A stretch of DNA of 64,000 nt from Candidatus Omnitrophota bacterium (lineage in GTDB: Bacteria > Omnitrophota > Gorgyraeia > Zapsychrales > Zapsychraceae), in the NCBI GenBank assembly GCA_015233115.1, contig JADFYJ010000001.1, forward strand, positions 3,084 through 67,083, read 5' to 3'. The notes under the pieces are model-generated. The model did not search any database, was not told where the DNA came from, and saw nothing but the letters and a program-made list of their open reading frames with translations. Both the position numbers and the translations under genes were made by a program. The stretch's first letter is position 1. Each line of letters begins with the position of its first letter. Shown here one piece after another: positions 1-64,000 of this stretch.

Positions 1-366
1 ATTTCCTGCCAGAGTAAAAATAAGGTATAGTATAAAAAGATATTTCCATAAGCGTTTATGAACCGGCGGTTTTTGGTCGATAAAAAGCCGCAGGACGATT
101 AAATTTAAAAACATGAGAATGATTTGAATTAAGTTAATCCAATATAAGCTTAGAAAGCTATTATGATAAGCTCTCAAAAAATAAAAATAAAATTTAACGG
201 GAGAATCTTCCCAGACAAATAAGAAAAGTTTTCTAAACCAGAGAAAACCGACGATAATAAGGTATAAGTCTAAGAAAATACTTGTTTTTTTGTTCATGCG
301 GTCTATTATGACAAAAAAATAATGTTCGTCATTAAAAAATAAAAATAATTGCAGTGGGATTATAAA

Positions 367-498
367 ATCAAGTTTGGTCGTTTATGGTTGATAGTTTTTG
401 GTTTTTGGAAAAAGCAATTGATTCCGAATAATTAAAAATTAACAATCTTAACCAACAACCAACAACCAACAACCAACAACCAACAACTAAAATTTTAA
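367..498. repeat. GTTG/CAAC heptad element with perfect (aaccaac)x6 array
   Basis: ggttgatagtttttggtttttggaaaaagcaattgatt...aaccaacaaccaacaaccaacaaccaacaaccaacaac, ends ~15 nt before the ridA RBS. Confidence 0.75.
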
Positions 499-508
499 GG
501 AGTTTTAC

Positions 509-883
509 ATGGAATTTATTTCTTCTGATAAAGCGCCTAAGGCTGTCGGGCCTTATAGTCAGGCAATTTTGGTCGACGGATTTATGTTTTTATCCGGGCA
601 GATTCCACTTGATCCGGCTACAGGGCAGATTGCCGCAGGAGATATTGAAGTGCAAACTCATCAGGTCTTTAAAAATATTAGAGCTGTGTTAGCGGAAAAG
701 CAAATGACTCTTTATCATGTGTTGAAAACAACAGTTTTTATGAAAGATCTCGCGGATTATAAAAAAATGAACGCAGTTTATGATCAGCAATTTTCCGGGC
801 ACAAGCCGGCCCGTTCGACAGTGCAGGTCGCGGCCTTGCCGTTGGGTTCTTTAATTGAAATTGAATGTATCGCAAAAATTTAA
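509..883 (+). CDS. ridA: RidA/YjgF-family reactive enamine/imine deaminase
   Basis: 124 aa; conserved YjgF/RidA core (PKAVGPYSQA..., C-terminal IEIECIA); AGGAG RBS 7 nt upstream. Confidence 0.8.
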   Translation: MEFISSDKAPKAVGPYSQAILVDGFMFLSGQIPLDPATGQIAAGDIEVQTHQVFKNIRAVLAEKQMTLYHVLKTTVFMKDLADYKKMNAVYDQQFSGHKPARSTVQVAALPLGSLIEIECIAKI

Positions 884-964
884 CTTTAGGGGACATGATA
901 CTTAATTCTTGAAAATTTTTTGAATTAAGTTTCGTGTCCCCTTATAACGTGCTATATTAATTTC

Positions 965-1360
965 ATGACCGAAGAGTTTTTTAATAAAGTGGAACGGATT
1001 TGCGAGAAAGATTCCAGGTATAAACCGGAAGTGTATATTTTTGTCATGGAGTCTTTGGCCTATACCCAGAATAAATTTAAAATTCCTAAACATGTTACCA
1101 GCGAAGAGCTTTTACGGGGTATCAAAGATTTTTCAATAGAGTCATTCGGCCCTTTGGCGAAAACGGTTTTTAATCATTGGGGCGTGAAAGAAACTGCGGA
1201 TTTCGGTAATATTGTTTTTAATATGGTGAATAATAATGTTTTATCCAAAACAGAGCAGGATGACATTGATCAGTTTAAAAATCGTTTTGATTTTGAAAAA
1301 GTGTTTGGCCGAGATTATAGAGAAAGTTTAAATCAAAGAGTGAGCAAGTTAAGATTGTAA
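965..1360 (+). CDS. hypothetical protein (131 aa)
   Basis: intact ORF in a coding-dense context; no family recognised with certainty. Confidence 0.45.
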   Translation: MTEEFFNKVERICEKDSRYKPEVYIFVMESLAYTQNKFKIPKHVTSEELLRGIKDFSIESFGPLAKTVFNHWGVKETADFGNIVFNMVNNNVLSKTEQDDIDQFKNRFDFEKVFGRDYRESLNQRVSKLRL

Positions 1361-1365
1361 CGATG

Positions 1366-1478
1366 TTCGTAGGGGCGATCACCTGATCGCCCGTAACAAA
1401 ATTATCTTTTTTATTAAAAATGACGATTAGAAAAACAATTTGTTTGTGAGCGGGTGATCGGGAGATCGCCCCTACGAC
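1366..1478. repeat. palindromic TIR element, family 'taggggcgatcNcctgatcgcccgt' (copy A)
   Basis: arms gtaggggcgatcacctgatcgcccgtaac ... gggtgatcgggagatcgcccctacgac around an AT-rich core; related copies at 23667, 45551 and 63883. Confidence 0.7.
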
Positions 1479-1528
1479 ATGCTACATGCCATGTACTACA
1501 TGCGTGAATAATCGAAAGGAGTGATTCA

Positions 1529-2089
1529 ATGGCCGGTATTATTTTAGCTATTCTAGTCGGAATGTTTGTATTAGCTCTTGTCACTGTCGTATCGATTTAT
1601 AATTCTTTAATTCAAATCCGGGTTAGCGTGAAGAATGCCTGGTCGCAGATCGACGTGCAGTTAAAGCGCCGGCATGATTTGATTCCAAATTTGGTAAACG
1701 TGGCAAAGGGTTATATGGCGCATGAACGCCAGACACTTGAGGCAGTTATTAAAGCGAGACAACAAGCGATCGATGCCAGCACACTAAAAGATAAACAACA
1801 GGCTGAGAATTTTTTGAGCAGTACTTTACGTTCATTATTTGCGGTTTCTGAAAATTATCCGAATCTTAAAGCTGACCAGCAAATGAAGCAATTACAGGAA
1901 GAGCTCGTCTCAACAGAAAATAAAATTGCTTTTGCCAGACAATTTTATAATGATGAAGCTGGCCGGTATAACACGGCTATTCAAACAGTCCCCAATAATA
2001 TCATTGCTTCAACATTTCATTTTGAGGCCCAGGAATTTTTCCAAATTCAAGACGCAGCAGAAAAGCAGGCACCTGAAGTTAAATTTTAA
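1529..2089 (+). CDS. lemA: LemA family membrane protein
   Basis: N-terminal TM then LemA core (YNSLI..R..V..AWSQIDVQLKRRHDLIPNLV, NYPNLKADQQ); paired with a downstream M48 peptidase, as LemA genes usually are. Confidence 0.85.
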   Translation: MAGIILAILVGMFVLALVTVVSIYNSLIQIRVSVKNAWSQIDVQLKRRHDLIPNLVNVAKGYMAHERQTLEAVIKARQQAIDASTLKDKQQAENFLSSTLRSLFAVSENYPNLKADQQMKQLQEELVSTENKIAFARQFYNDEAGRYNTAIQTVPNNIIASTFHFEAQEFFQIQDAAEKQAPEVKF

Positions 2090-2092
2090 TCC

Positions 2093-3769
2093 ATGCCTTA
2101 TTCCTTTGTCGAAATAGAGAGACAAAAAACTCATACTATAAAATGGGTGTTGTTCTTTTTATTGCTGATTTATGTTTGCTCCTTCCTGATTATTTATCTC
2201 ATATGTAAAAATTGGTTTATGTATAAAACGGCTTCGTCTTCGTCGGAATATTATCATTGGCAATGGTTTTCCTTTAAAGAAATGCTGTGGGCATTTATGG
2301 CTGCGGCGTTGGTTGTGCTTTGGCAATGGTTGGTGGCAACTTCTGAATTAATGAATCGCTTTATTGGCATTTTGAACGCAGAACCGGCTAATAAAAATGA
2401 TGCTTACCATCATGTTTTTATGAATATCGTCGAAGAGGTGTCAGTTGCGACTGGGGGAAAAAAGATGGAGCCTTTTGTCGTGCCGACTATGGCGATGAAT
2501 GCTTTTGCTATATCTGATTTCCGGGGCCGCTCTATTATTGGAGTCACAGAAGGTTTGTTAGCGCGTCTGAATCGTCAGCAGATAGAGGCAGTGGTTGGGC
2601 ATGAAGCTGCTCATATTGCTTCTGGTGATTCAGCTCAAACAACGGTTATCAGTTCCTTATTCGAAGGATATAACGCGGCGATTGCTGGTGTGGAAGGAAT
2701 GTTTGGACGAACCAGGAGTTCAAGCTCGCGGAATTCTTTTATGGGATTGGTGATTATTATTTATATCGTCTTGATCATATCGCGATTTATGGCAACCTTG
2801 CTGAAAATGTTTATCGCGCGGGAGCGGGAATACCGCGCTGATGCGATTGCCGTTCGTCTTACTCGGGATCCTTTAAGCCTGGCTGAAGCACTTTACGCGA
2901 TTACGTATCATTGGAAATTACAAGGCATGCCGAGCGCGGAATTAGATTCTATTTTTACGGTCAGTCCTAATCTGACCCCTGATAAAGAGGGAAATAGTTT
3001 AACCGATGAATTGTTCCAGACGCATCCGCCGGTTTTGGATCGCATAAAAATTCTTTTGGACATGGCGCATACAGATCTTAAGAATTTGGTCGAGGACGTG
3101 GACGCTAAAATAGATCATGCGCGGATTGAGGCTCCCGAATTAACTAACCATACGGCACCGACTGGAACCTGGATGGTCAATCATGACAATCAGTGGGAAG
3201 GGCCGTATGGGTTGCAACAAATATCAGGATTGGTTTGGTTCAGACCAGATATGTGGGTAAAGCGCATGGGTGAGGAAACCGTCAAATTCGCGTATGATGA
3301 TCAGGATTTAATTACTATGTTTAAACAACAACATGCAACAGCAGAAGGGGCGATGTGCTGCCCCAAATGTCATGTGGGTCTTGGTGATTTAGAATATGAA
3401 GGCGTTTTAGTCCGTCGTTGTCTGGCCTGCGGCGGCACATTAGTCGGGGAAACGGATGTCCAGAGAATCATTATCCGTCCGGAAGTCGGATTCAGTGACC
3501 GTATTAAAAAAATCGGGGATCAGATTGATAAAAATTATGAAGTTTGGGCCGGACAAAAAATTGACCGCAGTCCAGCGAATTTATTTACGTGCCCCAAATG
3601 CGCCAATGACCGTTGTAAAATGAACCGCATGTTTTATACGGCCGCGTATCAAGTCGAAATAGATAAATGTTTTTATTGTGGTTTGGTGTGGTTTGATAAA
3701 GATGAGTTAGAAATTCTGCAATATATTGTTGAAAAAAGATCGTTGAGCAGCTATGACAACAAATACTGA
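2093..3769 (+). CDS. M48-family (HtpX-like) zinc metallopeptidase with two C-terminal zinc-ribbon modules
   Basis: HEAAH zinc-binding motif plus TM segments; C-terminus has CPKCx13CLACGG and CPKCx11CFYCG ribbon pairs. Confidence 0.75.
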   Translation: MPYSFVEIERQKTHTIKWVLFFLLLIYVCSFLIIYLICKNWFMYKTASSSSEYYHWQWFSFKEMLWAFMAAALVVLWQWLVATSELMNRFIGILNAEPANKNDAYHHVFMNIVEEVSVATGGKKMEPFVVPTMAMNAFAISDFRGRSIIGVTEGLLARLNRQQIEAVVGHEAAHIASGDSAQTTVISSLFEGYNAAIAGVEGMFGRTRSSSSRNSFMGLVIIIYIVLIISRFMATLLKMFIAREREYRADAIAVRLTRDPLSLAEALYAITYHWKLQGMPSAELDSIFTVSPNLTPDKEGNSLTDELFQTHPPVLDRIKILLDMAHTDLKNLVEDVDAKIDHARIEAPELTNHTAPTGTWMVNHDNQWEGPYGLQQISGLVWFRPDMWVKRMGEETVKFAYDDQDLITMFKQQHATAEGAMCCPKCHVGLGDLEYEGVLVRRCLACGGTLVGETDVQRIIIRPEVGFSDRIKKIGDQIDKNYEVWAGQKIDRSPANLFTCPKCANDRCKMNRMFYTAAYQVEIDKCFYCGLVWFDKDELEILQYIVEKRSLSSYDNKY

Positions 3770-5846
3770 TCTATCTCAAATATCGGTCCAGTTTATCAAA
3801 GGTGTGGGGCCAGCCAAAAAGAAATTGTTTTCTAATTTAGGCATTGAATCTGTCGAGGATTTGTTGTATTTTTTTCCCCGCCGTTATGAAGACCGCAGAA
3901 ATTTATGCCCGATCGCGCAGGTTTTAATTGGCGAATTTCAATCCATATGCGGAACAGTCGAATCGTGTGTTGAGCGTAGATCGTTTTACAATCGCAAATC
4001 TGTGACTGAAGTGGTCTTAGATGATAAAAGCGGAAAAATCTGGTGCGTTTGGTTTAACCAGCCGTATTTAAAATCCTATTTTAAAAAAGGCACAAAAGTT
4101 ATTTGCTATGGTCGCGCAGATACTTATAAAAATCGTATTCAAATGGTTTCCCCCGAATATGAAGTGATTGACCTTGAAGAAGCAGAGGGACAAGCTTTTA
4201 AATCTATTGTCCCGGTTTATTCTCTGACCAGGGGCATGGGCCAACGGTACATCCGTAAAACAATAAAGCAAGGCATTGATAAATTTAAAGATCAGCTTCT
4301 AGATGAACTACCTGTTTCTCTGCGCAATAAATATCATTTAGCCAATATTAAGCATTGCATTGAAGCCATACACTTTCCCCAAACGTTCGAAGAGCAAGAA
4401 ACAGCTTTACGCCGGGTTTCATTCGAAGAATTTTATTTCTTTCAAATATCAGTTATTTTGCGGCGCTTAAGCATTAAACGTAAAAAAGGCATCACCCAAC
4501 AAAGCACAGATTCGGCGGCGTTGGAATTTATCAATGGATTTCCCTTTGCTCTGACAAATGCTCAAAAAAAATCGATTAGGGATATACGCGCGGATATGGC
4601 AGGGACATCGCCTATGCTACGAATGATTCAAGGTGATGTGGGTTCTGGAAAAACTTTGGTAGCGTTATTCGGATGTTATACCGCGTATAAGAACGGCTAT
4701 CAATCCTGCATCATGGCTCCGACAGAAATTTTAGCCCGCCAGCATTATGAGAGCATATTAAAGTTCGCGGAAAAAGGGCCTTTAAAAGGTATAAGGGTTG
4801 CTTTGCTGGTCAGCGGGCTCAAGAAAAAAGAGCGGGATGATATTTATGCTGCGATTGCTGAAGGAAAAGTTGATCTGATTGTCGGTACGCATGCTTTAAT
4901 TTGCGAAGAGCTAAATTTTAAAAATCTCAGTTTAGTGGTTATTGATGAACAGCATAAATTCGGAGTCCGTCAACGCGCTTTGTTAAGCGAAAAAGGAAAA
5001 AATCCTCATGTTCTCATTATGACTGCTACTCCTATACCCAGAACATTGTGCATCACGCTTTACGGTGACTTGGACTTGTCCGTGATTGATGAAATGCCTC
5101 CGGGCAGGGGTAAAATTCACACTGTCCATAAATCGCATGAAGAAGAGAAAGCTGTATATGAAAAAGTAAAAACACTTTTGGCGAAAGGCACGCAGGCGTA
5201 TTTTGTCTATCCCATTATCGACGAGTCGGAAACTTTGGATCTAAAAGCCGCAGAAGATATGTATCAGGATTTTAAGACCAATGTTTTTAAAGACTGGCCC
5301 GTCGGTTTGATCCACGGAAAAATGAAGCAGGCAGATGTGGAACAGGTCATGCTGGATTTCAAAGCCGGAAAAATTAAAGTGTTAGTCGCGACGACAGTAC
5401 TGGAAGTCGGAATTGATGTGCCGAACGCGAATGTCATGGTCATCGAACATGCTGAACGCTTTGGATTAGCCCAGCTTCACCAGTTAAGAGGACGTATCGG
5501 CCGCAGTACCCAGGACGCGTTATGTGTTTTAGTTTCAGATCCCACAACACCTGAAGGTCAAAAACGTCTGCATGCGATTCTCTCCACTACCAATGGTTTT
5601 AAAATCGCGGAAGAAGATTTGCAGATCCGCGGCCCCGGACATTTTTTTGGACGCCATCAGCACGGTCTTAATGAATTAAAAGTAGCCAATCCTTTAAGCC
5701 AAATGGAAGTATTAGAATTAGCTCGCAAAGAAGCCTTCGCATTAACTTCACAAGATCCTGCCTTGCAGAACAAAGAACACCAGCGCATCAAAGCCATCAT
5801 CAAAAAACGCTATCCGCATTATCTAGCCATGGTCGCGGCAGGGTAA
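3753..5846 (+). CDS. recG: ATP-dependent DNA helicase RecG
   Basis: 697 aa; wedge domain, Walker A GDVGSGKT, DEQH box, helicase C motifs (QLHQLRGRIGR). Confidence 0.95.
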   Translation: MTTNTDLSQISVQFIKGVGPAKKKLFSNLGIESVEDLLYFFPRRYEDRRNLCPIAQVLIGEFQSICGTVESCVERRSFYNRKSVTEVVLDDKSGKIWCVWFNQPYLKSYFKKGTKVICYGRADTYKNRIQMVSPEYEVIDLEEAEGQAFKSIVPVYSLTRGMGQRYIRKTIKQGIDKFKDQLLDELPVSLRNKYHLANIKHCIEAIHFPQTFEEQETALRRVSFEEFYFFQISVILRRLSIKRKKGITQQSTDSAALEFINGFPFALTNAQKKSIRDIRADMAGTSPMLRMIQGDVGSGKTLVALFGCYTAYKNGYQSCIMAPTEILARQHYESILKFAEKGPLKGIRVALLVSGLKKKERDDIYAAIAEGKVDLIVGTHALICEELNFKNLSLVVIDEQHKFGVRQRALLSEKGKNPHVLIMTATPIPRTLCITLYGDLDLSVIDEMPPGRGKIHTVHKSHEEEKAVYEKVKTLLAKGTQAYFVYPIIDESETLDLKAAEDMYQDFKTNVFKDWPVGLIHGKMKQADVEQVMLDFKAGKIKVLVATTVLEVGIDVPNANVMVIEHAERFGLAQLHQLRGRIGRSTQDALCVLVSDPTTPEGQKRLHAILSTTNGFKIAEEDLQIRGPGHFFGRHQHGLNELKVANPLSQMEVLELARKEAFALTSQDPALQNKEHQRIKAIIKKRYPHYLAMVAAG

Positions 5847-5909
5847 TTTAAATTTTCTTGTAATACTTGTATAACAATGTTATACTTTTGTTGTAAAAGG
5901 AGAGAGAAT

Positions 5910-6128
5910 ATGACTTTATTAAAAGCATTTCGTTTGCCGTCTGGATTGGTTGATAGATTATCCTCATTAGCCAAAGCTACGCATCGCAGTGAAACTTTTT
6001 ATGTTACTGATGCTTTAGCGCATTATCTGGAAGACTATGCCGATGCCCAAATTGCCAAAGACCGCTTTAATGACCCAAAATCCAAGATTATTTCTGGCGC
6101 ACAATTAAGGAAACAGCTTGGTGTATAA
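5910..6128 (+). CDS. ribbon-helix-helix antitoxin (RelB/ParD-like)
   Basis: 72 aa from an internal ATG with AAAGGAGAG RBS; sits immediately upstream of and overlaps a RelE/ParE-like ORF. Confidence 0.6.
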   Translation: MTLLKAFRLPSGLVDRLSSLAKATHRSETFYVTDALAHYLEDYADAQIAKDRFNDPKSKIISGAQLRKQLGV

Positions 6129-6378
6129 AGTTGATTATCTTAATTCAGTTGATGAAGATCTTCAGAAACTCGATAAATCAACAGTTAAAAAAATCCTTAA
6201 ACGTATCGAGACTTATCTTGCTCAAGACCCAAAAGAATTAGGTAAGCCTTTAAAAGGGGAATTTCAAGGTTATTGGCGATACCGATGGGGCGATTATCGG
6301 GTGATTTATAAAATATCAGAAGAAGAAATTTTGATTATTGTTTTACGTATTAGTAACAGAAAAGATGTCTATATTTAG
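6118..6378 (+). CDS. type II toxin, RelE/ParE family
   Basis: 86 aa; conserved ...YRVIY...L.I..I..R... C-terminal signature of RelE/ParE; TTG/GTG start overlaps the antitoxin stop. Confidence 0.7.
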   Translation: MVYKVDYLNSVDEDLQKLDKSTVKKILKRIETYLAQDPKELGKPLKGEFQGYWRYRWGDYRVIYKISEEEILIIVLRISNRKDVYI

Positions 6379-6387
6379 AAAGATACT

Positions 6388-6981
6388 ATGAAAATTAGCG
6401 GTGGACAATATAGGGGTAGGAATATTTATATGCCAGGGCATATCCGGCCAACGCAGCTGGTAACCCGTAAGGCTGTGTTTGATATTATTGGGCATGATTT
6501 AACGGGTTTGACTTTTTTAGAGCTTTTTGCCGGAAGCGGGGCTATGGGGTTGGATGCTTTGTCGCGTGGAGCGGAAAGGGTGATTTTTGTGGAAAAAGAT
6601 CCTAAATGCCTGGAGGTGATCAGGGAAAATTTGGGCATGCTGCCGCTGGAATTTGATTCAAAAGCCGGTTGGCCATATGAAATTCATGAAGGGGACGCTT
6701 TATTTACTTCCAAAGAGTTTTCCCGCCAAAATCGTAAATTTGATATTGTTTTTGTGGATCCGCCATATGGGATGGCTTTGGGAAAAAAGAGCTTGAAAAC
6801 CCTGGAAGCGTATGATATATTACACCCCACTTCGGAGCTGATTATACAACACGAAGAAGGCGAGATTCTACCTGAAAGTTTAGGTAGATTTTGTCTTTAT
6901 AAGCACCGATTATACGGGAAATCAGCGATTGATATATATCATGTGAGCGAGAATCAAATAAGTGACCAAGTGACAGAGTAA
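6388..6981 (+). CDS. rsmD: 16S rRNA (guanine966-N2)-methyltransferase RsmD
   Basis: SAM motif LELFAGSGAMGLDALSRGA and DPPY catalytic motif; conserved position upstream of coaD. Confidence 0.8.
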   Translation: MKISGGQYRGRNIYMPGHIRPTQLVTRKAVFDIIGHDLTGLTFLELFAGSGAMGLDALSRGAERVIFVEKDPKCLEVIRENLGMLPLEFDSKAGWPYEIHEGDALFTSKEFSRQNRKFDIVFVDPPYGMALGKKSLKTLEAYDILHPTSELIIQHEEGEILPESLGRFCLYKHRLYGKSAIDIYHVSENQISDQVTE

Positions 6982-7200
6982 CCGAGTAACAGAGAAAAAG
7001 CGATTGCTTAAAAGCGATAGATTGGCCAAGTTCTGTTATAGAAGTTAATAAGAAAAGTCTGTTAAAAATATTATAAGATTTGTTATTTCATGTTTAGGCG
7101 TATTTTATTAATTTTTATCTTTTGAAGAATTTTTGATTTTTTAACGTTTTATTGTTTTTTACTTTGTTACTCTGTTACTAGGTTACTCGGTTACTATTAA
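6962..7200. repeat. GTNAC octamer-array cassette, inverted arrays bracketing an AT-rich spacer
   Basis: left array gtgaccaagtgacagagtaaccgagtaacagag followed by gaaaaagcgattg; right array ttactttgttactctgttactaggttactcggttact ends 15 nt before the coaD ATG; 8-bp period. Confidence 0.75.
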
Positions 7201-7214
7201 GATAGGATAACCAG

Positions 7215-7700
7215 ATGTCTAAACGAGCACTGTATCCCGGGACTTTTGATCCGATTACCTTAGGGCATTTGGACGTGATCAAACGCGCGGCTATGGTTTT
7301 TGATGAGGTTGTGGTCGGAGTAGCTAGCAATCAGCGCAAGAATACGTTATTTTCGAAGGAAGAACGCGTGGCCATGATCCGGGAAGTGGTTAAAGATATT
7401 CCCCGGGTTAAGGTTGTTGACTTTGACGGTTTGGTTATTAATTTCGCGAAAAAGAATGATTTGCATGTGTTGATACGTGGTTTGCGGGCGGTATCGGATT
7501 TTGAATATGAATTACAAATGGCTTTAACCAACCGCAGATTGGCGGAAGATATTGAAACGGTTTTTTTGATGCCATCGCAGAATTATTTATTTTTATCATC
7601 GACGACGGTGAAAGAAGCTGCGTACTTAGGCGCGGATGTTTCGTCTTTTGTCCCTGAAGTCGCGGAACGTTTTTTAAAAGAAAAATTTAAGAAGAGCTAA
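7215..7700 (+). CDS. coaD: phosphopantetheine adenylyltransferase
   Basis: N-terminal YPGTFDPITLGHLD (T/HxGH nucleotidyltransferase motif); 161 aa. Confidence 0.9.
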   Translation: MSKRALYPGTFDPITLGHLDVIKRAAMVFDEVVVGVASNQRKNTLFSKEERVAMIREVVKDIPRVKVVDFDGLVINFAKKNDLHVLIRGLRAVSDFEYELQMALTNRRLAEDIETVFLMPSQNYLFLSSTTVKEAAYLGADVSSFVPEVAERFLKEKFKKS

Positions 7701-7704
7701 GCTG

Positions 7705-8115
7705 ATGAAAGTTATTGTACGCGATCTGGGTACGGAAGAAAATGTAATGACCGGTGAAATAAAACCGGAAATCGTCGGAAATGAAGACGCGATCAGGTTT
7801 ACGAAGCCAATCAAGGTAGCGGCTAAAGTTCAGCGGGTCGATAATACTTTGGTCGTTAAAGTGAAGGTGGATTCAGGTTTTGCGTCAATTTGCAGCCGCT
7901 GTGCCGAGGACGTGGTGAGTGATTTACAAAGTGAATTCTGGCTGGATTTTGATATACCAGCAGGAGTTGAAACTATAGAATTAGATGATGATATCAGGCA
8001 GGAAATTTTAGTGGGTTTGCCGGTCAAAATTTTATGTATGGAAAATTGTCAGGGGTTATGTCCCCGGTGTGGAAAAAATTTAAATCAAGTTCAATGTCAG
8101 TGTAAAAAGGATTAA
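7705..8115 (+). CDS. yceD: YceD/DUF177 family protein (23S rRNA accumulation protein)
   Basis: CxxC...CxxC C-terminal motif; conserved position directly upstream of rpmF-plsX. Confidence 0.75.
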   Translation: MKVIVRDLGTEENVMTGEIKPEIVGNEDAIRFTKPIKVAAKVQRVDNTLVVKVKVDSGFASICSRCAEDVVSDLQSEFWLDFDIPAGVETIELDDDIRQEILVGLPVKILCMENCQGLCPRCGKNLNQVQCQCKKD

Positions 8116-8122
8116 TTAAGCT

Positions 8123-8329
8123 ATGCCAAATCCAAAACGTCAACATTCCGTTCAACGACAACGTAAAAGACGCACTCATTTTAAAATTTCTGCTCCTAAT
8201 TTGAGCGTGTGTGCAAATTGTCAAAAACCGGTTATTTCTCACCGTATTTGTCCGTTTTGCGGCCATTATAAAGGTCAGATGATCGTTGATATGACTCCGG
8301 AAGTTAAAGAAGTAGAACCTAAAAAATAA
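8123..8329 (+). CDS. rpmF: 50S ribosomal protein L32
   Basis: MPNPKRQHS..R..KRR.H start and CANC...CPFCGHYKG zinc ribbon. Confidence 0.9.
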   Translation: MPNPKRQHSVQRQRKRRTHFKISAPNLSVCANCQKPVISHRICPFCGHYKGQMIVDMTPEVKEVEPKK

Positions 8330-8396
8330 TTAATTTTTTTGATAAATAGGGCGCTGTCCCCTATTTTCGGTTACTTTTACACAATGGGGAAATAAA

Positions 8397-9386
8397 ATGA
8401 AAATAGTCGTTGATGCCATGGGGGGGGATTACGCGCCGAAAAATGTTATTGCCGGCGTTGTAGAGGCGATCAAGGAATTTGATGTTCAAATTGTTTTGAC
8501 TGGCGTTAAAGAGCAAATCGAAAATGAGCTGAAGCTGTATCATTATCCTGCCGGCCGCATTGAAATTGTGCATACGGATGAAGTCGTAGGCATGGATGAA
8601 CCAGCTACAGTAACGATCCGGAAAAAACGTAATTCTTCTATATCCGTCGGTCTGCGCCTTTTAAAAGAACAAGGGTACGATGCCTTTATCAGTGCCGGGA
8701 ATACCGGTGCTGTGGTCGCAGCCGCGACTTTTAATTTAGGCATGCTTCCCGGCGTCAGCCGCCCGGCGATTGGTTTAGTTATTCCGACGCTTAAAGGCGT
8801 TGCTTTTATTATTGATGTGGGCGCGAATGCTGATCCTAAACCCGAACATTTATGTCAATCTGGAAAAATGTCTAAAGCCTATATGAATGCGGTTTTAGGT
8901 GTTCAGAATCCTACTGTCGGACTAGTCAACATCGGCGAAGAAGAGGGCAAGGGGACGGAATTTCAAAAAGAATCTTACCGCTTAATGTCTGAATCGATCA
9001 GTACGTTTATCGGAAATATTGAACCGAATGAAATTTATAAAGGAAAAAGTGATTGCATTATCTGCGGCGGTTTTGTGGGGAATGTTATATTAAAAGTGTC
9101 TGAAGGTTTGATGGAAGCCAGCAGTATACTCATCAAACGTGAGATCAAGAAAAGTCCGGTGGCTTTGCTGGGAGCGTTCTTGATGAAGAAAAAATTAACG
9201 CATATTAAAAAACTAGCCGACTACTCCGAATACGGAGGTGCTCCGCTTCTTGGTGTCAATGGAATTGTTATGATCAGTCACGGGCGTTCCAGTCCTAAAG
9301 CGATTAAAAACGCGATCCGGGCTTCGATTCGTGAGATCGAACATAAAATTCTCGACGTGATGGCCAAGGAAGTTTCCGCGAGTTAA
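8397..9386 (+). CDS. plsX: phosphate acyltransferase PlsX
   Basis: MKIVVDAMGGDYAPK... canonical PlsX N-terminus; 329 aa; position before fabH. Confidence 0.95.
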   Translation: MKIVVDAMGGDYAPKNVIAGVVEAIKEFDVQIVLTGVKEQIENELKLYHYPAGRIEIVHTDEVVGMDEPATVTIRKKRNSSISVGLRLLKEQGYDAFISAGNTGAVVAAATFNLGMLPGVSRPAIGLVIPTLKGVAFIIDVGANADPKPEHLCQSGKMSKAYMNAVLGVQNPTVGLVNIGEEEGKGTEFQKESYRLMSESISTFIGNIEPNEIYKGKSDCIICGGFVGNVILKVSEGLMEASSILIKREIKKSPVALLGAFLMKKKLTHIKKLADYSEYGGAPLLGVNGIVMISHGRSSPKAIKNAIRASIREIEHKILDVMAKEVSAS

Positions 9387-9389
9387 TCC

Positions 9390-10370
9390 ATGAAAAGTGT
9401 TGAAATTTTATCATTGGGGCATTATGTCCCTGAACGCATATTAACTAACCAAGATCTGGAAAAAATGGTGGATACCACTGATGAGTGGATTACTACCCGC
9501 ACCGGCATCAAAGAACGTCGTATTGCCGCTGATGATGAAAAGACCAGTGACATGGCCATTAAAGCGGCAGAAGAAGCATTAGCCCGCGCAAAATTTGATC
9601 CGCAAAATATTGATTTAATTGTGGTGGCTACGACGACTGCCGACAGTTCGTTTCCGGCCATGGCGTGTTTAGTGCAAAAATCTTTGAATGCAAAAAAGGC
9701 GGCCGCTTTTGACGTGGGAGCCGCGTGTTCTGGTTTTCTTTATGCGTTGACCACCGCCAAACAATTTTTATTATCCGGCATGTATCAAAATGCGTTAGTG
9801 ATCGCTGCGGATAAAATGAGCAAGGTCATGGATTGGAACGACCGCACGACGTGTGTGTTATTTGGCGACGGAGCGGCCGCGTGTTTGATTCAGACCAGTG
9901 ATAAACCCAATGAGGGTATTTTGTCAGACTATATTTTTGGACTTGGAGAATATAGTAATTATATGCAAATCATAGCGGAAGAAATAAAGCCCTTAGAACA
10001 AAAGAATATGCTGGTCCGCAGTCCTTATGTGGTCATGCAGGGGCCGGAATTATTTAAAGTCGCGGTGAATTCCATGGCTGAGGGCGTTGAGATCGCGGCG
10101 AAAAAAGCCGGGATATCCCTCGCGGATATTTCTCTGGTAATTCCGCATCAGGCGAATGACCGGATCATTTCCGCAGTGGCTAAAAAATTAGGAACGCCGC
10201 GCGAAAAAGTTTATGTCAATATAGAAAAATACGGAAACATGTCTGCCGCGTCCGTCGCCATAGCGCTCTACGAGGCCGTCGAAAGCGGAGCGGTAAAAAA
10301 AGGCGATTACATCGCTTTGGTAGTTTTCGGCGCCGGCCTAGTCAGCGCGGCGAACATCATTAAATGGTAA
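9390..10370 (+). CDS. fabH: 3-oxoacyl-ACP synthase III
   Basis: 326 aa; active-site Cys region (AACSGF), His (PHQAN) and Asn (GNMSAAS) motifs. Confidence 0.95.
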   Translation: MKSVEILSLGHYVPERILTNQDLEKMVDTTDEWITTRTGIKERRIAADDEKTSDMAIKAAEEALARAKFDPQNIDLIVVATTTADSSFPAMACLVQKSLNAKKAAAFDVGAACSGFLYALTTAKQFLLSGMYQNALVIAADKMSKVMDWNDRTTCVLFGDGAAACLIQTSDKPNEGILSDYIFGLGEYSNYMQIIAEEIKPLEQKNMLVRSPYVVMQGPELFKVAVNSMAEGVEIAAKKAGISLADISLVIPHQANDRIISAVAKKLGTPREKVYVNIEKYGNMSAASVAIALYEAVESGAVKKGDYIALVVFGAGLVSAANIIKW

Positions 10371-10404
10371 ACCGTAGGGCGCCCCTTGGTCGACCTGAAT
10401 AAAT

Positions 10405-10452
10405 AATAATTAACAACCAAAAACCACTAACCAAAAACCATCAACCAACAAT
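10405..10452. repeat. CAAC-heptad array (aaccaNNaacca...)
   Basis: acaaccaaaaaccactaaccaaaaaccatcaaccaaca directly upstream of fabD. Confidence 0.6.
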
Positions 10453-10461
10453 AATTCTTTT

Positions 10462-11370
10462 ATGAAAAAAGTCACATATATTTTTCCCGGTCAAGGCTCA
10501 CAAACTGTTGGAATGGGGAAAGAGCTTTATGATAATTCTCCCATAGCCAAACAAATTTTTGATCAGGCAGAAACAATTGTGCCTGGTTTACTTAAAGTCA
10601 TTTTCGAGGGCCCGGAAGAATTACTTACCTCGACGAAATTTTGTCAGCCAGCCATTGTCACTGTCAGCATTGCCGCTTTAAAAGCATTTGAAGCGGGAAA
10701 TATTGTCAAGGAAATGGAACCTGTTTTTGCTTGCGGTCATAGTTTAGGCGAAATCAGCGCGCTCGTTGCCTGTGGTGCTTTGGATTTTAAAAGTGCTTTG
10801 GAACTGGTCGTTAAACGTGCCGAGTGCATGCAAAAAGCAGTTGAAAAAAATCCCGGGAAAATGGCAGCAGTTATTGGCTTTGATAAATTAGCGCTGGTTG
10901 AGGTTTGCCGATCGACGGGAGCGGAGGTGGCAAATTTTAATTCATTAGATCAAATTGTCATCACTGGAAAATCCGAGGCAGTCGAAGCGGCTTGTAAAAT
11001 TATTGAAGAAAAAGGCGCGAAACGTGTGATCGTTTTGGCTGTTGCCGGAGGATTCCATTCCAGTTTAATGAAAACCGCAGGCGAAGAATTTGCCGGATTT
11101 GTTAATCAAGTGAATTTTACGGCGCCTCACATCGCGATTATTAGCAATGTGGATGCCGCTCCGACCAAAGACGCTGCAGTTATTAAACACAATCTTCCTC
11201 AACAAATCTATTCTTCGGTCCGCTGGGTCGAAACAGTTCAATACGTTCAACAGCAAGGCATTGATACTTTTATTGAATTCGGCACTGGAGCAGTTCTCAA
11301 GGGTCTTATCAAAAAAATCGACAAAGCATTGAACGTGATTAATGTTGGAACTTGCCAAGATACTTTATAA
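10462..11370 (+). CDS. fabD: malonyl CoA-ACP transacylase
   Basis: FPGQGSQ and GHSLGE active-site motifs; 302 aa. Confidence 0.9.
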   Translation: MKKVTYIFPGQGSQTVGMGKELYDNSPIAKQIFDQAETIVPGLLKVIFEGPEELLTSTKFCQPAIVTVSIAALKAFEAGNIVKEMEPVFACGHSLGEISALVACGALDFKSALELVVKRAECMQKAVEKNPGKMAAVIGFDKLALVEVCRSTGAEVANFNSLDQIVITGKSEAVEAACKIIEEKGAKRVIVLAVAGGFHSSLMKTAGEEFAGFVNQVNFTAPHIAIISNVDAAPTKDAAVIKHNLPQQIYSSVRWVETVQYVQQQGIDTFIEFGTGAVLKGLIKKIDKALNVINVGTCQDTL

Positions 11371-11443
11371 AAAATTCATAAGATTTTTGTTAATCCTGAA
11401 CGATAACCTTATATAATTAACTATTAAAGGATGGGTTAATTTT

Positions 11444-12847
11444 ATGTTATTGTATACAGGTTATATTTTTATCATTTTAAGCGGTATCCTGCTTATTTTT
11501 ATTTTTTTAAAACGTCGTCGTAAAAGTAATCAACTCAAAGCTAAAAGGCAGTATCAGGAAGTTCTGCGTAAAGCCTCTTTGGGTATGGGCCGCATCAAGG
11601 AACTGAAGCACTTATTGAAATTAACAGTTCACGTCGTAACCCGCGCGGTCAAGGTGGACTACTGCAGTGTGTATGTGTGGCATGAAGATTCAGGCCGTTT
11701 TGTCCTGCGTGCGGTGAAGAGCATAGACCCGCAAATTCAGTTTCAGAATGGGCTTCTGGCCGATTCATCATTAATTGAACACATCAAAGGCACGCATAAT
11801 CCGGTGTATATCGGCAGCAGTGAATTTAAGAAGCACGACGATTATGCGTTGAAATTAATCAAGGATTTGCAGTTGGTTCCCGCCGTCGCAGTTTTGCCGT
11901 GTTTTATTGATCAACAGCTTATCGCGGTCATTGGGTTGGGGAATAAACTTAACCGAACCAAATATTCTCATGATGATCTGATGATGTTTTCGATTCTGGC
12001 TAATCAAATTGGCCTGGCCATTGAAAACGCGCAATTTTATGAAAAGACCAGAATGATTCAGGAACAGCTAATCCGGGCGGAAAAAATGGCAACGATCGGG
12101 ACTATGGTGGACGGCATTTCGCATCAGATGAAAAACCGGCTGCATGCGATGGGCTTTATTACCGGAGACGCGTTGGATGTTCTAAGGACCAAGAAGTGGG
12201 GAGATACTCCGGTTGACATGAAAAATTTTATCGACGAAATGGAGTACTCTCTGGTTCGTTTGCAGGATAACATTAAACGCGGCGGAGAATTGACTGAAGG
12301 GCTATTAAAATATTCACGGAAAAATACGGAAAATTATGAGCACATTGAGTTAAAGAAATTATTGGAAACCTCACTCGAGATGTTGAAGTTTAAGATTAAG
12401 TTAGACACGGTTCAAATCCGGACGCTATGGCATGAAGCCAATCCTAAAATTTACGGGAATTACACGCAATTGCAGGAAGTTTTTTTTAATGTCATGGACA
12501 ATGCTTACGACGCGATGATGCAGCGCAAAAATTTTTTAAATGAAGAGGGATTCTCGCCTAAGATTGAGATTGAGACCTCTTTTAAAGATGAGGAGACGCA
12601 TATATTTTTCCGGGATAACGGGATGGGCGTACGCAAAGAACATGCCCGCCAATTATTTACTCCATTTTTTACGACGAAATTATCATCAAGTAAAAAAGGA
12701 ACCGGCTTGGGATTATTTGTCATCCGCCAAATCATTGAACGCAATCATAAAGGGCACGTTAATTTTTCTTCGATCTATTGCGCGGGGAGCGAGATGGAAA
12801 TTGTTTTGCCCGTGTCTTTTCCGTCGGAAATATTGCCGGGTGTATAA
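11444..12847 (+). CDS. sensor histidine kinase with GAF domain
   Basis: N-terminal TM, a GAF-like region, H-box (ISHQMKNRL) and HATPase_c N/G boxes (RDNGMGV, GTGLGL). Confidence 0.8.
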   Translation: MLLYTGYIFIILSGILLIFIFLKRRRKSNQLKAKRQYQEVLRKASLGMGRIKELKHLLKLTVHVVTRAVKVDYCSVYVWHEDSGRFVLRAVKSIDPQIQFQNGLLADSSLIEHIKGTHNPVYIGSSEFKKHDDYALKLIKDLQLVPAVAVLPCFIDQQLIAVIGLGNKLNRTKYSHDDLMMFSILANQIGLAIENAQFYEKTRMIQEQLIRAEKMATIGTMVDGISHQMKNRLHAMGFITGDALDVLRTKKWGDTPVDMKNFIDEMEYSLVRLQDNIKRGGELTEGLLKYSRKNTENYEHIELKKLLETSLEMLKFKIKLDTVQIRTLWHEANPKIYGNYTQLQEVFFNVMDNAYDAMMQRKNFLNEEGFSPKIEIETSFKDEETHIFFRDNGMGVRKEHARQLFTPFFTTKLSSSKKGTGLGLFVIRQIIERNHKGHVNFSSIYCAGSEMEIVLPVSFPSEILPGV

Positions 12848-13041
12848 AATATTAAATCTTTGTTGAGTTCATATTAGGTTTGTATACAATAAAAAATGGT
12901 GACTCGGGGGAGCCTACCGCATTATTAAAAACAGATTGTTTAAAAATCTTTCACCTATGTTATTTCTTCGTGGCTAATTCAGTAATGCTGTATTTGTGGG
13001 CATTTTGAAACAGTTCCAGAAATTTATTTGAGAAAATTAAG

Positions 13042-13401
13042 ATGGCTAAATTGTTAGTGGTAGATGATGAGAGTGATATTCGTGAATTTGCCAAGCGTTT
13101 TTTTGGACGCCGAGGTGTTGATGTGGTCACGGCCCATGATGGCCGTTCGGCTTTAGACGCGATTATTTCTCACCGGCCGGATTTGGTGATGCTGGATATT
13201 CAAATGGAAGGCATGGACGGGATCAGCGCTTTGGAAGAATTACGGACTTCCGGAGATCTGACCAAGGTTATCATGGTGACTGGAAATGAAAGCCCGGACA
13301 TTATTGAGGCAGCTAACCGGAATAATATACAGGCTTATATACATAAACCATTAGTTTTGGAAGAATTAGAAAAAGTAGTATTGCGTGAATTGAACCGTTA
13401 A
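13042..13401 (+). CDS. response regulator, receiver domain only (CheY-like)
   Basis: LLVVDDE..., phospho-acceptor D in VMLDIQMEGMDG, conserved T and K. Confidence 0.85.
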   Translation: MAKLLVVDDESDIREFAKRFFGRRGVDVVTAHDGRSALDAIISHRPDLVMLDIQMEGMDGISALEELRTSGDLTKVIMVTGNESPDIIEAANRNNIQAYIHKPLVLEELEKVVLRELNR

Positions 13402-13402
13402 T

Positions 13403-14602
13403 ATGACGAGTTTAAAGATCGATTTTAAAAAAGAGCTTGAATCCGCCAGCAAGGGTATGATCATGATCCATGACCCGAAGTTGCTGATCAAGCTGATCAT
13501 CCGTATGATTGTGCGGAAATTGGGTGTGCGGCATGCGGCCATGGTTCTGCATGATTTAGAACGCGATACTTACGTGTTAAGTATATCTCGGGGCGAAACC
13601 GGCGTAAAAATTCCCACCGGGTTTACCCGATTTGACCACGACAGCCCACTCATCAAACTTTTTAACTGCAAAGAATATCAGCATTTAACCATTGACCGTA
13701 ATGCTATTGTTTCCGACGATATAAGTCGATTGATTTGGCGCGAATCGGTTTTGCCGAATGGCGGGGCATCAAATGGCGATGTCCAAAAGTTGCTTTACGA
13801 TGTTTACGATCAAATGGAAATGTTTAATACGGTGGCTTGCGTGCCAGCATATCACCGGCATAAATTGATGGCTGTTTTGCTCTTGGGTGAAAAATATGAT
13901 AACACGAAATTTGAACAGGAAGAATTGGATTTTTTTGCGGCTTTAGCATCTGACGCGGCTATGGCCATTCGCAATGCTCAATTGTTTAATCATTTAAAAA
14001 GAGAAGCAGACCGCAACCACCAACAATATTTACAAACGATTATGGTACTAACTCACTTAATTGAAGATAAGGATGCTTATACGCGCGGACATTCTGACCG
14101 CGTCACCGAGTACGCCTTAAAAATTTCTGATAGTTTGATGCACAAAGATACGTTAAAATTTTCTAAAAAATTCCGCGAAACTTTGCGTATTTCCGGGCTA
14201 TTGCATGACATCGGCAAAATTGGTATCCCTGAAGCGATCCTCAATAAAAACGGAAAATTAACAGATGAGGAATATGAGATTATTAAGGGCCATCCTACCC
14301 GCGGCGTTATGTCGCTTCAGCCTTTGGGGTTGGAAGAAGAGTGCGTGAAAGGTATTTTGCATCATCATGAACGTTATGATGGTCGGGGATATCCTACCAA
14401 GTTGGCGGGTGAGAATATACCCATGATCGCCGCCATTATCGCGGTTGCCGACAGTTATGATGCTATGACGTCTGACCGCCCTTACCGTAAAGGTCTTCCT
14501 CAGGAGACAGCCATTCAGGAGATTCGCAAAAATTTAGGATCACAGTTTAATCCCATTGCTGCCCAGGCGATGATTGAATTGTATGAAAAGGGCAAATTAT
14601 AA
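13403..14602 (+). CDS. GAF + HD-GYP domain protein (putative c-di-GMP phosphodiesterase)
   Basis: HD motif (HSDRV...LHDIGKIGIPE) and HHERYDGRGYP (HD-GYP signature) after a GAF-like N-terminal domain. Confidence 0.85.
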   Translation: MTSLKIDFKKELESASKGMIMIHDPKLLIKLIIRMIVRKLGVRHAAMVLHDLERDTYVLSISRGETGVKIPTGFTRFDHDSPLIKLFNCKEYQHLTIDRNAIVSDDISRLIWRESVLPNGGASNGDVQKLLYDVYDQMEMFNTVACVPAYHRHKLMAVLLLGEKYDNTKFEQEELDFFAALASDAAMAIRNAQLFNHLKREADRNHQQYLQTIMVLTHLIEDKDAYTRGHSDRVTEYALKISDSLMHKDTLKFSKKFRETLRISGLLHDIGKIGIPEAILNKNGKLTDEEYEIIKGHPTRGVMSLQPLGLEEECVKGILHHHERYDGRGYPTKLAGENIPMIAAIIAVADSYDAMTSDRPYRKGLPQETAIQEIRKNLGSQFNPIAAQAMIELYEKGKL

Positions 14603-14613
14603 ATATTTCATAG

Positions 14614-14734
14614 CGCGCGGTAGGGCGGTTAGCATTTAAACCAAATCCTTCGCTCAAACAACCTTGGCGAAGCGCCAAGGAAACTCGCGCGGGGATTCGG
14701 TTTTAACGCCAACCTTGAGTTGGGGCACGCGGTT
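14614..14734 (+). repeat. ~120-nt structured intergenic element, family R1, copy 1 (variant central hairpin)
   Basis: gcgcgcggtagggcgg...tttaaaccaaatccttcgctcaaa-[ccttggcgaagcgccaagg]-...ggattcggttttaacgcc...ggcacgcggtt; the central stem differs from other copies but stays self-complementary. Confidence 0.8.
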
Positions 14735-14779
14735 ATTGGTTTGATTAGATTTTTCTTATTGCGTAGTTATAACTGCGAT

Positions 14780-15136
14780 TTACAAATCGTTTTTTATAAT
14801 CTGCAGGATTTTGGTTTCATTAACGGGTTTAATCAGAGGGATAGTTTTTAGTTCCGCAACTTCTGTCTGCTGTCTGTGCTCAATCAAAGTAATAATTTTC
14901 AGCCCCGGCCGTTTTGTTCGTATATTTAAAATGTCGTCTTTAATTGGGTCAATGGTTTCGAGGGTGCTCAGATCTAAAATTAACATGGAAATTTTTGCGT
15001 CATGTTCCAGGCAGTCAAAGACCTGCAGTGTGCTGTCCGTCAAAATTAATTCATGGCGTTGAAACAATAAGCGATGAAATAGTTCTAGCGTCTTTTTGTT
15101 ACTGGAGAAAATAAGCGCGCGGGGAAATTGGTTCAT
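14780..15136 (-). CDS. receiver-like (CheY-fold) protein, possibly atypical
   Basis: 118 aa; receiver-like layout with candidate acceptor Asp in LILDLS and a conserved Lys region, but the N-terminal acidic pair is not obvious. Confidence 0.5.
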   Translation of the reverse strand: MNQFPRALIFSSNKKTLELFHRLLFQRHELILTDSTLQVFDCLEHDAKISMLILDLSTLETIDPIKDDILNIRTKRPGLKIITLIEHRQQTEVAELKTIPLIKPVNETKILQIIKNDL

Positions 15137-15675
15137 AAGGTTGACGGAGTCATAACGGAAATATATTTAGCGAGTATTGAACCGTTATTTTTTATGACAT
15201 GTTCTTTAGTGGCGTCAAGATGGATGGAATGATTCTTGGGTAGACGGATTGGCTCCCCATCAATGAGAATTTCGATCTCACCGGACAAGACAAAAATAAA
15301 TTTTTCTGAACCAATAGATCCTTTTTCTTTATCAGTATGCCCTTTAGGCTGTAGTTGCACCAGTAGGGGGAGAAGGCGTCGATTGGAAACGCTTTGTGAT
15401 AAAATTTGAAAGCTAAGTTTAGGATTGGCAGCTAAAGCCGCGGCATGCGCCTGGATTTTTTTTTCTTCGTCTTCTCGTAACGCGGCTTGATATAGATCTG
15501 TTAGCGGAACTTGGAGCGAATTGGCAATGTGTAAATGAGAATCAACCGTGCCTTGCATTTTGCAGTTTTCCATGCGGCTTAAGGTGGCGACTTGTACGCC
15601 GCTTTTCTGGGATAATTCAACCAGGGTCATATTCTGGGCTTCACGAATTTCTTTAATTTTTTTACCGACAAACAT
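15133..15675 (-). CDS. XRE-family HTH + cupin-domain transcriptional regulator
   Basis: HTH_3 (IKEIREAQNMTLVELSQKSGVQVATLSRMEN) then a cupin beta-barrel; start moved to the internal ATG at 15675, which has an AAAGGA RBS (the ORF-track start at 15735 gives a 20-aa leader). Confidence 0.75.
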   Translation of the reverse strand: MFVGKKIKEIREAQNMTLVELSQKSGVQVATLSRMENCKMQGTVDSHLHIANSLQVPLTDLYQAALREDEEKKIQAHAAALAANPKLSFQILSQSVSNRRLLPLLVQLQPKGHTDKEKGSIGSEKFIFVLSGEIEILIDGEPIRLPKNHSIHLDATKEHVIKNNGSILAKYISVMTPSTL

Positions 15676-16146
15676 AGCTGTCCTTTCGTAATTATTGAAT
15701 AATATTTTAACAAAAATTGCGGAATAATCAAACATTTTCTTGTTTTGATTTAATGCGAATAACTATTTAATCAAATAATTTGACAAAAAGACAAATTAAT
15801 GTTATATTTTGAACATCAGCAAAAGTCGTTTTGATAATTTGTATTCCGGGTGCGCGGTAACTAAGGTAAACTAGGGAATTATCTTAGGGGGTTGTGAGGG
15901 AAAGCGAGAACGCTGCGCTCCCGGAATATTAAATAAAATGGTTTATGGTTAATGGTTTTGGAATTTGAAGTATTAATTTTTAAAAGTATTGGTTTTTAAT
16001 TAATAATAAAAAAAAATTTGTCGCGGCCATTTTAGGACCTGAAAACTTCCCATCATTATAATAAATATTAAAGTTGTTTTGATTTTTTCTACCTCTCATG
16101 TTACATTATCTAATCATTAACATAATATTCGTATTCTAGGCGCGCT

Positions 16147-16185
16147 AACAACCAAAAACCATCAACCAAAAATCAACAATATCAC
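16147..16185. repeat. CAAC-heptad array
   Basis: aacaaccaaaaaccatcaaccaaaaatcaacaat immediately upstream of the 16190 CDS. Confidence 0.55.
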
Positions 16186-16189
16186 AATT

Positions 16190-16630
16190 ATGCTGAATTC
16201 GTTTTTAAATTTTTTTAAACATAAAAAAAATCATTATTGGTCAACGAAAAAAATTTTAATTGTGGATGATAATTTTTTGGACCGTAAAGTGCTTTGCGGT
16301 ATTGTTAAACGCGAAGGTCATGAATGTATTCAGGCTGAAGGCGGAGTACAAGCCTTGGCTATGGCCAAAGAATATCGTCCGGATTTAATTTTATTGGATT
16401 GTGATATGCCGGATATGCAAGGTTTGGAGGTCTGTAAAAAAATTAAAGAGATCTCTGGCATTAAAGAATGTCCAATTGTTTTTGTGACCAGCAATGTGAC
16501 TCCCAAAAATGTTATTGATTGTTTTGAAGCGGACGCGGCCAGTTACCTTTCTAAACCAGTTTCCGCTAAGGTATTGATCTCGCAAATGAGAGAATTACTT
16601 CATAAAAATGACAAAATGGAAGAATTATAA
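16190..16630 (+). CDS. response regulator receiver protein
   Basis: KILIVDDN, acceptor D in ILLDCDMPDMQG, T/K residues; 146 aa. Confidence 0.8.
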   Translation: MLNSFLNFFKHKKNHYWSTKKILIVDDNFLDRKVLCGIVKREGHECIQAEGGVQALAMAKEYRPDLILLDCDMPDMQGLEVCKKIKEISGIKECPIVFVTSNVTPKNVIDCFEADAASYLSKPVSAKVLISQMRELLHKNDKMEEL

Positions 16631-16642
16631 TAAGGAAGGCCT

Positions 16643-17920
16643 ATGTTTGATATTAAATTGATCCGTGAAAACAAAGAGTCCGTTGCTGAACGATTAAAGG
16701 CCAAGAATGCCAAGGTTGACATCAACGCGATTGTGGAAAAAGACGAGGCTCGACGACAATTTACTCTTGAACTCGATGAACTGCGTAATCTAAAGAATTT
16801 AGCGAATGATGAAGTTTCCAAATGTTTAAAAGAAAAGACGGATCCTAAGGAAAAAATCGCGGCTATGAAAGTTTGTTCTTCCCGCATTGCTGAGTTAGAA
16901 CCTCAAGTTAAAGCTTTGCAGAATGAATTGGATGATATACTTTTAAATATTCCTAATTTACCGCATGCGTCGGTTCCGGTTGGAGGGGCAGATAAAAATA
17001 CAGTCGTCCGGACCTGGGGATCGCCCCGGAAATTTGATTTTAAACCAAAAGATCACGTTGAAATCGCTGAAGCCCTGGACATTATTGACTTTAAAAGGTC
17101 CGCGAAATTATCCGGCTCAAATTTTATTCTGTTTAAACGGGATGGGGCCAGGCTGGAGAGAGCCTTATTTAATTTTATGCTGGATCTTCATACCCGGGAA
17201 CATGGGTATACGGAAATTTTTCCGCCTTTCTTGGTCAATAGCGCGACAATGACCGGAACAGGCCAATTGCCGAAGATGGCGGACGATATGTATAAAGTGG
17301 AAGGCGAAGATCTTTATTTAATCCCCACAGCCGAAGTTCCGGTGACGAATATTTTTAGAGATGAAATTATACCGGAAGAACAATTGCCGATTTATTATGC
17401 CGCTTACACCGCGTGTTTTAGAAAAGAAGCTGGTTCATACGGTAAAGATACCAAGGGTATGGTGCGGGTTCATCAGTTTGATAAGGTAGAATTGGTGAAA
17501 TTCGTCCGACCAGAGACATCATATGCCGAACATGAAAAATTAGTCGCTAACGCGGAAAAAGTTTTTCAATTATTGAATATTCCTTACCATGTGCTTTTAT
17601 TAGCCAGCGGAGATATGAGTTTCGCCGCAGCTAAATGTTATGATATTGAGGCTCATGCGCCGGGATCAGATCGTTGGTTAGAGGTGTCCAGTTGTTCCAA
17701 TTTTGAAGATTTCCAGGCTCGTCGCGCGAATATTCGTTTTAAGGGAAAAAATACTCCCAAAACTTCGTTAGTTCATACGTTGAATGGTTCAGGCGTAGCG
17801 TTAGCCAGGACGGTCGTTGCCATTTTAGAAAATTATCAAACCCCCGAAGGTGACGTGATCATTCCAGACGTAATTCGTCCGTATATGGGTGGACAGATAA
17901 AAATTGAAGGACGAAGATAG
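16643..17920 (+). CDS. serS: seryl-tRNA synthetase
   Basis: MFDIKLIREN start, N-terminal coiled coil, class II motifs (FRKEAGS..., GSGVALARTV). Confidence 0.95.
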   Translation: MFDIKLIRENKESVAERLKAKNAKVDINAIVEKDEARRQFTLELDELRNLKNLANDEVSKCLKEKTDPKEKIAAMKVCSSRIAELEPQVKALQNELDDILLNIPNLPHASVPVGGADKNTVVRTWGSPRKFDFKPKDHVEIAEALDIIDFKRSAKLSGSNFILFKRDGARLERALFNFMLDLHTREHGYTEIFPPFLVNSATMTGTGQLPKMADDMYKVEGEDLYLIPTAEVPVTNIFRDEIIPEEQLPIYYAAYTACFRKEAGSYGKDTKGMVRVHQFDKVELVKFVRPETSYAEHEKLVANAEKVFQLLNIPYHVLLLASGDMSFAAAKCYDIEAHAPGSDRWLEVSSCSNFEDFQARRANIRFKGKNTPKTSLVHTLNGSGVALARTVVAILENYQTPEGDVIIPDVIRPYMGGQIKIEGRR

Positions 17921-17924
17921 CTGA

Positions 17925-17990
17925 AAGTTTAGTTTTTTGTTTTTTCATTGTTACATTGTTACACTGTCACATTGTTACAATTAAAATTTA
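17925..17990. repeat. GTNAC octamer array
   Basis: cattgttacattgttacactgtcacattgttacaa, 8-bp period, ends ~15 nt before an AGGAGG RBS. Confidence 0.65.
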
Positions 17991-17999
17991 GGAGGCCTT

Positions 18000-18593
18000 A
18001 TGTGGGATCTTTTTAAATTTATTCTTTTTGTGCTTTTGATTCCGTTCGTGGGCGCGGCGGTGGTAAATTTTTATGATCATTTAGCTGTGTTGCCAAATGG
18101 ATTTCAACATGAATTAATTTTAGGCGCTTATATTTTTGCCTTGGTTTTTATCTTTCTTCATAAATTGGAACCGATCTATGAATTTGGGCAAAATATTGTG
18201 CTCAAATGTTTCCAATTCGCGTCGCCAGTGAATAAAGCCATATCATGTTTTTTTCCTTTTTATACGTTTTTGATTTGTATTGCTTTTGTGGTTTTGAATA
18301 GATTTTTTAAAAATGAAAATTTTAACGCTATCGGATTTTATATATTTGGGTTTACTTTGTTGATGCATGTTGTTTTAACGGCTCAGCAAGTGCAAAATGG
18401 AGAGAAGCCTATTTGGAAGCCTAATTATTATTTTTCCATGTCTTGTTATTTGATCACTCTGACCTTGGTATGCGCTCTTTTTTTGGATTTAATACTGCTT
18501 AAATTTCAATTTCCTTCATTTCTTACCCACCTTTACTTGTTAACCAAAAAATATTACATCTGGACGGTAAAAAAGATTTTATTGCTAAAATAA
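18000..18593 (+). CDS. integral membrane protein (197 aa)
   Basis: 5-6 hydrophobic segments; no family recognised. Confidence 0.5.
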   Translation: MWDLFKFILFVLLIPFVGAAVVNFYDHLAVLPNGFQHELILGAYIFALVFIFLHKLEPIYEFGQNIVLKCFQFASPVNKAISCFFPFYTFLICIAFVVLNRFFKNENFNAIGFYIFGFTLLMHVVLTAQQVQNGEKPIWKPNYYFSMSCYLITLTLVCALFLDLILLKFQFPSFLTHLYLLTKKYYIWTVKKILLLK

Positions 18594-18688
18594 TTATTTT
18601 TTTGTGATTTTTTTATAATTCTTTCTTGACATTTATTTTTAAAACCTATATAACATGTAGGTTTACTACCGGGACACGTGGAAAAATT

Positions 18689-19090
18689 ATGAAACTGACA
18701 ACTCAAAGTGAATACTCATTGTTAGCGCTTTTGTACCTTGCTCGTCATGGCAAGGACAAATATATTCCATTGGCGGATATCGCGAAAGATCAGGAATTGC
18801 CTTTTAAATATTTAGAACATTTGATGCGCACGTTGATACGGGCTGGCATCGTGAGAGGGTTAAAAGGCCAGCATGGCGGTTACCAACTCGCGCATAAGCC
18901 GGAAGAAATAAGCATCGCGCAGATTATTCGTCTTTTGGATGGGGCTTTAGCTCCGATCGGGTCTGTCAGCCGTTATTTTTATAAACCGTCTTTAATTGAA
19001 AAAGAAAAAAAATTAAGCAAAGTGATGCAAGATATTAGAGATTATGTTTCTTCTAAATTAGAGGCACTTACATTAAAAGATCTGATTTAA
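18689..19090 (+). CDS. Rrf2-family transcriptional regulator (IscR/CymR-like)
   Basis: MKLTTQSEYSLLALLYLARHG is the canonical Rrf2 wHTH start; start moved to the internal ATG at 18689. Confidence 0.8.
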   Translation: MKLTTQSEYSLLALLYLARHGKDKYIPLADIAKDQELPFKYLEHLMRTLIRAGIVRGLKGQHGGYQLAHKPEEISIAQIIRLLDGALAPIGSVSRYFYKPSLIEKEKKLSKVMQDIRDYVSSKLEALTLKDLI

Positions 19091-19118
19091 TCGTTGGGAC
19101 ATCGAAAGGATAATACCA

Positions 19119-20480
19119 ATGAAGTCTTTTGGTTATGTATTGCTGGTCGCGGTTATATTAACCGGTGGAGTCAAGCAAGTGTGGGCGGATAATGTGGCTT
19201 CTATGGAGGAACGGTTGCAAGCGTTGGAACAGGAAGTCGCGATTTTAAAACGTCAGATTGAAATTGATAAAGAAGAATCATCGAAAAAACTAGAAACTGT
19301 ACCCATTGTTACTGTCGGCATTAAAGATGGTTTACAAATCAAAACGCCGGACGAGAGCTATAAGTTGAAAATCGGCGGTTATGTACAGGCAGATGCCAGG
19401 TTTTTTGCGAATAACGGGAATACAAAAGAATTGTTGGGGACAACAGATACATTTTACGCGCGGACTGTCCGTTTAGTGTTTCAAGGAACTGTATCCAAAT
19501 ATTTTGATTTTTATATCGCTCCGGAGTTTGGTTCGAGCACGATTTCTTTACCGGATGCTTACGCGGAATGGAGAATTAACCCGGCATTTAAGATTCGCGG
19601 CGGAAAATTTAAAGCTCCTTTTGGATATGATAGATTAGAATCGACACCGGCATTAATTTTCGCGGAACCGGCTTTGGTAGAGAATTTAGCGCCTAATCGG
19701 GATCTGGGATTTCAGCTTTCAGGTGATTTGTGGAAAAGCACGTTGAGTTATGCTTTGGCAGTAACCAATGGCGTGCAGGATGCCGGCGGCACGAGTACGG
19801 TCAAGGATACCAATAATGGAAAAGAAATTGGGGGCAGGATTGTTGTTCAGCCTTTTAGCAATACTGACTTGCTGTCTTTACGTAAATTGGGTGTGGCCGG
19901 AGCATTCAGTTACGGGCATAAGGAAGAAACTTTATCTGCCAGCCCGGCTTATGTCACAGCCGGACAATCAACTTTTTATTCTTTAACCGGCACAGCCAGC
20001 GGAGCACAAAGCCGGTATTCTCCGCAGATATTTTATTATTTTAATTCTTTAGGGTTTTGGAGTGAATACATGTCGTCGCAAGAGCAATTAGTGAAGACAA
20101 CTAAGAAACAGAAGATCAGAAATGATGGCTGGCAGGTCGCGGCGTCATATGTTTTAACTGGTGAAGACGCGTCTTACAAAGGCGTCACACCTAAACATCC
20201 TTTTGATTTGTCCAAGGGCCAATGGGGTGCTTTTGAAATCGCTGGACGATATAGCTCGCTGGATATTGATAACAAAGTGTTTGATTCTAATCTGACTAGT
20301 ACGTTGATTACGACCTCAGCTGCGGCAGCGGGTGCTTGGACTGCGGGATTAAATTGGTATATCAATAATAATGTCAAATTTGTGTTAAATTATGAACAAA
20401 CCAAATTCAAAGGTGGAGCAGTTAATGGGAGCCGTCTGACTGAAAATTTAATTCTCAGTAGATTACAATTAGCTTTTTGA
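19119..20480 (+). CDS. outer-membrane porin, phosphate-selective porin O/P family, with N-terminal coiled coil
   Basis: signal peptide, coiled-coil stretch, beta-rich body ending in an aromatic C-terminal residue (F); sits upstream of the sulfate ABC transporter. Confidence 0.6.
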   Translation: MKSFGYVLLVAVILTGGVKQVWADNVASMEERLQALEQEVAILKRQIEIDKEESSKKLETVPIVTVGIKDGLQIKTPDESYKLKIGGYVQADARFFANNGNTKELLGTTDTFYARTVRLVFQGTVSKYFDFYIAPEFGSSTISLPDAYAEWRINPAFKIRGGKFKAPFGYDRLESTPALIFAEPALVENLAPNRDLGFQLSGDLWKSTLSYALAVTNGVQDAGGTSTVKDTNNGKEIGGRIVVQPFSNTDLLSLRKLGVAGAFSYGHKEETLSASPAYVTAGQSTFYSLTGTASGAQSRYSPQIFYYFNSLGFWSEYMSSQEQLVKTTKKQKIRNDGWQVAASYVLTGEDASYKGVTPKHPFDLSKGQWGAFEIAGRYSSLDIDNKVFDSNLTSTLITTSAAAAGAWTAGLNWYINNNVKFVLNYEQTKFKGGAVNGSRLTENLILSRLQLAF

Positions 20481-20525
20481 GAATTGTGACATATAAGAAT
20501 TTTTAACTATGAAAAGGGAGAAGAT

Positions 20526-21542
20526 ATGAACAAGCAAAGTATAACCAGTTTTTTAATGCCGTTCATTATCGGGTTGGCATTTATAACGTCGGCAGCTGCA
20601 GAAAATAAAGTAACATTATTGAATGTATCGTATGATCCGACACGGGAATTATATCAGGCGTTTAACCAGTCGTTCGCACAGAATTGGCTCAAACTAACTG
20701 GCACTGTTGTAGAGGTTAATCAATCCCATGGGGGAAGCGGTAAACAAGCGCGCGCAGTTATTGATGGACTTGAGGCGGATGTCGTGACTTTGGCTTTGGC
20801 CTATGACATTGATTCGATCGCGAATTTAACCAATCTCATTCCGAAAACCTGGCAAAAAAGACTCCCTAATGCCAGCGCGCCTTACACGTCGACCATTGTG
20901 TTTCTGGTACGCAAAGGGAATCCTCGTAATATCAAAGATTGGGATGATTTGGTGAAACCCGGTGTCAGCGTGATCATGCCCAATCCTAAGACCTCAGGAG
21001 GAGCACGGTGGAATTATCTTGCTGCTTGGGGTTATGCGCTTAAAAAGTGGAATAATGATGAAAATAAAGCTAAAGATTTTGTAGCCGCTCTTTATAAAAA
21101 TGTCCCGGTTCTTGATTCAGGCGCGCGTGGTTCCACAACAACGTTCGTAGAACGAAAAATCGGGGATGTGCTGATTGCTTGGGAGAATGAAGCTTATTTG
21201 GTTGCGAATCAGACGGGTAAAGGTGAGTTTGAAATTGTTATGCCGTCTTTAAGTATTTTGGCAGAACCGTCGGTTACTTTGGTCGATGGTGATGCGGATC
21301 GTCATGGAACGCGTAAAGTTGCGCAGGCGTATTTAGAGTATTTATATTCAGCGGAAGGCCAGGAAATTGCGGCAAAAAATTATTACCGGCCGCGTATGGA
21401 ATCCGTGATGGCGAAATACGCGTCTCAATTTCAAAAAGTAGAATTGTTTACTATTGATGATGTCTTTAATGGGTGGAAAGCTGCCCAAGCAAAGCATTTC
21501 GCGGATAAAGGAATTTTTGATCAGATTTTTCAAGTAAAATAA
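20526..21542 (+). CDS. sbp: sulfate/thiosulfate ABC transporter substrate-binding protein
   Basis: signal peptide; Sbp/CysP family conserved blocks ([28 protein letters not shown]); followed by cysTWA. Confidence 0.85.
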
Positions 21543-21775
21543 ACAAGGTCACAACGTCACAAAGTCACAAGGTCACAAAGGTCAATTTTGAAAAATATTG
21601 AAAAACGAATTATGTTTGTTATTAAATGTTTTAGATAAAAAATTAGCGTGTTGATTTATTGATCTTATTTTGATTATTTTTAATTTTTTTGTTACGTTTT
21701 GTTTTTTATATTTATTCCCTTGGTGACTTTGTGACTCTATGTGCAACCTTGAGTGTGCCTTGTGACCTAAAAGGA
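21543..21775. repeat. GTCAC octamer-array cassette (inverted arrays bracketing an AT-rich spacer)
   Basis: gtcacaacgtcacaaagtcacaaggtcacaaagg after the sbp stop; cccttggtgactttgtgactctatgtgc...ccttgtgacc before cysT. Confidence 0.7.
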
Positions 21776-21782
21776 TTTTTAT

Positions 21783-22619
21783 ATGCATGAGCCGTTTGTT
21801 AAAAAAAGTATTTTACCGGGATTTTCTTTATCTTTGGGGTTTACGATTTTTTATCTAAGCCTTATTGTCTTGATTCCATTGTCTATGCTTTTTTTAAAAA
21901 CATCGTCATTAAGTTTTAAAGGATTTATTGATGTGATCATGGACCCGCGGACTTTAGCTGCTTATCGTCTGAGTTTTGGAACCGCGTTCGTGAGCGCTGG
22001 CATAAATGCGGTATTTGGTTTTATAGTGGCGTGGGTTTTGGTCCGGTATACTTTTCCGGGTAAACGGATTGTGGATGCTTTGGTGGATTTTCCATTGGCT
22101 CTGCCGACGGCGGTAGCGGGGATAGCGTTAACGGAGCTTTATACTCCGACCGGCTGGGTAGGGCAATATTTAAATGTGTGGGGTATTAAAGGCGCGTTTA
22201 GCCCCTTTGGAATTACCATTGCTTTAACATTTATTGGTTTGCCTTTTGTGGTACGGACCATTCAGCCGGTTCTGGAGGACTTGGATCCGCAGATTGAAGA
22301 GGCCGCCGCGTCGTTAGGGGCTAACCGCTGGCAGACCTTAACGACGGTGATTCTTCCAATCATTTTTCCGGCCTTATTGGCTGGCGTTACTTTGGCTTTA
22401 GCCAGAGCGATTGGAGAATATGGTTCAGTTATTTTTATTGCTGGTAATATGCCGATGAAAACGGAAATTGCGCCTTTGTTGATTATGACAAAATTAGAAC
22501 AATATGATTATGCGGGAGCCACCGCGATCGCGATTGGCATGCTGTTGATTTCATTTTTACTTTTAGCCATGGCGAATTTTTTTCAGTGGAAGACATCAAA
22601 GAATTTAGGAAAAGCGTAA
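21783..22619 (+). CDS. cysT: sulfate ABC transporter permease CysT
   Basis: ABC permease EAA-like loop (EEAAASLGANRWQT); 6 TM. Confidence 0.9.
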   Translation: MHEPFVKKSILPGFSLSLGFTIFYLSLIVLIPLSMLFLKTSSLSFKGFIDVIMDPRTLAAYRLSFGTAFVSAGINAVFGFIVAWVLVRYTFPGKRIVDALVDFPLALPTAVAGIALTELYTPTGWVGQYLNVWGIKGAFSPFGITIALTFIGLPFVVRTIQPVLEDLDPQIEEAAASLGANRWQTLTTVILPIIFPALLAGVTLALARAIGEYGSVIFIAGNMPMKTEIAPLLIMTKLEQYDYAGATAIAIGMLLISFLLLAMANFFQWKTSKNLGKA

Positions 22620-22621
22620 AG

Positions 22622-22700
22622 AAGGTTTTTGGTTTTTGGAAAAAGCGATTATTTTCAACAACCGATAACCAACAACCAACAACCATCAACCATCAACCGA
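22622..22700. repeat. GTTG/CAAC heptad element
   Basis: ggtttttggtttttggaaaaagcgatt...caacaaccgataaccaacaaccaacaaccatcaaccatcaacc upstream of cysW. Confidence 0.65.
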
Positions 22701-22713
22701 ATAACTATATATT

Positions 22714-23532
22714 ATGAGCGCACGAACTGAGCCAAAAATTATTCAGTACTTTTTGATATTTATCGCGCTGGCTTTTTTTGGGCTTTTTATTGTTTTACCT
22801 TTGGTGTGTGTGTTTCATAATGCTTTAGCTAAAGGCTGGGGTATTTATTTTAAGACCCTTCAGGACCGCGACGCAATAGCCGCCATGAAAATGACTGTGG
22901 TCACGGCTTTGATTGCGGTACCCTTGAATTTAATATTTGGCGTAGTGGCGTCGTGGGCAATTGCTAAATTTGATTTTAAAGGTAAAAATTTTCTTTTAAC
23001 GCTCATTGATTTGCCGCTTTCGGTTTCGCCCGTCATCGCCGGACTGATTTTTATTTTATTATTCGGCGCGCAGGGATTGTTAGGGCCATGGCTGATTGCG
23101 CATAATATTAGAATCATTTTTGCTATGCCCGCAGTTATTTTGGTCACCATTTTTGTCACCTTTCCCATTGTTGCCCGGGAATTGATTCCGATTATGAAAT
23201 CGCAGGGGAACGAGGAGGAAGAGGCAGCTATGACCTTGGGCGCAAGCGGTTGGAAAACATTTTGGTTGGTGTCAGTACCCAATATTCGCTGGGGTATTTT
23301 GTATGGGATCATTTTATGTAATGCCCGGGCCATGGGTGAGTTTGGCGCGGTGTCAGTCGTTTCCGGACATATCCGCGGCTTGACAAATACATTGCCGTTG
23401 CACGTTGAAATTTTGTATAACGAATATCAGTCCACAGCCGCTTTTGCCGCAGCGTCGATCTTAGCCCTGCTGGCTATTTTCACGCTGATAGCAAAGAGTA
23501 TTGTAGAGGTTGCTGTTCGAAGGGGAATATAA
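22714..23532 (+). CDS. cysW: sulfate ABC transporter permease CysW
   Basis: EEEAAMTLGASGWKTF EAA loop; 6 TM. Confidence 0.9.
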   Translation: MSARTEPKIIQYFLIFIALAFFGLFIVLPLVCVFHNALAKGWGIYFKTLQDRDAIAAMKMTVVTALIAVPLNLIFGVVASWAIAKFDFKGKNFLLTLIDLPLSVSPVIAGLIFILLFGAQGLLGPWLIAHNIRIIFAMPAVILVTIFVTFPIVARELIPIMKSQGNEEEEAAMTLGASGWKTFWLVSVPNIRWGILYGIILCNARAMGEFGAVSVVSGHIRGLTNTLPLHVEILYNEYQSTAAFAAASILALLAIFTLIAKSIVEVAVRRGI

Positions 23533-23666
23533 AAGTGGTAAAGGGGGTAAAGGGGGTAAAGGAAAAAGCGATTGCTGGAAAAGCGATTGGTGGAAGAAAA
23601 ATGATTAAGGGATAAGTATTGAGCTTTTTGTTTTGTTGTTTTAATTTTTAAAAATGATTGACGCTG

Positions 23667-23772
23667 TTGTAGGGGCGATCTCCTGATCGCCCGTTACAAA
23701 ATTGTCGCTTTTAGTTATGTTGTTAATTTTAAAAAACGATTGATGCGGGCGATCAGGAGATCGCCCCTACGA
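23667..23772. repeat. palindromic TIR element (copy B)
   Basis: gttgtaggggcgatctcctgatcgcccgttacaaaattgtcgc ... gcgggcgatcaggagatcgcccctacgac. Confidence 0.7.
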
Positions 23773-23804
23773 CCCTGCGAGCAGGTTTGATTTAGGACAA
23801 ATTT

Positions 23805-24875
23805 ATGAGCATTGAAGTCAAAAATATCCACAAACAATTCGGCAATTTTCAGGCTTTGGAGAATTTAAGTTTGAAAGTTGAATCTGGCGAGTTATTGGCT
23901 TTGCTGGGCCCATCGGGCTCTGGAAAGACCACGCTTTTACGTATTGTGGCCGGCCTTGACGCGGTCGATAAGGGGCAAGTGTTGTTTGGTGATCAAGATG
24001 CCCAGAATCAAAAAGCCCGGGAACGCGGCGTCGGATTTGTTTTTCAGCATTATGCCTTGTTTCGTAATATGACTGTTTTTGATAACATCGCGTTTGGTTT
24101 AAAAGTTCAGCCACGGCATCTACGGCCTTCTAAAGTTCAGATCCGTGAAAAAGTTATGGAATTATTAAATTTGGTCCAGCTTGAATGGCTGGCAGATCGT
24201 TATCCATGGCAATTGTCCGGCGGGCAGAGACAAAGAATCGCCTTGGCCAGAGCCTTGGCGGTTCGTCCCAAAGTTCTGCTTTTGGATGAGCCTTTTGGTT
24301 CGCTGGACGCGCAAGTGCGCAAAGAATTGCGGTTGTGGCTAAGACGTTTTCATGATGAATTTCACATTACGACTCTTTTTGTGACCCATGACCAGGAAGA
24401 GGCATTGGAAGTGGCTGACCGTATTGTGGTCATGAACAAAGGCCGCATTGAACAGATTGGCACGCCGGAAGAGGTGTATCATAATCCGGCCAATCCATTT
24501 GTGCTTAGTTTTTTGGGCAACGTGAACCTGTTTCATTGCCGGTTAGCCGAGGGAAAAGCCTTTATCGGTGATACAGCTTTGGATGTTCCGGGTTTGTCTG
24601 TTGATCATCCCAAAACCGCAAAACTATACGTTCGTCCGAATCAATTTAAAATTTCCCGCGGGCCGGGCAAAGGGGACGCTTTAAAAGCTGTCGTTGAGTA
24701 TGTTAATCCGGCGGGAACAGTGGTGAAGGTCAATTTGAAGACAGAAAACGGCGAGCGGATTTATGTGGAGATATCACAGGATGAATTTAATCAACTTCGG
24801 CTTATAAAATCACAGCAAGTATACGTGAGTTTAAAAGACGTCACGTATTCGGAATATGTCCAAGACAGTATTTAA
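23805..24875 (+). CDS. cysA: sulfate/thiosulfate ABC transporter ATP-binding protein CysA
   Basis: Walker [18 protein letters not shown] signature, Walker B LLLDEPF, C-terminal TOBE domain. Confidence 0.9.
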
Positions 24876-26772
24876 AAATATTTTAGGCATTTTGATTCTT
24901 TTAGGAACCACTTATTCGCTTTTTTGTGGTTCCTATTTTCATATTTTTGAAAAGCTTGAATTGGATACTCTGGATATGCGCTTTCGTCTGCGCCCCGCCA
25001 TAGCGAAGACGGACAAAGTAGTTATTATTGAAATTGACAATGATACGATTAAAAAACTAGGCCGGTTCCCGATTGACCGGAGTTATCACGCGAGGCTGAT
25101 TAACGCTCTTTCTAAATTTGGCGCCAAAGCTGTGGTGTTTGATATATTTTTCAGCGAGCCGCAGAAAAGTGACAGTGAATTAAGAGAAGCCATGCGTTCG
25201 GCTGGCAATGTGTATCTGCCGTATGTATTTGAAGTTAATGATAAATTTGAACAGAAAATAATGGTAGCTGATAAATATTCAGCACAAAATTTAGAACCAT
25301 TATCGAGTGTGGCGAAAGGAACAGGATTTATCAATGTTTTGCCTGATCCGGATGGTAAATTTCGCAGAGCGCCATTGTATATCCGTTATAAGGATAGTTT
25401 GTATCCATCATCCGCGTTTTTGGCAGCGTCTGATTTTCTCGGCATTGACCCGGCTAATCGTTATATGATGCCAGGTGAATATTTGGCTTATGATACGTCG
25501 AACAAAATCCCCTTGGATGAAAATTCTAATATTATTATCAATTATTCGGGTAAATGGGCGCAGTCATTTCCGCATTATTCTTACGGAGAGATATTGGAAT
25601 CATATAAAGACCGGTATTCGGGGGAGAAGCCGCCATTAGATCTTAATATTTTTAAAGGCAAAGTGTGCTGGGTGGGGTATACGGCTGATGGAACAACCGA
25701 TTTGCATCCGACGCCGCTTGAGTCACTTTATCCCGCGGTCGGCATTCACGCGGAAATTTTTAATTCTTTATTAACTAAAAATTTTATTACCCGCGCGACC
25801 AAAGTGCAGAATTTGTGGGTGCTGTTTGTTTTGTTCTTTGTTGTTTTTGTTTCATCCGTAACAGCCGCGCCGCTTAGGGCATTTGTGATTCTTTTGGAGG
25901 TCAATGCGGTTTTTATTGGCGTGAGTGTTGTATTGTTTGATCTAAAAGGCTTCTGGATCGACACGTTTTATCCTTTGGTGATCACCAGTTTGGTTTATCT
26001 TTTTTGCACGGTATTTCGTTACATGGCGCAATTTAAAGAACGTGTCATTCTCGAAAATGAGTTAAAGATCGCCAAGCAGATTCAAGAAAGTTTTTTACCG
26101 GAAAATTTACCGGAGATCGATGGGTTTGATACAGCGGTCACCATGATTACGGCGCGGCAAGTGGGCGGCGATCTTTATGATGTCCTTAAATTTGATAATG
26201 AAAAAGTCGGCGTTATGATTGGTGATGTCACGGGCAAAGGAATTCCGGCCAGCCTTTTTATGGCTATGGCAGCCAGCTCATTTAAATTTTATGCTTTGCC
26301 GGAGGTCAGCCCGGAAAAAACCTTATTAAATCTGAATGAGAAAATTATTCGTGATTTTTCTTCCAATCGTTTTGTGACTGTGTTTTACTCAATTTTTGAT
26401 CTGAAGAACAAAAATATGCTGTTCGCCAACGGCGGTCATTTACCTGTATTATATTTCGCGGCCGGTCAAAAACCTGTTTCGCTCGATGTGGAACAAGGCA
26501 TGCCGTTGGGGATGATGAAAGGGGCGTATACAAATAAAAAGATAAAATTTGACCAGGGGGACATATTTATTTATTATACGGACGGCATTACGGAAGCCAT
26601 GAACGCGAAATCCGTTCAATATGGCCTGGAAAGGTTGATTTCCGTCATTGAGATTAACCGCCACTTACCCGCGCTTGATATTTGCGCGGCAGTAGAAAGT
26701 GATGTGCTGGGTTTCCGGTCTAAACGTAAACAACAAGACGATGTGACTTTAATCGTCATTAAAATCAATTAG
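24856..26772 (+). CDS. CHASE2 sensor domain + PP2C/SpoIIE serine phosphatase
   Basis: periplasmic CHASE2-like N-terminal region, TM cluster, C-terminal PP2C motifs (GGDLYD, GDVTGKG, DGITEA, DDVTLIV). Confidence 0.8.
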
Positions 26773-26784
26773 GAATATTAAAAT

Positions 26785-27198
26785 ATGATAATATTCGATC
26801 AAACTATTCCCTCAGATATGTCAGGGGTTACAGAATTTGTTTCCGCTGTCTTTGAAAAATTATCATTTCTGTCTTTTGATGAACCGACCGTGTTTAATTT
26901 AAAGCTTTGCTTGCATGAAGCGGTCGTAAATGCCATTAAGCATGGGAATAAATTAAATAGCAAATTGCGGGTTCGTGTTATAATCAAAAATGAAGAGAAT
27001 AAATTAATATTCGAAGTTGACGACCAAGGGGAAGGTTTTGATCCTCAGTCCATTCCAGATCCTACCGCGGAAGAAAATATTTTAAAGTGCAGCGGGCGGG
27101 GAGTTTTTTTAATTAAAAATATCATGGATGATGTGCAATTCCAAAATAATGGAAAAACTATAAAAATGGTTAAGCTGTTAAAAAAGGAGGAAGGTTAA
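26785..27198 (+). CDS. anti-sigma regulatory factor / Ser kinase (RsbW-like, HATPase_c)
   Basis: HEAVVNAIKHGN (N-box) and DQGEGFD (G1); partner-switch neighbourhood. Confidence 0.7.
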   Translation: MIIFDQTIPSDMSGVTEFVSAVFEKLSFLSFDEPTVFNLKLCLHEAVVNAIKHGNKLNSKLRVRVIIKNEENKLIFEVDDQGEGFDPQSIPDPTAEENILKCSGRGVFLIKNIMDDVQFQNNGKTIKMVKLLKKEEG

Positions 27199-27199
27199 C

Positions 27200-27532
27200 G
27201 TGGACATTAAACTTGACAACATAAACGGTGTTGCGATTGTCACAGTAGGAGGCAACATCAATATGGATAATTGTAATGAACTCAGAGACGCTTTCAAAAA
27301 AGTGCTCAAAGACGGCAAGACTAAAGTTTTGATTGATTTGGCTAAAGTGGTATTTATTGATAGTTCCGGCATTGCTTCGTTAATTGAAATGTTTCAAAAT
27401 TTAGAAAAAGTTGGCGGTAAAATGCGTTTATGCCATGTGAATAAGAATATTATTGGATTATTTGAGATCACCAAAGTGCATAAGCTGTTCGGTATTTTTG
27501 AGAATCGTGAAGAAGCCCTTAAGGAGTTTTAA
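27200..27532 (+). CDS. anti-sigma factor antagonist (STAS domain)
   Basis: GTG start with AAGGAGG RBS; STAS fold with conserved phosphorylatable Ser in FIDSSG. Confidence 0.8.
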   Translation: MDIKLDNINGVAIVTVGGNINMDNCNELRDAFKKVLKDGKTKVLIDLAKVVFIDSSGIASLIEMFQNLEKVGGKMRLCHVNKNIIGLFEITKVHKLFGIFENREEALKEF

Positions 27533-27534
27533 TA

Positions 27535-28305
27535 ATGGCAGAAGATATTACCGCCATAGAGCAAAAAGCTCATATATTGATTGGTGAACATAAGTATCAA
27601 GAAGCGGGTGATCTGTATTATCAAGCCGCTAAAGTTCTTCAAAAAGAAGAAAAACACAGCCGGGCCGCGATTTGTTTAGCTGCTTCGGCCAGTAGTTTAG
27701 CGCTCATATTTGGAGAACGGACATTTCACCGGATTGCCTCACTTTATGAAGAAGCTGCGGAAGAAGCGGAAACTTCGCGCGATTTCGAATATTCATCTAT
27801 GTTGTATAAACATGCCGCTATTGCGTATGAACGGGATCATGATAATAATGCGTTTTCAGAATGTTTTTATAAATCCAAAGAAGCTTACCGGAAGTTCTTA
27901 GTGTTTGATCTTTTTCAGACTCAAAAAAAAGATGATAATGTGGAAATTAAATTTAATCTCAAAATTATTAAACGCCGGATTTTGCCTTTGTTTTCGGTGA
28001 CTTTTTCATCACTTTTGTGGGGTCATGGTGAACGACCGCATCGTACCGTAGCGTTTGGTTTCGTGTTGATTTTATTATGCGCGATTTTTTATACACATGG
28101 TCATTTTTATAAGATTGACGCGGTCATTCATCCTAATTTATTTCAGGCTACGTATTTTAGTTTTACGAATTTCACTAAAGTTGGCGCCGAGAGCGTAACT
28201 CCCATTGGGTTGAATAAAGTAGTGGCGGTTATTGAGGCTTTTAGCGGACTTTTCATCATCCCCTTATTTCTTACTGGTCTTTGCCGAAAGTATTTAAGGT
28301 TTTAA
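27535..28305 (+). CDS. soluble helical N-domain fused to a 2-TM pore-loop ion-channel-like domain
   Basis: C-terminal TM1, pore-helix-like YFSFTNFTKVGAESVTP, TM2; no K+ selectivity GYG. Confidence 0.45.
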   Translation: MAEDITAIEQKAHILIGEHKYQEAGDLYYQAAKVLQKEEKHSRAAICLAASASSLALIFGERTFHRIASLYEEAAEEAETSRDFEYSSMLYKHAAIAYERDHDNNAFSECFYKSKEAYRKFLVFDLFQTQKKDDNVEIKFNLKIIKRRILPLFSVTFSSLLWGHGERPHRTVAFGFVLILLCAIFYTHGHFYKIDAVIHPNLFQATYFSFTNFTKVGAESVTPIGLNKVVAVIEAFSGLFIIPLFLTGLCRKYLRF

Positions 28306-28315
28306 ATAATATATT

Positions 28316-28430
28316 ATGTGGTTTTTGGTTTTTGGATGTTGGTTTTTGGTTGTTGAGAAAAATCGCTTTTTCCTAAAACTAAAAACTCTCAACCATTAAC
28401 GGTGAAACCAACGATTTCAACAATTTCAAC
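28316..28430. repeat. GTTG/CAAC heptad element
   Basis: gtggtttttggtttttggatgttggtttttggttgttgagaaaaatcgctttttcctaaaactaaaaactctcaaccattaacggtgaaaccaacg. Confidence 0.65.
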
Positions 28431-28453
28431 ATTTATGAAAAACAGATTTAAAA

Positions 28454-28572
28454 CGCGCGCGGTAGGGCGGGTTGCATTTAAACCAAATCATTCGCTCAAA
28501 CAGCAGCTCCTAAGCGGAGCTGAACTCGCTCGGTGATTCGGTTTCAACGCTAACCTTGGAATTGGGCACGCG
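28454..28572 (+). repeat. R1 structured element, copy 2
   Basis: cgcgcggtagggcgggttgcatttaaaccaaatcattcgctcaaacagcagctcctaagcggagctgaactcgctcggtgattcggtttcaacgctaacc...gggcacgcgc. Confidence 0.8.
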
Positions 28573-28592
28573 CATATATGATTTAATCGCTT

Positions 28593-29603
28593 ATGAAAAA
28601 TTTATTTATAGTTTGTGGATTGTTGATTGCCATATTTTTATTGCCTTGCTGTGCTCACGCTAACGACCAGGTTTTCAAAGAATACTATGAAGTTCGCAAT
28701 TATTTTGGTACTGCTGTTTCTATTCATGCCTATTATGATCCCAAAATTGACATTGCCTCAGCGGTTCGGGAATGTTGGCAAAAGGCTGATCAAATTCAAT
28801 ATAATATGAATATTTATGATGAGAAAAATCAGGGGGACCTTAATCGGCTGAATAAATCAGGACTTAATGGCGTTCAAGTGAGTGATGATGTTTTTACCAT
28901 ATTTAAACATTCGCTTGAATTTTCACGACTGACTGGTGGAGCGTTTGATGTGACTGTATTACCTTTGATCAAATTGTGGAAAAAATGCGCAAAAGAAGGG
29001 CATCTTCCAGATCGAAAAATATTAGAACAGGCTAAAGCGAAAGTTGGCTGGCAGAATATTCGTCTTAAAGAACCGAATATGGTTTTTTTGATGAAACAAG
29101 GCATGATGGTGGATTTTGGTTCGCCTTCATCCGGATATTTTTGCGATGCTTTAGCCAAAATATTGGAACAACATAATATTCATGATTTTTTAGTTGATGG
29201 CGGAGGGGAATTGTATTACAAGGGGAAAGAAAAAGGAATCATTCCCTGGCGAGTAGGCATTGAAGATCCCTTTCAAAAAGATAAAATTTTGGCTGTTATA
29301 GAATTACGGGATAGGGGGGTATCAACTTCAGGAAATTACGAGAAATTCGTGACCATTGAGGGGCAAAAATATTCGCACATTATTGATCCGGTCAGCGGTT
29401 ATCCCCAAAAAGACACAGTCAGCGTAACCGTGATCGCGGATACTGCGGAAACCGCCAATGAATTGTCTACTGGTTTATGTGTGATGGGCGGACAAAAAGG
29501 CATTGCGCTCATCCGTTCATTGAAAAATATTGAAGCATTGATTATAGAAAACAAGAATGGCATTATAACGCGCTACCAAACTGATGGCTTTTTACCAAAT
29601 TAA
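28593..29603 (+). CDS. apbE: FAD:protein FMN transferase ApbE (lipoprotein)
   Basis: lipoprotein signal (LLPCCA), ApbE conserved blocks (GGAFDVTV, STSGNYE..., HIIDP). Confidence 0.85.
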   Translation: MKNLFIVCGLLIAIFLLPCCAHANDQVFKEYYEVRNYFGTAVSIHAYYDPKIDIASAVRECWQKADQIQYNMNIYDEKNQGDLNRLNKSGLNGVQVSDDVFTIFKHSLEFSRLTGGAFDVTVLPLIKLWKKCAKEGHLPDRKILEQAKAKVGWQNIRLKEPNMVFLMKQGMMVDFGSPSSGYFCDALAKILEQHNIHDFLVDGGGELYYKGKEKGIIPWRVGIEDPFQKDKILAVIELRDRGVSTSGNYEKFVTIEGQKYSHIIDPVSGYPQKDTVSVTVIADTAETANELSTGLCVMGGQKGIALIRSLKNIEALIIENKNGIITRYQTDGFLPN

Positions 29604-29707
29604 TTTCAACAATTTTAACAATTAGCCTCAAAAATACTCCTTGACATAGATAATCCGGTTGATATAATTTACGAACAATTTAAACTTGTTATTTTAGAAA
29701 GAGATAG

Positions 29708-30067
29708 ATGATATCTGAGTATTTAACAACTTCACAAACGGCCAGACTTTTTCATGTCACCCGATTTACTGTTCTTAACTGGATTAAACAGCAAAAATTA
29801 CAGGCTGTTTCAACTTTGGGCGGACACCAAAGAATACCTCAAAAAGCTATTGAAGACCTTCTCAAGCAAAAACAACAGGGATCCAAAATACCTGTTCAAG
29901 CACATATTTCCAAACAAATTCCTGAAGTAAAAAAAACAGTTAAACCTATCAGCACAGGCAGACCAGCACAAGCTAAAGCAGCTGAATTTGCTCGTGTTAT
30001 GAGAAAAGGGTCTTTTATATCCGGGAAATTTATCGCGTCTATAAAAAGCGGATTTTCACTTTTATGA
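29708..30067 (+). CDS. excisionase/MerR-type HTH DNA-binding protein (MamR-like candidate)
   Basis: TTSQTARLFHVTRFTVLNWIKQQKL...GGHQRIP = HTH_17-type helix; paralog of the 56528 ORF (SVTRFSVINWVKKGIL..PGGHRRI). Confidence 0.55.
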   Translation: MISEYLTTSQTARLFHVTRFTVLNWIKQQKLQAVSTLGGHQRIPQKAIEDLLKQKQQGSKIPVQAHISKQIPEVKKTVKPISTGRPAQAKAAEFARVMRKGSFISGKFIASIKSGFSLL

Positions 30068-30074
30068 AGTAAAA

Positions 30075-30150
30075 ATTTTATGGTTTTTAGTTGTTGGTTG
30101 TTGAATGTAATCGCTTTTTCCAAAAACCATGAACCATCAACGATTCAAAT
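30075..30150. repeat. GTTG/CAAC heptad element
   Basis: ggtttttagttgttggttgttgaatgtaatcgctttttccaaaaaccatgaaccatcaacg. Confidence 0.65.
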
Positions 30151-30156
30151 TTATTT

Positions 30157-31470
30157 ATGAAACAATCTGATAAAATTGAAGTTATCGTGGTAGGAGCAGG
30201 GCCATCAGGCTTGGCTTGTGCTTATACTTTAGCCAAAGCGGGTGTGGAGGTTCTTGTTTTAGAGCGAGGTGAATATCCGGGCGCCAAAAATATGTTTGGC
30301 GGGATATTTTTTTCTAGTATCATGGAAAAATTTTTTCCGAATTTTTTAGAAGATGCTCCTTGGGAACGTTTTGTGGGGAAAAGAAAATTTGCTCTTTTGA
30401 CAGGTGACAGTGAGATGACGTTTGAAATGAGCCCGAGTTCGTTTAACCGATCGCCGTTCAACCATTCATTCATTGCGCGCCGCGGGCAGATGGATCAGTG
30501 GTTTGCTAAGAAGGTTGAAGAAGCGGGCGGAAATATTATCCCAAATTATTGCGTGCGGGATTTTTTGTATGAAAAAGGTAAAGTCGTAGGTATTACCAGC
30601 GGCGGAGATGATGACAGTTTTTTGGCGGATTGCATTGTGTGTTCAGAAGGCGCGAATTCGCTTTTAACGGAACGGGCAGGATTACGTGAAAAGATCGGTC
30701 CTGAATATCGTTCGATCGCGGTGAAAGAAAATATCCGTTTCTCGCAGAGTGTTCTGGAAGACCGTTTTGGAGTGACCGGACAGCAAGGGGCGGCATATGA
30801 GTATTTTGGTTCATCAGTTAAAGGGCTTTTAGGCAATGGCTTTATTTACACAAATAAAGACAGTCTTTCAGTCGGCGTAGGATTTTCATTGAGTGATTTT
30901 ATTAAAAGCGGTAATAAAAAAACACCTCATGATATTTTAGAAGAATTCAAGTCTCACCCATCTATAGCGCCTTTAGTGCGCGGCGGTGAAACTGTTGAAT
31001 ACATGGCGCATATGATTCCGTCAGATGGATACAACCGGTTACCTAAATTTTACCGTGACGGATTGCTGATTACCGGTGATGCGGCAGGATTATTGAATAC
31101 TTCGTTTTTTCATGAAGGAGTGAATTTGGCCATGCAGTCGGGTATTTTGGCAGCGGAAACAATTATCGAGGCTCGGGCCAAAAAGAATTATTCGTCAGAA
31201 AATTTATCCAAGTACGAAGAGAAGTTGAATGCGAGTTTTATTTTACAGGATTTAAAAAATTGTAAAAATTTCTTAAGTTTCCTGACCACTCATAAAGCGA
31301 TTATTAATGAATATCCCGCTCTTATGAATGATATTTTGGTCGAATATTTTACTGTTTCTGAAAAGCCAAAGACGACGATCAAAAAAGAAATTTTTAACCG
31401 GATCCGGAAGAATGTGAATATACCCCGGATGGCGAGTGATATGTGGGGAGCATGGAGGAATTTAGTATGA
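30157..31470 (+). CDS. fixC: electron-transfer-flavoprotein:quinone oxidoreductase FixC family (FAD-dependent)
   Basis: VIVVGAGPSGLACAY dinucleotide fold, ERGEYPGAKN, conserved FixC blocks; followed by the ferredoxin-like FixX. Confidence 0.8.
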   Translation: MKQSDKIEVIVVGAGPSGLACAYTLAKAGVEVLVLERGEYPGAKNMFGGIFFSSIMEKFFPNFLEDAPWERFVGKRKFALLTGDSEMTFEMSPSSFNRSPFNHSFIARRGQMDQWFAKKVEEAGGNIIPNYCVRDFLYEKGKVVGITSGGDDDSFLADCIVCSEGANSLLTERAGLREKIGPEYRSIAVKENIRFSQSVLEDRFGVTGQQGAAYEYFGSSVKGLLGNGFIYTNKDSLSVGVGFSLSDFIKSGNKKTPHDILEEFKSHPSIAPLVRGGETVEYMAHMIPSDGYNRLPKFYRDGLLITGDAAGLLNTSFFHEGVNLAMQSGILAAETIIEARAKKNYSSENLSKYEEKLNASFILQDLKNCKNFLSFLTTHKAIINEYPALMNDILVEYFTVSEKPKTTIKKEIFNRIRKNVNIPRMASDMWGAWRNLV

Positions 31471-31784
31471 CACCGGAAACAATCATCCACGCTGCTCCTC
31501 ATGGAAAGAAAAAATTGACATTGGAAGATAAGCTTTATTTGGTTAAAACCAAAAAAGATAACATCAGCCATATTACGATTGAACATAAAAAGTGCACGCG
31601 GTGTCAGAATAAAGTTTGTTTGCGGGTGTGTCCGGCGAATACCTATGAAGAACGCGACGGAAAAATTGAAGCTGCTTATGAAAATTGTTTGGAATGCGGC
31701 AGTTGTAAAGTAGCATGTCCTGAAGGCGCAATTAAATGGGAAAATCCCCGCGGAGGTTTTGGGGTGACATTTTTGAATGGATGA
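31467..31784 (+). CDS. fixX: ferredoxin-like protein FixX
   Basis: CTRCQNKVCLRVCP ... CLECGSCKVACP ... WENPRGGFGV; start set to the ATG at 31467 behind a GGAGG RBS. Confidence 0.75.
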   Translation: MTPETIIHAAPHGKKKLTLEDKLYLVKTKKDNISHITIEHKKCTRCQNKVCLRVCPANTYEERDGKIEAAYENCLECGSCKVACPEGAIKWENPRGGFGVTFLNG

Positions 31785-31787
31785 AAT

Positions 31788-31870
31788 AAGGGTTTTTGGT
31801 TGTTAGTTTTTGGTTGTTGGTTGACTAGACTAATTATTTTTTCCAAAAACCATCAACTATCAACAGTAAA
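31788..31870. repeat. GTTG/CAAC heptad element
   Basis: gggtttttggttgttagtttttggttgttggttgactagactaattattttttccaaaaaccatcaactatcaacag. Confidence 0.65.
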
Positions 31871-31881
31871 AAGGAGAGGTT

Positions 31882-32052
31882 ATGGCACATGTAATTGGCG
31901 GGGCTATCGCAGTGGTTTTAGGTGTGGCAGGAATTATCGGCTGGTGGGATAATTTTGGTGATTTTTTACGCGGTGGTATTCCTTTGGCTCTTTTCCTCGG
32001 TGGTTTAATTGCCGTGAATACGGGAATCAAATTTTTAAAGGAAAAGAAATAA
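31882..32052 (+). CDS. 56-aa two-TM membrane protein, MamI-like candidate (absent from the ORF track because <60 aa)
   Basis: AAGGAGAGG RBS 5 nt upstream; MAHVIGGAIAVVLGVAGIIGWWDNFGDFLRGGIPLALFLGGLIAVNTGIKFLKEKK. The G..GWW..FLRG..P.AL..LGL.A pattern matches my recollection of MamI. Confidence 0.5.
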   Translation: MAHVIGGAIAVVLGVAGIIGWWDNFGDFLRGGIPLALFLGGLIAVNTGIKFLKEKK

Positions 32053-32055
32053 TTT

Positions 32056-32301
32056 ATGCGTAATGCGTATAAAGTGAAGAAAGAAACCTGTTTTAGCCCT
32101 TGGCTAGGATTTATGGTTATTGTGGCGGTGTGTATTATTATTGCCGGCGGGATTTTTATTGAATCCAAAACGCATCCGCGTAAGCATCGAAGGACACATT
32201 TAAAACCAGTGCCGCAAGCAGCTCCAGCACAGCAGGTGGCTTTTCCTAATCCGGCCGACACGGGCGTCGTACCAGATAGGGATAGTAGGATTGTATTTTA
32301 A
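32056..32301 (+). CDS. small single-TM membrane protein with basic tail (81 aa)
   Basis: ATG 4 nt after the mamI-like stop; TM (FMVIVAVCIIIAGGIFI) then an R/K/H-rich segment. Confidence 0.4.
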   Translation: MRNAYKVKKETCFSPWLGFMVIVAVCIIIAGGIFIESKTHPRKHRRTHLKPVPQAAPAQQVAFPNPADTGVVPDRDSRIVF

Positions 32302-32394
32302 TTTTTTTGAGAAGATCGAAGTTAGACAATAGAAGATAGAAAAAGCGGTTGATTAAAGAAATAATTTTTATTTTTTTGGTTTTTAGTTTTTGCA

Positions 32395-32460
32395 TTGTCA
32401 CGTTGTTACGTTGTCACGTTGTTACGTTGTCACGTTGTCACGTTGTCACGTTGTTACTAT
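32395..32460. repeat. tandem 16-bp repeat (ttgtcacgttgttacg)x~4, GTNAC octamer type
   Basis: tgtcacgttgttacgttgtcacgttgttacgttgtcacgttgtcacgttgtcacgttgttac immediately upstream of the protease gene. Confidence 0.8.
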
Positions 32461-32478
32461 AAAAATTTAGGATAATAT

Positions 32479-33870
32479 ATGTCAGAAGACAATAGAGAAG
32501 ATTTTTGTAATCAGCCGATCGGGCCCTGGATCGTTGGCGTAATCGTGATATCGATTATGCTGGTGATTTGGATCGTGATGAAACGGGAAGACATTATTCA
32601 TAGCGTTGAAATGGAACAACCTGTGCTTCCTAAAATCAAAATGTCCACAGCTGGAGAACCATCTTTTCCGACAGCAGTAACGCCAGCGGCCTTTAACAAA
32701 CAGACTCCGGTGGATACAAATTATCGGGTTGCGGCGATTACCAAGGCTACTCCTAATGGCGGTATGCAGTTGGTCGCGAATCAAACAAATGGCAATGGCG
32801 GCGGTTTTCAAAATTCTTTAAAAGACGCGGTGAATTCTATTATTCCTACGGTGTGTGATGTGCATGCCCGACGGGCAGCTACGGCTCCAAATGTCAAGAA
32901 AAATGTGGACGCTCAGAATTTAAAATTTGTTCCGCCTTTTAGCGGCGCTATTGATAAATTTGTTGAAAATAAAGGATTTGAAAATATCGGAGCGGGGATG
33001 TTGGTTGATCAGCGTGGTTATGTATTGACGAATTATCATGTAACGCAGGATGCGACGGATATCGTGGTAACAGTGTTTGGGCCGCCATCTCAGGATTATC
33101 ACGCGGATATTGTTGCCAGTGATCCGGCCAATGATTTGGCTCTCATTAAAATTAAAGCAGCCGGTACGTTTCCGGAAGCCAAGATAGGTGATTCCAGTTT
33201 TACTCAGATAGGCGATTATGTCATAGCTGTAGGCAGTCCTTTTGGCATTGAGCAGACAGTGACGAGCGGCATCATCAGCGGTATTCGTAAATCTATTGTG
33301 ATTGAAGGCGTCCGTTATCAAAATCTTTTTCAGACGGATACGCCAATCAACCGTGGTTCATCAGGCGGTCCATTGGTTAATTTAAGAGGAGAGGTGATTG
33401 GGATTAATTCGGCTATTTATGCCCCTACCGGCGTTTTTAGCGGGACTGGGTTTGCGATACCGATCAATGATTGTAAAGATTTTTTGGCCGTGAATTTGGG
33501 AAGAAATTATTCAATACCGGTTGATCAAAAAGGCATGTTAGCGCCGAACGTGGCGGATTTAAATAAAACCCAAAAAGGTCCTATTCCCATTCATTTTGGT
33601 ATCGAAGTAATGCCGGTCAATGATATCATTGCTAAACAGTTTGGGATTAGCGAGCATGGTGGAGTTTTGGTTAACCGCGTTTTGGATGTATCGCCAGCCA
33701 GTTTTGCGGGAATTCAACGCGGAGACATTGTGGTTTCTGTCGCGGGTGTTCCAGTTAAGGGGATGGATGATATTCCCAAAATTGTCGCGCATTTTAAAAC
33801 CGGTGATAACGTGAATGTCCGGATTCTTCGCAATGGAAAAATCGATGAGGTTCTGGTAAAGTTACAATGA
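32479..33870 (+). CDS. trypsin-like (HtrA/DegP family) serine protease with PDZ domain, MamE-Nter / MamO-like
   Basis: N-terminal TM; catalytic His (TNYHV), Asp (DLALIKI), Ser (GSSGGPLVN); C-terminal PDZ (GDIVVSVAGVPVKGMDD); no CxxCH, so the magnetochrome part would be a separate gene. Confidence 0.7.
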   Translation: MSEDNREDFCNQPIGPWIVGVIVISIMLVIWIVMKREDIIHSVEMEQPVLPKIKMSTAGEPSFPTAVTPAAFNKQTPVDTNYRVAAITKATPNGGMQLVANQTNGNGGGFQNSLKDAVNSIIPTVCDVHARRAATAPNVKKNVDAQNLKFVPPFSGAIDKFVENKGFENIGAGMLVDQRGYVLTNYHVTQDATDIVVTVFGPPSQDYHADIVASDPANDLALIKIKAAGTFPEAKIGDSSFTQIGDYVIAVGSPFGIEQTVTSGIISGIRKSIVIEGVRYQNLFQTDTPINRGSSGGPLVNLRGEVIGINSAIYAPTGVFSGTGFAIPINDCKDFLAVNLGRNYSIPVDQKGMLAPNVADLNKTQKGPIPIHFGIEVMPVNDIIAKQFGISEHGGVLVNRVLDVSPASFAGIQRGDIVVSVAGVPVKGMDDIPKIVAHFKTGDNVNVRILRNGKIDEVLVKLQ

Positions 33871-34463
33871 AAATAAAACCGAAATCAAAATTTACGATTT
33901 TAAATATTCAAAAGCAAATTATGGAATTTGCCAAAGAAAAGCCTTGGCATTTGGCGGGCATTGCGGTGGCCGTGGTTATTGTGGTACAGTTTGTTTGGTC
34001 TTATTTAACCGCTATAGAATTTCTTCCTGAACCTCAGCGTGCCCCGGTGCACAGGGCTATGGTGATTGATAAAGGGGATAGTTTAATTTGGGTTGATATG
34101 GAAGTGACGGCTGTTTCAAGAAGTATAAGAAAATCATTTAAGATTCCTTCTAATATAAAGGGAATGTTCGTGATTGATGAAGGGAAACAATCCGCCCAGC
34201 AATACGGAGTTAAAACTGGCGATGTTATTGTTTCTATCGGGCGCAGGCCGGTACCAACTGCTTCTGCTTTTGTTAAGATTGCCAATAACGTTAAATACTC
34301 GGATGGAATTCTTTTAGACATTTACCGGGATGGAAATCAGTTATATATTACCATTCCTTTTGCGTATCAATATGGCCCCGTTATGGGCCCCAATAAAGGA
34401 AGTTGGCAGCTTGGTTCACCGGCGGTCGGACAAGCCATTCAATATGGTCCAATAGTCAGGTAA
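33867..34463 (+). CDS. membrane-anchored PDZ-domain protein
   Basis: TM then PDZ (GVKTGDVIVSIGRRPVP...); ATGA overlap with the upstream protease gene. Confidence 0.6.
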   Translation: MKIKPKSKFTILNIQKQIMEFAKEKPWHLAGIAVAVVIVVQFVWSYLTAIEFLPEPQRAPVHRAMVIDKGDSLIWVDMEVTAVSRSIRKSFKIPSNIKGMFVIDEGKQSAQQYGVKTGDVIVSIGRRPVPTASAFVKIANNVKYSDGILLDIYRDGNQLYITIPFAYQYGPVMGPNKGSWQLGSPAVGQAIQYGPIVR

Positions 34464-34472
34464 AGGGAAAAT

Positions 34473-36164
34473 ATGGTAACACGTACTCATGTAAAAAAGC
34501 ACAACCCCTCATTAGAAGAAATTTCCGCAAAGATTAAAAATGCGGATTTGAACACCTATTTTATTTTTGGCGCTATCCTCATCGTTTTGATTGCGGGTGT
34601 TTATGCTTTGTTCGCTCCTGAAACGACCAATGAGCCGGTCGGAAATCCTGCCTGCGGAAAAATTGTGGTTGCAACGGATGGGTCAACGCTAGCGTCGAAA
34701 GTTTCGTCCACTTTACCGGAAGCGCGGTATTTTCTGGTTGTCAATCCTTTGACTAAGAGATTGGTTGAATCAATCAAAAATCCTTATCAGGGTAAAGTGC
34801 CGAATCCTCAGATTGCTTATTTAATCGCCGGTAAGGGTGAAGAAGCAGTTATTGTCGGAAGCATTGATCAAGAGAGTTATAATATTTTTAATCAATTTAG
34901 CATTCGGGTGTTTGGCGGGTATCGAGGCCAGGCTAAACAAGTTATTAGTTTGTACCGCAAAGCGAGAATAGGACAGATGGCGCGTCCGACCATGAGCGCT
35001 CCTCAAAATGTTAAGGGACATGCGCAAGTAGCTTTTCAAGGTTTGACAAATTTTGTTTGTCCGCGATGCGGTCAGACGGCTAATGGACAAAATTATAGAG
35101 GCGCAGGTTGTCCGATTTGTCCTAATTGCGCGATCCAGATGATGCAGCAAAATACTTTGCCGCAAAGACCCATGTTGGGACGACAGAATGCCCTGGGTAT
35201 GCGTATTAATCAGCCGTATTGTCCTATTCCCAATGCGCAAAATTCTCAGAATGTTCCTATGCAGAATCAAGTGGGTACTCAGAGTGGAGTACAGGCTGGC
35301 GCAGTTATTCAGGATATATACAGCAAAGGTGTTATGGATGGCTTAAGCATGAAAAATAATTTTGCCGGCGGATTACAGGCCGCGTTTGGTTTTGGCCAGC
35401 AAGCTTTTGTATGTCCGGTTTGTAATTGGCGGATGAAAGCTTCTAAACAAGGGAATAATTTTCCGGCTTGCCCGAATTGCGGTTCGCCTATGGCTTTGGA
35501 TATGTCGAAACAAAATCAAGAACCACAAGGGCCGTTTGCGGAAGGGGTATTTGCCGCTAACACTGTTCCTGCGGTTCAACCCGCTTATCCGATGAATAAT
35601 CAGGCGAATAATCAAATGAATATAAATCAAGGTAATGAATTAACCCAAGCTTTTCAATGTCCGAATTGTAATTGGCGGATGTATGCGAAGCAAGGTGCTA
35701 ATGAATTTCCACAATGTCCCAATTGCGGTCAGATTATGGCACGGGCAGGCAATGCATTCCAAAAACAAAATACTCAAAACGGTGCTTTTGCCAATAACGG
35801 AAATTTTGCGGCACAAATCGCGCTTCCACAAAATAATCAAGCTGCGGCAGGAACGACCACTGTGGCTCCACCGATTTTTCGTAACGCGGTTATGCCTCAT
35901 GAATATCGGGGAGTTTGCGAGAATTGTCATATTATTCGGGCTGATATCGCGATACCGGCGAATGCGCAAATGCCGCATCCATACCGCGGGATTTGTTCCA
36001 ATTGCCATCAGATTTTAGGAACTGGGGCTGGAGTACAAAATAACAATCAAATCGCGGTTCAGCCAAATGATCCGGCTATGATGCAGAATGATCCAACAAC
36101 GCAAAATCAATTTCAAAATAATACGGCCCCGGATCAGGGTGTCGCGCATGTGGGAATAAAATAG
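34473..36164 (+). CDS. NifX/NifB-like domain + repeated zinc ribbons + tandem magnetochrome protein
   Basis: TM; residues ~60-160 resemble the dinitrogenase FeMo-cofactor-binding fold (KIVVATDGSTLASKVS...ARYFLVVNP...IAGKGEEAVIVGSID); three CPxC-x12-16-CPNC ribbons in Q/N-rich linkers; C-terminal MPHEYRGVCENCH and MPHPYRGICSNCH. Confidence 0.7.
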   Translation: MVTRTHVKKHNPSLEEISAKIKNADLNTYFIFGAILIVLIAGVYALFAPETTNEPVGNPACGKIVVATDGSTLASKVSSTLPEARYFLVVNPLTKRLVESIKNPYQGKVPNPQIAYLIAGKGEEAVIVGSIDQESYNIFNQFSIRVFGGYRGQAKQVISLYRKARIGQMARPTMSAPQNVKGHAQVAFQGLTNFVCPRCGQTANGQNYRGAGCPICPNCAIQMMQQNTLPQRPMLGRQNALGMRINQPYCPIPNAQNSQNVPMQNQVGTQSGVQAGAVIQDIYSKGVMDGLSMKNNFAGGLQAAFGFGQQAFVCPVCNWRMKASKQGNNFPACPNCGSPMALDMSKQNQEPQGPFAEGVFAANTVPAVQPAYPMNNQANNQMNINQGNELTQAFQCPNCNWRMYAKQGANEFPQCPNCGQIMARAGNAFQKQNTQNGAFANNGNFAAQIALPQNNQAAAGTTTVAPPIFRNAVMPHEYRGVCENCHIIRADIAIPANAQMPHPYRGICSNCHQILGTGAGVQNNNQIAVQPNDPAMMQNDPTTQNQFQNNTAPDQGVAHVGIK

Positions 36165-36172
36165 GAGAGCAT

Positions 36173-36412
36173 ATGGAACCATTTTCAATGTTCGGTGTTA
36201 TCTTGTTATCCGTGGCAGCTGGTGCGGTGTTGTCGATGGTTTCCAAAAAACCGCAAGCTCCAGTTAATAATAAAATTCAGTCTGCTGCGACGGAAAAGCC
36301 GGTTGTCCAGCAACAGGAATTAGTTTCTGAATATACAGAAGAAAAAGTACCAGGAATCATCGATGCTGAAAAAGAAAAAGCCATTGATGATTTGATTGAG
36401 AAAAGGAGTTAA
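36173..36412 (+). CDS. small membrane protein (79 aa)
   Basis: single TM then an acidic/coiled segment; tightly packed between MGC genes. Confidence 0.4.
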   Translation: MEPFSMFGVILLSVAAGAVLSMVSKKPQAPVNNKIQSAATEKPVVQQQELVSEYTEEKVPGIIDAEKEKAIDDLIEKRS

Positions 36413-36414
36413 TC

Positions 36415-36672
36415 ATGGCAACAACGAAACCTATTATTTGTACATTATGTAATGGTGAAATGCAGCTTTATACCGGGCCCCGCTATAATAAAAAATTCAG
36501 CGGTGGTTTAATTATCGGCGGTATTTTTGCGACTTGCTTTTGGATCGGCGCGGTTTTAGGAATTCCGCTTATCGTGATGGGCCTATATATGACTGGTTCT
36601 AAACGTCATTTGTGGGTGTGCAAAGATTGTAATACAGCAATTGAACGTGTTGAAATTAACACTAAAGGATAA
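36415..36672 (+). CDS. small membrane protein with split zinc ribbon (CTLC...CKDC)
   Basis: CxxC - TM hairpin - CxxC; 85 aa. Confidence 0.45.
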   Translation: MATTKPIICTLCNGEMQLYTGPRYNKKFSGGLIIGGIFATCFWIGAVLGIPLIVMGLYMTGSKRHLWVCKDCNTAIERVEINTKG

Positions 36673-36845
36673 TTTATTTTGGTTTTTGGTTGATAGTTTT
36701 TGGTTGATGGTTATGAAATGATTCTCCAAAAATTAAAAACCTTTTACAACAACATATTTTATTTAATTGGTTATTGGTTTCGGTTATTTAAATATTTCGT
36801 TTTTTCCAAAAACCACTAACCATCAACAATCAACCAGCAAAATTA
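36672..36845. repeat. GTTG/CAAC heptad element (two modules)
   Basis: ttttggtttttggttgatagtttttggttgatggtt...ctccaaaaattaaaaacc and ggttattggtttcggtt...cgttttttccaaaaaccactaaccatcaacaatcaaccagc. Confidence 0.65.
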
Positions 36846-36854
36846 ATATTTATC

Positions 36855-38063
36855 ATGCCCAATCAAATTAAAGAATATCATCGTAAGCGAATGCAGAGAT
36901 TTTGGCTTGTGGTAATGATTGTTATCATTGGCATTTTCCTTCTGGCCGCGCTTATGCATATCGGCGCGGGCGACGCGGAGTGGGGCGGGATGTCTGTTTC
37001 TAACGCGACGCCTATGATGATGATGGAACATAATATTCCGAAAGATGAACAAGGGGTCGTCGTTGATTGGTGCGAAGATCCAGCCTATGCGGCAGGGGTG
37101 CGGGCTGGAGATCTACTCAAAGCCATTAACAATCAAAGGATCAAAAATTTATCGGATTTTTTGAAAGTGACAAAGAAGACCAGTTTGGCTCCGGGCGCTT
37201 TATTAGACATTTTACGTAATGGCCAACCGCTTTATATTACGATGGAAAATAAGATTGGCATTCACGATCAGCTTAAAAAATCGCTTAACATTGATCCGGG
37301 CACTACTGGAACAACGGCAGGAAATACTAGTACGACTGATGTTCCGTTATCCGCAGGTGTAGGCAAATCAGTACATATTCCGGTTGCGGTTAATAATACT
37401 CAGGCGATTATTCCGGCAGCTTTTGCCAATCGTTCTCCGGCGGAAACAGCGGAGGCAGGGGTTAATGTTGCCCCAAAGGGTATTCCTAATATGAGTTTAC
37501 CTACGCCTAAAGAACAAGGCGCGGCTCATAAAGAATTAGTGGAAGGACATTGGCTGGGCTTAGAACTTATTCCTTTGACTGTCGAGTTAGCCACGGAATA
37601 CCGTGTTCCTCCGGATATTAAAGGGGTTCTGGTTGATGAAATATGTCTTGAGGCTGCTGAATCCGGAATTCTCGCCGGTGATATGGTGGTGGCGATTGAG
37701 GATGAATCAACGCCCGATTTAACCGCTTTTTCAGAAGCAACCAGAAATGTTAAAAATAGGTCTAAAGCGAAAGTACTTGTTTCACGCCGTGGAAAATTAA
37801 TGACCTTTATTATTACCTCTGATAGAACTTTAGGCTTTTCACAGAATGAGGCAGCTCAACCTATCACGCCAGGTGCGCTCAGTCCTCACCGCAGCAGGAA
37901 TAAACCATGTACAACTTGTCATATTATCATGCTGACCGGCGGTCAGCTTCCAACAGACGCGGGTGATATATTACCTAATCCGCCGCCGATCGCCAAAGGC
38001 GCGGTTGCGCCCCATGAATACCGGGGTAAATGCAAAACGTGTCATATTATTTTGAAAAAGTAG
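36855..38063 (+). CDS. PDZ-PDZ-magnetochrome protein (MamP / MamE-Cter-like)
   Basis: N-terminal TM; two PDZ-like regions (GVRAGDLLKAINNQRI; ILAGDMVVAIEDE); C-terminal CTTCHII and APHEYRGKCKTCHII c-heme sites. Confidence 0.7.
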   Translation: MPNQIKEYHRKRMQRFWLVVMIVIIGIFLLAALMHIGAGDAEWGGMSVSNATPMMMMEHNIPKDEQGVVVDWCEDPAYAAGVRAGDLLKAINNQRIKNLSDFLKVTKKTSLAPGALLDILRNGQPLYITMENKIGIHDQLKKSLNIDPGTTGTTAGNTSTTDVPLSAGVGKSVHIPVAVNNTQAIIPAAFANRSPAETAEAGVNVAPKGIPNMSLPTPKEQGAAHKELVEGHWLGLELIPLTVELATEYRVPPDIKGVLVDEICLEAAESGILAGDMVVAIEDESTPDLTAFSEATRNVKNRSKAKVLVSRRGKLMTFIITSDRTLGFSQNEAAQPITPGALSPHRSRNKPCTTCHIIMLTGGQLPTDAGDILPNPPPIAKGAVAPHEYRGKCKTCHIILKK

Positions 38064-38065
38064 TC

Positions 38066-38542
38066 ATGGCTTCAAAAATAAATATGAATGATAATGCCGG
38101 ATATTTGCCGATTTGTTTTTATATTGAAAGAAAAGCGTGCTTAGTTGTCGGCGGCGGCAAAGTGGCATTTCGCAAAATTACCATACTCAAAAAATTTGGG
38201 GCTGTCATAACTTGCTTGAGCCCGATTTTTGTTAAACCGCTGGAACGACTTCACGCAACGGCAAAAATTAAATGCGTCAAACGCGGTTATCCGCAGACTT
38301 TGTCTTTAAAAAAATATGCTTTGGTCATTGCCGCGACGAATGATCCGGTTGTTAATAAACGCGTGGCTTCCGACGCTAAACGAGATAATGTTTTGTTTAA
38401 TGTGGTTGATAAAAGTGCAGCTGGTTCGGTAATAATGCCGGCTATTTTGAAACATAAAGGGATGCTTATTAGTGTATCTACCGGCGGCCGCAGTCCAAGC
38501 CAAGCAAAGAAAACACGAGATATTTTAAAAGGTGTGATATGA
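38066..38542 (+). CDS. sirC: precorrin-2 dehydrogenase / sirohydrochlorin ferrochelatase (SirC/Met8/CysG-N type)
   Basis: Rossmann CLVVGGGKVAFRKI..., 159 aa; start set to the ATG at 38066 just after the upstream stop. Confidence 0.75.
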   Translation: MASKINMNDNAGYLPICFYIERKACLVVGGGKVAFRKITILKKFGAVITCLSPIFVKPLERLHATAKIKCVKRGYPQTLSLKKYALVIAATNDPVVNKRVASDAKRDNVLFNVVDKSAAGSVIMPAILKHKGMLISVSTGGRSPSQAKKTRDILKGVI

Positions 38543-39531
38543 AATTAGTGCTGATTGGAACAAGTCATAAAAGAGCGCCTTTGGCGATGCGGGAAAAATT
38601 TAGTTTTTCGGGCGAGAAGTTGGGGCAGTATTATGCTCGTCTTAAGAGCTATCCTGACGTGCGTGAGGCGTTTATTTTGTCGACTTGCAATCGGGTTGAA
38701 ATATATGGAGTTGGGCAGGATGCTGTTGTTGTCGCTGATCAGTTAAAGAAATTTTTGCGTGAAGTGCATGGGATGAATTCGGCTTCATGGGAAGAACATT
38801 TTTATAATAAGACAAATAAAGATGCGCTCGAACATCTTTTACGAGTAGCTAGCGGCCTTGATTCTATGGTAATCGGTGAGCCGGAGATTATTGGACAAAT
38901 TAGAAAAGCCTATGATCAAGCTTGTATGGCCGGCGTGATTGGCTCGTATCTTCATAAAGCTTTGCAAGATTGCCTACAAGTCGGGAAAAAAGTGCGCAGT
39001 TCTACCGGCATATCTCGCGGAGTAACGTCAGTTTCAGGTGTAGTTGTTGAATTATTGAAAAAACAATCTAATCTTAAAGATAAAAAAGTTTTGGTCATCG
39101 GCGCGGGTAAAATCGGCGCTATGACTGTGGTGAAATTAGCAGATCTTCTTATTGGTGAAATTATAGTGATGAACCGTGACATGACTAGGATGGCAGATTT
39201 CGAGCATATTACGAATATGCGGCCGGCAGAATTTTGCGCGCTTAAAGATGAAATTTTAATCGCGGATATTGTCATTGCCGCGACAGCTTCAATGAAATAT
39301 CTTTTGGATCGCGACTTAATTAAAGAGGCGTTTTTGACCCGGAAAAATGATTTGCTTTTGGTTGATTTAGGCGTGCCCCGCAATATTGATGAAACCACCC
39401 GGCAAATCACTGGCGTGACGCTTTATAACATTGATGATTTAGCCCCGATTGTGGATGAGACCATGCGGTACCGGACTCAAGAAGCCGAAAAAGCCGAAGA
39501 AATTATTCAAGGTAAATTGGCATTTATGTAG
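38539..39531 (+). CDS. hemA: glutamyl-tRNA reductase
   Basis: LIGTSHK.APLA.RE, active-site STCNRVEIY, NADPH fold VLVIGAGKIG. Confidence 0.9.
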   Translation: MKLVLIGTSHKRAPLAMREKFSFSGEKLGQYYARLKSYPDVREAFILSTCNRVEIYGVGQDAVVVADQLKKFLREVHGMNSASWEEHFYNKTNKDALEHLLRVASGLDSMVIGEPEIIGQIRKAYDQACMAGVIGSYLHKALQDCLQVGKKVRSSTGISRGVTSVSGVVVELLKKQSNLKDKKVLVIGAGKIGAMTVVKLADLLIGEIIVMNRDMTRMADFEHITNMRPAEFCALKDEILIADIVIAATASMKYLLDRDLIKEAFLTRKNDLLLVDLGVPRNIDETTRQITGVTLYNIDDLAPIVDETMRYRTQEAEKAEEIIQGKLAFM

Positions 39532-39539
39532 AACATAAA

Positions 39540-39660
39540 GCGCGCGGTTGGGCGGTTTGCATTTAAACCGAATCCTTCGCTCAAACAGCAGCTCCTAAGC
39601 GGAGCTGAACTCGCTCGGTGATTCGGTTTCAACGCCAACCTTGTATTTTGGCACGCGGTT
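39540..39660 (+). repeat. R1 structured element, copy 3
   Basis: gcgcgcggttgggcggtttgcatttaaaccgaatccttcgctcaaacagcagctcctaagcggagctgaactcgctcggtgattcggtttcaacgccaacc...ggcacgcggtt. Confidence 0.85.
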
Positions 39661-39667
39661 AGAAATT

Positions 39668-40558
39668 ATGAGATCAATTACTTTTGGAATACGAAAAAGT
39701 GTTTTAGCTCGCCGGCAAATGGACGAGTTTATCGCGTATTTGGGAAAGAATAATATTACGTTTGATTATTCGGTCAAAATTATTCAGACGGCAGGTGATC
39801 AGGATCAGAAGTCGCCGGTTTCGCAAATGGGGCAGGGAATTTTTACGAAAGAAATTGAGCGCGCGATTCTGAACAAGGAAATTGATTGCGCGGTACATAG
39901 CCTTAAAGATATGCCGGTTAAAACGGAAAAAGGGACTTTGCTGACTTTTTGTGGTGGTCGAGAAGATGTTCGTGATTGTCTGGTAGTTCGAGCAGGTATA
40001 TCGGCTGATCATTTAAATAATTTGCGTATAGGAACAGGCAGTCCGCGGCGGATCGCTTTTTTAAAAGAGTTAGATCCATCCGTTAATATATTGCCCATTC
40101 GAGGGAATGTTGACACTCGTTTACGGAAATTGGATTTAGGCGAATACGACGCCATTGTTTTGGCTGCGTGCGGTTTGAAACGTTTAGGATATGGAAACCG
40201 GATCAATCGCTATTTTGACCCGGACACTTTTGTTCCTGCTGCTGGTCAGGGTGTTGTTTGCGGTCAGACGCGGGAAGATGATGTAGAATTAATCAAGGTA
40301 TTGAAAAAATGTGTTTCGCCTGTAACGGAACAAATAGTCAAAGCGGAACGAAAAGTATTGGAAGCTTTAGGCGTCGGATGTCAAACTCCGTTCGGCGTCT
40401 ATGCTCGTTTTGAAGGTGAGACATTTATTATATCTGCCAAGTTGTATGCAGAACATAACCAAACTTTTATGACAGAACGTAAAACGGGAAATAAAGATGA
40501 TTTTGAAAAAGCTACGGATGAATTGATTGAAAATCTTAAACGAAAAATAAAGGATTAA
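39668..40558 (+). CDS. hemC: porphobilinogen deaminase (hydroxymethylbilane synthase)
   Basis: start moved to ATG 39668 (MRSITFGIRKSVLA) because the ORF-track start lies inside the R1 repeat; cofactor-binding Cys in GVGCQTP. Confidence 0.9.
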   Translation: MRSITFGIRKSVLARRQMDEFIAYLGKNNITFDYSVKIIQTAGDQDQKSPVSQMGQGIFTKEIERAILNKEIDCAVHSLKDMPVKTEKGTLLTFCGGREDVRDCLVVRAGISADHLNNLRIGTGSPRRIAFLKELDPSVNILPIRGNVDTRLRKLDLGEYDAIVLAACGLKRLGYGNRINRYFDPDTFVPAAGQGVVCGQTREDDVELIKVLKKCVSPVTEQIVKAERKVLEALGVGCQTPFGVYARFEGETFIISAKLYAEHNQTFMTERKTGNKDDFEKATDELIENLKRKIKD

Positions 40559-40560
40559 AA

Positions 40561-40697
40561 GGTAGGGATGTGTGCAATGGGCGTCGTTTCAACCAAGTCC
40601 TTCGCTCAAACAGCAGCTCCTAAGCGGAGCTGAACTCGCTCGGGGACTTGGTTTTCACTCTGCCTGAGCAAGCGCAAGGTTTGTGGCATGCAAACTA
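40561..40697 (+). repeat. R1 structured element, copy 4 (divergent flanks, conserved central hairpin)
   Basis: ...tttcaaccaagtccttcgctcaaacagcagctcctaagcggagctgaactcgctcggggacttggttttcac... Confidence 0.7.
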
Positions 40698-40716
40698 AAA
40701 TTTAGAAAATAAAGCT

Positions 40717-42222
40717 ATGAATAAAGTAATTAAATTAGGAAAGGTTTATCTCGTCGGTGCTGGTCCTGGTGACCCTGGTCTTATCACTGTTAAGGCACTC
40801 GCCTGCGTTCAGACTGCTGACGTGATTTTGTATGATAAATTGATTGACACCAGCATATTAAAATATTGTAAAACTGGCGCGGTCATCAAATATGTCGGTA
40901 AAGAAAAAGGGAAGATCTTACAGCAAGAAGCGATCAATGAGTTGTTGCTAGGGTATGCTCGTGAAGGTAAAACTGTAGCGCGGCTTAAAGGCGGAGACCC
41001 GTTTATTTTTGGCCGCGGGCAGGAAGAAATGATTTTTCTGAAAAGTTATGGTATTGACTGTGAAGTGATACCGGGTGTGAGTTCATTTTATGCTGTTCCT
41101 GAAGTGTGTGGCATCCCGCTCACCCATCGGGACATTTCCAGCGGATTTATGGTATTAACCGGGCATGAAAAGCCGGGTAAAAATGTTGAAAATGTTGAAT
41201 GGAAGCATGCGGCTAAATTTCAAGGCACGATTGTAATAATGATGGGATTGTCAAATCTGGCTGAGCTTACGGCTAAATTGCTTAAATATGGGAAAGACGG
41301 TAGAACTTTGGCAGCGGTTATTGCGCATGGATCCACCCCCCAACAGGAAGTTGTAGTTGGGACGCTGGCAGATATTGCGTATAAATCCCGGAATTTCAGT
41401 TCTCCGGCTATTTGTGTCATTGGCTCTGTGGTGAAAGTTGGTTTCGCCTTAAATCCGGATTTAAAACCGCTTTTGAATAAACGCTATTTATCTACGGCGA
41501 GTGAAGATCTTAACCGGGATTTGTCAGCTATTTTAGAACGATGGGGCGCTAAAGTGGAATGTTTGCCTATGATTCGAATTGAAGAAAATTCTGATACTGT
41601 TTTGATGGATCAAATTATTGCGGATCCTAAAAAGTTTGACTGGCTGGTTTTTACATCGCGACATGGCGTTCAGTATTTTTTTAAAAGATTTTATGTGTTA
41701 AAAGGGAAAATAGGAAGTTTGAAGGGACGAGTGGCATGCGTCGGGACAGGTACAGCCAAAGAATTCTCTAAATGTGGAATACAACCGGATTTGATGCCTG
41801 CCATATTTACAACCAAAGACTTGGGTTTGGCTTTATTGGAAAAAGGCGTTAAAGGGAAAAAATTAGCTTTAATCCGCACGCAGATGGACAAGGATCCTTT
41901 AAAGAAAATGTTGAAGAAAGCCGGTGCTGATATCACAGATTGTTTTGCTTACAACGTCGCGGATACCAATGATAAAACAGCATTAAAAAACGCGGTTATG
42001 CAAAAACCCGACGGTATTTTCTTTTTAAGCCCTAGATCTGTGCGGGTATTTTTTGAACTGCTGTCAACTAAAGATCTTGAACCAGTTAAAAAATCGAGTT
42101 TATTTTTTTCAATCGGTACAGTCACAACTCAGGCATTAAAAAAACAGGGTGTTAAAAATGTTATACCTGCTAAAGAACATACAGTACAGGGGTTGGTAGA
42201 ACTCTGTTTAGGAGGAAACTAA
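40717..42222 (+). CDS. cobA/hemD: bifunctional uroporphyrinogen-III C-methyltransferase / uroporphyrinogen-III synthase
   Basis: N-terminal SUMT (VYLVGAGPGDPGLITVKA, RLKGGDPFIFGRG), C-terminal HemD fold. Confidence 0.9.
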   Translation: MNKVIKLGKVYLVGAGPGDPGLITVKALACVQTADVILYDKLIDTSILKYCKTGAVIKYVGKEKGKILQQEAINELLLGYAREGKTVARLKGGDPFIFGRGQEEMIFLKSYGIDCEVIPGVSSFYAVPEVCGIPLTHRDISSGFMVLTGHEKPGKNVENVEWKHAAKFQGTIVIMMGLSNLAELTAKLLKYGKDGRTLAAVIAHGSTPQQEVVVGTLADIAYKSRNFSSPAICVIGSVVKVGFALNPDLKPLLNKRYLSTASEDLNRDLSAILERWGAKVECLPMIRIEENSDTVLMDQIIADPKKFDWLVFTSRHGVQYFFKRFYVLKGKIGSLKGRVACVGTGTAKEFSKCGIQPDLMPAIFTTKDLGLALLEKGVKGKKLALIRTQMDKDPLKKMLKKAGADITDCFAYNVADTNDKTALKNAVMQKPDGIFFLSPRSVRVFFELLSTKDLEPVKKSSLFFSIGTVTTQALKKQGVKNVIPAKEHTVQGLVELCLGGN

Positions 42223-43328
42223 TGATTCCATGTAGTAAAATCATGCGCGGTGAGCGTAGTGTTCATAATGAACGGAAAACCGGGCCGCTTTTTGTTTGGA
42301 ACGTGATTAGCCGATGTAACCTTTTGTGCAGTCATTGTTATCGTGATTCACAGGCCGGTATGGAAGCGCCTGATCTGTCTGATGAAAAATGTTTAGAATT
42401 AGTCAGCCAGATTAAAGCTGTCAATCCGCCGATCGTGCTTTTGACCGGAGGGGAACCGCTTTTAAGAAAAAATATTTTTGATTTGATCAAAGAATGCAAG
42501 AATCAAGGTTTACGGGTCGGGCTTTCCACCAATGGCACCTTAATAGACAAAAGTATGGCACAAAAAATCAGCCAAGCCGGAGTTGATTATGTAGGGATCA
42601 GTATTGACGGGAAAAAAGAACATCATGATGTGTTCCGCGGATCAAAAGGTGCGTATGATGCCAGCTGGGCAGGGCTCAAGATATTAAATGAGTTAGGCGT
42701 TAAAACCGGTGTGCGTTTTACTTTGACTGCTGCTAACAGTGGCGATCTTATGGACATTCTGGAAAAAACCGTAGCTAGCGGATGTAAACGTTTTTGCCTG
42801 TATCATTTGGTCTATGCCGGCCGCGCGTCTAAAGATTTGGATATGACTGTCAAAGCGAAGCGGGACATTTTAAAAATATTTTTTACAAAAGTAAAAGAGT
42901 TATCCGCGAAAGATCCGAGTTTTGATGTGTTGACCACAGATAATCCGGCAGATGGAATTTTTATGTCAAAGATTATTGATGATGGCGAAGCGGCCATGTC
43001 CTGCATAATGGCGCACGGTGGCTGTTCAGCCGGTGACCGGGTGGTATATCTGGATTCAACCGGTGATGTTTATCCTTGCCAGTTTTTGCGCGATCATTCG
43101 TTGGGTAATGTGAAAGATCAGACATTTTTAGAAATATGGGAAAATCATAGCAATGAATTTTTACAGCAGTTAAGGAATAAAAAAGGATTGTTGCAAGGTG
43201 TTTGCGGTGAATGTGCGCACAAAGGCATTTGCGGCGGATGCCGCGCCCGTGCCAAAGCTTTTCACGGTTCCCTATGGGCAGAAGATCCGGCATGCTATTT
43301 GAATGAAAATGAAAAAAATGGTGTCTGA
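42222..43328 (+). CDS. radical SAM / SPASM protein of the alternative heme pathway (AhbC/AhbD/NirJ family)
   Basis: CNLLCSHCY radical SAM cluster motif; C-terminal CGEC..C..GC SPASM cysteines; position inside the heme operon. Confidence 0.75.
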   Translation: MIPCSKIMRGERSVHNERKTGPLFVWNVISRCNLLCSHCYRDSQAGMEAPDLSDEKCLELVSQIKAVNPPIVLLTGGEPLLRKNIFDLIKECKNQGLRVGLSTNGTLIDKSMAQKISQAGVDYVGISIDGKKEHHDVFRGSKGAYDASWAGLKILNELGVKTGVRFTLTAANSGDLMDILEKTVASGCKRFCLYHLVYAGRASKDLDMTVKAKRDILKIFFTKVKELSAKDPSFDVLTTDNPADGIFMSKIIDDGEAAMSCIMAHGGCSAGDRVVYLDSTGDVYPCQFLRDHSLGNVKDQTFLEIWENHSNEFLQQLRNKKGLLQGVCGECAHKGICGGCRARAKAFHGSLWAEDPACYLNENEKNGV

Positions 43329-43421
43329 TCTCGATTGGAAATTGACGCCAAGCATTTAACCGGCGATAATTTTTTCTTTCGAGCAATTTGTTTCAAGTCG
43401 AGATCTGACACCATTTTTTAT
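43313..43421 (+). terminator. large hairpin element (arms ~22 nt) followed by a T-run, terminator-like, copy 1
   Basis: aaaaaatggtgtctgatctcga ... tcgagatctgacaccatttttta; the first arm overlaps the last codons of the radical SAM gene. Confidence 0.5.
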
Positions 43422-43424
43422 AAA

Positions 43425-43545
43425 GCGCGCGGTAGGGCGGTTTGCATTTAAACCAAATCATTCGCTCAAACAGCAGCTCCGAAGCGGAGCTGAACTCGCT
43501 CGGTGATTTGGTTTCAACGCTAACCTTGGATTTGGGCACGCGGTT
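43425..43545 (+). repeat. R1 structured element, copy 5
   Basis: gcgcgcggtagggcggtttgcatttaaaccaaatcattcgctcaaacagcagctccgaagcggagctgaactcgctcggtgatttggtttcaacgctaacc...ggcacgcggtt. Confidence 0.85.
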
Positions 43546-43580
43546 AATGAAATGTTTTTAAAAATTTATGAGAATTAATT

Positions 43581-44549
43581 ATGACTAATCATATGCCTAC
43601 CCGATTAAGACGTTCAGTCTCCATTCGGAATCTTGTCCGTGAGACTCGATTGGCTAAAGAAAATTTGGTCATGCCTTTGTTTTTTAAAGAAGGGAAGGGC
43701 GTTGAACCGATTGAGTCTATGCCGGGCATTGGTAAAATGTCACAGGACGCGCTTTTAAAAGAAGTTGAAAAACTGCAAAAGGCTGGGATCAAATCTATTT
43801 TGTTGTTTGGGTCAACCTCTTGCAAGGATGCGGATGGCACTTTAAGTTATGATGAAAAAAGTCCTTTTCATACGACGTTGCGCGCGATTAGAAAAGCCAG
43901 TGATATGGTGATTATCGCGGATGTTTGTTTGTGCGCGTACACGGATCACGGACATTGCGGTGTTTTGACGGCAGGTCCTAAAAATCGACGGATTGATAAT
44001 GCGAAAACTTTAGAGACTTTTGCGAAAGTGGCGGTATCTTATGCGAAGGCCGGTGTTGACATGGTGGCACCGTCAGCTATGGCAGATGGGCAAGTGAAAG
44101 CGCTCCGTACGGCATTAGATAAAAATGGATGTTCTCAAACTTTGATTATGAGCTATGCCGTTAAATATGCGTCGAGCTTTTATGGGCCGTTCCGGGATAT
44201 TTATGATTCCTCTCCTGAATTTGGTGACAGGAAAACCTATCAAATGGATCCGGGCAATAAACGTGAAGCTTTGCGGGAAGCATTGTTGGATGTGAAAGAA
44301 GGCGCGGATATTATCATGGTTAAACCGGCTTTGACATATTTGGACATAATCAGCGCGGTGCGTGAAAAGGTGAATGTCCCGGTCGCCGCGTACAATGTGA
44401 GCGGGGAATATTCCATGATCAAAGCGGCAGGTTTAAAAGGCTGGCTGGATGAGAAATCCGCAGCTTTGGAAATTTTGACGTCTATCAAACGCGCAGGCGC
44501 GGATATGATTATTACGTATTGGGCCAAGGAGGCAGCCGCGTGGATTTAA
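43581..44549 (+). CDS. hemB: porphobilinogen synthase (ALA dehydratase)
   Basis: RLRR...R N-terminus, metal-site Cys cluster (CLCAYTDHGHCG), active-site Lys regions. Confidence 0.95.
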   Translation: MTNHMPTRLRRSVSIRNLVRETRLAKENLVMPLFFKEGKGVEPIESMPGIGKMSQDALLKEVEKLQKAGIKSILLFGSTSCKDADGTLSYDEKSPFHTTLRAIRKASDMVIIADVCLCAYTDHGHCGVLTAGPKNRRIDNAKTLETFAKVAVSYAKAGVDMVAPSAMADGQVKALRTALDKNGCSQTLIMSYAVKYASSFYGPFRDIYDSSPEFGDRKTYQMDPGNKREALREALLDVKEGADIIMVKPALTYLDIISAVREKVNVPVAAYNVSGEYSMIKAAGLKGWLDEKSAALEILTSIKRAGADMIITYWAKEAAAWI

Positions 44550-45544
44550 AACCCAGAATTATTTTTTGGGAAACAACAAATCAATGCAATTTGCAATGCT
44601 GTCATTGCCGGATGTCAAAAAACAAATCCGGTATAGAGCTGAATACGGCTGAAGCGTTTAAATTTATTAAAGAGCTGAAAGATAACTTTGGGCCGGTTAT
44701 TTTAGTGCTGAGCGGAGGGGAACCGCTATTGCGGACAGATATTTTTGATATCATTGCCTTTGCTAAAGAACAGGGAATAACGACTGCGTTGGCAACGAAT
44801 GGGACCCTTCTGGGCCTTGAACAAGCATTGAAATTAAAAGCATTGGGGATCAATCGGGTGAGTTTGAGCCTTGATTCTGTCATAGAAAAAATACATGACG
44901 CGGCTCGTGGGTGTTTAGGGGCTTTTAAAAAGACTAACGATGCTGCTGATATTTTGCACCAACAGGGCATTCCGTTTCAAATTAATTATACGGTGACTAA
45001 GGCGAATAAAAACGATCTGCGTGCTGTTGCTGAATTGGCTTTGTCCATTGGCGCGTGTGCTGTGCATTATTTTATTTTGGTTCCGGTGGGCTGCGGCAAA
45101 GAAATTGAAAAAGAAGCTATGCTGGACGCGGAAGATAATGAGCAAGTATTAGGCATAATCAAAGGTCTGGCCGAAGAATTTTCAATTGAGATCCGCCCAA
45201 CTTGTGCGCCTCAATACGCACGTCTGGTTCGACGCGCTTCGCTTGCTCACCATAGTATGGCGAGCGGATGTTTGGCAGGCACAGGGACGTTTTTTATTTC
45301 ATCGTATGGTGACATTTATCCGTGCGGATATTTACCGGTTAAGGCTGGATCAATTCGCGAAAGTTCCATAGCAGAAATTTGGCAAAATTCGCTAGTATTT
45401 AATAATTTACGAACCAATGATCTTAAAGGCGGTTGTTCAACTTGCGGTGTAAAAGAAAAGTGCAGAGGATGCAGAGCCAGAGCCTATGGCGTGACCGGAG
45501 ATTATATGGCCGGTGATGTGACGTGCGTTTTATCAAAGCGTTAA
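44519..45544 (+). CDS. radical SAM / SPASM protein of the alternative heme pathway (AhbD/AhbC/NirJ family)
   Basis: CNLQCCHC cluster motif, SGGEPLLR, C-terminal CSTCG..C.GC SPASM; the exact start is uncertain (31-nt overlap with hemB; GTG at 44539 is an alternative). Confidence 0.75.
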   Translation: MGQGGSRVDLKPRIIFWETTNQCNLQCCHCRMSKNKSGIELNTAEAFKFIKELKDNFGPVILVLSGGEPLLRTDIFDIIAFAKEQGITTALATNGTLLGLEQALKLKALGINRVSLSLDSVIEKIHDAARGCLGAFKKTNDAADILHQQGIPFQINYTVTKANKNDLRAVAELALSIGACAVHYFILVPVGCGKEIEKEAMLDAEDNEQVLGIIKGLAEEFSIEIRPTCAPQYARLVRRASLAHHSMASGCLAGTGTFFISSYGDIYPCGYLPVKAGSIRESSIAEIWQNSLVFNNLRTNDLKGGCSTCGVKEKCRGCRARAYGVTGDYMAGDVTCVLSKR

Positions 45545-45550
45545 TTTTGA

Positions 45551-45650
45551 CGCAGGCGATCAGGAGATCGCCCCTACGAAAAATGCGTTGTTTTAATAAT
45601 ATCATCGCGGTTGTACGGGCGATCTCCCGATCGCCCGTAACAAAAGTATC
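45551..45650. repeat. palindromic TIR element (copy C)
   Basis: gcaggcgatcaggagatcgcccctacga ... gtacgggcgatctcccgatcgcccgtaacaaaagtatcg. Confidence 0.7.
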
Positions 45651-45673
45651 GTTTTTGTTTTATTATAAAATTT

Positions 45674-46147
45674 ATGAGAAGCCTTTGTATGGACCCAAAA
45701 ACGACAGAAATTTTATCTGCTTTGCAGAATGGATTGCCTATATGTGCTCAACCTTTTCAAGCTTTAGCAGACCAAGTCGGGTTAACAGAACAGGATGTTA
45801 TTTCGCGGATTGAATGGCTGTGTAAAAATAAATATCTAAAACGGGTCGGTTTTAGCTTTAATACTCATAAACTCGGGTTGGTGAGTACGTTAGCGGCTTG
45901 TCAGATACCTAAAAACGATCTTAACCGCTGCCAAAAGGTTATCGCGGCATGCGGCAATATTACTCATAATTATTTGCGTAAACATAGTCTTAATATGTGG
46001 TTTACTGTTACAGCGCCATCGAAGAGCAAATTAGCGGTTATTTTAGATAAACTCAAACATGATTTAAAAATTGAGGAAATTATCAGTCTGCCTACAGAAA
46101 AATTATATAAACTGCGGTTCAAATTAAATGTTGAAAATGTTGAATAA
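45674..46147 (+). CDS. ahbA: siroheme decarboxylase subunit (AhbA/NirD-L-like, AsnC-type fold)
   Basis: N-terminal wHTH (ILSALQNGLPICAQPFQALADQVGLTEQDVISRI) + RAM-like domain; paired with a paralog. Confidence 0.7.
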   Translation: MRSLCMDPKTTEILSALQNGLPICAQPFQALADQVGLTEQDVISRIEWLCKNKYLKRVGFSFNTHKLGLVSTLAACQIPKNDLNRCQKVIAACGNITHNYLRKHSLNMWFTVTAPSKSKLAVILDKLKHDLKIEEIISLPTEKLYKLRFKLNVENVE

Positions 46148-46622
46148 AAAAGAAAAGCAAATTATCGCGTATTTTTCCGTTCATGATCTTGAATTTTCTT
46201 CAAATCCGTTCGCGAAAGCGGCCAAGACTTTGGACTTGACCGAAGTTGAGCTTATTGATATACTTACGAACCTGCAAAAAAGCGGATTTATTAAGCATTT
46301 GAGCGGGGTGTTGAACCATCGAAAAAATGGTTATAAAGCTAACGCGTTAATCGCTTGGCGATTATATTTATCGTCTAAGAACGTGAAAAATAGTCAATTT
46401 ATTGACTTGATTATGGGTGACGATCGTATTTCTCATTTTTACCAGCGGACACCGGACAAGCTTTTTAAATATAATATATATTCTATGATGCACGCGAAGG
46501 CCAAAAAAGAAATTACTGATTTTGTTAAGAAAACATCCCGAGAATTTGACCTTGATTATGAGATTTTATTCACTGAAAAAGAACTTAAAAAAGAAAAACT
46601 TAACTTGGGGGAAATGCTATGA
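46128..46622 (+). CDS. ahbB: siroheme decarboxylase subunit (AhbB/NirG-H-like)
   Basis: paralog of the preceding ORF (IIAYFSVHDLEFSSNPFAKAAKTLDLTEVELIDIL). Confidence 0.7.
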   Translation: MLKMLNKKEKQIIAYFSVHDLEFSSNPFAKAAKTLDLTEVELIDILTNLQKSGFIKHLSGVLNHRKNGYKANALIAWRLYLSSKNVKNSQFIDLIMGDDRISHFYQRTPDKLFKYNIYSMMHAKAKKEITDFVKKTSREFDLDYEILFTEKELKKEKLNLGEML

Positions 46623-47911
46623 TCGCGCTTAAGCATTCCAACAGGTTATTAAAACGCGGCGCGCAAAGTCTTATCGGCAGTGTGAATTCTCCGGTTCGCA
46701 GTTTTAAAGCTGTGAATACAGATATGCTATTTGCCCAAAAAGCTTATGGTCCATTTATTTGCGATATAGATGGCAATAAATATATTGATTATATTATGAG
46801 CTGGGGCGCGGCTATTTTAGGACATGCTTTTAAGCCTGTTGTTGATGAGGCAATTCTGGCTGTTAAAAATGGTTCGAGTTTTGGTTTAGCTACTGAACAG
46901 GAAATCCAACTAGCTGAAATTATCAAACGAAATTATTCTAGCATAGATAAAATTCGTTTTACTGCTTCTGGCACCGAAGCTTGCATGACCGCTGTGCGTT
47001 TAGCCCGCGCGTTTACCGGCAAAACGAAAATTATAAAATTCGACGGTTGTTATCATGGACACTTTGACAGTCTTTTAGTCAAAAGCGGTTCCGGAAATTT
47101 GACTTTGGGTATTCCGTCTGGCGAGGGGATTTTACCGGCCTATAGCCGCGATACTGTTTCAATTTCTTTTAATGATATTGAGCTTTTTAAAAAAGCTGTT
47201 GAAGTTAATAAAAAAGATTTGGCTTGCGTGATTGTTGAACCTGTTCCGTGTAATACCGGCGTCATTCTTCCGCAAACGGGATTTTTAAAAGCTTTAGCAA
47301 AGATTTGTAAAGATAATCAAGTTGTTTTGATATTTGATGAGGTGGTGACGGGTTTCCGGTTATCACTCAAAGGCGCCCAAGGATTGTTCGGGGTGAAGCC
47401 TGACTTAACGTGTTTTGGTAAAATTATCGGCGGTGGTTTTCCGATTGGCGCTGTTGCCGGACGAAAAGAAATTATGGATCTTTTAGCGCCGGTTGGCGGC
47501 GTTTATCAAGCCGGTACTTTTTCCGGGAATCCGGTGTCGATTTCAGCCGGGATCAAAGCGTTAGAATGTTTGGAAAAAAATAAAAAAATTTACATAGATC
47601 TTGAGCAGAAAACCGCTGCCTTGGTTTCGGTCATTAAACATGAAGCCGAAGCGAATGGTATTAAAGTGACGATCAACACCATAGGCTCGGTTTTTTCGAT
47701 TTTTTTTACTGATCACGAAGTAAGGTCATACGCGGATACGCTGGACGTGGACAAAGCATTTTACGCTGATTTTTTCGCGCAACTTTGTCAGGAAGGCGTG
47801 CTGTTTCCGCCGTCAGCATTTGAGGCCTGTTTTCTGTCACAAGCGCATAGTGACGCGGTGATTGGACAAACCGCTAAAGCTGTTAAAAAGATTTTTCGCA
47901 TGAGGAGATAG
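46619..47911 (+). CDS. hemL: glutamate-1-semialdehyde 2,1-aminomutase
   Basis: GSVNSPVRSF, PLP-lysine region FGKIIGGGFPIGA, 430 aa. Confidence 0.95.
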   Translation: MIALKHSNRLLKRGAQSLIGSVNSPVRSFKAVNTDMLFAQKAYGPFICDIDGNKYIDYIMSWGAAILGHAFKPVVDEAILAVKNGSSFGLATEQEIQLAEIIKRNYSSIDKIRFTASGTEACMTAVRLARAFTGKTKIIKFDGCYHGHFDSLLVKSGSGNLTLGIPSGEGILPAYSRDTVSISFNDIELFKKAVEVNKKDLACVIVEPVPCNTGVILPQTGFLKALAKICKDNQVVLIFDEVVTGFRLSLKGAQGLFGVKPDLTCFGKIIGGGFPIGAVAGRKEIMDLLAPVGGVYQAGTFSGNPVSISAGIKALECLEKNKKIYIDLEQKTAALVSVIKHEAEANGIKVTINTIGSVFSIFFTDHEVRSYADTLDVDKAFYADFFAQLCQEGVLFPPSAFEACFLSQAHSDAVIGQTAKAVKKIFRMRR

Positions 47912-47913
47912 GT

Positions 47914-48189
47914 ATGAAAGCGTCAAGTGTATTTAAGATCATCGCGATATTTTTTGTGGTAATGCTAGCCGGTATGTTTATTTTTGAAAATATTGATCCT
48001 GTACCGATTTGGATTCCATTTTTTAAAGGCCGTCGTTTCGGGCTGATTTTTATTATTTTGGCTTCTTATATTTTGGGAGTGCTTACCGCAGTTTGGGTTA
48101 TGAAACGAATTGGCGCGAATATGAAAAAACAAATAAAATTGCGCGAATTGGCTGAAGAAGAAGAGGAGTTGTTTGAAGATGAAGCATAA
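47914..48189 (+). CDS. small membrane protein (LapA/DUF1049-like) with acidic tail
   Basis: two TM, C-terminal EEEEELFEDEA; GAGGAG RBS. Confidence 0.45.
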   Translation: MKASSVFKIIAIFFVVMLAGMFIFENIDPVPIWIPFFKGRRFGLIFIILASYILGVLTAVWVMKRIGANMKKQIKLRELAEEEEELFEDEA

Positions 48190-49069
48190 GGGACCTAAAA
48201 CTCCACAAAAATGTGAGTCATGCGCGCGGAATACTATTTTAGCCGGTCTTTTAGCAAATTTTTTTCTTGCGGCTTTTAAGCTTTTTGTTGGTTTTTTGGG
48301 ACGCAGCCGCGCTTTGATCGGAAGCGGTTTATGCAACTTGAGCGATGTGGGTTCGTCGTTTGTGGTTATCATTGGTATCAAATTTTCCAAGAAGCCGGCA
48401 GACCATCGTTATCCATATGGATATGGTAAAGTCGAGTTTATCGCTCAAGTCGTCATGAGCGTTACCATGATTTTGGGTACAGTTGCGCTTATTTTAAGCT
48501 CGTTCATTGTCATTGCTAAACGGACGCTGGTGGTTCAGCATATGGTGGTATTTTTTGTGGCTATTTTGAGCGCCATCATTAATGCTTTGCTTTTTAAATT
48601 TTCACATTGCGGCAGTAAAGAGCTTAATAGCCCGTCGTTAAAGGCGCATGCTGAACATAACAAGATTGACGTTATTTCTTCTTTACTGGTTGCGATCGGG
48701 GTTATTGTGACCCGTAAAGGTATGCATTGGGTTGATCCAGCAATTGCTATTTTCGAGTGCGCCCATGTTTTGCATGGCAGTATGGGTATTTTAAAAGAGG
48801 GGCTTAAAGGGATTATGGATACCAATCTTCCTGACAGCTATCTGGAAAACGTAAAAAATACTGTTTTACGGGTTAAAGGGGTTAACAAAGTAAATCTGGT
48901 TAAAGGCCGCCAGTCTGGACGGCATATTGTGTTAAACATTATCATGCAATTGAACCCTGATATTACGGTTCTGGACGCTAAGAAGATTAATCAGTCAGTA
49001 AAAGCCTATTTACGCGGTGAAGATAAACATATTGGTAACATTTCAATACAGGTCGTTCCAGCAGAGTAA
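48179..49069 (+). CDS. cation diffusion facilitator (CDF) transporter, MamB/MamM-like
   Basis: 6 TM with a CDF metal site (H/D in TM2/TM5: ...NLSDVGSS..., ...SLLVAIGV...), C-terminal cytoplasmic domain; ATG 48179 chosen (TTG 48173 possible). Confidence 0.75.
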   Translation: MKHKGPKTPQKCESCARNTILAGLLANFFLAAFKLFVGFLGRSRALIGSGLCNLSDVGSSFVVIIGIKFSKKPADHRYPYGYGKVEFIAQVVMSVTMILGTVALILSSFIVIAKRTLVVQHMVVFFVAILSAIINALLFKFSHCGSKELNSPSLKAHAEHNKIDVISSLLVAIGVIVTRKGMHWVDPAIAIFECAHVLHGSMGILKEGLKGIMDTNLPDSYLENVKNTVLRVKGVNKVNLVKGRQSGRHIVLNIIMQLNPDITVLDAKKINQSVKAYLRGEDKHIGNISIQVVPAE

Positions 49070-49320
49070 CAAAGTAACCGAGTAACAGAGTAACAGAGAA
49101 AAAGCGGTTATAGGGATAGGCGATGATTAGAAAAGCGATTGGTTTGAAGTAAAACGATAAATAAATAAGGTGAAAATTGCTTTATTTTAATTTATAAATT
49201 GTGAAATTGAATTTATGAGATTTCTTGTTTGATAATTTTTGTCGATAGTTTTTGCTTTTTTGTTTTTTTACTCGGTTACTAGGTTACCCGGTTACTTTGT
49301 TACTTTTAAGTTAGGATAAG
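49066..49320. repeat. GTNAC octamer-array cassette bracketing an AT-rich spacer
   Basis: gtaacaaagtaaccgagtaacagagtaacagag+gaaaaagcggtt ... ttttactcggttactaggttacccggttactttgttact; right array ends ~15 nt before the ATG. Confidence 0.75.
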
Positions 49321-49322
49321 CC

Positions 49323-50237
49323 ATGGAAGATAAATGTGTCAGATGCGCGAAGACGGTTCCCTGGATGGTTTTAATGGGGAATTTGACGCTGTCTATTTTT
49401 CAGATTTATATTGGATACGCGGCTAAGTCAAAAGGTTTGGTCGCTGACGGGATCCATTCTGGAACAGACGTGGTCACGACCATCATGGTTATTATCACCG
49501 TCGCGCTTTCGAGTCACAAAGATGATAAAAAATACCCTTGGGGTTTAGGAAAATCTGAATTTCTGGGTGCAGTTTTTGCTTATATTTTATTATTAGGTAT
49601 CGCATTAATGATTTTGATTGACGCGATCCATGTGATCATGAGCGGGGTGATTAATCCGCCGCACATGGCCGCTTTTTTTGCGGCTTTGGTGGCCATCATC
49701 TCGAATTATATTTTATCGTCGTATGGATTTTGCGCTGGGAAGAAAATGAATTCGCCGGCTTTAATTGCTAACGCTCAGGAAAACCGCTCTGATATGTTAT
49801 CGAGTATCGCGGTTTTAGTTGGGGTTTTTGCCGCCAACATTGGCTTTCCGATTGTCGACGCGTTAGCTGCTGTTCTGGTTGGTTTAATGATTGCCAAGTC
49901 TGCGGTGACTTTAGGCTTGCAGGCTTACAAAAATTTAATTGACGAATCTTTGCCCGGAGATAAAGAAAAAATTCTTGAGAAAGCAGTTATGCAGTATAAA
50001 GAGGTTAAGGGCGTTAATTATATTCACGTCCGCCGTGTTGGGCAAAAAGCGTGGATTGACATGGAGATTATTATTGATCACAAACGGACAGTAAAGGAAG
50101 GCCACGCGATCGCCCGAGAAATACGTCAGGCACTTATGCGGAAGTACAGTCAGATAAAAGACGTCACGATTTCTTTTACATGCAAAGAAGTTCAAGGAGT
50201 AAAAGGGATTAGAAAAGAAATAGTCATCGCGAAATAA
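49323..50237 (+). CDS. cation diffusion facilitator (CDF) transporter, MamM/MamB-like
   Basis: paralog of the preceding CDF (HSGTDVVTT..., ...DMLSSIAVLVGV...); 304 aa. Confidence 0.75.
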   Translation: MEDKCVRCAKTVPWMVLMGNLTLSIFQIYIGYAAKSKGLVADGIHSGTDVVTTIMVIITVALSSHKDDKKYPWGLGKSEFLGAVFAYILLLGIALMILIDAIHVIMSGVINPPHMAAFFAALVAIISNYILSSYGFCAGKKMNSPALIANAQENRSDMLSSIAVLVGVFAANIGFPIVDALAAVLVGLMIAKSAVTLGLQAYKNLIDESLPGDKEKILEKAVMQYKEVKGVNYIHVRRVGQKAWIDMEIIIDHKRTVKEGHAIAREIRQALMRKYSQIKDVTISFTCKEVQGVKGIRKEIVIAK

Positions 50238-50288
50238 AGTAGCAGAGCAAAAGCGAATGATTAAAGAATGAAAAAGCGATCAGGAAAA

Positions 50289-50411
50289 GCGCGCGGTTGG
50301 GGCGGTTTGCATTTAAACCAAATCCTTCGCTCAAACAGCAGCTCCTAAGCGGAGCTGAACTCGCTCGGGGATTCGGTTTCAACGCAAACCTTGTGTATGG
50401 GGCACGCGATT
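50289..50411 (+). repeat. R1 structured element, copy 6
   Basis: gcgcgcggttggggcggtttgcatttaaaccaaatccttcgctcaaacagcagctcctaagcggagctgaactcgctcggggattcggtttcaacgcaaacc...ggcacgcgatt. Confidence 0.85.
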
Positions 50412-50491
50412 GAGGATGTACGTGAAGATATCGACATTTTATTACTTGGTTACTTTGTCACTATCAAAATTAATATATAAACGGAGGCAAT

Positions 50492-51373
50492 ATGGAAGAA
50501 TTTAAGAAGCATAAAAAGATCGAATCAAAAGAAAAGCAAGACGATATTTTTGAAAAAGCCGAAGAAATCGATGAGGCTGATGAAATTGAAGAAGAGGAAG
50601 AAGTCGAAGAAAATGACGACGAAGAAGTTGTAGTGAAAAAGGCTAAGAAATCCGGAAAATCTAAGAAGTCTAAAAAAGTCAATGTTAATGACACGATCAA
50701 ACATAAGATTCGATTGACAGCGCACGCCTCTCTTTCCGTCGCGGAACGAATTATCAATGGCCTTACGAATGCGTATCAAAATGTGTTTGTGCCGCCTAAA
50801 GAAACTGAATCCAGTTTTAATAAAGATCAGGGCAATAAATATTTTGATAAAGCTGAGTACGAAAAGGCGAAAGACTATTTTTTGCTTTATATCGACGATG
50901 GCCATGAGCAGGACGCGGAAATTTTGTTTATGATCGGCGTTTGTTTTAAAAATATTCAGCAGTACAAAGAAGCTATGGTGTATTTAAAAAAGGCTGAAAA
51001 AATAAATAAAGATGACGCGGATATTATTGCTGAGTTAAGCGATTGTCTTATTCAGTTAGAAAATTACGCGGAAGCGATTGGTTATCTGACTAAGGTCATC
51101 GATGTTCATTCGGATGACAGCTATCTCTATTATAATTTAGGGACGTGTTACGAAAAAACCGAACAGCTGGAAGAAGCAAAAAAGTCTTATAAGAAAGCCA
51201 TTGACCTTGACCCGCGTGAAGTTGTATATTATCAGGCTCTGGGTTTTATTTATGAGAATTCCGGCAATCATAAAGACGCCATCGCGTGTTTCAAAAAAGC
51301 CATGGATATAGAAAAAAGCACCCAAAGATCGTCGACGGGGGGGGGCACTAAAAAAGAATCACAAAAGGCTTGA
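50492..51373 (+). CDS. TPR-repeat protein with acidic N-terminal extension (MamA-like candidate)
   Basis: ~5 TPR units (YFDKAEYEKAKDYF..., GVCFKNIQQYKEAMVYLKKA..., YNLGTCYEKTEQLEEAKKSYKKAIDLDP...); N-terminal EEIDEADEIEEEEEVEENDDEE. Confidence 0.6.
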   Translation: MEEFKKHKKIESKEKQDDIFEKAEEIDEADEIEEEEEVEENDDEEVVVKKAKKSGKSKKSKKVNVNDTIKHKIRLTAHASLSVAERIINGLTNAYQNVFVPPKETESSFNKDQGNKYFDKAEYEKAKDYFLLYIDDGHEQDAEILFMIGVCFKNIQQYKEAMVYLKKAEKINKDDADIIAELSDCLIQLENYAEAIGYLTKVIDVHSDDSYLYYNLGTCYEKTEQLEEAKKSYKKAIDLDPREVVYYQALGFIYENSGNHKDAIACFKKAMDIEKSTQRSSTGGGTKKESQKA

Positions 51374-51493
51374 ACAAGCTGACAAAAAAAGTGATACTGT
51401 GACAACGCAATAAAGATGTTTTTTGTGGATCCCCGATTCAAGCATTCGGGGATGACATATTTAATTTTAATTTATTTTTTGTTTTTACTACAT

Positions 51494-51533
51494 ACGACAT
51501 GCTACATACTACATGCTAGTCGAAAGGTAATTT
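51494..51533 (+). promoter_or_regulatory. conserved upstream motif shared by both lemA-family genes (cgacatgctacat..ctacatgc..tcgaaagg)
   Basis: compare 1475-1528 upstream of lemA: cgacatgctacatgccatgtactacatgcgtgaataatcgaaaggag. Confidence 0.4.
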
Positions 51534-52325
51534 ATGGTTAATAGAATGTCTGCGAATTTGAAGCGGCTTTTTCCGAAAGATTTGGAAGAGCTTAAGCCGG
51601 TTAAAATACATTGGTGGAGTAAAATCGATTTTAGCAATTTACAAAAAAAAGAAGGCCAGTGGATGATCATTGCGGCTTTGATCATTATCCTTCCGGGGAT
51701 TTATTACTACAATAAATTCATCGGGCTGTCCCGCTTTACAGAAATGGAACAGCATCAGATCGAAGTCCAATTACAGAGAAGAAGAAATCTTTCTGTTAAT
51801 TTAGCAAAAATGGTGCTTGCGTACGCCGAGCATGAACGGGTGATGTATGAATACATGGCTGACAAGCGGGCCGCGACTTTGCAAAAAACTGACACTCTGC
51901 TTGATTCACTTAAAAAGAGCGGGTTGGGTGATTTGTCAAAAATAAAGCCTAGCGATATGGAAGGCGCTTTATCTAAATTTATGGCATTGGCTGAAGCTTA
52001 CCCGGACCTTAAATTAAGCACAAATTTTCAGGATTTGATGAATGCGTTAGTGATCAGCGAAAACCGCATCGCAGATAGTCGCATGGAATATAATAAAGCC
52101 GCCAGCCTTTTTCATGCCGCTGTTCGTGAAATTCCCGCGTGTGTGTACGCGTTTATTTTCGGATATCATGAGAAACAGTTTCATTACGCGTCAGTTGATA
52201 AAGATCTTGATAAACCGAATTTAATAGATTATGAAGTGCCGAAAACACCGAATGAAGTACCAGCGCAGATTGATTTACTAAAAGTAGGGACTGAAGCACC
52301 GAAAATACCGTATGTAGTGAAGTGA
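51534..52325 (+). CDS. LemA-family membrane protein, MamQ-like
   Basis: TM then LemA core (FTEMEQHQIEVQLQRRRNLSVNL...YPDLK); 263 aa; second LemA paralog, inside the MGC. Confidence 0.7.
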   Translation: MVNRMSANLKRLFPKDLEELKPVKIHWWSKIDFSNLQKKEGQWMIIAALIIILPGIYYYNKFIGLSRFTEMEQHQIEVQLQRRRNLSVNLAKMVLAYAEHERVMYEYMADKRAATLQKTDTLLDSLKKSGLGDLSKIKPSDMEGALSKFMALAEAYPDLKLSTNFQDLMNALVISENRIADSRMEYNKAASLFHAAVREIPACVYAFIFGYHEKQFHYASVDKDLDKPNLIDYEVPKTPNEVPAQIDLLKVGTEAPKIPYVVK

Positions 52326-52330
52326 TAAAA

Positions 52331-52365
52331 AATTATAATGTTGGTTTTTGGTTGATGGTTTTTGG
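52331..52365. repeat. GTTG heptad array
   Basis: atgttggtttttggttgatggtttttggataaag. Confidence 0.55.
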
Positions 52366-52435
52366 ATAAAGAATAAATGTTATTTCAAAAAATAAAGAAA
52401 CTATGAACTATTAACCGTGAAACTTGGAGAACCCA

Positions 52436-54238
52436 ATGGCGATAAATATCCGAAAATCTTTGCAAGAAGATAAGCTGGCACGAGTCAAAAGCTTTCCGTT
52501 TTTGGAAACAGCTATTGTCTTGGTCGTCATCGTGATTCTGACCGCGCTTTTTCTGGATACCCGCAATGCGCCGCAACCCGGAGCGCCGCGTTTCGCGCAA
52601 GCAGGGGGTACCAACGCCATTGAATTTGATATCATCACAGTTAATACGATTATCGCGAAAGATTTTAATCTGCCGACTGTTTCTGGAGTATTGGTGAACA
52701 ATGTTCCGACCGGTTCTGCCCGCCGGCTGATTGATATCCGCCGCGGAGATGTGATTTTGAAATACAATAATGTTGATGTCCAGTCCGCGAATCATTTAGC
52801 GTATTTGATGTCTCAGAATAAATCCGGCGATACCATCAGTTTTGTTGTGTCGCGAAATGGCAGAGTACTAAATATGTCTTATAAAATTCCCGCGAATGCC
52901 GGTATTGATCTTTTCGGTGAGAGCGGCAGGAATATTCTCGTGGTGCTGGTGATCGTGATTGTTACCTTTACCATGCTTTTTCTCAATCTTTTTAACCGGA
53001 CGGTATGTGTGACGTTGGGCGCGGTTTTGATGTTGGTTGCGGGTTCAGTCTTTGGTTTTTATAATCAGAGCGAAGCGTTTGATTCTATCCGCATGAGCCC
53101 GATATTTATTTTTATGGGCATGAGTATTTTTGCTATTTTTCTTGAAGATCTGCGGTTCTTTGAATATGTGGCTAAAAAGATTGTCGTGGTTTCAAAAGCT
53201 GACGCGATCAAGGTTGTTTTTTCAATGTGTATTTTTACATTTATCGCTTCGGCTTTAGTCAATAATATTTCGGTTATTTTGGTTATAGTCCCAATCACCA
53301 TTTACGTCGCACGGGGCATGAGTTTTGATCCTATTCCGGTCGTTATCGCGGAAGTTATGTCGTCGGTCATTGGTGGCAATATGACGCCGATTGGCGATTT
53401 TTCGAACATGTTAATGGCCTCCAGCGCCGGCTTGACATTCCTGAATTTTTTGGTAGTGATGGGCCCTATCTGCATTATATTTCTAGCTGTGTTTCTCTGG
53501 TATCTTTGGTATTTTGAGTTGCGGAATATGAAAAAGGTCAAATCTTTAAAGATGGAAAAAGAATTTTTGACCAAATTCGAGAATGAGCTTAAAGCTATGC
53601 ATATGGATTGGCTTAATATCAAAAAAGTCCTTCTGATTCTGGGAGGGGTTTTGGTAGCTTTTATCGTATTACCGTTTTTTAAAGTGCATCTAGCACCAAT
53701 CGCTTTAGGCGGGGGCTTCCTTTTATTAGCCATTGAAAATCATAAGGCGAAAGAAGTTTTAAAAAAGATCAGCTTGACCGATATTTTATTTTTTGTCGCG
53801 CTTTTTTTGATCGTCGGAGGTGCTTTATACGCAGGCCTTTTGAAAGTTATTTCTGATGCGTTAATTTCCATGTCTATGGGCAATAAACTTTTATATCCTA
53901 TCCTGTTAATGATCGCCACTGCTGTGTTTACTGCGCTTTTAAATTCTGGACCAGCGACCGCGTTTTTAGTCCCGATTGTTTTAGCGTCTGGTTTCGCGGA
54001 TTTTTCTGATGTGGTGTGGTGGGCTCTGAATTTGGGATCTATCGCCGGAGCATGCGCGTGTATTTCCGGAGCCAGCGCTGGTATTATTGCGCAAACCTTG
54101 GTCGAGGAGCAGGTGACTGATTTTAAAAATAAAGAAGGTTTGACTTTTAAAAGTTATAGCCGCCGGGGAATTCCGGTTGCTATTATTATTCTCGTCATTT
54201 CAAGTCTTTATTTAGCTTTATTAAGCATTATCCCCTAG
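52436..54238 (+). CDS. PDZ domain fused to an ArsB/NhaD-type ion permease (MamN-like candidate)
   Basis: ATG 52436 with GGAGA RBS; N-terminal TM + PDZ (VSGVLVNNVPTGSARRLIDIRRGDVI), then ~11 TM with GPATAFLVPIV and SGASAGIIAQ anion-permease-like loops. Confidence 0.55.
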   Translation: MAINIRKSLQEDKLARVKSFPFLETAIVLVVIVILTALFLDTRNAPQPGAPRFAQAGGTNAIEFDIITVNTIIAKDFNLPTVSGVLVNNVPTGSARRLIDIRRGDVILKYNNVDVQSANHLAYLMSQNKSGDTISFVVSRNGRVLNMSYKIPANAGIDLFGESGRNILVVLVIVIVTFTMLFLNLFNRTVCVTLGAVLMLVAGSVFGFYNQSEAFDSIRMSPIFIFMGMSIFAIFLEDLRFFEYVAKKIVVVSKADAIKVVFSMCIFTFIASALVNNISVILVIVPITIYVARGMSFDPIPVVIAEVMSSVIGGNMTPIGDFSNMLMASSAGLTFLNFLVVMGPICIIFLAVFLWYLWYFELRNMKKVKSLKMEKEFLTKFENELKAMHMDWLNIKKVLLILGGVLVAFIVLPFFKVHLAPIALGGGFLLLAIENHKAKEVLKKISLTDILFFVALFLIVGGALYAGLLKVISDALISMSMGNKLLYPILLMIATAVFTALLNSGPATAFLVPIVLASGFADFSDVVWWALNLGSIAGACACISGASAGIIAQTLVEEQVTDFKNKEGLTFKSYSRRGIPVAIIILVISSLYLALLSIIP

Positions 54239-54247
54239 GAGGATTAG

Positions 54248-55267
54248 ATGAGCAGTGAAAGCAATGAATTTAAAGATAATTGGGTAGCTTACGCGAAAAT
54301 AGGCGGGGCTATCTTAATCATAATTATTGGGTTGATCGCGATGTTCAGTTCGTCAACACCGAAAGGGCCAGTGGCCGCACAGACGATGCAAGTCGCAGCG
54401 GTCGGCGCAGCACCAGGTGCAGTTGCAGGCACTGCGGTTGATTTGCCAGCTTGGTGGATATTGCTTTTGTCCGGTTTTGCGATTGGATGTTACGGGACTA
54501 TCGTAGGTATTGGCGGCGGGCCGATTATTCTGCCATTGTTAGTTTTCTTTTATGGGTGGGAAAATGAACTTTTAGTCGCGACCTCACTTTTTATTGTATT
54601 GTTAAATGCCGGCTCAGGCTGTGCCGGGTACGCGTCTCAAAAACGTATTGATTATAAAGGTGGTATCAAATTTACCTTGGCAGCCATGCCCGGAGCATTG
54701 ATATCGAGTTTTACGCATCATTTGGTTAACCTGACTTTTTTTAATGTTATTTTCGGTATCTTTTTGATCTTCCTGGCTGTTTATACAATTTTCAGCATTG
54801 GCAAATTAAAGAAAGATGAGACCCAGGATCCGGAATATGTGAAAGAAGCAAAAGCTTCTGGATTTCGCCGTGTTAAATTTATGGATAATTTCGGAGTTAA
54901 GTATGATTTTTACGCGAATGATGGTTTAGGTATCGCGATGAATCTTTTGCTGGGTTTTTTCTGCGGGTTTCTAGGCATTGGCGGCGGGGTGTTTCAAGTT
55001 CCGATTCTGATATTTTTGTTAAGATATCCGTCGCATATCGCGACCGCAACCAGCCACTTTGTAACTCTGTTGACTTGCGCGATCGCGCTGTTACCGCACG
55101 TATTTTTAGGTAATGTCTGTTACGCGGAAGCCATATGGATGGGCATTGGCGTTATTGTAGGCGCTCAAGCCGGAGCGCGCATAGCACCGAAGTTGAACAC
55201 GAAAATCACTTTGTATTTATTCGTGATCATTTTAGTGGTGCTGGCAATAAAATTATTCTTGGTGTAG
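54248..55267 (+). CDS. TauE/SafE-family permease (MamO-Cter-like)
   Basis: duplicated GIGGGPIILPLL / GIGGGVFQVPIL motifs typical of TauE/SafE; GGAGG RBS. Confidence 0.7.
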   Translation: MSSESNEFKDNWVAYAKIGGAILIIIIGLIAMFSSSTPKGPVAAQTMQVAAVGAAPGAVAGTAVDLPAWWILLLSGFAIGCYGTIVGIGGGPIILPLLVFFYGWENELLVATSLFIVLLNAGSGCAGYASQKRIDYKGGIKFTLAAMPGALISSFTHHLVNLTFFNVIFGIFLIFLAVYTIFSIGKLKKDETQDPEYVKEAKASGFRRVKFMDNFGVKYDFYANDGLGIAMNLLLGFFCGFLGIGGGVFQVPILIFLLRYPSHIATATSHFVTLLTCAIALLPHVFLGNVCYAEAIWMGIGVIVGAQAGARIAPKLNTKITLYLFVIILVVLAIKLFLV

Positions 55268-55288
55268 CCAATAACAGGAGGAACAGTT

Positions 55289-55471
55289 ATGGAATCAATT
55301 TTATTTATTTTAATTGCTCTTTTAGACATTATTGCCATTGTGGATGTGCTGCGAGGTGGTTTATCGGGAGCTAAAAAAATTTTATGGATCGTTTTTATCG
55401 TCATAACTTTTGGATTAGGAATGTTTCTGTATTTTTTGTTAGGCCGTCCGGATCAGGTGCAAAATAATTAA
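55289..55471 (+). CDS. small membrane protein (PLDc_N-like, 60 aa)
   Basis: two TM, KKILWIVFIV...GLGMFLYFLLGR pattern; AGGAGG RBS. Confidence 0.4.
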   Translation: MESILFILIALLDIIAIVDVLRGGLSGAKKILWIVFIVITFGLGMFLYFLLGRPDQVQNN

Positions 55472-55472
55472 T

Positions 55473-55770
55473 ATTGAGTGACCGAGTAACCGAGTAACCG
55501 AGTAACAATGTGACAGAGTAAAAGCGATTGGCAAAACCTAGCTATTTGAAGAATTATTGCAAAAAAAATGCAGGCAGCTCAGAATTTGAAAGAAGAACGG
55601 CGAAAATAAATCGCATGGCTCAATGCGGGTAAATATTTTAAGCTTTGGTTTACAGTATTTGTTAAGTTTTTTTTATTGTTATTTTTACTTTAAGTTTTTT
55701 TAATTGAAGCTTTTTCGAATTATTTTACTTTGTTACTTGGTTACTCGGTTACTCGGTTACTTTTTCAAAG
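55473..55770. repeat. GTNAC octamer-array cassette bracketing an AT-rich spacer
   Basis: gtgaccgagtaaccgagtaaccgagtaacaatgtgacagagtaaaagcgattgg ... ttttactttgttacttggttactcggttactcggttact then an AGGAG RBS. Confidence 0.75.
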
Positions 55771-55778
55771 GAGTCAAG

Positions 55779-56345
55779 ATGAAGAAAGAAGTTTTTATCA
55801 GCATTTGCGGCGTGGCTTTTTTAATTATGCTTTTGGTCGCTATTTTTAATAATCGAACAGTCCAGGACGTGAGTAATGATGCTTTGCACGAAGTCACGAC
55901 CGCGGATATGTTTAAACAAAGCGCTTATACGCCTGGCGCGAATTGCCCGGTGGGAAGTCAACAGTATTACGCTAATCAAGGCGGAGCTGGACAGCAAATC
56001 GCTATGACGACGACACAAGGTCCTGCTATCGGAGCAGGGCAGGATGCGCCGGTGTTGATCAAAATTATGGGTGTTGAAGCCATACAGGTTGGCGGTGGCA
56101 AAGTCAAAATTACCGGCGTTATGGGAAGTTCATGGGCTGAAAAAGCTCAACTTAAGACGGGCGATATTTTGTTGACATTTAATACAAAAGAAATTACTAG
56201 CTTAGAACAATTCCAAACTTTGTTGACTAAAGCGCCTCCCGAAAAAGACGCCAAAATTACATATATGCGCGGCGCAAGAAAAAAGAAGGGCATAATTTTT
56301 ATAGGCGAAGGCGAAATGGAAGGCTTTACACCAATACCGAAATAA
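55779..56345 (+). CDS. membrane-anchored PDZ-domain protein
   Basis: start at ATG 55779 (MKKEVF, AAGGAG RBS; the ORF-track start lies in the repeat); TM + PDZ (VKITGVMGSSWAEKAQLKTGDILLTFNTKEI). Confidence 0.6.
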   Translation: MKKEVFISICGVAFLIMLLVAIFNNRTVQDVSNDALHEVTTADMFKQSAYTPGANCPVGSQQYYANQGGAGQQIAMTTTQGPAIGAGQDAPVLIKIMGVEAIQVGGGKVKITGVMGSSWAEKAQLKTGDILLTFNTKEITSLEQFQTLLTKAPPEKDAKITYMRGARKKKGIIFIGEGEMEGFTPIPK

Positions 56346-56451
56346 AAAATGGTGTCTGTTCTCGGCTGAGCTTTGGCGTTCGGAAGCTAGCTGGCGATCC
56401 GTTTTCATTTCGAACCAATTGTTTCAGGTCGAGATCTGACACCATTTTTTT
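56345..56451 (+). terminator. large hairpin element, copy 2 (terminator-like, followed by a T-run)
   Basis: aaaaaatggtgtctgttctcgg ... gtcgagatctgacaccattttttt; homologous to 43313-43421, including the loop sequence. Confidence 0.45.
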
Positions 56452-56527
56452 ATTTTTAATTTTTTTTACCCTAAAATGTTGAATAAGTAGAATAAGTATA
56501 ATACGTTGAATTTATATTGGAGACATT

Positions 56528-56932
56528 ATGAAAGAATATTTTTCCACAGTTGAAGCAGCCAAGATCTGCAGTGTCACTAGATTTTCCGTAATCAATTGGG
56601 TCAAAAAAGGCATTCTAAAAAGCACGGCAACTCCCGGCGGCCATCGTCGTATTCACCGGGCTGATCTGCTGGCGTTCATAAAAACTTATAAGATTGGCCT
56701 TAATGTATTTAAATCGGAAGAATTGGTCGGCATGCAAGCGGACTTCATCCGCTGTTGGGAATTTCATCAGGCTGACAAAAAAACCGGAGCGCACAATTGT
56801 AAGTTGTGTGTGGTTTTTTTGTCTGACACGAAAAAATGTTATACCCTCCGGACGCATGTGAGCCATCAAAAAATATTCTGTAAAACCTCATGTTTGGAAT
56901 GTGGTTACTATAAAAAAATTCATATTGATTAA
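56528..56932 (+). CDS. excisionase/MerR-type HTH protein with C-terminal Cys/His-rich region (MamR-like candidate)
   Basis: FSTVEAAKICSVTRFSVINWVKKGIL...PGGHRRI; paralog of the 29708 ORF; C-terminus has CKLC...C..C. Confidence 0.55.
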   Translation: MKEYFSTVEAAKICSVTRFSVINWVKKGILKSTATPGGHRRIHRADLLAFIKTYKIGLNVFKSEELVGMQADFIRCWEFHQADKKTGAHNCKLCVVFLSDTKKCYTLRTHVSHQKIFCKTSCLECGYYKKIHID

Positions 56933-56966
56933 TGTGTGAAATTTTTTTCAATGAAAGGTTAAATAC

Positions 56967-57533
56967 ATGAAAAACGAATCAAAAAAAGTGTCTTGTAAAT
57001 CGGGGTCTTGTTCAGATTCAATTGCTAAAAAAGTATGGCTTGTCGTAGGCGCAGTTGTTGTGTTGGCGGTTTTGTTTTGCGCTGCCATGTTTAAAACAAA
57101 AAACTTTTTGCCTCCTGGTGCCGTAGCATCAACGCGCAGTGCGCAGCAGGCAGCATATGTACCATTTTGCGGGGTACGCGGCGGTCAGCAAGCTGCTTTT
57201 CAACAAAATAACGGGATAATTCATTGCCCTCGATGCAATTTTGATTATAACGATTCAACTGCGGTTAACCGTGGTTTTTCGCGTTGTCCGCGTTGTCAGG
57301 GATATATTTCATGTAGGAATCAGAATGGCGGGGGATTTAGAAATGTTGCCTTAACGCAGCCGGTATCCGCGCCGCCAATTTTTAGGGATGCTCTCATGCC
57401 GCATGAATTTCGCGGAGTTTGTGAAAATTGCCATGTGGTTAATCCGGATATTACGATACCCATTTCATCAACACAAATGCCGCATGAATATCGTGGTGTT
57501 TGTTCTAATTGCCATACCATATTGGGCGGGTAA
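56967..57533 (+). CDS. double-magnetochrome protein with zinc ribbon (MamT/MamX-like)
   Basis: TM; CPRCNFDYND...CPRCQGY ribbon; MPHEFRGVCENCH and MPHEYRGVCSNCH. Confidence 0.65.
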   Translation: MKNESKKVSCKSGSCSDSIAKKVWLVVGAVVVLAVLFCAAMFKTKNFLPPGAVASTRSAQQAAYVPFCGVRGGQQAAFQQNNGIIHCPRCNFDYNDSTAVNRGFSRCPRCQGYISCRNQNGGGFRNVALTQPVSAPPIFRDALMPHEFRGVCENCHVVNPDITIPISSTQMPHEYRGVCSNCHTILGG

Positions 57534-57544
57534 GAAAGGTAACT

Positions 57545-58471
57545 ATGCATTTTGGACAAAAAGCAAAAATGCTTCATGAATTAAAAGGTTTGGAAGATTC
57601 CAAAGAGAATATTTGCGGTCACAAAACGCTTTTGAATCCAAATATAAACAGCAAAAAGAACGAGCATAAAAATAGTTTTTTGGATTTTTTGTCTTCAAAA
57701 GTTAAAGCCTTTAGTGAATTTGAAGATATGGCATCTTTTGCCGCCAGTATTTTGCGGGCCTCTAGTTATCCATTTTTTGTCGTCGATAAAAATATGAAAA
57801 TTCAATATATGAATCCGTCCTGTTTGGATTTTACCGGATTGAAACTGAATGACGTGATTGGAAAAATTAATTGCATGAGTGTTTTCAATAGCAATTTATG
57901 TGAAAAAAATTGCGCTATAAAACAGGCCATGTCGACAAAGAAATCTGTGATTGGCAAAAGAGTGCGGGTACAAGATAAATTAGGAAGAGAACATACAATT
58001 ATTGTTTCAGCTGGACCGCTTATTGACAATAAAGGAAAAGTTTTAGGCGGATTTGAGGTGTGGCGAGATGCCATGGCCGAAGAAGAAGTGTCTTTGCGTA
58101 TTAACCGTTTTCTGGAAATGTTGAAAGAGTATTACCGGAACATGGATGGGTTTCTTGAAAAGATTGAAAAAAGACCATTTTCGAAAGAATTGGAAAGCAA
58201 AGAACATTGGAACAGTTTGATCTGTGATATGAAGAAGCAGACCAAGGACTTACAAAATTATAGCCGTAATTTTTTAAAATCCAGCTGCTGGGACATATTG
58301 AATTGTCCGCCAGAGCGGCAAATTCAATGCCCGTCTTTTCCCAATCGTGGAACTAAATGTTGGGAAGTAAATTATACTTGGTGCGACGGACAGATGCAGG
58401 GTCTCGCATCCGATAAAAAAAATAAATGTAAAAAGTGTATGGTTTTTATCAGGGAAAAGACTTTGCGGTAA
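57545..58471 (+). CDS. PAS-domain protein with C-terminal cysteine/tryptophan-rich putative metal- or redox-sensing domain
   Basis: PAS core (FFVVDKNMKIQYMNPSCLDFTGLKLNDVIGK...); C-terminal CWDILNCP..C...C..W...W.C...CKKC; start set at ATG 57545 (GAAAGG RBS). Confidence 0.55.
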   Translation: MHFGQKAKMLHELKGLEDSKENICGHKTLLNPNINSKKNEHKNSFLDFLSSKVKAFSEFEDMASFAASILRASSYPFFVVDKNMKIQYMNPSCLDFTGLKLNDVIGKINCMSVFNSNLCEKNCAIKQAMSTKKSVIGKRVRVQDKLGREHTIIVSAGPLIDNKGKVLGGFEVWRDAMAEEEVSLRINRFLEMLKEYYRNMDGFLEKIEKRPFSKELESKEHWNSLICDMKKQTKDLQNYSRNFLKSSCWDILNCPPERQIQCPSFPNRGTKCWEVNYTWCDGQMQGLASDKKNKCKKCMVFIREKTLR

Positions 58472-58528
58472 GGAATAGCAGGTCGTAAATAAAACGACAA
58501 ATATTGAAAATACTACAAGGGAAATAAC

Positions 58529-59650
58529 ATGTCAGTTGAAAATGCAAAATCATATTATTTAGGAAAAGATGGCTGCAAAAAATCGAATTGCGCGGAAGCT
58601 GTGGCTCATGCCTTTAAAGATAAATTTAACATGACGGACGAGGAAATTGCGTTATTCGCTCGCTGGGGCGGCGGACAGTCGCCAGAGGGGCAGTGCGGCT
58701 CATTATACGCGGCAAAGGTGATGTTGGAAAAAAAGTATCCAGAGCAAATCAAGGTCTGCGAAAGTGTTTTTTTATCAACCGCTGGTTCGCTTAAATGTAA
58801 AGACATCCGTTCCTTAAAGAAGTTGTCATGTTTAGGATGTGTCGAAAAAGCGGGAGAATTTTTAGATCAAATTGATGATTCCGGAGGCCAGATTATAAAA
58901 GATAAAAGTGATTTATCGGGAGGGGATAAGAAAATAATCGATGCGTGTGGATTGCAGTGTCCGGGTCCGATTATGCTCATCAAGCAGGCCATTGACCAAA
59001 TTCAGTTTGGTGAAACGATTGAAATCGCGGCTACAGATCCCGCCTTTCCGGCTGATGTGCGGGCATGGTGTCAGAGCACTGGAAATGAATTGGTCAATTT
59101 AAAATTGGAACACGGTCGTACTATAGCTATTATACGAAAAAAGGAAAAATTAGCCGTTGCGGGAACGCCGGTTAACGGAGTTCTGTCAAAAACAATTGTG
59201 GTTTTTAGCAGTGATTTTGATAAAGTTATTGCTTCTTTTGTTATTGCTACCGGCGCAGCGGCTATGGGAAGTAAAGTGACAATGTTTTTCACGTTTTGGG
59301 GTTTGAATGTTCTGCGCAGGTCAGAATCTGTTCCGGTGAAAAAGAATTTAGTTGAGCAGATGTTTGGCTGGATGATGCCCAGAGGCGCTGACAAGCTTTC
59401 GCTTTCTAAAATGAACATGTCCGGAGCCGGGACATGGATGATTAAGGAAATCATGAAGAAAAAAAATATTTCTTCTTTGCCGGAATTTATGCTGAGCGCC
59501 AAGCAATCAGGAGTAAGGCTGGTAGCTTGTACTATGTCTATGGATCTCATGGGTATCAAACCAGAAGAGCTGATTGAGGGCGTAGAATTCGGCGGTGTAG
59601 CTACTTATCTGGAGCAGGCGGATCAGGGGAATGTGAATTTATTTATTTAA
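58529..59650 (+). CDS. three-domain fusion: C_GCAxxG_C_C-type redox module + TusA-like + DsrE/DsrF-like
   Basis: N-terminus CKKSNCAEAVAHAF...QCGSLYAA...LSCLGC; middle CGLQCPGPIMLIKQAI (CPxP TusA motif); C-terminus DsrE-like with ACTMS cysteine. Confidence 0.6.
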   Translation: MSVENAKSYYLGKDGCKKSNCAEAVAHAFKDKFNMTDEEIALFARWGGGQSPEGQCGSLYAAKVMLEKKYPEQIKVCESVFLSTAGSLKCKDIRSLKKLSCLGCVEKAGEFLDQIDDSGGQIIKDKSDLSGGDKKIIDACGLQCPGPIMLIKQAIDQIQFGETIEIAATDPAFPADVRAWCQSTGNELVNLKLEHGRTIAIIRKKEKLAVAGTPVNGVLSKTIVVFSSDFDKVIASFVIATGAAAMGSKVTMFFTFWGLNVLRRSESVPVKKNLVEQMFGWMMPRGADKLSLSKMNMSGAGTWMIKEIMKKKNISSLPEFMLSAKQSGVRLVACTMSMDLMGIKPEELIEGVEFGGVATYLEQADQGNVNLFI

Positions 59651-59738
59651 AATTAATTTGTACAAAGGGCTGAATCCGTTTTGCTCTTGACGAATACAAA
59701 AGAATATATTATATTCAAAATAGAAATGAGGTGATCAT

Positions 59739-59981
59739 ATGTCCAAGACAATAACCATGAGACTTTCCGATGAGGATTATAAGGTGATTTCCAGCGCGGC
59801 TCATCATGAACGACGGCCGATTTCAAATTTTATTACGCATAGGGTCATGGAGGCAATTGCCAATATGAATACTGTTGATGATGCGGAGATGAAGGAAATT
59901 GTTTCTGATGCCAAGGTAATGAAAAGTATCGGAAGAGGTCAAAAGCTATTTGCGCAAGGGAAGGGCCGGCTCGTTGTTTAA
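59739..59981 (+). CDS. ribbon-helix-helix antitoxin (CopG/DUF1778-like)
   Basis: 80 aa; KTITMRLSDEDYKVISSAAHHERRPISNFI = RHH strand-helix. Confidence 0.55.
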   Translation: MSKTITMRLSDEDYKVISSAAHHERRPISNFITHRVMEAIANMNTVDDAEMKEIVSDAKVMKSIGRGQKLFAQGKGRLVV

Positions 59982-60261
59982 TTTTCAAATTTTTGAAACA
60001 CAAGACTACCTTGACCATCTTGAAGAACTGCTAGGGAAAAAACAAGAAACTTTTAATAAAAAACTTCAGGAATATGTTTACCCGCAGCTTAGGAACCAAC
60101 CATATTTTGGAAAAAATATTAAAAAATTAAAAGCCTGTTCTTATCCGACCTGGCGTTATCGTGTTGGAGATATTCGTCTTTTCTACCAAATTGATTCCCT
60201 TGGAAACATTGTTCTTTTGACCGCCGCCATGCTTCGTAAAGACGCGTACCGCAATATTTGA
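59950..60261 (+). CDS. type II toxin, RelE/ParE family
   Basis: C-terminal YRVGDIRLFYQID..IVLLTAA...KD signature; overlaps the antitoxin; start codon uncertain. Confidence 0.6.
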   Translation: MRKGRAGSLFNFQIFETQDYLDHLEELLGKKQETFNKKLQEYVYPQLRNQPYFGKNIKKLKACSYPTWRYRVGDIRLFYQIDSLGNIVLLTAAMLRKDAYRNI

Positions 60262-60480
60262 TAGAGAGATTGCTTATTTCCGTAAAGTCGGTACTCACGA
60301 TCTTTTAAGAAATCCATAAATAATCACATTATTTGCTGTTTTGTTACGCTAAAAACATTTTAAAACTTTTTATTTATTAATTATATATATATAGTATACT
60401 ACTTCAGATCATCCAAAAATGAATTCATTCTAAGCCGCAAACTTCAAAAAATAATTTACGTAAAAGGGTTTATCTATATA

Positions 60481-60822
60481 ATGTTTTCGCCCATTAAGAA
60501 TCAAATGGTCTCTTTTTTGACCGAACAGGCTCGCGCGGGAATCAAAAAACTTGATAAAAATTCTTTAGCTGCGCAGGAATTAAGCGAACTGGATGTGGAT
60601 ACAGTATTAAAAGAAGATATTCAGCAATTCTGCGATGTGATGACCTTTCCTGAGATGGTCAAGATTATGTCTTTAGGCGCGACTATAAAATTAAATGCTG
60701 ATTCAGAAAACGCGAAAGCGGACATTAAAAAGATCGCTAAAACTTTGGTGGAACGGGTAGAAAAGAAACAGGTAAAAATTAAAACTCCGGAATCGTGCCG
60801 CGAGTTGCTTTTTAATCTTTAA
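60481..60822 (+). CDS. hypothetical protein (113 aa)
   Basis: intact ORF, lysine-rich C-terminus, no recognisable family. Confidence 0.4.
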   Translation: MFSPIKNQMVSFLTEQARAGIKKLDKNSLAAQELSELDVDTVLKEDIQQFCDVMTFPEMVKIMSLGATIKLNADSENAKADIKKIAKTLVERVEKKQVKIKTPESCRELLFNL

Positions 60823-60837
60823 AGGGGACGGTATTTT

Positions 60838-60935
60838 TAATATGATGGTTGTTGGTTGTTAGTTTTTGGTTGATGGTCGAAGAAATTAATCGTTTTTTCC
60901 AAAAACCAAAAACCATCATCCATCAACGGGAAATT
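60838..60935. repeat. GTTG/CAAC heptad element
   Basis: gatggttgttggttgttagtttttggttgatggtcgaagaaattaatcgttttttccaaaaaccaaaaaccatcatccatcaacgg. Confidence 0.65.
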
Positions 60936-60970
60936 AAATAACCGTTTTCTGATTTTAAGAAGGGAATATA

Positions 60971-61834
60971 ATGAAATCGTTTTTTATTAAAATATTTATG
61001 GTCATTGCGGCCGCTTTTTGTTTGGCAGAAGGGCTGGTTTTGGTCGCTGTTGGATTGGGCCGTCTTACTCCGGAAAAATTACAGCAGTTATACGCCGCTT
61101 TACTCGCCGCGCCGAAAGCTTTGTCTATTATTTTAGGCGTAGGTTTATTCTTTGTTATTTTGGGTTTCATCCTTTTGATTTTGTCATCAAGAACTAAACC
61201 TGTGCCGCCCACAATTCAGGTCGAAAAAGATGGACGGACATTAAATATTCCTCAATTGGCGGTCAAAGATTTTATTATGCAGATTCTGGAACAAAATCCT
61301 TATACCAGCGATTTTACAGTCGCGTTTGAACGTAAAGGCAAAGGACCTGAGCTGGATATTATGATCACCTTAGCGCTGAATGGTGTATCTTCGATATATG
61401 AAGAATTAAATAAAATTGAAGATGTGGTTAAAACTGAATTGGAACGTGTTTTTGATTTAAAAGATTTCAAATTTGTGTTTCTTTTAAGAGGTGTCGCTGG
61501 AGATCCCAAGAAAAAATATTTTGCGTCTCCTGAATCTGAAGAACAGCCTGCCGCTGAGCAAAATTTATCTGTCCCGGAAATGATCGCTGTCAAAGCCAGT
61601 GATAAAGCCGCGACAAAGGTTGCTAGTGACGATGATCTTTTCAGGAAAATTTCTGATGATGATGCCAGCGAAGCGTCGGATGAATCTGCTGAAGTAATTG
61701 AACCGGCAGAAGAGATTGAAGAGGTTGAAGAAGCCGAGGAAGACGACGAAGTGCCGGTTATGAAACGTAAAGTTATGAAGAAGAATAAATCTAAAGATGC
61801 TTCTTTGCTTTCAAAGATGTTATGGGGAAAATAA
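60971..61834 (+). CDS. membrane protein with Asp23-like middle region and strongly acidic C-terminal tail
   Basis: 2 TM; C-terminal DDASEASDESAEVIEPAEEIEEVEEAEEDDEV; 13-nt overlap with feoB suggests co-translation. Confidence 0.5.
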   Translation: MKSFFIKIFMVIAAAFCLAEGLVLVAVGLGRLTPEKLQQLYAALLAAPKALSIILGVGLFFVILGFILLILSSRTKPVPPTIQVEKDGRTLNIPQLAVKDFIMQILEQNPYTSDFTVAFERKGKGPELDIMITLALNGVSSIYEELNKIEDVVKTELERVFDLKDFKFVFLLRGVAGDPKKKYFASPESEEQPAAEQNLSVPEMIAVKASDKAATKVASDDDLFRKISDDDASEASDESAEVIEPAEEIEEVEEAEEDDEVPVMKRKVMKKNKSKDASLLSKMLWGK

Positions 61835-63846
61835 TGTCCAATTGTCACGCGGGAATTCAGCCCACAAAAAACTCTTCTGAAGCGCAGGAGAAAGTCGTTT
61901 CTCCTCAGAGTATTCCCGACATGAATAATCTTAAAAAAGTCGCTATTATCGGCCTTCCCAATACGGGTAAAACTCAAATCTTTAATAATTTAACCGGCGA
62001 ATACAATATTGTCGCGAATTATCCGGGAACGACCATTGAAATGAAGCGTTCGGTCGCGCGGATTAATGATCAATATTATGAGATCATCGATACTCCGGGA
62101 CTGCATTGCTTGTATATCCATTCGGAAGAAGAGATCGCGGTCCGGGATATGATTTTTTCAGAACGGCCGGACATTATTGTGCAGTGCATTGACGCCAGCC
62201 AGTATAAACAATCCTTTTTATTGACAGCGGAACTTTTGGAATTAGAAACGCCGATGGTGGTCGTCCTTAATTCCATGGACGAAACAGCCCGTAAAGGGAT
62301 ATGGATTGATTCTGTTGAATTGGAAAAGCGGTTGGGTATTCCGGTCGTTGAATGTATAGCTTTGCGCGGATTAGGGAAAGAAGAACTGAAGAAAGCCATT
62401 GCTAAAGCGCGGACTGGTTCTTTAGATGTAAAATACGGCTTTCAAATTGAAAACTGCATTAATGAGTTAACGTCTGTTCTGCCTTTTGATCTGGATTTTA
62501 AATATAAAATTGCTTCGCTCTATTTACTTAATGATCCATTTGTAGAAAAATATTTGGAGAGTAAATTCGGGGCAGAAAAAATTTTATCCGTGCGGGTGGC
62601 GTTTAATAAATTTCGCCGTCAGCTTAAAGGGAATGTCCGGCAGGTGATTACTGACAAACGCAGCCAATGGGTCAATAATTTAACTGAAACTGTAGTCAAA
62701 CAACAGAAGATGATCTATCAGGGGTTTTCCCATCATTTTACTCAAGCGAGCCGCCATCCTGTCTTAGGTATCCCGATATTTTTATTTTTTATGGCCATTG
62801 TTTACTTGGCTGTGGTGTATGTGTCTGGAGCTATTGATAAATTTATTACCTTCGCGGCTGTCACACCGGTGACGGGTTTTATTAATTCATGGCCTTTGCC
62901 GGTATTTTGGAAAGACTTGTTGATCGGGCCGCACGGGATATTAACTCTCGGTGTTTTTAACGCGATCTGCACTGTGCTTCCGATACTTACGGTTTTCTTT
63001 TTTATATTTGGCTGTTTTGAAGACAGCGGCTATATTACCAATTTTACGGTTCTTTCTAAACGGATATTCGCTAAAATCGGTATTCCTGGGAACGCCATTA
63101 CGTCTTTGGTTTTAGGATTTGGATGCAAGACCATGGCGACGTTGAGTACCAGATCTTTGACGATTCCTAAGGAAAAATTTATTGCGGTTTTTTTGATAGC
63201 GTTTGCAATTCCTTGTTCTGCACAATTGAGCATATCAATGGCCATTTTAGCCAGAGTAGGCTTGAGCGCGTTTTTAATTGTTTTGGGCGCATTGGTGGTT
63301 AGTGAAATGGGAGCGGGAATTATTTTGAATAAAATCATTAAGGGGAAAACGGAAAGTTGCTTTATTCAGGTGATACCGCCTATGCGTTTTCCCAGTTTGC
63401 GCGCTGTTTTTATTAAAACTTATTATCGGATTGTTTCATTTTTAAAAGAAGCTCTGCCGATTTTTATTCTGTCTGCCGCTGGACTTTTTATTTTTGATAA
63501 AACTGGTTTATTAGCCATGACCAAGCAGGCTTTGACGCCAATGGTGGTTGGCTGGATGGGGTTACCAAAAGATATTATTGATGTTTTTCTTTTAGCATTG
63601 GCACGACGGGAAGCAGCCGCAGGCCTGATTTTGAAAATGGTGGATTCGCACGCGTTAAATTATATTCAATCGATTGTCGCTGTCGTGGTTACAACTATTT
63701 CTTTTCCCTGTGTCGCAAACGTCATCGCGATTGGCAAAGAAATGGGTTGGAAAACCGCGGTCGCCATGACTGTCATGATTTTTGCGACATCTTTTTTGTT
63801 GATTGGAATGTTGAATGGGCTATTAAAAGTAGTATGTGGCGTCTAG
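61822..63846 (+). CDS. feoB: ferrous iron transport protein B
   Basis: G-domain GLPNTGKTQIFNNLTG, DTPG, NxxD; C-terminal gate/permease TM domains; the true start may be a downstream ATG. Confidence 0.9.
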   Translation: MGKIMSNCHAGIQPTKNSSEAQEKVVSPQSIPDMNNLKKVAIIGLPNTGKTQIFNNLTGEYNIVANYPGTTIEMKRSVARINDQYYEIIDTPGLHCLYIHSEEEIAVRDMIFSERPDIIVQCIDASQYKQSFLLTAELLELETPMVVVLNSMDETARKGIWIDSVELEKRLGIPVVECIALRGLGKEELKKAIAKARTGSLDVKYGFQIENCINELTSVLPFDLDFKYKIASLYLLNDPFVEKYLESKFGAEKILSVRVAFNKFRRQLKGNVRQVITDKRSQWVNNLTETVVKQQKMIYQGFSHHFTQASRHPVLGIPIFLFFMAIVYLAVVYVSGAIDKFITFAAVTPVTGFINSWPLPVFWKDLLIGPHGILTLGVFNAICTVLPILTVFFFIFGCFEDSGYITNFTVLSKRIFAKIGIPGNAITSLVLGFGCKTMATLSTRSLTIPKEKFIAVFLIAFAIPCSAQLSISMAILARVGLSAFLIVLGALVVSEMGAGIILNKIIKGKTESCFIQVIPPMRFPSLRAVFIKTYYRIVSFLKEALPIFILSAAGLFIFDKTGLLAMTKQALTPMVVGWMGLPKDIIDVFLLALARREAAAGLILKMVDSHALNYIQSIVAVVVTTISFPCVANVIAIGKEMGWKTAVAMTVMIFATSFLLIGMLNGLLKVVCGV

Positions 63847-63882
63847 TAGATACGTTTTGTGGTTGTTTGTAATTGTAAGTCT

Positions 63883-64000
63883 TGTTGTAGGGGCGATCAC
63901 CTGATCGCCCGTGACAAAATTGTCGCATTTGTGTCAATTGTATATGTGACAAAATTGTGCTTTTTGTTAATTGATTTTTTAATGTTAAAAAGCGATTGAT
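63883..64000. repeat. palindromic TIR element (copy D, truncated by window end)
   Basis: gttgtaggggcgatcacctgatcgcccgtgacaaaattgtcgc...aaaagcgattgat. Confidence 0.6.

Follow-up and report, generated by a model that had tools for sequence, protein, structure and literature searches.

What is the heptad-armed repeat that recurs, about once every 6 kb, between the genes of the 64,000-nucleotide stretch of Candidatus Omnitrophota DNA analyzed here (the window)? A first-pass annotation had proposed a promoter or 5′UTR element, or else an array that binds protein or is prone to slippage, rather than a transposon, while allowing for a preference in insertion site. An nhmmer profile trained on nine copies and searched against the window recovers exactly the sites noted in that annotation, namely nine full copies and two arm-only half copies, which bears out its claim of a repeat family with at least 11 sites. 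The core ATCGCTTTTTCCAAAAACC is matched eight times in the window with three or fewer mismatches where 0.15 matches are expected, and period-7 arrays of GGTT (n = 9) and AACC (n = 7) compare with 0.23 and 0.03, respectively, in 100 dinucleotide shuffles. The same heptad arrays are reported by TRF. The family is not due to chance. Run over 97 kb of loci from related Omnitrophota, the same profile found no copies.

Each element is a non-coding unit of about 80 to 125 bp, wherein an AT-rich end is followed by (GGTTNNN)3-6, a spacer, AATCGCTTTTTCC, (NNNAACC)2-4, and ATYAACGGTGAAAC. The core AATCGCTTTTTCC is asymmetric and conserved, and is the complement of a box, GAAAAAGCGATT, which in the form GAAAAAGCGATTG is common to other array families of the window that are built from 7-, 8-, or 9-base units. 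In the aligned copies, the core abuts the short arm and the spacer adjoins the long arm, with arms ranging from two to six units and the segment between them spanning only about 20 to 45 nt. Most arrays are imperfect (72-86% matches by TRF). The inverted arrays are subterminal, and the non-repetitive termini kept in most copies differ, being AATATWATGTT at one end and ATYAACGGTGAAAC at the opposite end; these are non-complementary, and the aligned copies have no terminal inverted repeats at their extreme ends. Both orientations are present (seven plus, four minus). It is the inversion of entire elements that places the core in either orientation: arm asymmetry and core flip together in the aligned copies, as expected for whole-element insertion in either orientation.

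We compared these sites with the orthologous junctions in four related MAGs (GCA_015233195.1, GCA_015233235.1, GCA_015233405.1, and GCA_015232235.1) and a set of ENA contigs. All nine full copies and the half copy at 10412, the one half copy open to scoring, are absent from junctions whose flanking genes are conserved, and the orthologous spacers measure 0 to 50 bp in the relatives versus 75 to 287 bp in the window. For insertions in the magnetosome region, an alignment to the relatives holds for the flanks to the left and right of the element. Therefore, the elements are insertions, contrary to the preference for a non-transposon explanation in the earlier annotation. Neither arrays nor core are present at any orthologous junction of the relatives, indicating that arrays and core arise together. 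At the amino-acid level, the relatives are only about 78% identical to the window, which is too low for dating the insertions. The empty-site comparison yields no unambiguous target-site duplication; in the AT-rich context, TA, AT, TAA, and TTTATG each fit some junctions.

The four minus-strand copies lie in the first part of the window. A full copy at 370 to 495 (E = 1.8e-22) occupies the leader of ridA, whose start is at 509, and carries the box GAAAAAGCAATTG on the plus strand at 408 to 420; it is absent from the ridA upstream region in the related sequence L137. Its long G-arm, seen from the opposite strand, is a perfect (AACCAAC) array of 5.4 units at 450 to 487 according to TRF, which replaces the six units at 457 to 498 originally described. 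At 10412 to 10459 (E = 0.013), a half copy composed of the left terminus and a heptad arm without core, with an nhmmer match covering arm positions only, sits in the fabH-fabD gap, which measures 91 bp in the window versus 7 bp in L137. The other half copy (16147 to 16185, E = 0.0015) is a heptad arm only and ends 5 to 9 nt ahead of the response-regulator start at 16190. In L137, the array is missing from the orthologous spacer, although the flanks there are only partly alignable. Half copies without a core count against reading the family as insertion elements. The fourth, a full copy at 22620 to 22713 supported by profile and core matches, fills the entire cysT-cysW spacer, with a long arm of six heptads and the box on the plus strand at 22639 to 22651; the equivalent junction in L108 is an overlapping TAATG.

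The remaining seven copies, all full, are on the plus strand. The copy at 28306 to 28409 (core at 28361 to 28380) lies 3′ of an Ion_trans_2 gene and is followed by an unrelated GC-rich repeat of about 120 bp and then by apbE; the L108 spacer is 50 bp, and flanks align either side of the insertion. Between an HTH_17 gene and fixC, the copy at 30073 to 30150 has a perfect core (30109 to 30128) at a junction that is a 6-bp spacer in L108 and a gene overlap in L109 and L110. The copy at 31785 to 31866 separates fixX from a mamI-like gene (start 31882), a spacer of 18 to 26 bp in L108, L109, and L110. Upstream of a mamP-like gene is a tandem pair, the first member at 36673 to 36753 with a degenerate core (E = 3.8e-14) and the second at 36762 to 36843 (E = 1.9e-15), the latter stopping 12 nt before the start at 36855, where the relatives have 5 to 14 bp. 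Another copy with a degenerate core (52331 to 52423) lies between LemA and a mamN-like (CitMHS+PDZ) gene, a spacer of 10 bp in L138 and ENA contigs. The last, at 60836 to 60934 (core at 60888 to 60907), falls between a 113-aa ORF and a 287-aa ORF (start 60971), where L138 and ENA contigs have 12 to 14 bp; a blastn search with this copy (60830 to 60945) gave no match to plasmid sequences. Horizontal transfer of the magnetosome cluster, prompted by the identity to the same MAG of FixC (89%) versus FabD (63%), was rejected after a 38-gene comparison showing 50 to 93% identity in both regions.

Although intergenic gaps account for only about 9% of the window, all copies reside in them, beginning 4 to 24 nt past the stop codon of the upstream gene. 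The spacers that were hit are short and AT-rich, and several copies are located inside operons, some of them in the magnetosome cluster. From the original observation that the repeat always precedes plus-strand genes, the intergenic location stands, whereas the strand says little because 68 of 75 ORF-based genes lie on the plus strand. The distance, reported earlier as 10 to 40 bp before the ribosome-binding site, is corrected to 9 to 42 nt before the start codon, except at apbE (about 185 nt), where a second repeat, unrelated to the family, intervenes. Elements probably precede start codons because spacers alone tolerate insertion, and this placement would be a by-product of a compact gene layout confined almost entirely to one strand. 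The alternative raised in the earlier annotation is the one supported, in the form of inserted elements with spacers as the only tolerant places.

A conserved promoter or leader role is argued against by the element-free orthologous junctions, by the presence of both orientations, and by copies inside operons. Moreover, the elements contain neither a sigma-70-like promoter nor an intrinsic terminator (GC-rich stem and T-run) on the plus strand, and shuffled controls show no enrichment of promoter-like sites in that region. A sigma-54 promoter was rejected since the TGG-N9-TTGC in TGGAAAAAGCGATTGC is spaced one base too long, and by sequence reading the TGG is missing from other box-bearing families. 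The heptads do not match the IHF consensus, nor, as read by eye, that of integron attC sites (RYYYAAC...GTTRRRY), and the genes on either side are not cassettes, since relatives carry them as chromosomal genes in synteny. Small ORFs cross the copies, yet they use the shared DNA in different frames. This difference, together with a 7-nt period that cannot hold a reading frame, led us to reject a coding role. Rfam 15 gave no match at the gathering threshold; the only sub-threshold match was a miRNA hairpin model (23.9 bits versus a threshold of 63).

Minimum free energy folding of the copies predicts imperfect, bulged hairpins in which the G-arm is paired with the C-arm. RNA folds range from -12 to -28 kcal/mol (z -1.0 to -3.6), the best being the 60836 copy at -27.8 kcal/mol, and ssDNA folds of both strands range from -9 to -17 kcal/mol (z -2.1 to -3.6). 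The consensus structure of the alignment has 11 conserved pairs, with no covariation beyond the effect of paralogy among the aligned copies. The profile also matches every copy on the opposite strand. The arrays are therefore predicted to be capable of forming a foldback hairpin on either strand, at odds with the initial description of arms not arranged as a simple hairpin.

Multi-copy dispersal with a shared core, insertion relative to relatives, a predicted foldback, both orientations, and an exclusively intergenic location are all demonstrated for this family. We consider it probable that the copies are small, non-coding, dispersed insertion elements, MITE/REPIN-like foldbacks with slippage-prone arms. 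By comparison with REP/RAYT, IS200/IS605-type, and MITE systems, they may be mobilized in trans, the hairpin and core being recognized by an enzyme whose gene lies elsewhere. Heptads would be gained or lost via replication slippage after insertion, and an element co-transcribed with its flanking genes would form an mRNA stem-loop. Should the insertion-element reading hold, a compact operon, here the magnetosome gene cluster, can absorb many hairpin insertions, including at junctions that are overlapping stop and start codons in a relative. The locus would also offer natural material to test the effects of intercistronic stem-loops on processing and translational coupling. Heptad repeats break assemblies and lead MAG annotation to overstate "regulatory" spacers.

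The same intercistronic hairpins could instead be host RNA elements under selection, acting as a processing or stability stem-loop (an RNase III site or 3′-end protection) or, via the C/A-rich arm beside the start codon, as an unstructured translation enhancer that the genome acquired and retains. Their position within transcription units, close to both stops and starts, fits such a role, as does a foldback potential exceeding that of shuffles. The core is strongly conserved even between copies that have diverged, and it recurs in other array families; both features could likewise reflect selection for a host function rather than recent copying. However, related genomes express identical gene orders without the elements, the copies occur in both orientations at variable distances from start codons, and covariation fails to rise above the paralogy level. 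By sequence reading, several of the downstream genes lack a Shine-Dalgarno sequence, which also fits a host role, but the same genes already lack it in the element-free relatives. We regard a host RNA element as unlikely.

In another alternative, arrays expand in situ through local polymerase slippage, a process proposed for bacterial heptamers that are over-represented, and only the core of about 13 to 20 nt is dispersed, landing in or beside existing arrays much as the small dispersed repeats of cyanobacteria do. Heptad number is indeed variable, arrays without core exist at 10412, 16147, and 17946, and the box adjoins unrelated arrays of 7-, 8-, and 9-nt units. Paired heptamer arrays are also known in Xanthomonas (PMC4692102), and Rubrobacter-like strains exhibit a one-unit polymorphism. 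Yet the relatives have neither arrays nor core at any orthologous junction, and the conserved non-repetitive termini that bracket the arrays in most copies suggest that the unit was copied whole. This scenario seems to us slightly less plausible still than the RNA element. A DNA-level switch, either an inverton between inverted arrays or a phase-variable spacer altering downstream expression, is very improbable: a core in either orientation between inverted arrays, the perfect tract ahead of ridA, and octamer cousins that enclose 150 to 200 bp of AT-rich DNA immediately upstream of genes are set against a short inter-arm segment without a promoter-like site, arm asymmetry that flips along with the core, the imperfection of most arrays, and the lack of a recombinase gene in the window.

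The insertion-element reading invites comparison with known repeats. Xanthomonas (GGGAATC) and Nostoc (GGGGAYT) carry paired intergenic heptameric repeats, and in 70 to 75 cases per Xanthomonas genome two convergent arrays together make up an inverted repeat; the repeats lie shortly past the upstream stop codon, mostly between co-directional ORFs, and are transcribed and length-variable among related strains (Rehm et al. 2015, PMC4692102). The elements described here resemble them in having at least three tandem heptamers, often in convergent pairs, shortly downstream of a stop codon. Unlike them, the unit is GGTTNNN, with GG runs only, which makes three-tetrad G-quadruplexes impossible, and the elements add a non-repetitive core and termini, both conserved, at sites that are not conserved between related genomes. 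In cyanobacteria, tandem heptamers occur in spacers, and conserved repeats of about 20 to 27 nt are embedded in heptamer arrays; Mazel in 1990 and Elhai in 2008 reportedly described such STRR heptamers and small dispersed repeats. Those differ in sequence and phylum, and here arrays and core are jointly absent from relatives.

REP/REPIN elements are mobilized by RAYT transposases (PMC3116915, PMC3733652). Our family shares with them an extragenic location, high density, predicted hairpins of about 100 bp in both orientations, lineage-specific families, and a subterminal hairpin with asymmetric flanks. In contrast to REPINs, the arms are tandem heptads rather than two inverted REP palindromes, and neither hairpin foot carries GTAG or CGTC in the aligned copies. 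Among the genes of this 64 kb that were scanned or annotated by synteny, no transposase or recombinase, RAYT included, was found. A separate GTAG-tagged palindrome family, GTAGGGGCGATCTCCTGATCGCCC, coexists in the window.

Bacterial MITEs such as Correia/NEMIS, BOX, RUP, and Chunjie are small, non-coding, AT-rich, and multi-copy. Chunjie inserts into spacers, even inside operons, leaving these intact, Correia elements are co-transcribed hairpins, and BOX is built of modules, its internal units varying in number. The present elements are similarly small, non-coding, AT-rich, and multi-copy, with insertion polymorphism relative to related genomes, but have no clear terminal inverted repeats, consistent target-site duplication, or identified parent IS (bacterial MITEs are reviewed in PMC10969869 and PMC2229807). 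Slippage-prone heptad arms, an asymmetric core, and a shared box together fall outside standard MITE or REPIN definitions, which may indicate a mobilization route still to be identified. The inverted arms of Foldback (FB) transposons consist of tandem short units whose number varies between copies and arms; these transposons are eukaryotic and kilobase-scale, with known coding partners, and the likeness is an architectural analogy only.

It is conceivable, although doubtful, that the shared box marks an undescribed superfamily of bacterial foldback elements, with the heptad element as one branch, in which the approximately 13-nt GAAAAAGCGATTG is combined with arms of family-specific 7-, 8-, or 9-nt tandem units and which, to judge from the Rubrobacter-like Actinomycetota contigs, has relatives in distant phyla. 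Such a superfamily would imply a route of mobilization or arm building not known for MITEs or REPINs, for example nicking directed by the box, after which the arms are synthesized by slippage or on a unit template. A scan of GTDB species genomes with the 19-mer core gave 107 scattered single matches in unrelated taxa, which we treat as chance (one, in L025, is inside carB) rather than as a wide distribution. Among 26 matches in metagenomes, L119 and L121 alone clearly have further heptad arrays, and L118 and L131 possibly do. Look-alike heptad hairpins were found in Rubrobacter-like (Actinomycetota) contigs, for which IS630 was rejected as the parent since the common motif, AGCGAAG, has only 7 nt and is too weak. 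Between near-identical contigs of this group, the look-alike arrays differ by exactly one 7-bp unit; by analogy, this difference lends indirect support to the slippage-prone character proposed for the heptads, although in the look-alikes and not in the genome of the window. One Rubrobacter-like contig terminates within a heptad array.

The source of the window is a Candidatus Omnitrophica/Omnitrophota MAG of a magnetotactic organism, and the FixC-like protein encoded here matches NCBI MBF0477882.1 at 100% identity. The window has a G+C content of 40.7%, its + strand is strongly G>C skewed, and it is about 91% coding, with 68 of its 75 ORF-based genes on the + strand. The heptad element, an intergenic repeat in which two arms of 7-base units flank a conserved core, is far more abundant in this sequence than expected. 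Its core, ATCGCTTTTTCCAAAAACC, has 8 matches at ≤3 mismatches in the window where 0.15 are expected, and period-7 arrays anchored on GGTT (9 versus 0.23) or AACC (7 versus 0.03) greatly exceed their numbers in dinucleotide shuffles. TRF recovers identical heptad arrays, among them the perfect (AACCAAC) x5.4 tract at 450-487. A profile built from an alignment of nine copies was run against the window and the loci of relatives. In the window it matches the nine copies in full and two more that consist of an arm only (10412-10459 and 16147-16185); together they coincide exactly with the sites listed in the first-pass annotation. That observation of a repeat family was essentially right. The same search of 97 kb of related Omnitrophota DNA returned zero matches.

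Read in the orientation where the core is AATCGCTTTTTCC, an element begins with an AT-rich terminus (about AATATWATGTT), followed by a long arm of 3-6 imperfect GGTTNNN heptads, a spacer of 5-30 nt, the core itself, a short arm of 2-4 NNNAACC heptads that usually opens with AAAAACC, and a conserved tail, ATYAACGGTGAAAC. Only at 400 and 22631 is the core on the - strand; at all other sites it is on the + strand. The asymmetry of the element, wherein the core abuts the short arm and the spacer adjoins the long arm, inverts along with the core, and therefore whole elements were inserted in either orientation. With half and degenerate copies counted, the orientations split 7 to 4. Mutual complementarity of the arms places the G/T-rich arm 5′ on either strand, which explains why G-heptads always appear to the left of C-heptads.

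Amino-acid identity between relatives and the window is roughly 78% (range 50-93%, 38 genes). Relatives keep the gene order of the window, but their spacers at the orthologous junctions are tiny. The cysT and cysW genes overlap as TAATG in relatives and are 94 bp apart in the window. Likewise, the spacer between the Ion_trans_2 gene and apbE is 50 bp in relatives versus 287 bp, that between the HTH_17 gene and fixC is 6 bp or an overlap versus 89 bp, and that between fixX and mamI is 18-26 bp versus 97 bp (stop 31784, mamI start 31882). The same holds upstream of the mamP-like gene (5-14 bp versus 182 bp, with two copies), between LemA and the mamN-like gene (10 bp versus 98 bp), between the 111-aa ORF and the acidic protein gene (12-14 bp versus 148 bp) and between fabH and fabD (7 bp versus 91 bp). 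The element is likewise missing from the ridA leader of the relative. Around the inserted blocks in the magnetosome region, sequence on either side can be aligned with that of the relative. Repeated deletion is far less parsimonious than insertion in the lineage of the window, because the elements are missing from four different MAGs as well as from a set of ENA contigs. Candidate target-site duplications (TA, AT, TAA and TTTATG) each fit some sites only. The empty junctions in relatives thus support what had been a minor alternative in the first-pass annotation, namely that these sequences would be an inserted element restricted to spacers.

The promoter or leader role that had been preferred finds no such support. 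On the gene strand, the elements carry neither sigma-70-like promoters nor intrinsic terminators, with no enrichment over shuffles, and relatives do without the elements. An Rfam search of the elements gave zero family matches. At 29641-29668, a sigma-70 promoter of perfect consensus (TTGACA-16-TATAAT, with a TG extension) is present 5′ of the HTH_17 gene, the first gene of the string that continues with fixC-fixX-mamI... Because co-directional genes flank the copies at 30073, 31785 and 36673/36762, all downstream of this promoter, these copies are probably within its transcription unit. Protein-coding elements were rejected by comparing frames between copies.

The arms had also been described as arranged A-B...A′-B′ and not as a simple hairpin, a description that the structural predictions do not support. 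Predicted RNA folds of the copies are bulged hairpins that pair arm with arm (-12 to -28 kcal/mol, z -1.0 to -3.6), and predicted single-stranded DNA folds of both strands reach -9 to -17 kcal/mol (z -2.1 to -3.6). The profile also matches the opposite strand of every copy. The consensus fold has 11 conserved pairs essentially without covariation, as expected since the copies are paralogous. In their architecture, the arms are similar to the arms of eukaryotic Foldback transposons.

Among documented phenomena, the closest is the heptameric repeat of Xanthomonas, which is paired, convergent, intergenic, located shortly after stop codons, transcribed and length-variable (PMC4692102). Unlike the heptad element, the Xanthomonas repeats have no conserved core and occupy mostly conserved sites (PMC4692102). 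The lifestyle of the element is like that of REP/REPIN sequences (PMC3116915, PMC3733652) and MITEs (PMC10969869, PMC2229807), but it lacks the GTAG or CGTC tag of the former and the terminal inverted repeats of the latter, its target-site duplication is ambiguous, and no cognate transposase is visible within the 64-kb window, where neither transposase nor recombinase genes turned up among those scanned for domains or annotated by synteny. A plasmid search with the copy at 60830-60945 gave no match.

The complement of the core, a box of sequence GAAAAAGCGATTG, is common to further intergenic array families. AAAAGCGRTT has 16 matches in the window (1.3 expected), 11 of them intergenic, and in every case an array lies immediately 5′ of the box. 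Three modules of ~250-290 bp (6961-7196, 49062-49304 and 55476-55762), with ~70% mutual identity and one common orientation, consist of (CAGAGTAA)n, the box, 150-200 bp of AT-rich sequence, a T-run and (GTTACTCG)n. All three end just 5′ of an RBS, and one has a predicted long-range stem (-75.7 kcal/mol, z -7). Another module (32310-32457) comprises (AGAAGAT)n, the box and (TTGTCACG) x7.5, and that at 23537-23595 comprises (GGTAAAGGG) x3 and then two boxes. Other intergenic arrays, likewise with units of 7-9 nt, occur at 17946-17979, 21543-21584 with 21720-21770, and 51486-51518, with units (CATTGTTA) x4, (ACAAGGTC) x5, followed downstream by complementary GTGAC units, and CATRCTA. Across these five loci (32310 and 23537 included), several arrays have a (G)TTTTTT run in front. 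Where the junctions could be compared, relatives lack the box modules, having spacers of 11 bp between mamB and mamM, 13 bp between TauE and PDZ genes and 22 bp before mamE, and overlapping rsmD and coaD genes. Of the five loci, the two that were checkable, 32310 and 17946, are likewise missing there. On this comparison, the heptad element therefore appears to belong to a whole set of foldback modules, each an array plus a box, by which the genome was colonised. In the closest relative, (TGGCATG) x4 followed by AGAGAAAATAGCAAATT after the hemA stop (L108 19690-19735) resembles such a module with a diverged box, and the architecture may therefore be older than the lineage of the window.

The window holds other repeats as well. 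A GC-richer repeat of ~120 bp, GCGCGGTAGGGCGG...TTTAAACCAAATCATTCGCTCAAACAGCAGCTCC...GAACTCGCTCGGTGATTCGGTTTCAACGC, is found in six intergenic spacers, always on the + strand (~14620-14740, 28455-28580, 39540-39640, 40565-40700, 43425-43550 and 50290-50420), and one of its copies immediately follows the heptad copy of 28306-28409. Classical-looking REP/REPIN pairs, GTAG-tagged palindromes (GTAGGGGCGATCTCCTGATCGCCC) as inverted doublets, are present at 1372-1392/1452-1472, 23672-23692/23747-23767 and 45554-45574/45616-45636, with a further palindrome at 63890-63910, which suggests that a RAYT-type repeat system, distinct from the heptad family, is also in the genome. A 9-nt repeat, TTCAACAAT/AATTTCAAC, on both sides of apbE (28409-28431 and 29602-29623) is, unlike the heptad elements, conserved in relatives (L108 8397-8416; L109 731-764), and may truly serve as a regulatory or binding motif. 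At 15845-15930, 5′ of a response-regulator gene, a non-coding block that is apparently structured is conserved: a ~78%-identity relative keeps it (L137 ~15130-15215), and both sides of a CCGG...CCGG stem have changed there. An Rfam search of this block gave no match even at E≤1, and it is a candidate leader or riboswitch.

In GTDB species genomes, matches to the 19-mer core were only single and scattered, and were treated as chance. A metagenome scan gave 26 matches, and with the profile run over all loci two overlapping contigs of 62% G+C stand out (L119 and L121), assigned to Rubrobacter-like Actinomycetota by the names in a TauE protein cluster. They carry GGTTNTT/AANAACC heptads at four sites (L119 530-685 and 11140-11175; L121 8586-8651 and 10080-10110), three of which lie outside the search pattern; the first came to light by way of the core pattern, and on that account the likeness to the element of the window may reflect either homology or convergence. 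The heptad hairpins are flanked by GGTCGCTTCGCTCCC / GGGAGCGAAGCGACC, two sites have predicted arm-arm hairpins (-38.8 and -57.7 kcal/mol, z about -4), and one site fills the spacer between co-directional genes, stopping just 5′ of the RBS. Among four near-identical contigs from other samples (L139-L142), two sites vary in length by exactly one heptad, with AATAACC present or absent at one, GGTTATT x2 or x1 at the other and almost identical flanks. The length polymorphism foreseen in the first-pass annotation is thus seen in a look-alike from another phylum, not in the organism of the window. The terminus of L119 falls inside a heptad array, and therefore the assembly broke at the repeat. An IS630-family insertion (DDE_3 + HTH_Tnp_IS630) occupies ~300-1310 of L140, and the same site in L139 is empty. 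Its inverted ends begin with CAGCGA. AGCGAAG is all that the left end, CAGCGAAG, has in common with the heptad-hairpin flanks. In another metagenome contig (L118 840-1130, also L131; 41% G+C), a 1.3-kb non-coding stretch holds several C-type heptad runs, such as GTTTTTTCCAAAAACCAAGAACCATAAACCAAAAACT and CCATAAACTATGAAC, that resemble the degenerate copy of the window at 52331.

Follow-up and report, generated by a model that had tools for sequence, protein, structure and literature searches.

Related repeat systems

Intervening sequences (IVSs) of 23S rRNA are inserts within a transcription unit whose inverted repeats are able to pair into a long stem. They are reportedly excised by RNase III (Burgin et al. 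1990), and those of Leptospira are said to contain a conserved open reading frame (ORF; Ralph & McClelland 1993). The PF05635/TIGR02436 family of Avd-like four-helix-bundle proteins was first found within such sequences. REP/REPIN elements and BIMEs, known from Enterobacteria and Pseudomonas, are near-identical palindromes of 20-40 bp that are mobilised by RAYT transposases; in malEFG, REP stem-loops reportedly stabilise the upstream mRNA (Newbury et al. 1987).

In G. metallireducens, class 1 sites are sets of four GTTGCTYN octamers in tandem, placed on opposite strands with a variable distance between them, and class 3 sites consist of five heptamers, for example between proB and proA; the authors read the paired sites as IHF/HU-type regulator sites, without functional data (PMC2700814). 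Cyanobacterial STRR are short tandem intergenic units, often in inverted arrays that could form hairpins between co-transcribed genes (hupS-hupL), and their function is unknown (PMC2670836). The TAACTGA repeats of Beggiatoaceae, Cyanobacteria and Bacteroidetes are heptamers in almost always direct arrays, with one inverted case (MacGregor 2015, PMC4679880). Function has not been experimentally tested in any of these architectural precedents (STRR, TAACTGA repeats, paired octamer sites of G. metallireducens).

Here we describe arrays of octamers with a GTNAC core in a 64-kb window (the whole stretch of DNA analysed, 64,000 nucleotides) from the genome of an uncultured, magnetotactic Omnitrophota bacterium. 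The arrays are real, they pair with one another, and they are inserted relative to five relatives. We would put at about even the chance that long inverted repeats have these arrays as their paired arms and bound lineage-specific, ORF-less cassettes inserted exactly between co-directional genes, that these cassettes belong to a cross-phylum ‘intervening-sequence-like’ class, and that the arms pair in the mRNA.

Like IVSs, the window cassettes have stem-forming inverted repeats at both ends of an insert, and GTCACAAG/CTTGTGAC octamer arms bracket PF05635 genes in other genomes. Unlike IVSs, the window copies lie in mRNA operons, lack an ORF and have arms made of tandem octamer arrays. None is located at helix 25 or 45 of 23S rRNA: all lie between protein-coding genes, and Rfam detects no rRNA in the window. 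The paired layout of the G. metallireducens sites (four to five tandem 7-8-mers, inverted pairs, variable spacing, intergenic positions including some within operons, missing in the sister species) is found in the window cassettes as well, but the unit sequence differs, and the G. metallireducens authors report no PF05635 link. STRR share the short tandem intergenic units and the inverted hairpin arrays, and in Dolichospermum (L057) heptamer arrays bracket a PF05635 gene; they are, however, heptamers of other sequence in heterocystous cyanobacteria, whereas the window arrays have a GTNAC core, a period of strictly 8 bp and an Omnitrophota host. The TAACTGA unit is nearly the same as one of ours (GTAACNGA includes TAACNGA), and three-frame stops, overlap with the upstream stop codon, nearness to start codons and a lineage-specific, patchy distribution are shared too. 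Those repeats are direct heptamers in sense toward the start codon, whereas the window has an 8-bp period and inverted pairs of opposite orientation, with the octamer GTAACNGA in sense after stop codons and its reverse complement 15-22 nt before starts. REP/REPIN are likewise extragenic palindromes in operons (for example at binding-protein/permease genes), able to form mRNA stem-loops, lineage-specific and dispersed; in contrast to them, tandem arrays of variable units make up the window arms, long non-homologous sequence makes up the loops, and among the scanned ORFs of the 64 kb no RAYT was identified. Integron attC sites with gene cassettes, which would come with an adjacent integrase and attI, one attC for each promoterless ORF and conserved R/L boxes, were considered and rejected, since the window elements are arm pairs around non-coding DNA and their flanks are syntenic genes common to relatives.

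Arrays and cassettes in the window

The window contains ten GTNAC arrays with a strict 8-bp period, against a chance expectation of about none. Nine have at least four cores at exactly 8-bp spacing (6962-6990, 7166-7194, 17950-17978, 21548-21576, 32397-32457 with eight units, 49066-49094, 49275-49303, 55478-55514 and 55732-55760). No such array arose in 50 shuffles of the window, and none was found at the other periods tried, from 5 to 13. A search for three units with at most one mismatch gives 28 matches against 0.02 expected, all within the nine strict arrays or a weak one at 50441-50461. TRF independently recovers the same arrays. The octamers noticed in an initial sequence-only reading are borne out.

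Eight arms, in four inverted pairs, flank AT-rich spacers of 17-29% GC and sit exactly at the gene junctions which that reading had named, the right partner at sbp/cysT (21723-21766) being degenerate. Its gene names (RsmD-like, CoaD, solute-binding protein, permease, two CDF transporters, PDZ, HtrA-like protease and TPR) are also correct, as is its placement of a cassette between the two CDF genes. All features below are given on the forward (+) strand.

At rsmD/coaD, the left arm (6962-7004) reads GTGACCAA GTGACAGA GTAACCGA GTAACAGA, followed by the in-phase degenerate unit GAAAAAGC and then GATTG. Unit 3 of this arm contains the rsmD stop codon (6979-6981), and the RsmD C-terminus is replaced. 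The spacer (7005-7157; 23% GC between the strict arrays, 6991-7165) is purine-rich in its left half and pyrimidine-rich in its right half, and thus extends the stem, imperfectly. The right arm (7158-7194) has five units, TTTAC and then GTTAC four times, and ends 20 nt before the coaD ATG, with the ribosome-binding site (RBS) TAGGA in between.

The sbp/cysT left arm (21548-21584) reads GTCACAAC GTCACAAA GTCACAAG GTCACAAA GGTCA, and the same units make up the upstream arms of the PF05635 cassettes of L128, L135, L080 and L058. The spacer (21585-21722) has 17% GC between the strict arrays, and the degenerate right arm (21723-21766) consists of GTGACTTT GTGACTCT, two decayed units and then CTTGTGAC, ending 17 nt before the cysT-like ATG.

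In the cassette between CDF1 and CDF2 (mamM/mamB-like), the left arm (49066-49108) is GTAACAAA GTAACCGA GTAACAGA GTAACAGA GAAAAAGC GGTT, and the TAA of its unit 1 is the CDF1 stop codon (49067-49069). The spacer (49109-49266; 26% GC) has a second AAAAGCGATTG at 49131, and the five-unit right arm (49267-49303) ends 20 nt before the CDF2 ATG. The small-ORF/PDZ cassette starts with five GTRAC units, the in-phase unit GTAAAAGC and GATTG (55478-55529), continues with a spacer of 29% GC (55530-55723) and closes with a right arm of five units (55724-55760), 19 nt before the PDZ-gene ATG. None of the four window cassettes contains an ORF.

When the spacers are compared between cassettes, the ends align; the interiors are AT-rich and not alignable. 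The motif said to follow each left array is present in three of the four pairs (GAAAAAGCGATTG), the sbp/cysT pair having gaaaaacgaatt only. The right arrays, which had been placed about 15 nt before the RBS, instead end about 8-12 nt before it and 15-22 nt before the ATG.

Single arrays do occur upstream of the 197-aa, protease and TPR genes, as had been noticed, and these three (17950, 32397 and 50441) have no complementary partner. The 197-aa gene has the array at 17950-17978 (GTTACATT GTTACACT GTCACATT GTTAC) 22 nt upstream of its ATG. Eight units of TTGTCACG/TTGTTACG at 32397-32457 stand 22 nt upstream of the ATG of an HtrA/MamE-like protease; upstream of them are GAAAAAGCGGTTG (32338-32350) and a non-complementary AGAAGAT run, and the region as a whole (32338-32457) looks like a cassette with mismatched arms. 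The arms in L020 are likewise non-complementary. The TPR (MamA-like) gene is preceded, at 30 nt, by a weak array (50441-50461) that amounts to three imperfect units only (ATTACTTG GTTACTTT GTCAC).

Comparison with related genomes

Orthologous junctions were compared in five Omnitrophota genomes (L001, L122, L123, L126 and L127). The flanking genes, which include housekeeping and magnetosome genes, are syntenic and common to these relatives, and the junctions between them show gaps of -8 to 16 bp or an unrelated 98-bp hairpin. In L001, which has full synteny and a CoaD that is 86% identical, rsmD and coaD overlap by 8 bp and the serS gap is 12 bp, with neither arrays nor AAAAGCGATT present. The CDF1/CDF2 gap is 8 bp in L122, 3 bp in L126 and 11 bp in L127, and L123 has the unrelated hairpin there; the small-ORF/PDZ gap in L126 is 16 bp. 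The junction of the unpaired 17950 array is a 12-bp gap in a close relative. Five relatives lack the cassettes at orthologous junctions, and this synteny comparison therefore identifies them as lineage-specific insertions, not conserved regulatory sites.

These empty junctions, together with similar arms that bound gene-carrying cassettes elsewhere, support the suggestion in the sequence-only reading of a cassette-boundary or non-autonomous mobile element. Site-specific recombination, also suggested there, finds no such support: no recombinase is seen near the cassettes, and there are no target-site duplications and nothing attC-like. The third suggestion there, a recognition array for a DNA-binding protein, is neither supported nor refuted by the data; against a conserved regulon, close relatives that have these genes do not have the arrays.

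Pairing of the arms

The arms of the four cassettes can make stems of 35-45 bp; as duplexes they form 33-45 pairs at -44 to -63 kcal/mol, and predicted RNA folds of whole cassettes have z = -7.1, -5.9, -6.8 and -3.7. The central N covaries between subfamilies, with GTWAC arms facing GTWAC arms and GTSAC arms facing GTSAC (GTCAC with GTGAC). Since the arms of one cassette are complementary, central N included, a hairpin fits and independent binding sites do not. A simple stem does not account for the conserved GAAAAAGCGATTG motif.

In all four cassettes the predicted fold is more stable for the sense strand than for the antisense (-73.8 versus -37.1, -59.5 versus -44.8, -72.2 versus -48.7 and -94.9 versus -70.7 kcal/mol), and the arms contain 16 G.U pairs on the sense strand versus 3 on the antisense. 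This asymmetry could stem from mutational bias, as the GC skew of the whole window is strongly positive (+0.12 to +0.19). The PF05635 cassettes have no consistent strand bias, three folding better on the sense and two on the antisense strand.

Gene-carrying cassettes in other phyla

Inverted arrays of GTCACAAG / CTTGTGAC, which is also the unit in the sbp/cysT cassette, enclose a gene for a PF05635/TIGR02436 ‘intervening-sequence protein’ in four of four loci found by protein homology alone, and short tandem-repeat arrays bracket all nine PF05635 genes examined, those four included. The genes are co-oriented with their neighbours in each of the six cases where neighbours were checked, one of them within an rnf operon, and the proteins between identical arm units are 71-82% identical across phyla. 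The same paired-arm architecture is present in L026, L083, L044, L058 and L129, and arms-only hairpins between genes also exist in other phyla. The class would appear, as far as sequence indicates, in the form of arms only, of arms with an AT-rich spacer (as in the window) and of arms with a gene for the PF05635/TIGR02436 four-helix bundle.

Features common to the window and the gene-carrying cassettes are the unit, the period, the inverted layout and the order stop codon-arm-insert-arm-RBS. The link appears closest for the sbp/cysT cassette at 21548, whose units GTCACAAN / NTTGTGAC are identical to units in L080, L128, L129, L135 and L058. The GTAACNGA cassettes agree with the PF05635 cassettes in period, core and layout only, and no gene-carrying example with GTAACNGA arms was found among the loci examined. 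Neither the window ORFs nor a six-frame translation of the 64 kb include a PF05635 homolog, and the spacers give noise only, so the link is one of arms and layout. GTRAC octamer arrays are common in large DNA collections, viral contigs included, among the matches listed; the core itself is therefore not diagnostic.

Mechanism and alternative explanations

The co-directional genes flanking each cassette are probably co-transcribed. On transcription of the operon, the two arms would pair into an RNA stem of about 40 bp with the insert looped out, and the pairing would bring the upstream stop codon beside the downstream RBS. RNase III might cut this stem, by analogy with rRNA intervening sequences, and would then separate the cistrons; or the stem might, like a REP, form a barrier and so stabilise the message upstream of it, and the sbp/cysT position, between binding-protein and permease genes, mirrors that of malE-malF in E. 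coli. With either outcome operons would tolerate the insert.

A tentative extension, which we consider rather doubtful, is that the autonomous form of the cassette encodes the PF05635 (Avd-like) protein, a multimer of which would read the phased repeats on single-stranded nucleic acid, each subunit taking one unit, for excision at the RNA level or cassette movement. Such cassettes, defined by inverted arrays of tandem GTSAC/GTWAC octamers, would have spread horizontally into operons across phyla, and the window would hold ORF-less derivatives in a magnetosome gene cluster. If true, this would tell what a very large family of orphan proteins does and would account for STRR-like repeats; our literature search found no published description of an octamer-armed cassette bracketing a four-helix-bundle gene. 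The sequence-only reading fairly remarks that binding to a helical face would not typically go with an 8-bp phase, but with a single-stranded active form the remark no longer applies.

The palindromic core and strict phase could also suggest operator arrays in double-stranded DNA, with a dimeric regulator or IHF/HU-like protein on each GTNAC and four to five phased sites on both sides of a promoter-bearing spacer, for looping or silencing. The right arrays are at a fixed 15-22 nt from start codons, and the same layout in G. metallireducens was interpreted as global-regulator (IHF/HU) sites (PMC2700814). We find this very unlikely, given that the cassettes are missing at the same junctions in five relatives that retain the genes, that units vary between cassettes of one genome (GTAACNGA, GTCACAAN, GTCACGTT, GTTACAYT), that the arms complement each other at variable positions, and that with 8-bp spacing each site is turned by about 274 degrees from the one before it on B-DNA; nor are sigma-70-like promoter matches enriched in the one region scanned, or the downstream genes of common function. 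A start codon follows every right arm and each of the three unpaired arrays at a distance of 15-30 nt, as would befit translation-control elements of the 5' untranslated region, that is, pyrimidine-rich arrays by the RBS that are bound by an RNA-binding protein or the ribosome (S1, Csp, CsrA-like), the left arrays being incidental. The TAACNGA heptamer within GTAACNGA fits here too, TAACTGA repeats being reported a few nucleotides from start codons with three-frame stops and upstream-stop overlap, as in the window (MacGregor 2015, PMC4679880). The orientation, however, is reversed, TAACNGA-sense arrays following stop codons and the reverse complement preceding start codons; recognisable RBSs lie downstream of the arrays; and complementary left arms, 150-250-bp spacers and gene-carrying cassettes would be left unaccounted for, all of which makes translation control highly improbable.

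Inverted ends, AT-rich non-coding interiors and presence or absence among relatives are also what ordinary MITEs would show, here with terminal inverted repeats of tandem octamers moved by a transposase encoded elsewhere in the genome, and the ends are conserved in the sub-terminal GAAAAAGCGATTG motif and in a similar right end of two copies (TATTAAGATAGGATAAC / TTTTAAGTTAGGATAAG). Membership in this class is nevertheless quite unlikely, and we rejected it for want of a target-site duplication (the flanks of the four cassettes, read directly, have no common direct repeat) and of whole-length homology, as only the ends of the copies align. Arm unit number and sequence vary, no transposase was noticed among the scanned proteins (part of the window ORFs), the cargo between such arms in other phyla is a four-helix-bundle protein and not a transposase, and an arm-motif junction scan of metagenome data gave no further copies. 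It is unlikely, too, that the arrays are functionless, slippage-prone microsatellites or palindromes that accumulate neutrally at gene junctions, among the few tolerated places of a compact genome, even if octamer arrays with this core are abundant across many phyla and viral contigs among the matches listed, each Omnitrophota lineage has junk-like junction elements of its own, and the heptamer elements of the window fold weakly. Slippage alone cannot make matched inverted arrays 150-250 bp apart or the recurrent stop-arm...arm-RBS geometry, and it leaves identical arm units around a conserved protein gene across phyla unaccounted for. ‘Selfish but tolerated’ fits the explanation by paired-arm cassettes; pure neutrality does not.

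Other junction elements

The GTNAC octamers had been taken as a family of their own. The octamer arrays are real, but the family is not closed, since heptamer and nonamer arrays at other junctions in the window carry the AAAAGCGATT motif too. A separate REP-like palindrome family (GGGGCGATCNCCTGATCGCCC) is also present in the window. Among the relatives, junction elements differ lineage by lineage, L122 having hairpins of CAGCNNT heptamers and L123 hairpins of a REP-like kind.

Arrays and cassettes in the window

The 8-bp-period GTNAC arrays described in the sequence-only reading of the window are real. A mechanical scan finds nine arrays with at least four GTNAC cores at exact 8-bp spacing, while the same scan finds none in 50 shuffles and none in the window at other periods from 5 to 13; TRF recovers the arrays independently. 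Relaxing the scan to three units and one mismatch gives 28 hits versus 0.02 expected, all of them within the nine arrays or a weak array at 50441-50461. At four junctions, two inverted arrays (the arms) surround an AT-rich spacer (17-29% GC) without an ORF, and we refer to this arrangement as a cassette. The cassettes lie between rsmD and coaD, sbp and cysT, the mamM/mamB-like genes CDF1 and CDF2, and a small ORF and a PDZ gene, gene names from that reading that Pfam confirms.

Each cassette is placed between the stop codon and the RBS of co-directional genes. In the four regions read, GT[A/G]AC-NNN arrays stand at or right behind the stop codon and the reverse-complement NNN-GT[T/C]AC arrays a little upstream of the RBS of the following gene; two cassettes have an array unit whose TAA serves as the stop codon of the upstream gene. 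The right arrays actually end ~8-12 nt before the RBS and 15-22 nt before the ATG, rather than ~15 nt before the RBS as had been claimed. The pair proposed at sbp/cysT holds for its left array (21548), but the right partner is decayed (21723-21766), and the motif said to follow the left array, GAAAAAGCGATTG, is not found there in clean form.

The paired arrays are mutually complementary and form 33-45-bp duplexes of -44 to -63 kcal/mol. Compared with shuffles, whole-cassette folds give z = -7.1, -5.9, -6.8 and -3.7 for the four cassettes. The arm types, which include GTAACNGA and GTCACAAN, fall into two subfamilies with complementarity only within each: GTWAC in three cassettes and GTSAC at sbp/cysT. 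On its inner side, the left arm has a degenerate unit that keeps phase, GAAAAAGC or GTAAAAGC; GATTG follows it, and its right-arm counterpart is TTTTTTAC. The spacers are rich in purines on their left side and in pyrimidines on their right, so that the stem continues imperfectly into them; they share no homology beyond the cassette ends, and none in their interiors.

The sense strand gives the more stable folds (for example, -73.8 kcal/mol versus -37.1 kcal/mol for the antisense strand), and the arms contain 16 G.U pairs in the sense strand versus 3 in the antisense strand, suggesting that the sense strand folds single-stranded. The GC skew is positive and strong throughout window 1-64000 (+0.12 to +0.19), so that mutational bias is an alternative explanation of the fold asymmetry. 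The + strand carries almost every gene, and the window is probably part of a single replichore, its genes co-oriented with replication.

Several other identities for the arrays were considered. No Rfam family matches anywhere in the window, and promoter and terminator matches in the one region scanned are not above shuffle frequency. By reading, AAAAGCGA-TTGNNN resembles an A-tract plus -35 element, but without a consistent -10 downstream. Three-frame stops, already noted for TAACTGA repeats (PMC4679880), are not the general purpose of the left arm: arms of GTCAC polarity hold no stops. The stops are a by-product of GTRAC polarity. On inspection of the sequence, the defining features of integron attC sites, CRISPR and telomere-like repeats are absent.

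Comparison with related genomes

The window comes from a Candidatus Omnitrophica MAG. The sequence-only reading had proposed a synteny comparison in which the cassettes might appear as insertions, and this is borne out at every comparable junction (sbp/cysT is left out). In the close relative L001 (GCA_015233195.1), CoaD is 86% identical and synteny is perfect over window 1-18.6 kb. There, rsmD and coaD overlap by 8 bp, a 12-bp gap follows serS, and neither arrays nor AAAAGCGATT are found. In the window, other sequence takes the place of the final ~ten codons of rsmD, whose product terminates within the array.

The magnetosome cluster (window ~29700-56400) has a gene order conserved in five Omnitrophota genomes, namely that of the window and four more with syntenic clusters (L122, L123, L126 and L127). 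The order is HTH_17, MamI, HtrA/MamE-like protease and magnetochrome (MCR) proteins, followed by two CDF transporters, TPR/MamA-like, LemA, CitMHS-PDZ, TauE and PDZ; the window version is enlarged by inserted repeats. The gap between CDF1 and CDF2 is 8 bp in L122, 3 bp in L126 and 11 bp in L127, and in L123, an unrelated hairpin of 98 bp occupies the gap. The gap between the small ORF and the PDZ gene is 16 bp in L126. Because the orthologous junctions of the relatives are short, overlapping or occupied by an unrelated hairpin, the cassettes are, by genome comparison, lineage-specific insertions. The comparison shows junction tandem-repeat elements as recent insertions, not conserved operators, and such cassettes can split overlapping genes, add a new stop codon and sit closely upstream of an RBS.

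L122 (GCA_015233705.1, 52% GC) has compact inverted CAGCNNT heptamer hairpins at five other cluster junctions, in the stretch between stop and RBS (1398-1467, 5684-5747, 7257-7338, 11799-11883 and 15583-15674; folds -22 to -42 kcal/mol).

Similar arrays and PF05635 genes in other genomes

A scan for phased GTRAC (four cores, one genome per species) returns at least 120 loci from many phyla; the core is conserved in these matches because the search pattern itself fixes it. A clear inverted partner array is present at about a dozen loci among the 120 matches listed. In L026 (Saprospiraceae), the stop codon is followed by (GGTTWCAG)9, 70 bp, (CCTGTAAC)7, 4 nt and the ATG. The arms flank 140 bp of AT-rich DNA in L083 and a 15-nt loop in L044, and L058 (Omnitrophota) has a GTCAC hairpin of arms only between stop and start (z = -6.1). 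At Prevotella and Alistipes loci, L047 (330-1050) and L059 (2850-4050), the arrays are nested or multiplied: in L047, a single left GTAACAAR arm is opposite four tandem 62-66-bp units, each with a right arm, and in L059, compound hairpins 430 bp apart adjoin a GGGAGTTTA nonamer array. A metagenome scan for the junction of arm and GAAAAAGCGRTT gives just two chance hits, both in coding sequence.

In L080 (Planctomycetia), the inverted arrays flank a 117-aa ORF that belongs to PF05635, the '23S rRNA intervening-sequence protein' family (E = 6e-36), with a TIGR02436 match in NCBIfam and a weak Avd match. Short tandem-repeat arrays flank all five PF05635 genes among the 120 listed loci; two of these genes lie apart from the array that retrieved the locus. 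For a less biased test, a homolog search with the PF05635 protein was used, and four loci were fetched by protein alone (L128, L129, L135 and L136). In each of the four, (GTCACAAG/GACACAAG)n lies upstream and (CTTGTGAC)n downstream of a PF05635 gene co-oriented with its flanking genes, and the right arm is 9-42 nt before the following start codon. Their arm units are those of the window's sbp/cysT cassette. In L135 (2440-2885), the cassette is within an rnf operon, between FMN_bind (rnfG-like) and Rnf-Nqr (rnfE-like) genes, and its right arm adjoins an AAGGAGG RBS. L129 (2290-2930) has an arms-only hairpin of GTCAC octamers (z = -7.5), then tRNA-Arg(CCT), then a PF05635 cassette whose arms are the same; this locus is repeated on 10 contigs from several samples.

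These results show that arms of the same kind bracket PF05635 genes in Omnitrophota, Planctomycetota, Chloroflexota, Cyanobacteria and Bacteroidota. The arm unit co-varies with the protein subfamily, and one 71-82%-identical subfamily spans Omnitrophota, Planctomycetia and one MAG labelled Actinobacteria; the pattern fits gene and arms moving horizontally as one unit. Phage show no sign of being the vehicle: GTRAC arrays are common in viral contigs (at least 120 loci), and none of the 120 viral matches listed has a PF05635 gene. The window arms are inverted, pairing and inserted, and in kind they match those of the PF05635 cassettes. No PF05635 gene is present in the 64-kb window, and its spacers contain no trace of decayed ones.

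Mechanism and precedents

The best explanation is that the cassette would be transcribed as part of the operon, with the arms pairing as an ~40-bp RNA stem and the insert looped out. In rRNA intervening sequences, such a stem is cut by RNase III, and by analogy the cassette stem would be cut as well. Alternatively, it may protect the upstream message as REP elements do between malE and malF, the same kind of junction that the sbp/cysT cassette occupies.

Four other explanations were weighed. The arrays could be double-stranded DNA operator arrays, a reading given to the paired octamer sites of G. metallireducens, which are very similar (PMC2700814), or 5'-UTR elements acting in translation, a role suggested for TAACTGA repeats (PMC4679880). 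They could also be the product of neutral slippage, or the cassettes could be classical MITEs. Each of the four accounts less well than a looped-out insert for matched arms and gene-carrying relatives together.

To our knowledge, junction tandem-repeat hairpins (STRR, TAACTGA, Geobacter 'global regulator sites') have been reported piecemeal over 35 years, with no mechanism. Small dispersed repeats within heptamer hairpins were reportedly described by Elhai in 2008 and are possibly relevant. The STRR hairpins are an architectural precedent (PMC2670836) and, given also the TAACTGA repeats and the Geobacter paired sites, the cassette architecture is not categorically new. In the searchable literature we found no comparative proof of insertion for such elements, no such elements in an Omnitrophota magnetosome cluster and no consistent cross-phylum association in which such arms bracket PF05635 genes.

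Through the PF05635 link, what was an anecdotal repeat now yields testable hypotheses, of a mobile, operon-tolerated cassette and of what this abundant family of unknown function does. In the magnetosome cluster, inserts separate the two CDF transporter genes and precede those for the MamE-like protease and the MamA-like TPR protein. Expression of these genes may be uncoupled by the inserts, and therefore transplanting such clusters should allow for them.

Other repeats in the window

Heptamer arrays (GGTTKTT ... AACMAAC) are present at many further window junctions and a nonamer array at one, often centred on AAAAGCGATT, a motif also of the octamer cassettes, in either orientation. Thus, the octamers are the best-paired flavour of a wider junction-repeat habit in the source genome. 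AAAAGCGRTT occurs 16 times in the window versus 1.3 expected. The heptamer layout parallels that of the octamer cassettes, with (GGTTKTT)n, GGAAAAAGCGATT in either orientation and (AACMAAC)n between stop codons and RBSs, at 394-487, 10414-10448, 16147-16179, 22624-22698, 28319-28431, 30081-30140, 31791-31870, 36677-36850, 52341-52420 and 60846-60930. These elements fold weakly (z = -0.8 and -2.7), and the family is absent from L001. The nonamer array, (GGTAAAGGG)x3 right behind a stop codon (23537-23595), has no complementary partner that we could see; behind it, AAAAGCGATTG(C/G)TGG occurs twice in tandem. Arrays of 7-/14-mers, CTACATACGACATG / TACTACA, are closely 5' of two start codons (1480-1510 and 51486-51518).

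A structured-looking ~110-nt repeat (gcgcgcggtagggcgg...ttcgctcaaacagcagctcctaagcggagctgaactcgctcgg...gggcacgcg) without an Rfam match occupies six intergenic sites, all on the + strand, with cores at 28491-28533, 39576-39618, 40601-40643, 43461-43503 and 50326-50368 and a diverged copy near 14620-14740. The REP-like palindrome GGGGCGATCNCCTGATCGCCC (1372-1393, 1452-1472, 23672-23692, 23747-23767, 45554-45574, 45616-45636 and 63890-63911) occurs mainly as inverted doublets with 60-80 bp spacing and is in this respect REPIN-like; a similar hairpin, gcgggcacaaagtattgtgcccctacg, is present once in L001. Two copies of caatttgtttcaagtcgagatctgacaccatttttt, at 43384-43419 and 56415-56450, each terminate a longer imperfect hairpin. 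By reading, small ORFs resemble toxin-antitoxin pairs at 5847-6387, between recG and rsmD, and at 59651-60261, downstream of 59650. The former pair is another insertion, since recG and rsmD are only 3 bp apart in L001.

Follow-up and report, generated by a model that had tools for sequence, protein, structure and literature searches.

Palindromic repeats recur between the genes of a 64-kb stretch of DNA (64,000 nt; hereafter the window) from a magnetotactic Omnitrophica genome, and some of them stand within a heme-biosynthesis operon. This raises the question of whether the repeats serve the operon or were inserted into it. The initial annotation had proposed a small RNA, a processing or terminator module, or a structured MITE, and these options are assessed here together with several others.

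Copies, fold and covariation

Six copies are present in the window at the positions first noted, all of them intergenic and in one shared orientation (two-sided p about 0.03). They are given here on the minus strand, which carries the purine-rich core and the best fold; bit scores are those of a covariance model of the family core.

14611-14735, minus strand: copy 1, full element (TA...GTTA), core at 14635-14706 (64.4 bits)
28449-28576, minus strand: copy 2, full element, core at 28477-28547 (75 bits)
39536-39661, minus strand: copy 3, full element, core at 39562-39632 (72.9 bits)
40559-40698, minus strand: copy 4, shared inner ~70 nt at 40587-40657 (68.4 bits)
43421-43546, minus strand: copy 5, full element, core at 43447-43517 (75.6 bits)
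50285-50412, minus strand: copy 6, full element, core at 50312-50382 (74.5 bits)

The element is non-coding and 122-128 nt long. Copy 1 lies between convergent genes and follows an HD/GAF-domain gene, and copy 2 ends 16 nt upstream of the start of an ApbE-family gene. Copy 3 separates the hemA stop codon from the hemC ATG, copy 4 is found between hemC and cobA/hemD, and copy 5 between a radical-SAM (AhbD-like) gene and hemB; copy 6 comes after a cation-efflux (MamB/M-like) gene and before a TPR (MamA-like) gene. Only three copies (3-5) fall within the hemA-hemC-cobA/hemD-ahbD-hemB run, and not four of the six as had been counted for the heme segment. The 12-mer TTCGCTCAAACA occurs exactly six times with 0 mismatches, and the covariance model scores the six copies at 64-76 bits, the next best match in the window reaching 12 bits. 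In blastn comparisons, copies 2, 3 and 6 are 96.6%, 93.7% and 93.5% identical to copy 5, respectively. Copy 1 aligns to copy 5 in two arms only and represents a sister subfamily, in which the apical stem is swapped for CCTTGGCG/CGCCAAGG and the core carries one change (CCGCGCGAG). The match of copy 4 is confined to the inner 64 nt; a central ~70 nt is all that it has in common with the other copies, and its outer arms are different. The intergenic regions of the source genome are also packed with other elaborate repeat arrays, and the window carries another repeat (GTAGGGGCGATC...GATCGCCCCTAC), more REP-like and distinct from the six-copy element.

Each of the six copies is a long hairpin. The strand whose fold is significant against shuffled sequences is the minus strand, antisense to the genes, and not the plus strand that had been taken as the structured one: minus-strand RNA z-scores range from -5.5 to -7.4 in five copies (copy 1, -7.4 with dG -60.5; copy 2, -5.8; copy 3, -5.5; copy 5, -6.2; copy 6, -7.0) and reach -2.8 in copy 4, compared with about -1.7 to -2.1 on the plus strand. 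The purine-rich strand alone folds well, as RNA or as DNA. The nested complementarity described earlier (aaaccaaatc/gattcggttt and cagctcc/ggagctg) is real, as is the complete replacement of the apical stem of copy 1 by ccttggcg/cgccaagg. Covariation is confirmed at the variable M/K positions, where three copies carry C-G, two carry A-U and one carries A.G. Another pair takes the forms G-C, G.U and A-U among the copies, and copy 4 adds one further double change. The fold also holds when more copies are collected from other genomes, with a strongly covarying outer stem in which 87% of cells are paired, 14 of the 14 variable-stem pairs show double changes, and the covariation score is reached by 0 of 500 shuffles. 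Covariation had been taken earlier to argue for selection on secondary structure, but in a palindrome it cannot alone separate selection on RNA from DNA-level inverted repeats, and the outer arms of the family hold 52 G.U against 40 A.C combinations, i.e., no clear G.U excess.

One explanation of this pattern is a functional structured RNA, either a plus-strand cis-acting processing or stability module in polycistronic mRNA or a minus-strand small RNA, with the internal loop as a protein-binding or tertiary motif. It draws on the minus-strand fold of five copies, which is far more stable than shuffles, on the G-C/G.U/A-U pair and the double changes at two pairs, and on two features of the wider family described below: a core conserved across phyla between variable stems, as is usual for structured RNAs, and two members that follow tRNA genes at a distance of 11-13 nt. 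Against it stand the arms, which reach 35 nearly perfect Watson-Crick pairs without clear G.U excess, and the searches for RNA families and transcription signals. The Rfam scan suggested earlier matched no known family in Rfam 15: there was no match in the whole window at the gathering score or in 28300-50600 at E<=1, copy 5 alone at E<=10 gave only a spurious HOTTIP_4 match, and fourteen loci with family members gave nothing except a tRNA. No promoter or terminator consensus was found at the copies, neither a promoter-like site for a minus-strand transcript nor a terminator-like site, and in a scan of 38500-44000 for intrinsic terminators (a short GC-rich hairpin followed by >=5 U) 0 of the 4 terminator-like sites coincided with copies 3-5. 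A terminator or promoter role is thereby left unsupported.

The copies might also be host-selected, domesticated DNA or mRNA punctuation, e.g., antisense insulators, REP-like protectors of mRNA 3' ends, or nucleoid-protein sites. All six place the weakly folding strand in the mRNA, a GC-rich stem base followed by a short U-run on the minus strand of copies 2, 3, 5 and 6 (CUUUU, CUUUAU, GUUUU) could stop antisense transcripts, and the other intergenic repeat arrays of the genome would be in keeping with such a role. With nothing at the copies in the terminator scan, and with the relatives and orientations described below, this explanation is quite improbable.

Empty sites in relatives and the ends of the element

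For comparison, the closest relatives were used, which are magnetotactic Omnitrophica MAGs (loci L116-L119). In these relatives, the hemA|hemC, hemC|cobA-hemD and ahbD|hemB junctions abut or overlap. The hemA|hemC gap is 7 nt in L119, whose HemC is 84% identical, and in the alignment with L119 (A3) copy 3 appears as one clean ~130-nt insertion placed between a stop codon and the ATG that follows. At the copy 4 junction, hemC and cobA overlap in all four relatives, and at the copy 5 junction ahbD and hemB are separated by a 9-nt gap in L118 and overlap in L117. Insertion polymorphism, as expected of a MITE, is hence found for copy 3 relative to L119 and for copies 4 and 5 relative to L116-L119. 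Three to four related genomes run the same heme operon without the element, which leaves an RNA module specific to this operon unsupported and weighs against a structured RNA and against host punctuation in general. A different, GAGCG-rich repeat occurs at two of the same junctions in L116 and could reflect an old occupancy of these sites rather than a fresh insertion.

The ends of the element are terminal inverted repeats (TAAAGCGCGCGG and the reverse complement TAACCGCGTGCC, 9/12 identical), which, together with its small size and non-coding nature, is as in MITEs. Of the five full-length copies, four (1, 2, 3 and 5) have TA beside both ends and copy 6 does not; TA is also present at or near the ends of copy 4. 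This TA might belong to the inverted repeat itself and would be at most a putative target-site duplication, the empty site in L119 being strongly diverged. GGTAGGG is found in copies 1, 2 and 5, and GGTTGGG in copies 3 and 6.

The ends also bear on the idea that the copies are recombination sites used as folded single strands (integron attC sites or other tyrosine-recombinase substrates) that mark gene cassettes. Like the element, attC sites are imperfect palindromes 3' of genes, with structure conserved more than sequence and with strand asymmetry, one strand of the element folding better than the other, and they function as folded single strands; the single orientation in the window fits as well. 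However, the element is without the attC boxes R''/R' (RYYYAAC/GTTRRRY) at its ends (GCGCGCGG/CACGCGGTTA) and without cassette organisation, its flanks being syntenic housekeeping, heme and magnetosome genes common to relatives, no integrase was found among the proteins scanned, and the orientation is random in other genomes. Integron attC sites are largely refuted, and recombination sites as a whole are an extremely improbable explanation.

A cross-phylum family with a conserved centre

The six copies belong to a larger family, defined as 'GAGCGAG...UGUUUGAGCGAA' (a covarying outer stem, (C)CGAGCGAGUU, a variable hairpin, UGUUUGAGCGAA, and the stem). On the purine-rich strand, the order is a long stem, C, CGAGCGAG-UU(C), a variable hairpin, UGUUUGAGCGAA and a long stem. 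This architecture (long variable stem, CCGAGCGAGUU, variable hairpin, UGUUUGAGCGAA, stem again) is also found in Planctomycetota, Actinomycetota, Firmicutes, Gammaproteobacteria, other Omnitrophota and metagenomes. Beyond the six in the window, at least 40 further copies share the core and the flanking stem; they come from Planctomycetales (16 in one MAG), Phycisphaeraceae (at contig ends), Acidimicrobiia, Actinomycetota, Eggerthellaceae, Lachnospiraceae, Clostridiales, Omnitrophota, Gammaproteobacteria and 12 metagenome contigs. The covariance model (R1) draws on 31 members from at least 10 lineages, the six window copies among them. The exact core strings were imposed by the search patterns, and the cross-phylum invariance is thus partly ascertainment; copies found by the model only show core variants (e.g., L054 6738-6831 and L013 2713-2804). 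We could find neither a description of the family in the literature consulted nor an Rfam entry for it.

The conserved part of the family is its centre and not its termini. Because the hairpin between the conserved halves is so variable in length, from 8 nt to > 100 nt (whole nested copies), the halves are brought together only by the folding of one strand into a hairpin or cruciform. In Planctomycetales, composites of ~330 nt have the ends GGCTCTATGAA/TTCAAAGAGCC. The CGAG block is a stable DNA hairpin motif documented by NMR, with C:G pairs and tandem sheared G:A pairs, that was described structurally in human DNA oligonucleotides with CGAG repeats from the AUTS2 promoter, and not as a genetic element (PMC10085684). 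In the core of the family, 5'-CGAGCGAG-3' opposite 5'-UGAGCGAA-3' has the pyrimidine-GA-purine context that forms such pairs. Judged from sequence, the halves on the purine-rich strand can pair as a G.U-containing helix or as two successive putative CGAG blocks, and the complementary strand is capable of neither. In thermodynamic predictions, a C-G/G.U/A-U/G.U helix and a 2x2 AG/AG loop take the place of CGAG blocks.

Tandem G.A pairs are common in ribozyme cores, and the core could be a new small catalytic or retroelement-associated RNA (e.g., a self-cleaving ribozyme) that spreads via an RNA intermediate in a retrozyme-like manner. The core is compact and conserved (the shortest member, L085, is 64 nt long), its apical loop can take up an insertion, its closing stem varies, and the family is multi-copy and scattered over phyla in unrelated contexts. 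Nevertheless, no reverse transcriptase or other partner is found near the copies examined, very long perfect arms are unusual in ribozymes, 2.9 million viral contigs gave 0 family matches, and no cleavage site is identifiable from the sequence; this very unlikely reading is purely inferential.

Across the family, orientation is random with respect to neighbouring genes, with either orientation between co-directional gene pairs in other genomes (about 8 vs 10), and with respect to local GC skew (21 vs 22). The element is inverted between two syntenic loci (L102 and L106, 87.5% identical over 6.6 kb), L114 and L036 hold copies nested in opposite orientation, L109 and L054 hold adjacent inverted pairs, some copies lie at contig ends, and the neighbours are unrelated housekeeping genes. 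The random orientation, the inversion at a syntenic site, and the nested and contig-end copies make a functional structured RNA unlikely overall, and the two orientations between co-directional genes speak against host punctuation. Neither the 64-kb window, which is part of a 269-kb contig, nor the surroundings of the copies in ~0.9 Mb of family loci yielded a transposase, RAYT or recombinase, or a parent IS that shares the termini and carries a transposase, and no Y1_Tnp match was obtained among the proteins scanned from both. Mobility is therefore deduced from presence/absence and copy similarity, and not from mechanism.

A probable mobile foldback element and its meaning

From the initial interpretation, the structured MITE fits best, whereas a heme-operon RNA module, a terminator or promoter role and the plus strand as the structured one are not supported. 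In favour of the MITE are the empty sites in relatives, the 93-97% identity of four copies, the use of either orientation, the nesting, the syntenic inversion and the contig ends. The six copies are probably a young non-autonomous family of palindromic foldback mobile DNA (MITE/REPIN-like) and members of a centre-conserved cross-phylum superfamily. Conservation of the centre instead of the ends, unlike in known cut-and-paste MITEs, counts against this, as does the shared orientation of all six copies, which is not required of a purely selfish element.

Bacterial MITEs (e.g., the Correia elements of Neisseria, RUP and ERIC/IRU) are 100-160 bp long, have terminal inverted repeats with TA beside the ends, insert in intergenic regions and operons, are present or absent between related genomes, and give hairpin RNA when transcribed. 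The element resembles them in all these traits. Known MITEs conserve their termini, which are transposase binding sites, and vary inside, whereas the termini of the element vary between genomes and subfamilies and its centre is conserved; moreover, its copies nest in each other's apical loop in opposite orientation, and no parent IS was identified for it in the window and family loci. REPs and REPINs are likewise short non-coding palindromic extragenic repeats, multi-copy, in either orientation, with long hairpins and co-transcribed with operons; they are mobilised by RAYT, a Y1 HUH transposase, and are presumably recognised in a folded, single-stranded form. In contrast to REPs, whose sequences differ between genera, the element has a central core common across phyla, no RAYT gene was seen in the window and family loci, and the defining 5' GTAG tetranucleotide is neither conserved in the copies nor present in family members of other phyla.

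As a mobile foldback family, the element would have spread into AT-rich stop/start junctions of this genome, three of its targets lying in the heme-biosynthesis operon. A trans-acting enzyme, not encoded in the window, may recognise the core when it is folded, in a cruciform or in single-stranded DNA, and mobilise the hairpin as a whole; with an enzyme that reads the folded core, the arms would be free to drift, grow and nest. For the host, the insertions would be passengers that are transcribed in operon mRNAs in the weakly folding orientation and that disrupt stop/start junctions which overlap or abut in relatives, any consequence for the stability or processing of the mRNA being secondary and putative. 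More tentatively, the family could be an undescribed cross-phylum selfish class whose recognition unit is a folded, strand-specific core (a double CGAG block or a tandem G.A or G.U helix) and not the termini, a possibility that we consider doubtful. Such a class might move as a whole hairpin, either with the help of an enzyme that reads structure in single-stranded DNA or a cruciform, or by way of an RNA intermediate whose catalytic or protein-binding RNA motif would be new, and it would explain the variable arms, the opposite-orientation nesting, the in-place inversion and the conservation of the centre from Firmicutes to Planctomycetota.

The repeats are best seen as recent insertions at the heme/magnetosome cluster, with flanking genes intact, and not as its regulatory device, which is relevant when operon regulation is inferred in uncultured magnetotactic Omnitrophota. 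The results point to a widespread bacterial foldback repeat family with a fold-assembled centre, free arms and nested copies, which breaks assemblies, as seen from the copies at contig ends, and can be mistaken for structured RNA in covariation screens. If a mobilising enzyme does read the core, this would be a mode of recognition unlike that of known MITEs, REPs and attC sites, and the enzyme could be found by phylogenetic profiling.

The six copies and their junctions in relatives

The sequences claimed by the initial annotation are present at all six sites, and MAFFT aligns the copies over ~125 nt. The 12-mer TTCGCTCAAACA has six exact matches in the window, all on the + strand and only at the six copies. 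Searched against both window strands with filters off, R1, a covariance model of the family core built from 31 members including these copies, gave scores of 64-76 bits for the six copies and 12 bits for the next-best match. As claimed, all six lie between genes; judged by the gene neighbours of each copy, however, the heme run proper holds three (copies 3-5) rather than the four stated.

Copies in the window (start, strand of the 12-mer, gene neighbours)
14611, + strand, copy 1: HD/GAF-domain gene; two adjoining minus-strand genes, for a cupin/HTH protein and an ORF without a Pfam match
28449, + strand, copy 2: ApbE gene
39536, + strand, copy 3: heme run (neighbours of copies 3-5: hemA, hemC, cobA-hemD, a radical-SAM/SPASM (AhbD-like) gene, hemB)
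40559, + strand, copy 4: heme run
43421, + strand, copy 5: heme run
50285, + strand, copy 6: cation-efflux gene and TPR gene (MamB/M-like and MamA-like)

Relative to copy 5, copies 2, 3 and 6 are 96.6%, 93.7% and 93.5% identical, copy 1 has both arms in common and a different apical stem (wholly replaced, as had been reported), and copy 4 shares the inner 64 nt only. The 93-97% identity points to recent amplification. Most copies end in TA-AA-GCGCGCGG ... CACGCG-GT-TA, which is compatible with a TA target duplication and equally with a TA inside the inverted repeat.

Four magnetotactic Omnitrophica relatives (L116-L119; HemC identity to the window 77%, 71%, 63% and 84%, respectively) have the same magnetosome/heme gene order. 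In L117, L118 and L119, hemA and hemC either overlap or have 7 nt between them; hemC and cobA-hemD overlap in all four relatives (ATGA, TGATG, ATGtcTAA); and ahbD and hemB are 9 nt apart in L118 and overlap in L117. Aligned to the relatives, copy 3 is one gap of ~130 nt running from stop codon to next ATG, and copy 4 is likewise a single insertion. No family member was found by R1 in any of the four loci. Because these junctions are empty, overlapping or abutting, the window copies are probably gains of this lineage; the alternative, losses elsewhere in three to four genomes, is less parsimonious. The six copies thus form a young repeat family with inverted-repeat ends and with both filled and empty sites.

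L116 carries two 85%-identical copies (9837-9971 and 13524-13658) of a different, 135-nt GAGCG-rich repeat, with its purine-rich strand on the gene strand, at hemA|hemC and ahbD|hemB, i.e., the junctions occupied by copies 3 and 5 in the window; a counterpart sought in the window was not found. These two junctions may represent insertion hot spots or, alternatively, sites of ancient occupancy with later turnover. At copy 4, the 26 nt on its 3' side (window 40675-40703; TTTGTGGCATGCAAACTAAAATTTAG) align to the hemC 3' end of L119 at 20/26 nt, with the translations CGMQTKI* and CSMKSKIYD* (L119). Since hemC has its working end on the 5' side of copy 4 and this hemC-like stretch is on the 3' side, the insertion may have duplicated or displaced the old hemC end, for which the alignment is suggestive only.

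The folded strand and the cross-phylum family

The + strand had been presented as the structured one, and the reverse was found. Folded as RNA, the + strands reach -41 to -50 kcal/mol (z about -1.7 to -2.1), whereas each - strand forms a single long hairpin (-51 to -60 kcal/mol; z between -5.5 and -7.4 for five copies, -2.8 for copy 4). DNA parameters give the same direction (z about -4 vs -1.7 to -2.4). The difference is mainly due to the element's centre. There, the - strand core halves CCGAGCGAGUU and UGUUUGAGCGAA could pair as CG/CG, a 2x2 AG/AG loop, and then C-G, G.U, A-U and G.U, whereas the + strand would give A.C and pyrimidine-pyrimidine mismatches. An alternative register of the core has two consecutive pyrimidine-GA-purine steps per side (CGAG CGAG opposite UGAG CGAA); in DNA hairpins studied by NMR, this context yields the 'CGAG block', in which tandem sheared G:A pairs have C:G pairs on either side (PMC10085684). 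The core is identical in all window copies except for one change in copy 1, and this near-invariance therefore allows no choice between the G.U helix and the CGAG block. In these models, only the purine-rich strand is predicted to fold through the core, whichever register is taken.

RNAalifold on the six copies gives 39 pairs. Three copies have C-G, two A-U and one A.G at the pair adjoining the core; at another pair, G.U is seen in three copies, A-U in two and G-C in one. Copy 4 has one further double change. Covariation within a palindrome is expected from inverted DNA repeats as much as from RNA.

The copies belong to a family spread across phyla. An initial scan, over one genome per species, used too permissive a pattern: of its 99 matches, most were chance occurrences in coding DNA; true members were told from chance by their flanking stem (8-16 pairs vs 3-5). 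A subset of the matches has the architecture unforced, with a long stem on either side of both core halves, and carries CC before and C after GAGCGAG. A tighter pattern yielded 16 metagenome contigs, most with the same stem-core architecture. Members occur in Acidimicrobiia, Actinomycetota, Eggerthellaceae, Lachnospiraceae (three copies in one MAG), Clostridiales/Eubacteriales, Phycisphaeraceae (at two contig ends), another Omnitrophota MAG, a Gammaproteobacteria MAG and one Planctomycetales MAG with at least 16 copies. R1 recovered extra copies beyond the search strings, including a variant core, CGCGCGGAGUUCCGCAG...CGAGGACUGUCUGAGCAC, in L054; the search patterns themselves account in part for the apparent invariance of the core strings. 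Many members have a second conserved layer that is absent from the window copies, namely, GUUCCGCAG, a variable insert and CGAGGACUG.

The proposed conserved fold stood when more copies were collected by covariance-model, genome and metagenome searches: in the 31-member alignment, the 14 outer-stem pairs are 87% paired overall and 14/14 show double changes, the observed covariation score was attained in 0/500 shuffles, and slid registers are only 26-45% paired. The family centre is conserved and strand-asymmetric. In the outer arms, G.U vs A.C is 31:17 over the inner 14 pairs, and over the full arms 52 G.U pairs occur in one strand's fold vs 40 in the other's, thus giving no clear strand-specific signal outside the core; the asymmetry being weak or absent there, it was rejected as proof of an RNA strand.

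The family behaves as dispersed selfish repeats. Its neighbours are unrelated housekeeping genes, and a link to a neighbouring protein family was rejected (PBP, DPBB, secretin, GGDEF, aminotransferase, sugar kinase and others). The purine strand is co-directional with flanking genes in ~8 copies and opposite in ~10, and the remaining copies are flanked by convergent or divergent gene pairs. With respect to local GC skew, orientation is 21 vs 22 family-wide, so that a tie to the replication strand was likewise rejected. In L102 and L106, syntenic loci of 87.5% identity over 6.6 kb, the element occupies one and the same intergenic site but is inverted, arms included, in one locus with respect to the other. 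Copies are nested in the apical hairpin of another, oppositely oriented, in L114 and L036, and form adjacent inverted pairs in L109 and L054. In the Planctomycetales MAG, such a nested composite now forms a ~330-nt unit bounded by terminal inverted repeats of its own, and in many copies its outer core is decaying. No transposase was seen near the family members examined or in the window.

Further arrangements were observed at other loci. Two members from one metagenome (L104 2629-2789 and L108 3042-3193) start 11-13 nt 3' of a tRNA gene (tRNA-Pro and tRNA-Met); in both, it is the pyrimidine-rich strand that runs in the direction of the tRNA. Other loci (L047 and L060, both from a termite-gut Oscillospiraceae MAG, and L002, L016 and L029) contain very long, near-perfect GAGCG-rich palindromes, up to -121 kcal/mol over ~170 nt, with the core halves at the apex in swapped order, stem-AAACTCGC|TTCGCTCAAACA-stem; these may be kin of the family in circularly permuted form, or else a GAGCG-rich repeat of their own. 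At L027, an Oscillospiraceae locus, a GAGCGAA centre is enclosed by arms built from TTGCGAG heptamers.

Other repeats of the window

Several other repeats were noted. Some intergenic regions are bracketed by inverted 8-mer arrays (6960-6995 with 7160-7197; 49056-49101 with 49257-49304; further sites at 55468-55529 with 55722-55769, 17932-17987 and 32379-32465). The array AAGTGACC AAGTGACA GAGTAACC GAGTAACA directly follows a stop codon and its reverse complement (..GTTACTCTGTTACTAGGTTACTCGGTTACT) stands just before the next start, with an AT-rich stretch and a recurring AAAAAGCGATTG motif in between. These arrays resemble a regular system of punctuation or binding sites in this genome. Other intergenic regions are flanked by inverted 7-mer arrays (GGTTTTT/GGTTGTT ... 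AAAAACC/ATCAACC), a design also seen with AGGTAAA units in the relative L119 (400-680). A separate REP-like repeat consists of 33-nt palindromes, GTAGGGGCGATC-N4-GATCGCCC(G/C)TAC, in inverted pairs ~40-70 nt apart, which carry GTAG; this motif is typical of RAYT-associated REP sequences.

7-mer arrays and REP-like palindromes in the window
375-500: 7-mer array
10389-10451: 7-mer array
22606-22710: 7-mer array
28315-28404: 7-mer array
30063-30152: 7-mer array
31786-31875: 7-mer array
36677-36840: 7-mer array
60842-60931: 7-mer array
1366-1398/1445-1477: 33-nt palindromes
23668-23698/23740-23772: 33-nt palindromes
45547-45579/45610-45642: 33-nt palindromes
63884-63916: 33-nt palindrome

A 107-nt repeat (76% identity; 43313-43419 and 56344-56450) contains a 15-bp inverted repeat, GGTGTCTGATCTCGA...TCGAGATCTGACACC; its occurrence immediately before copy 5 overlaps the AhbD-like gene's stop codon. 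Within magnetosome genes, the coding motif ...MPHEYRGxCxNCH... is repeated at 35885-36019, 38000-38051 and 57389-57526; these are magnetochrome-type CXXCH heme-binding repeats, which mark the window as a magnetosome gene cluster.

Class and possible mobilisation

The Rfam scan proposed in the initial annotation gave no match to any Rfam 15 family, neither over the whole window at gathering score nor over 28300-50600 at E<=1; copy 5 alone gave no match of substance at E<=10, and nothing was found on 14 family loci. A promoter/terminator scan of 38500-44000 placed no site on copies 3-5, with counts at shuffle level, and a promoter or terminator function was rejected. The tighter pattern, with the exact core, had 0 matches in 2.9 million viral contigs, and the family consensus gave only chance matches, in a lacI-type gene, against a plasmid collection. 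A literature search with the core strings, and for MITEs of foldback or nested type that have conserved loops, returned no relevant report, only the CGAG-block structural motif paper (PMC10085684).

Across the family, the core halves are 8 to >100 nt apart, so they can meet only once a strand has folded into a hairpin or cruciform, and any factor reading the core would read it folded. A trans-acting enzyme may recognise the folded core and move the hairpin, with single-stranded DNA, a cruciform or RNA as candidate intermediates, and such reading would leave the arms free to drift, lengthen and nest. That all six copies point the same way (p about 0.03) might reflect selection within operons against a very stable hairpin plus a short U-run in the mRNA, which stays a conjecture because other genomes show no such bias.

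By class, the element is a palindromic non-autonomous repeat, most like REP/REPIN and bacterial MITEs. It differs from the former in that GTAG is not conserved, and from the latter in that the centre, not the ends, is conserved; neither a RAYT nor a parent IS was seen in the window or near the family members examined. It is neither an intrinsic terminator nor, without R boxes and cassettes, an attC site. Of the options first offered, a structured MITE is supported by the empty sites and the dispersed selfish behaviour, whereas an operon-specific RNA module is not, the junctions in relatives being without the element. It is possible, though rather doubtful, that a mobilisation or RNA mechanism of a truly new kind underlies the centre-defined architecture. 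Taken by themselves, the six copies are ordinary passengers; the family behind them is widespread, outside Rfam and oddly built.
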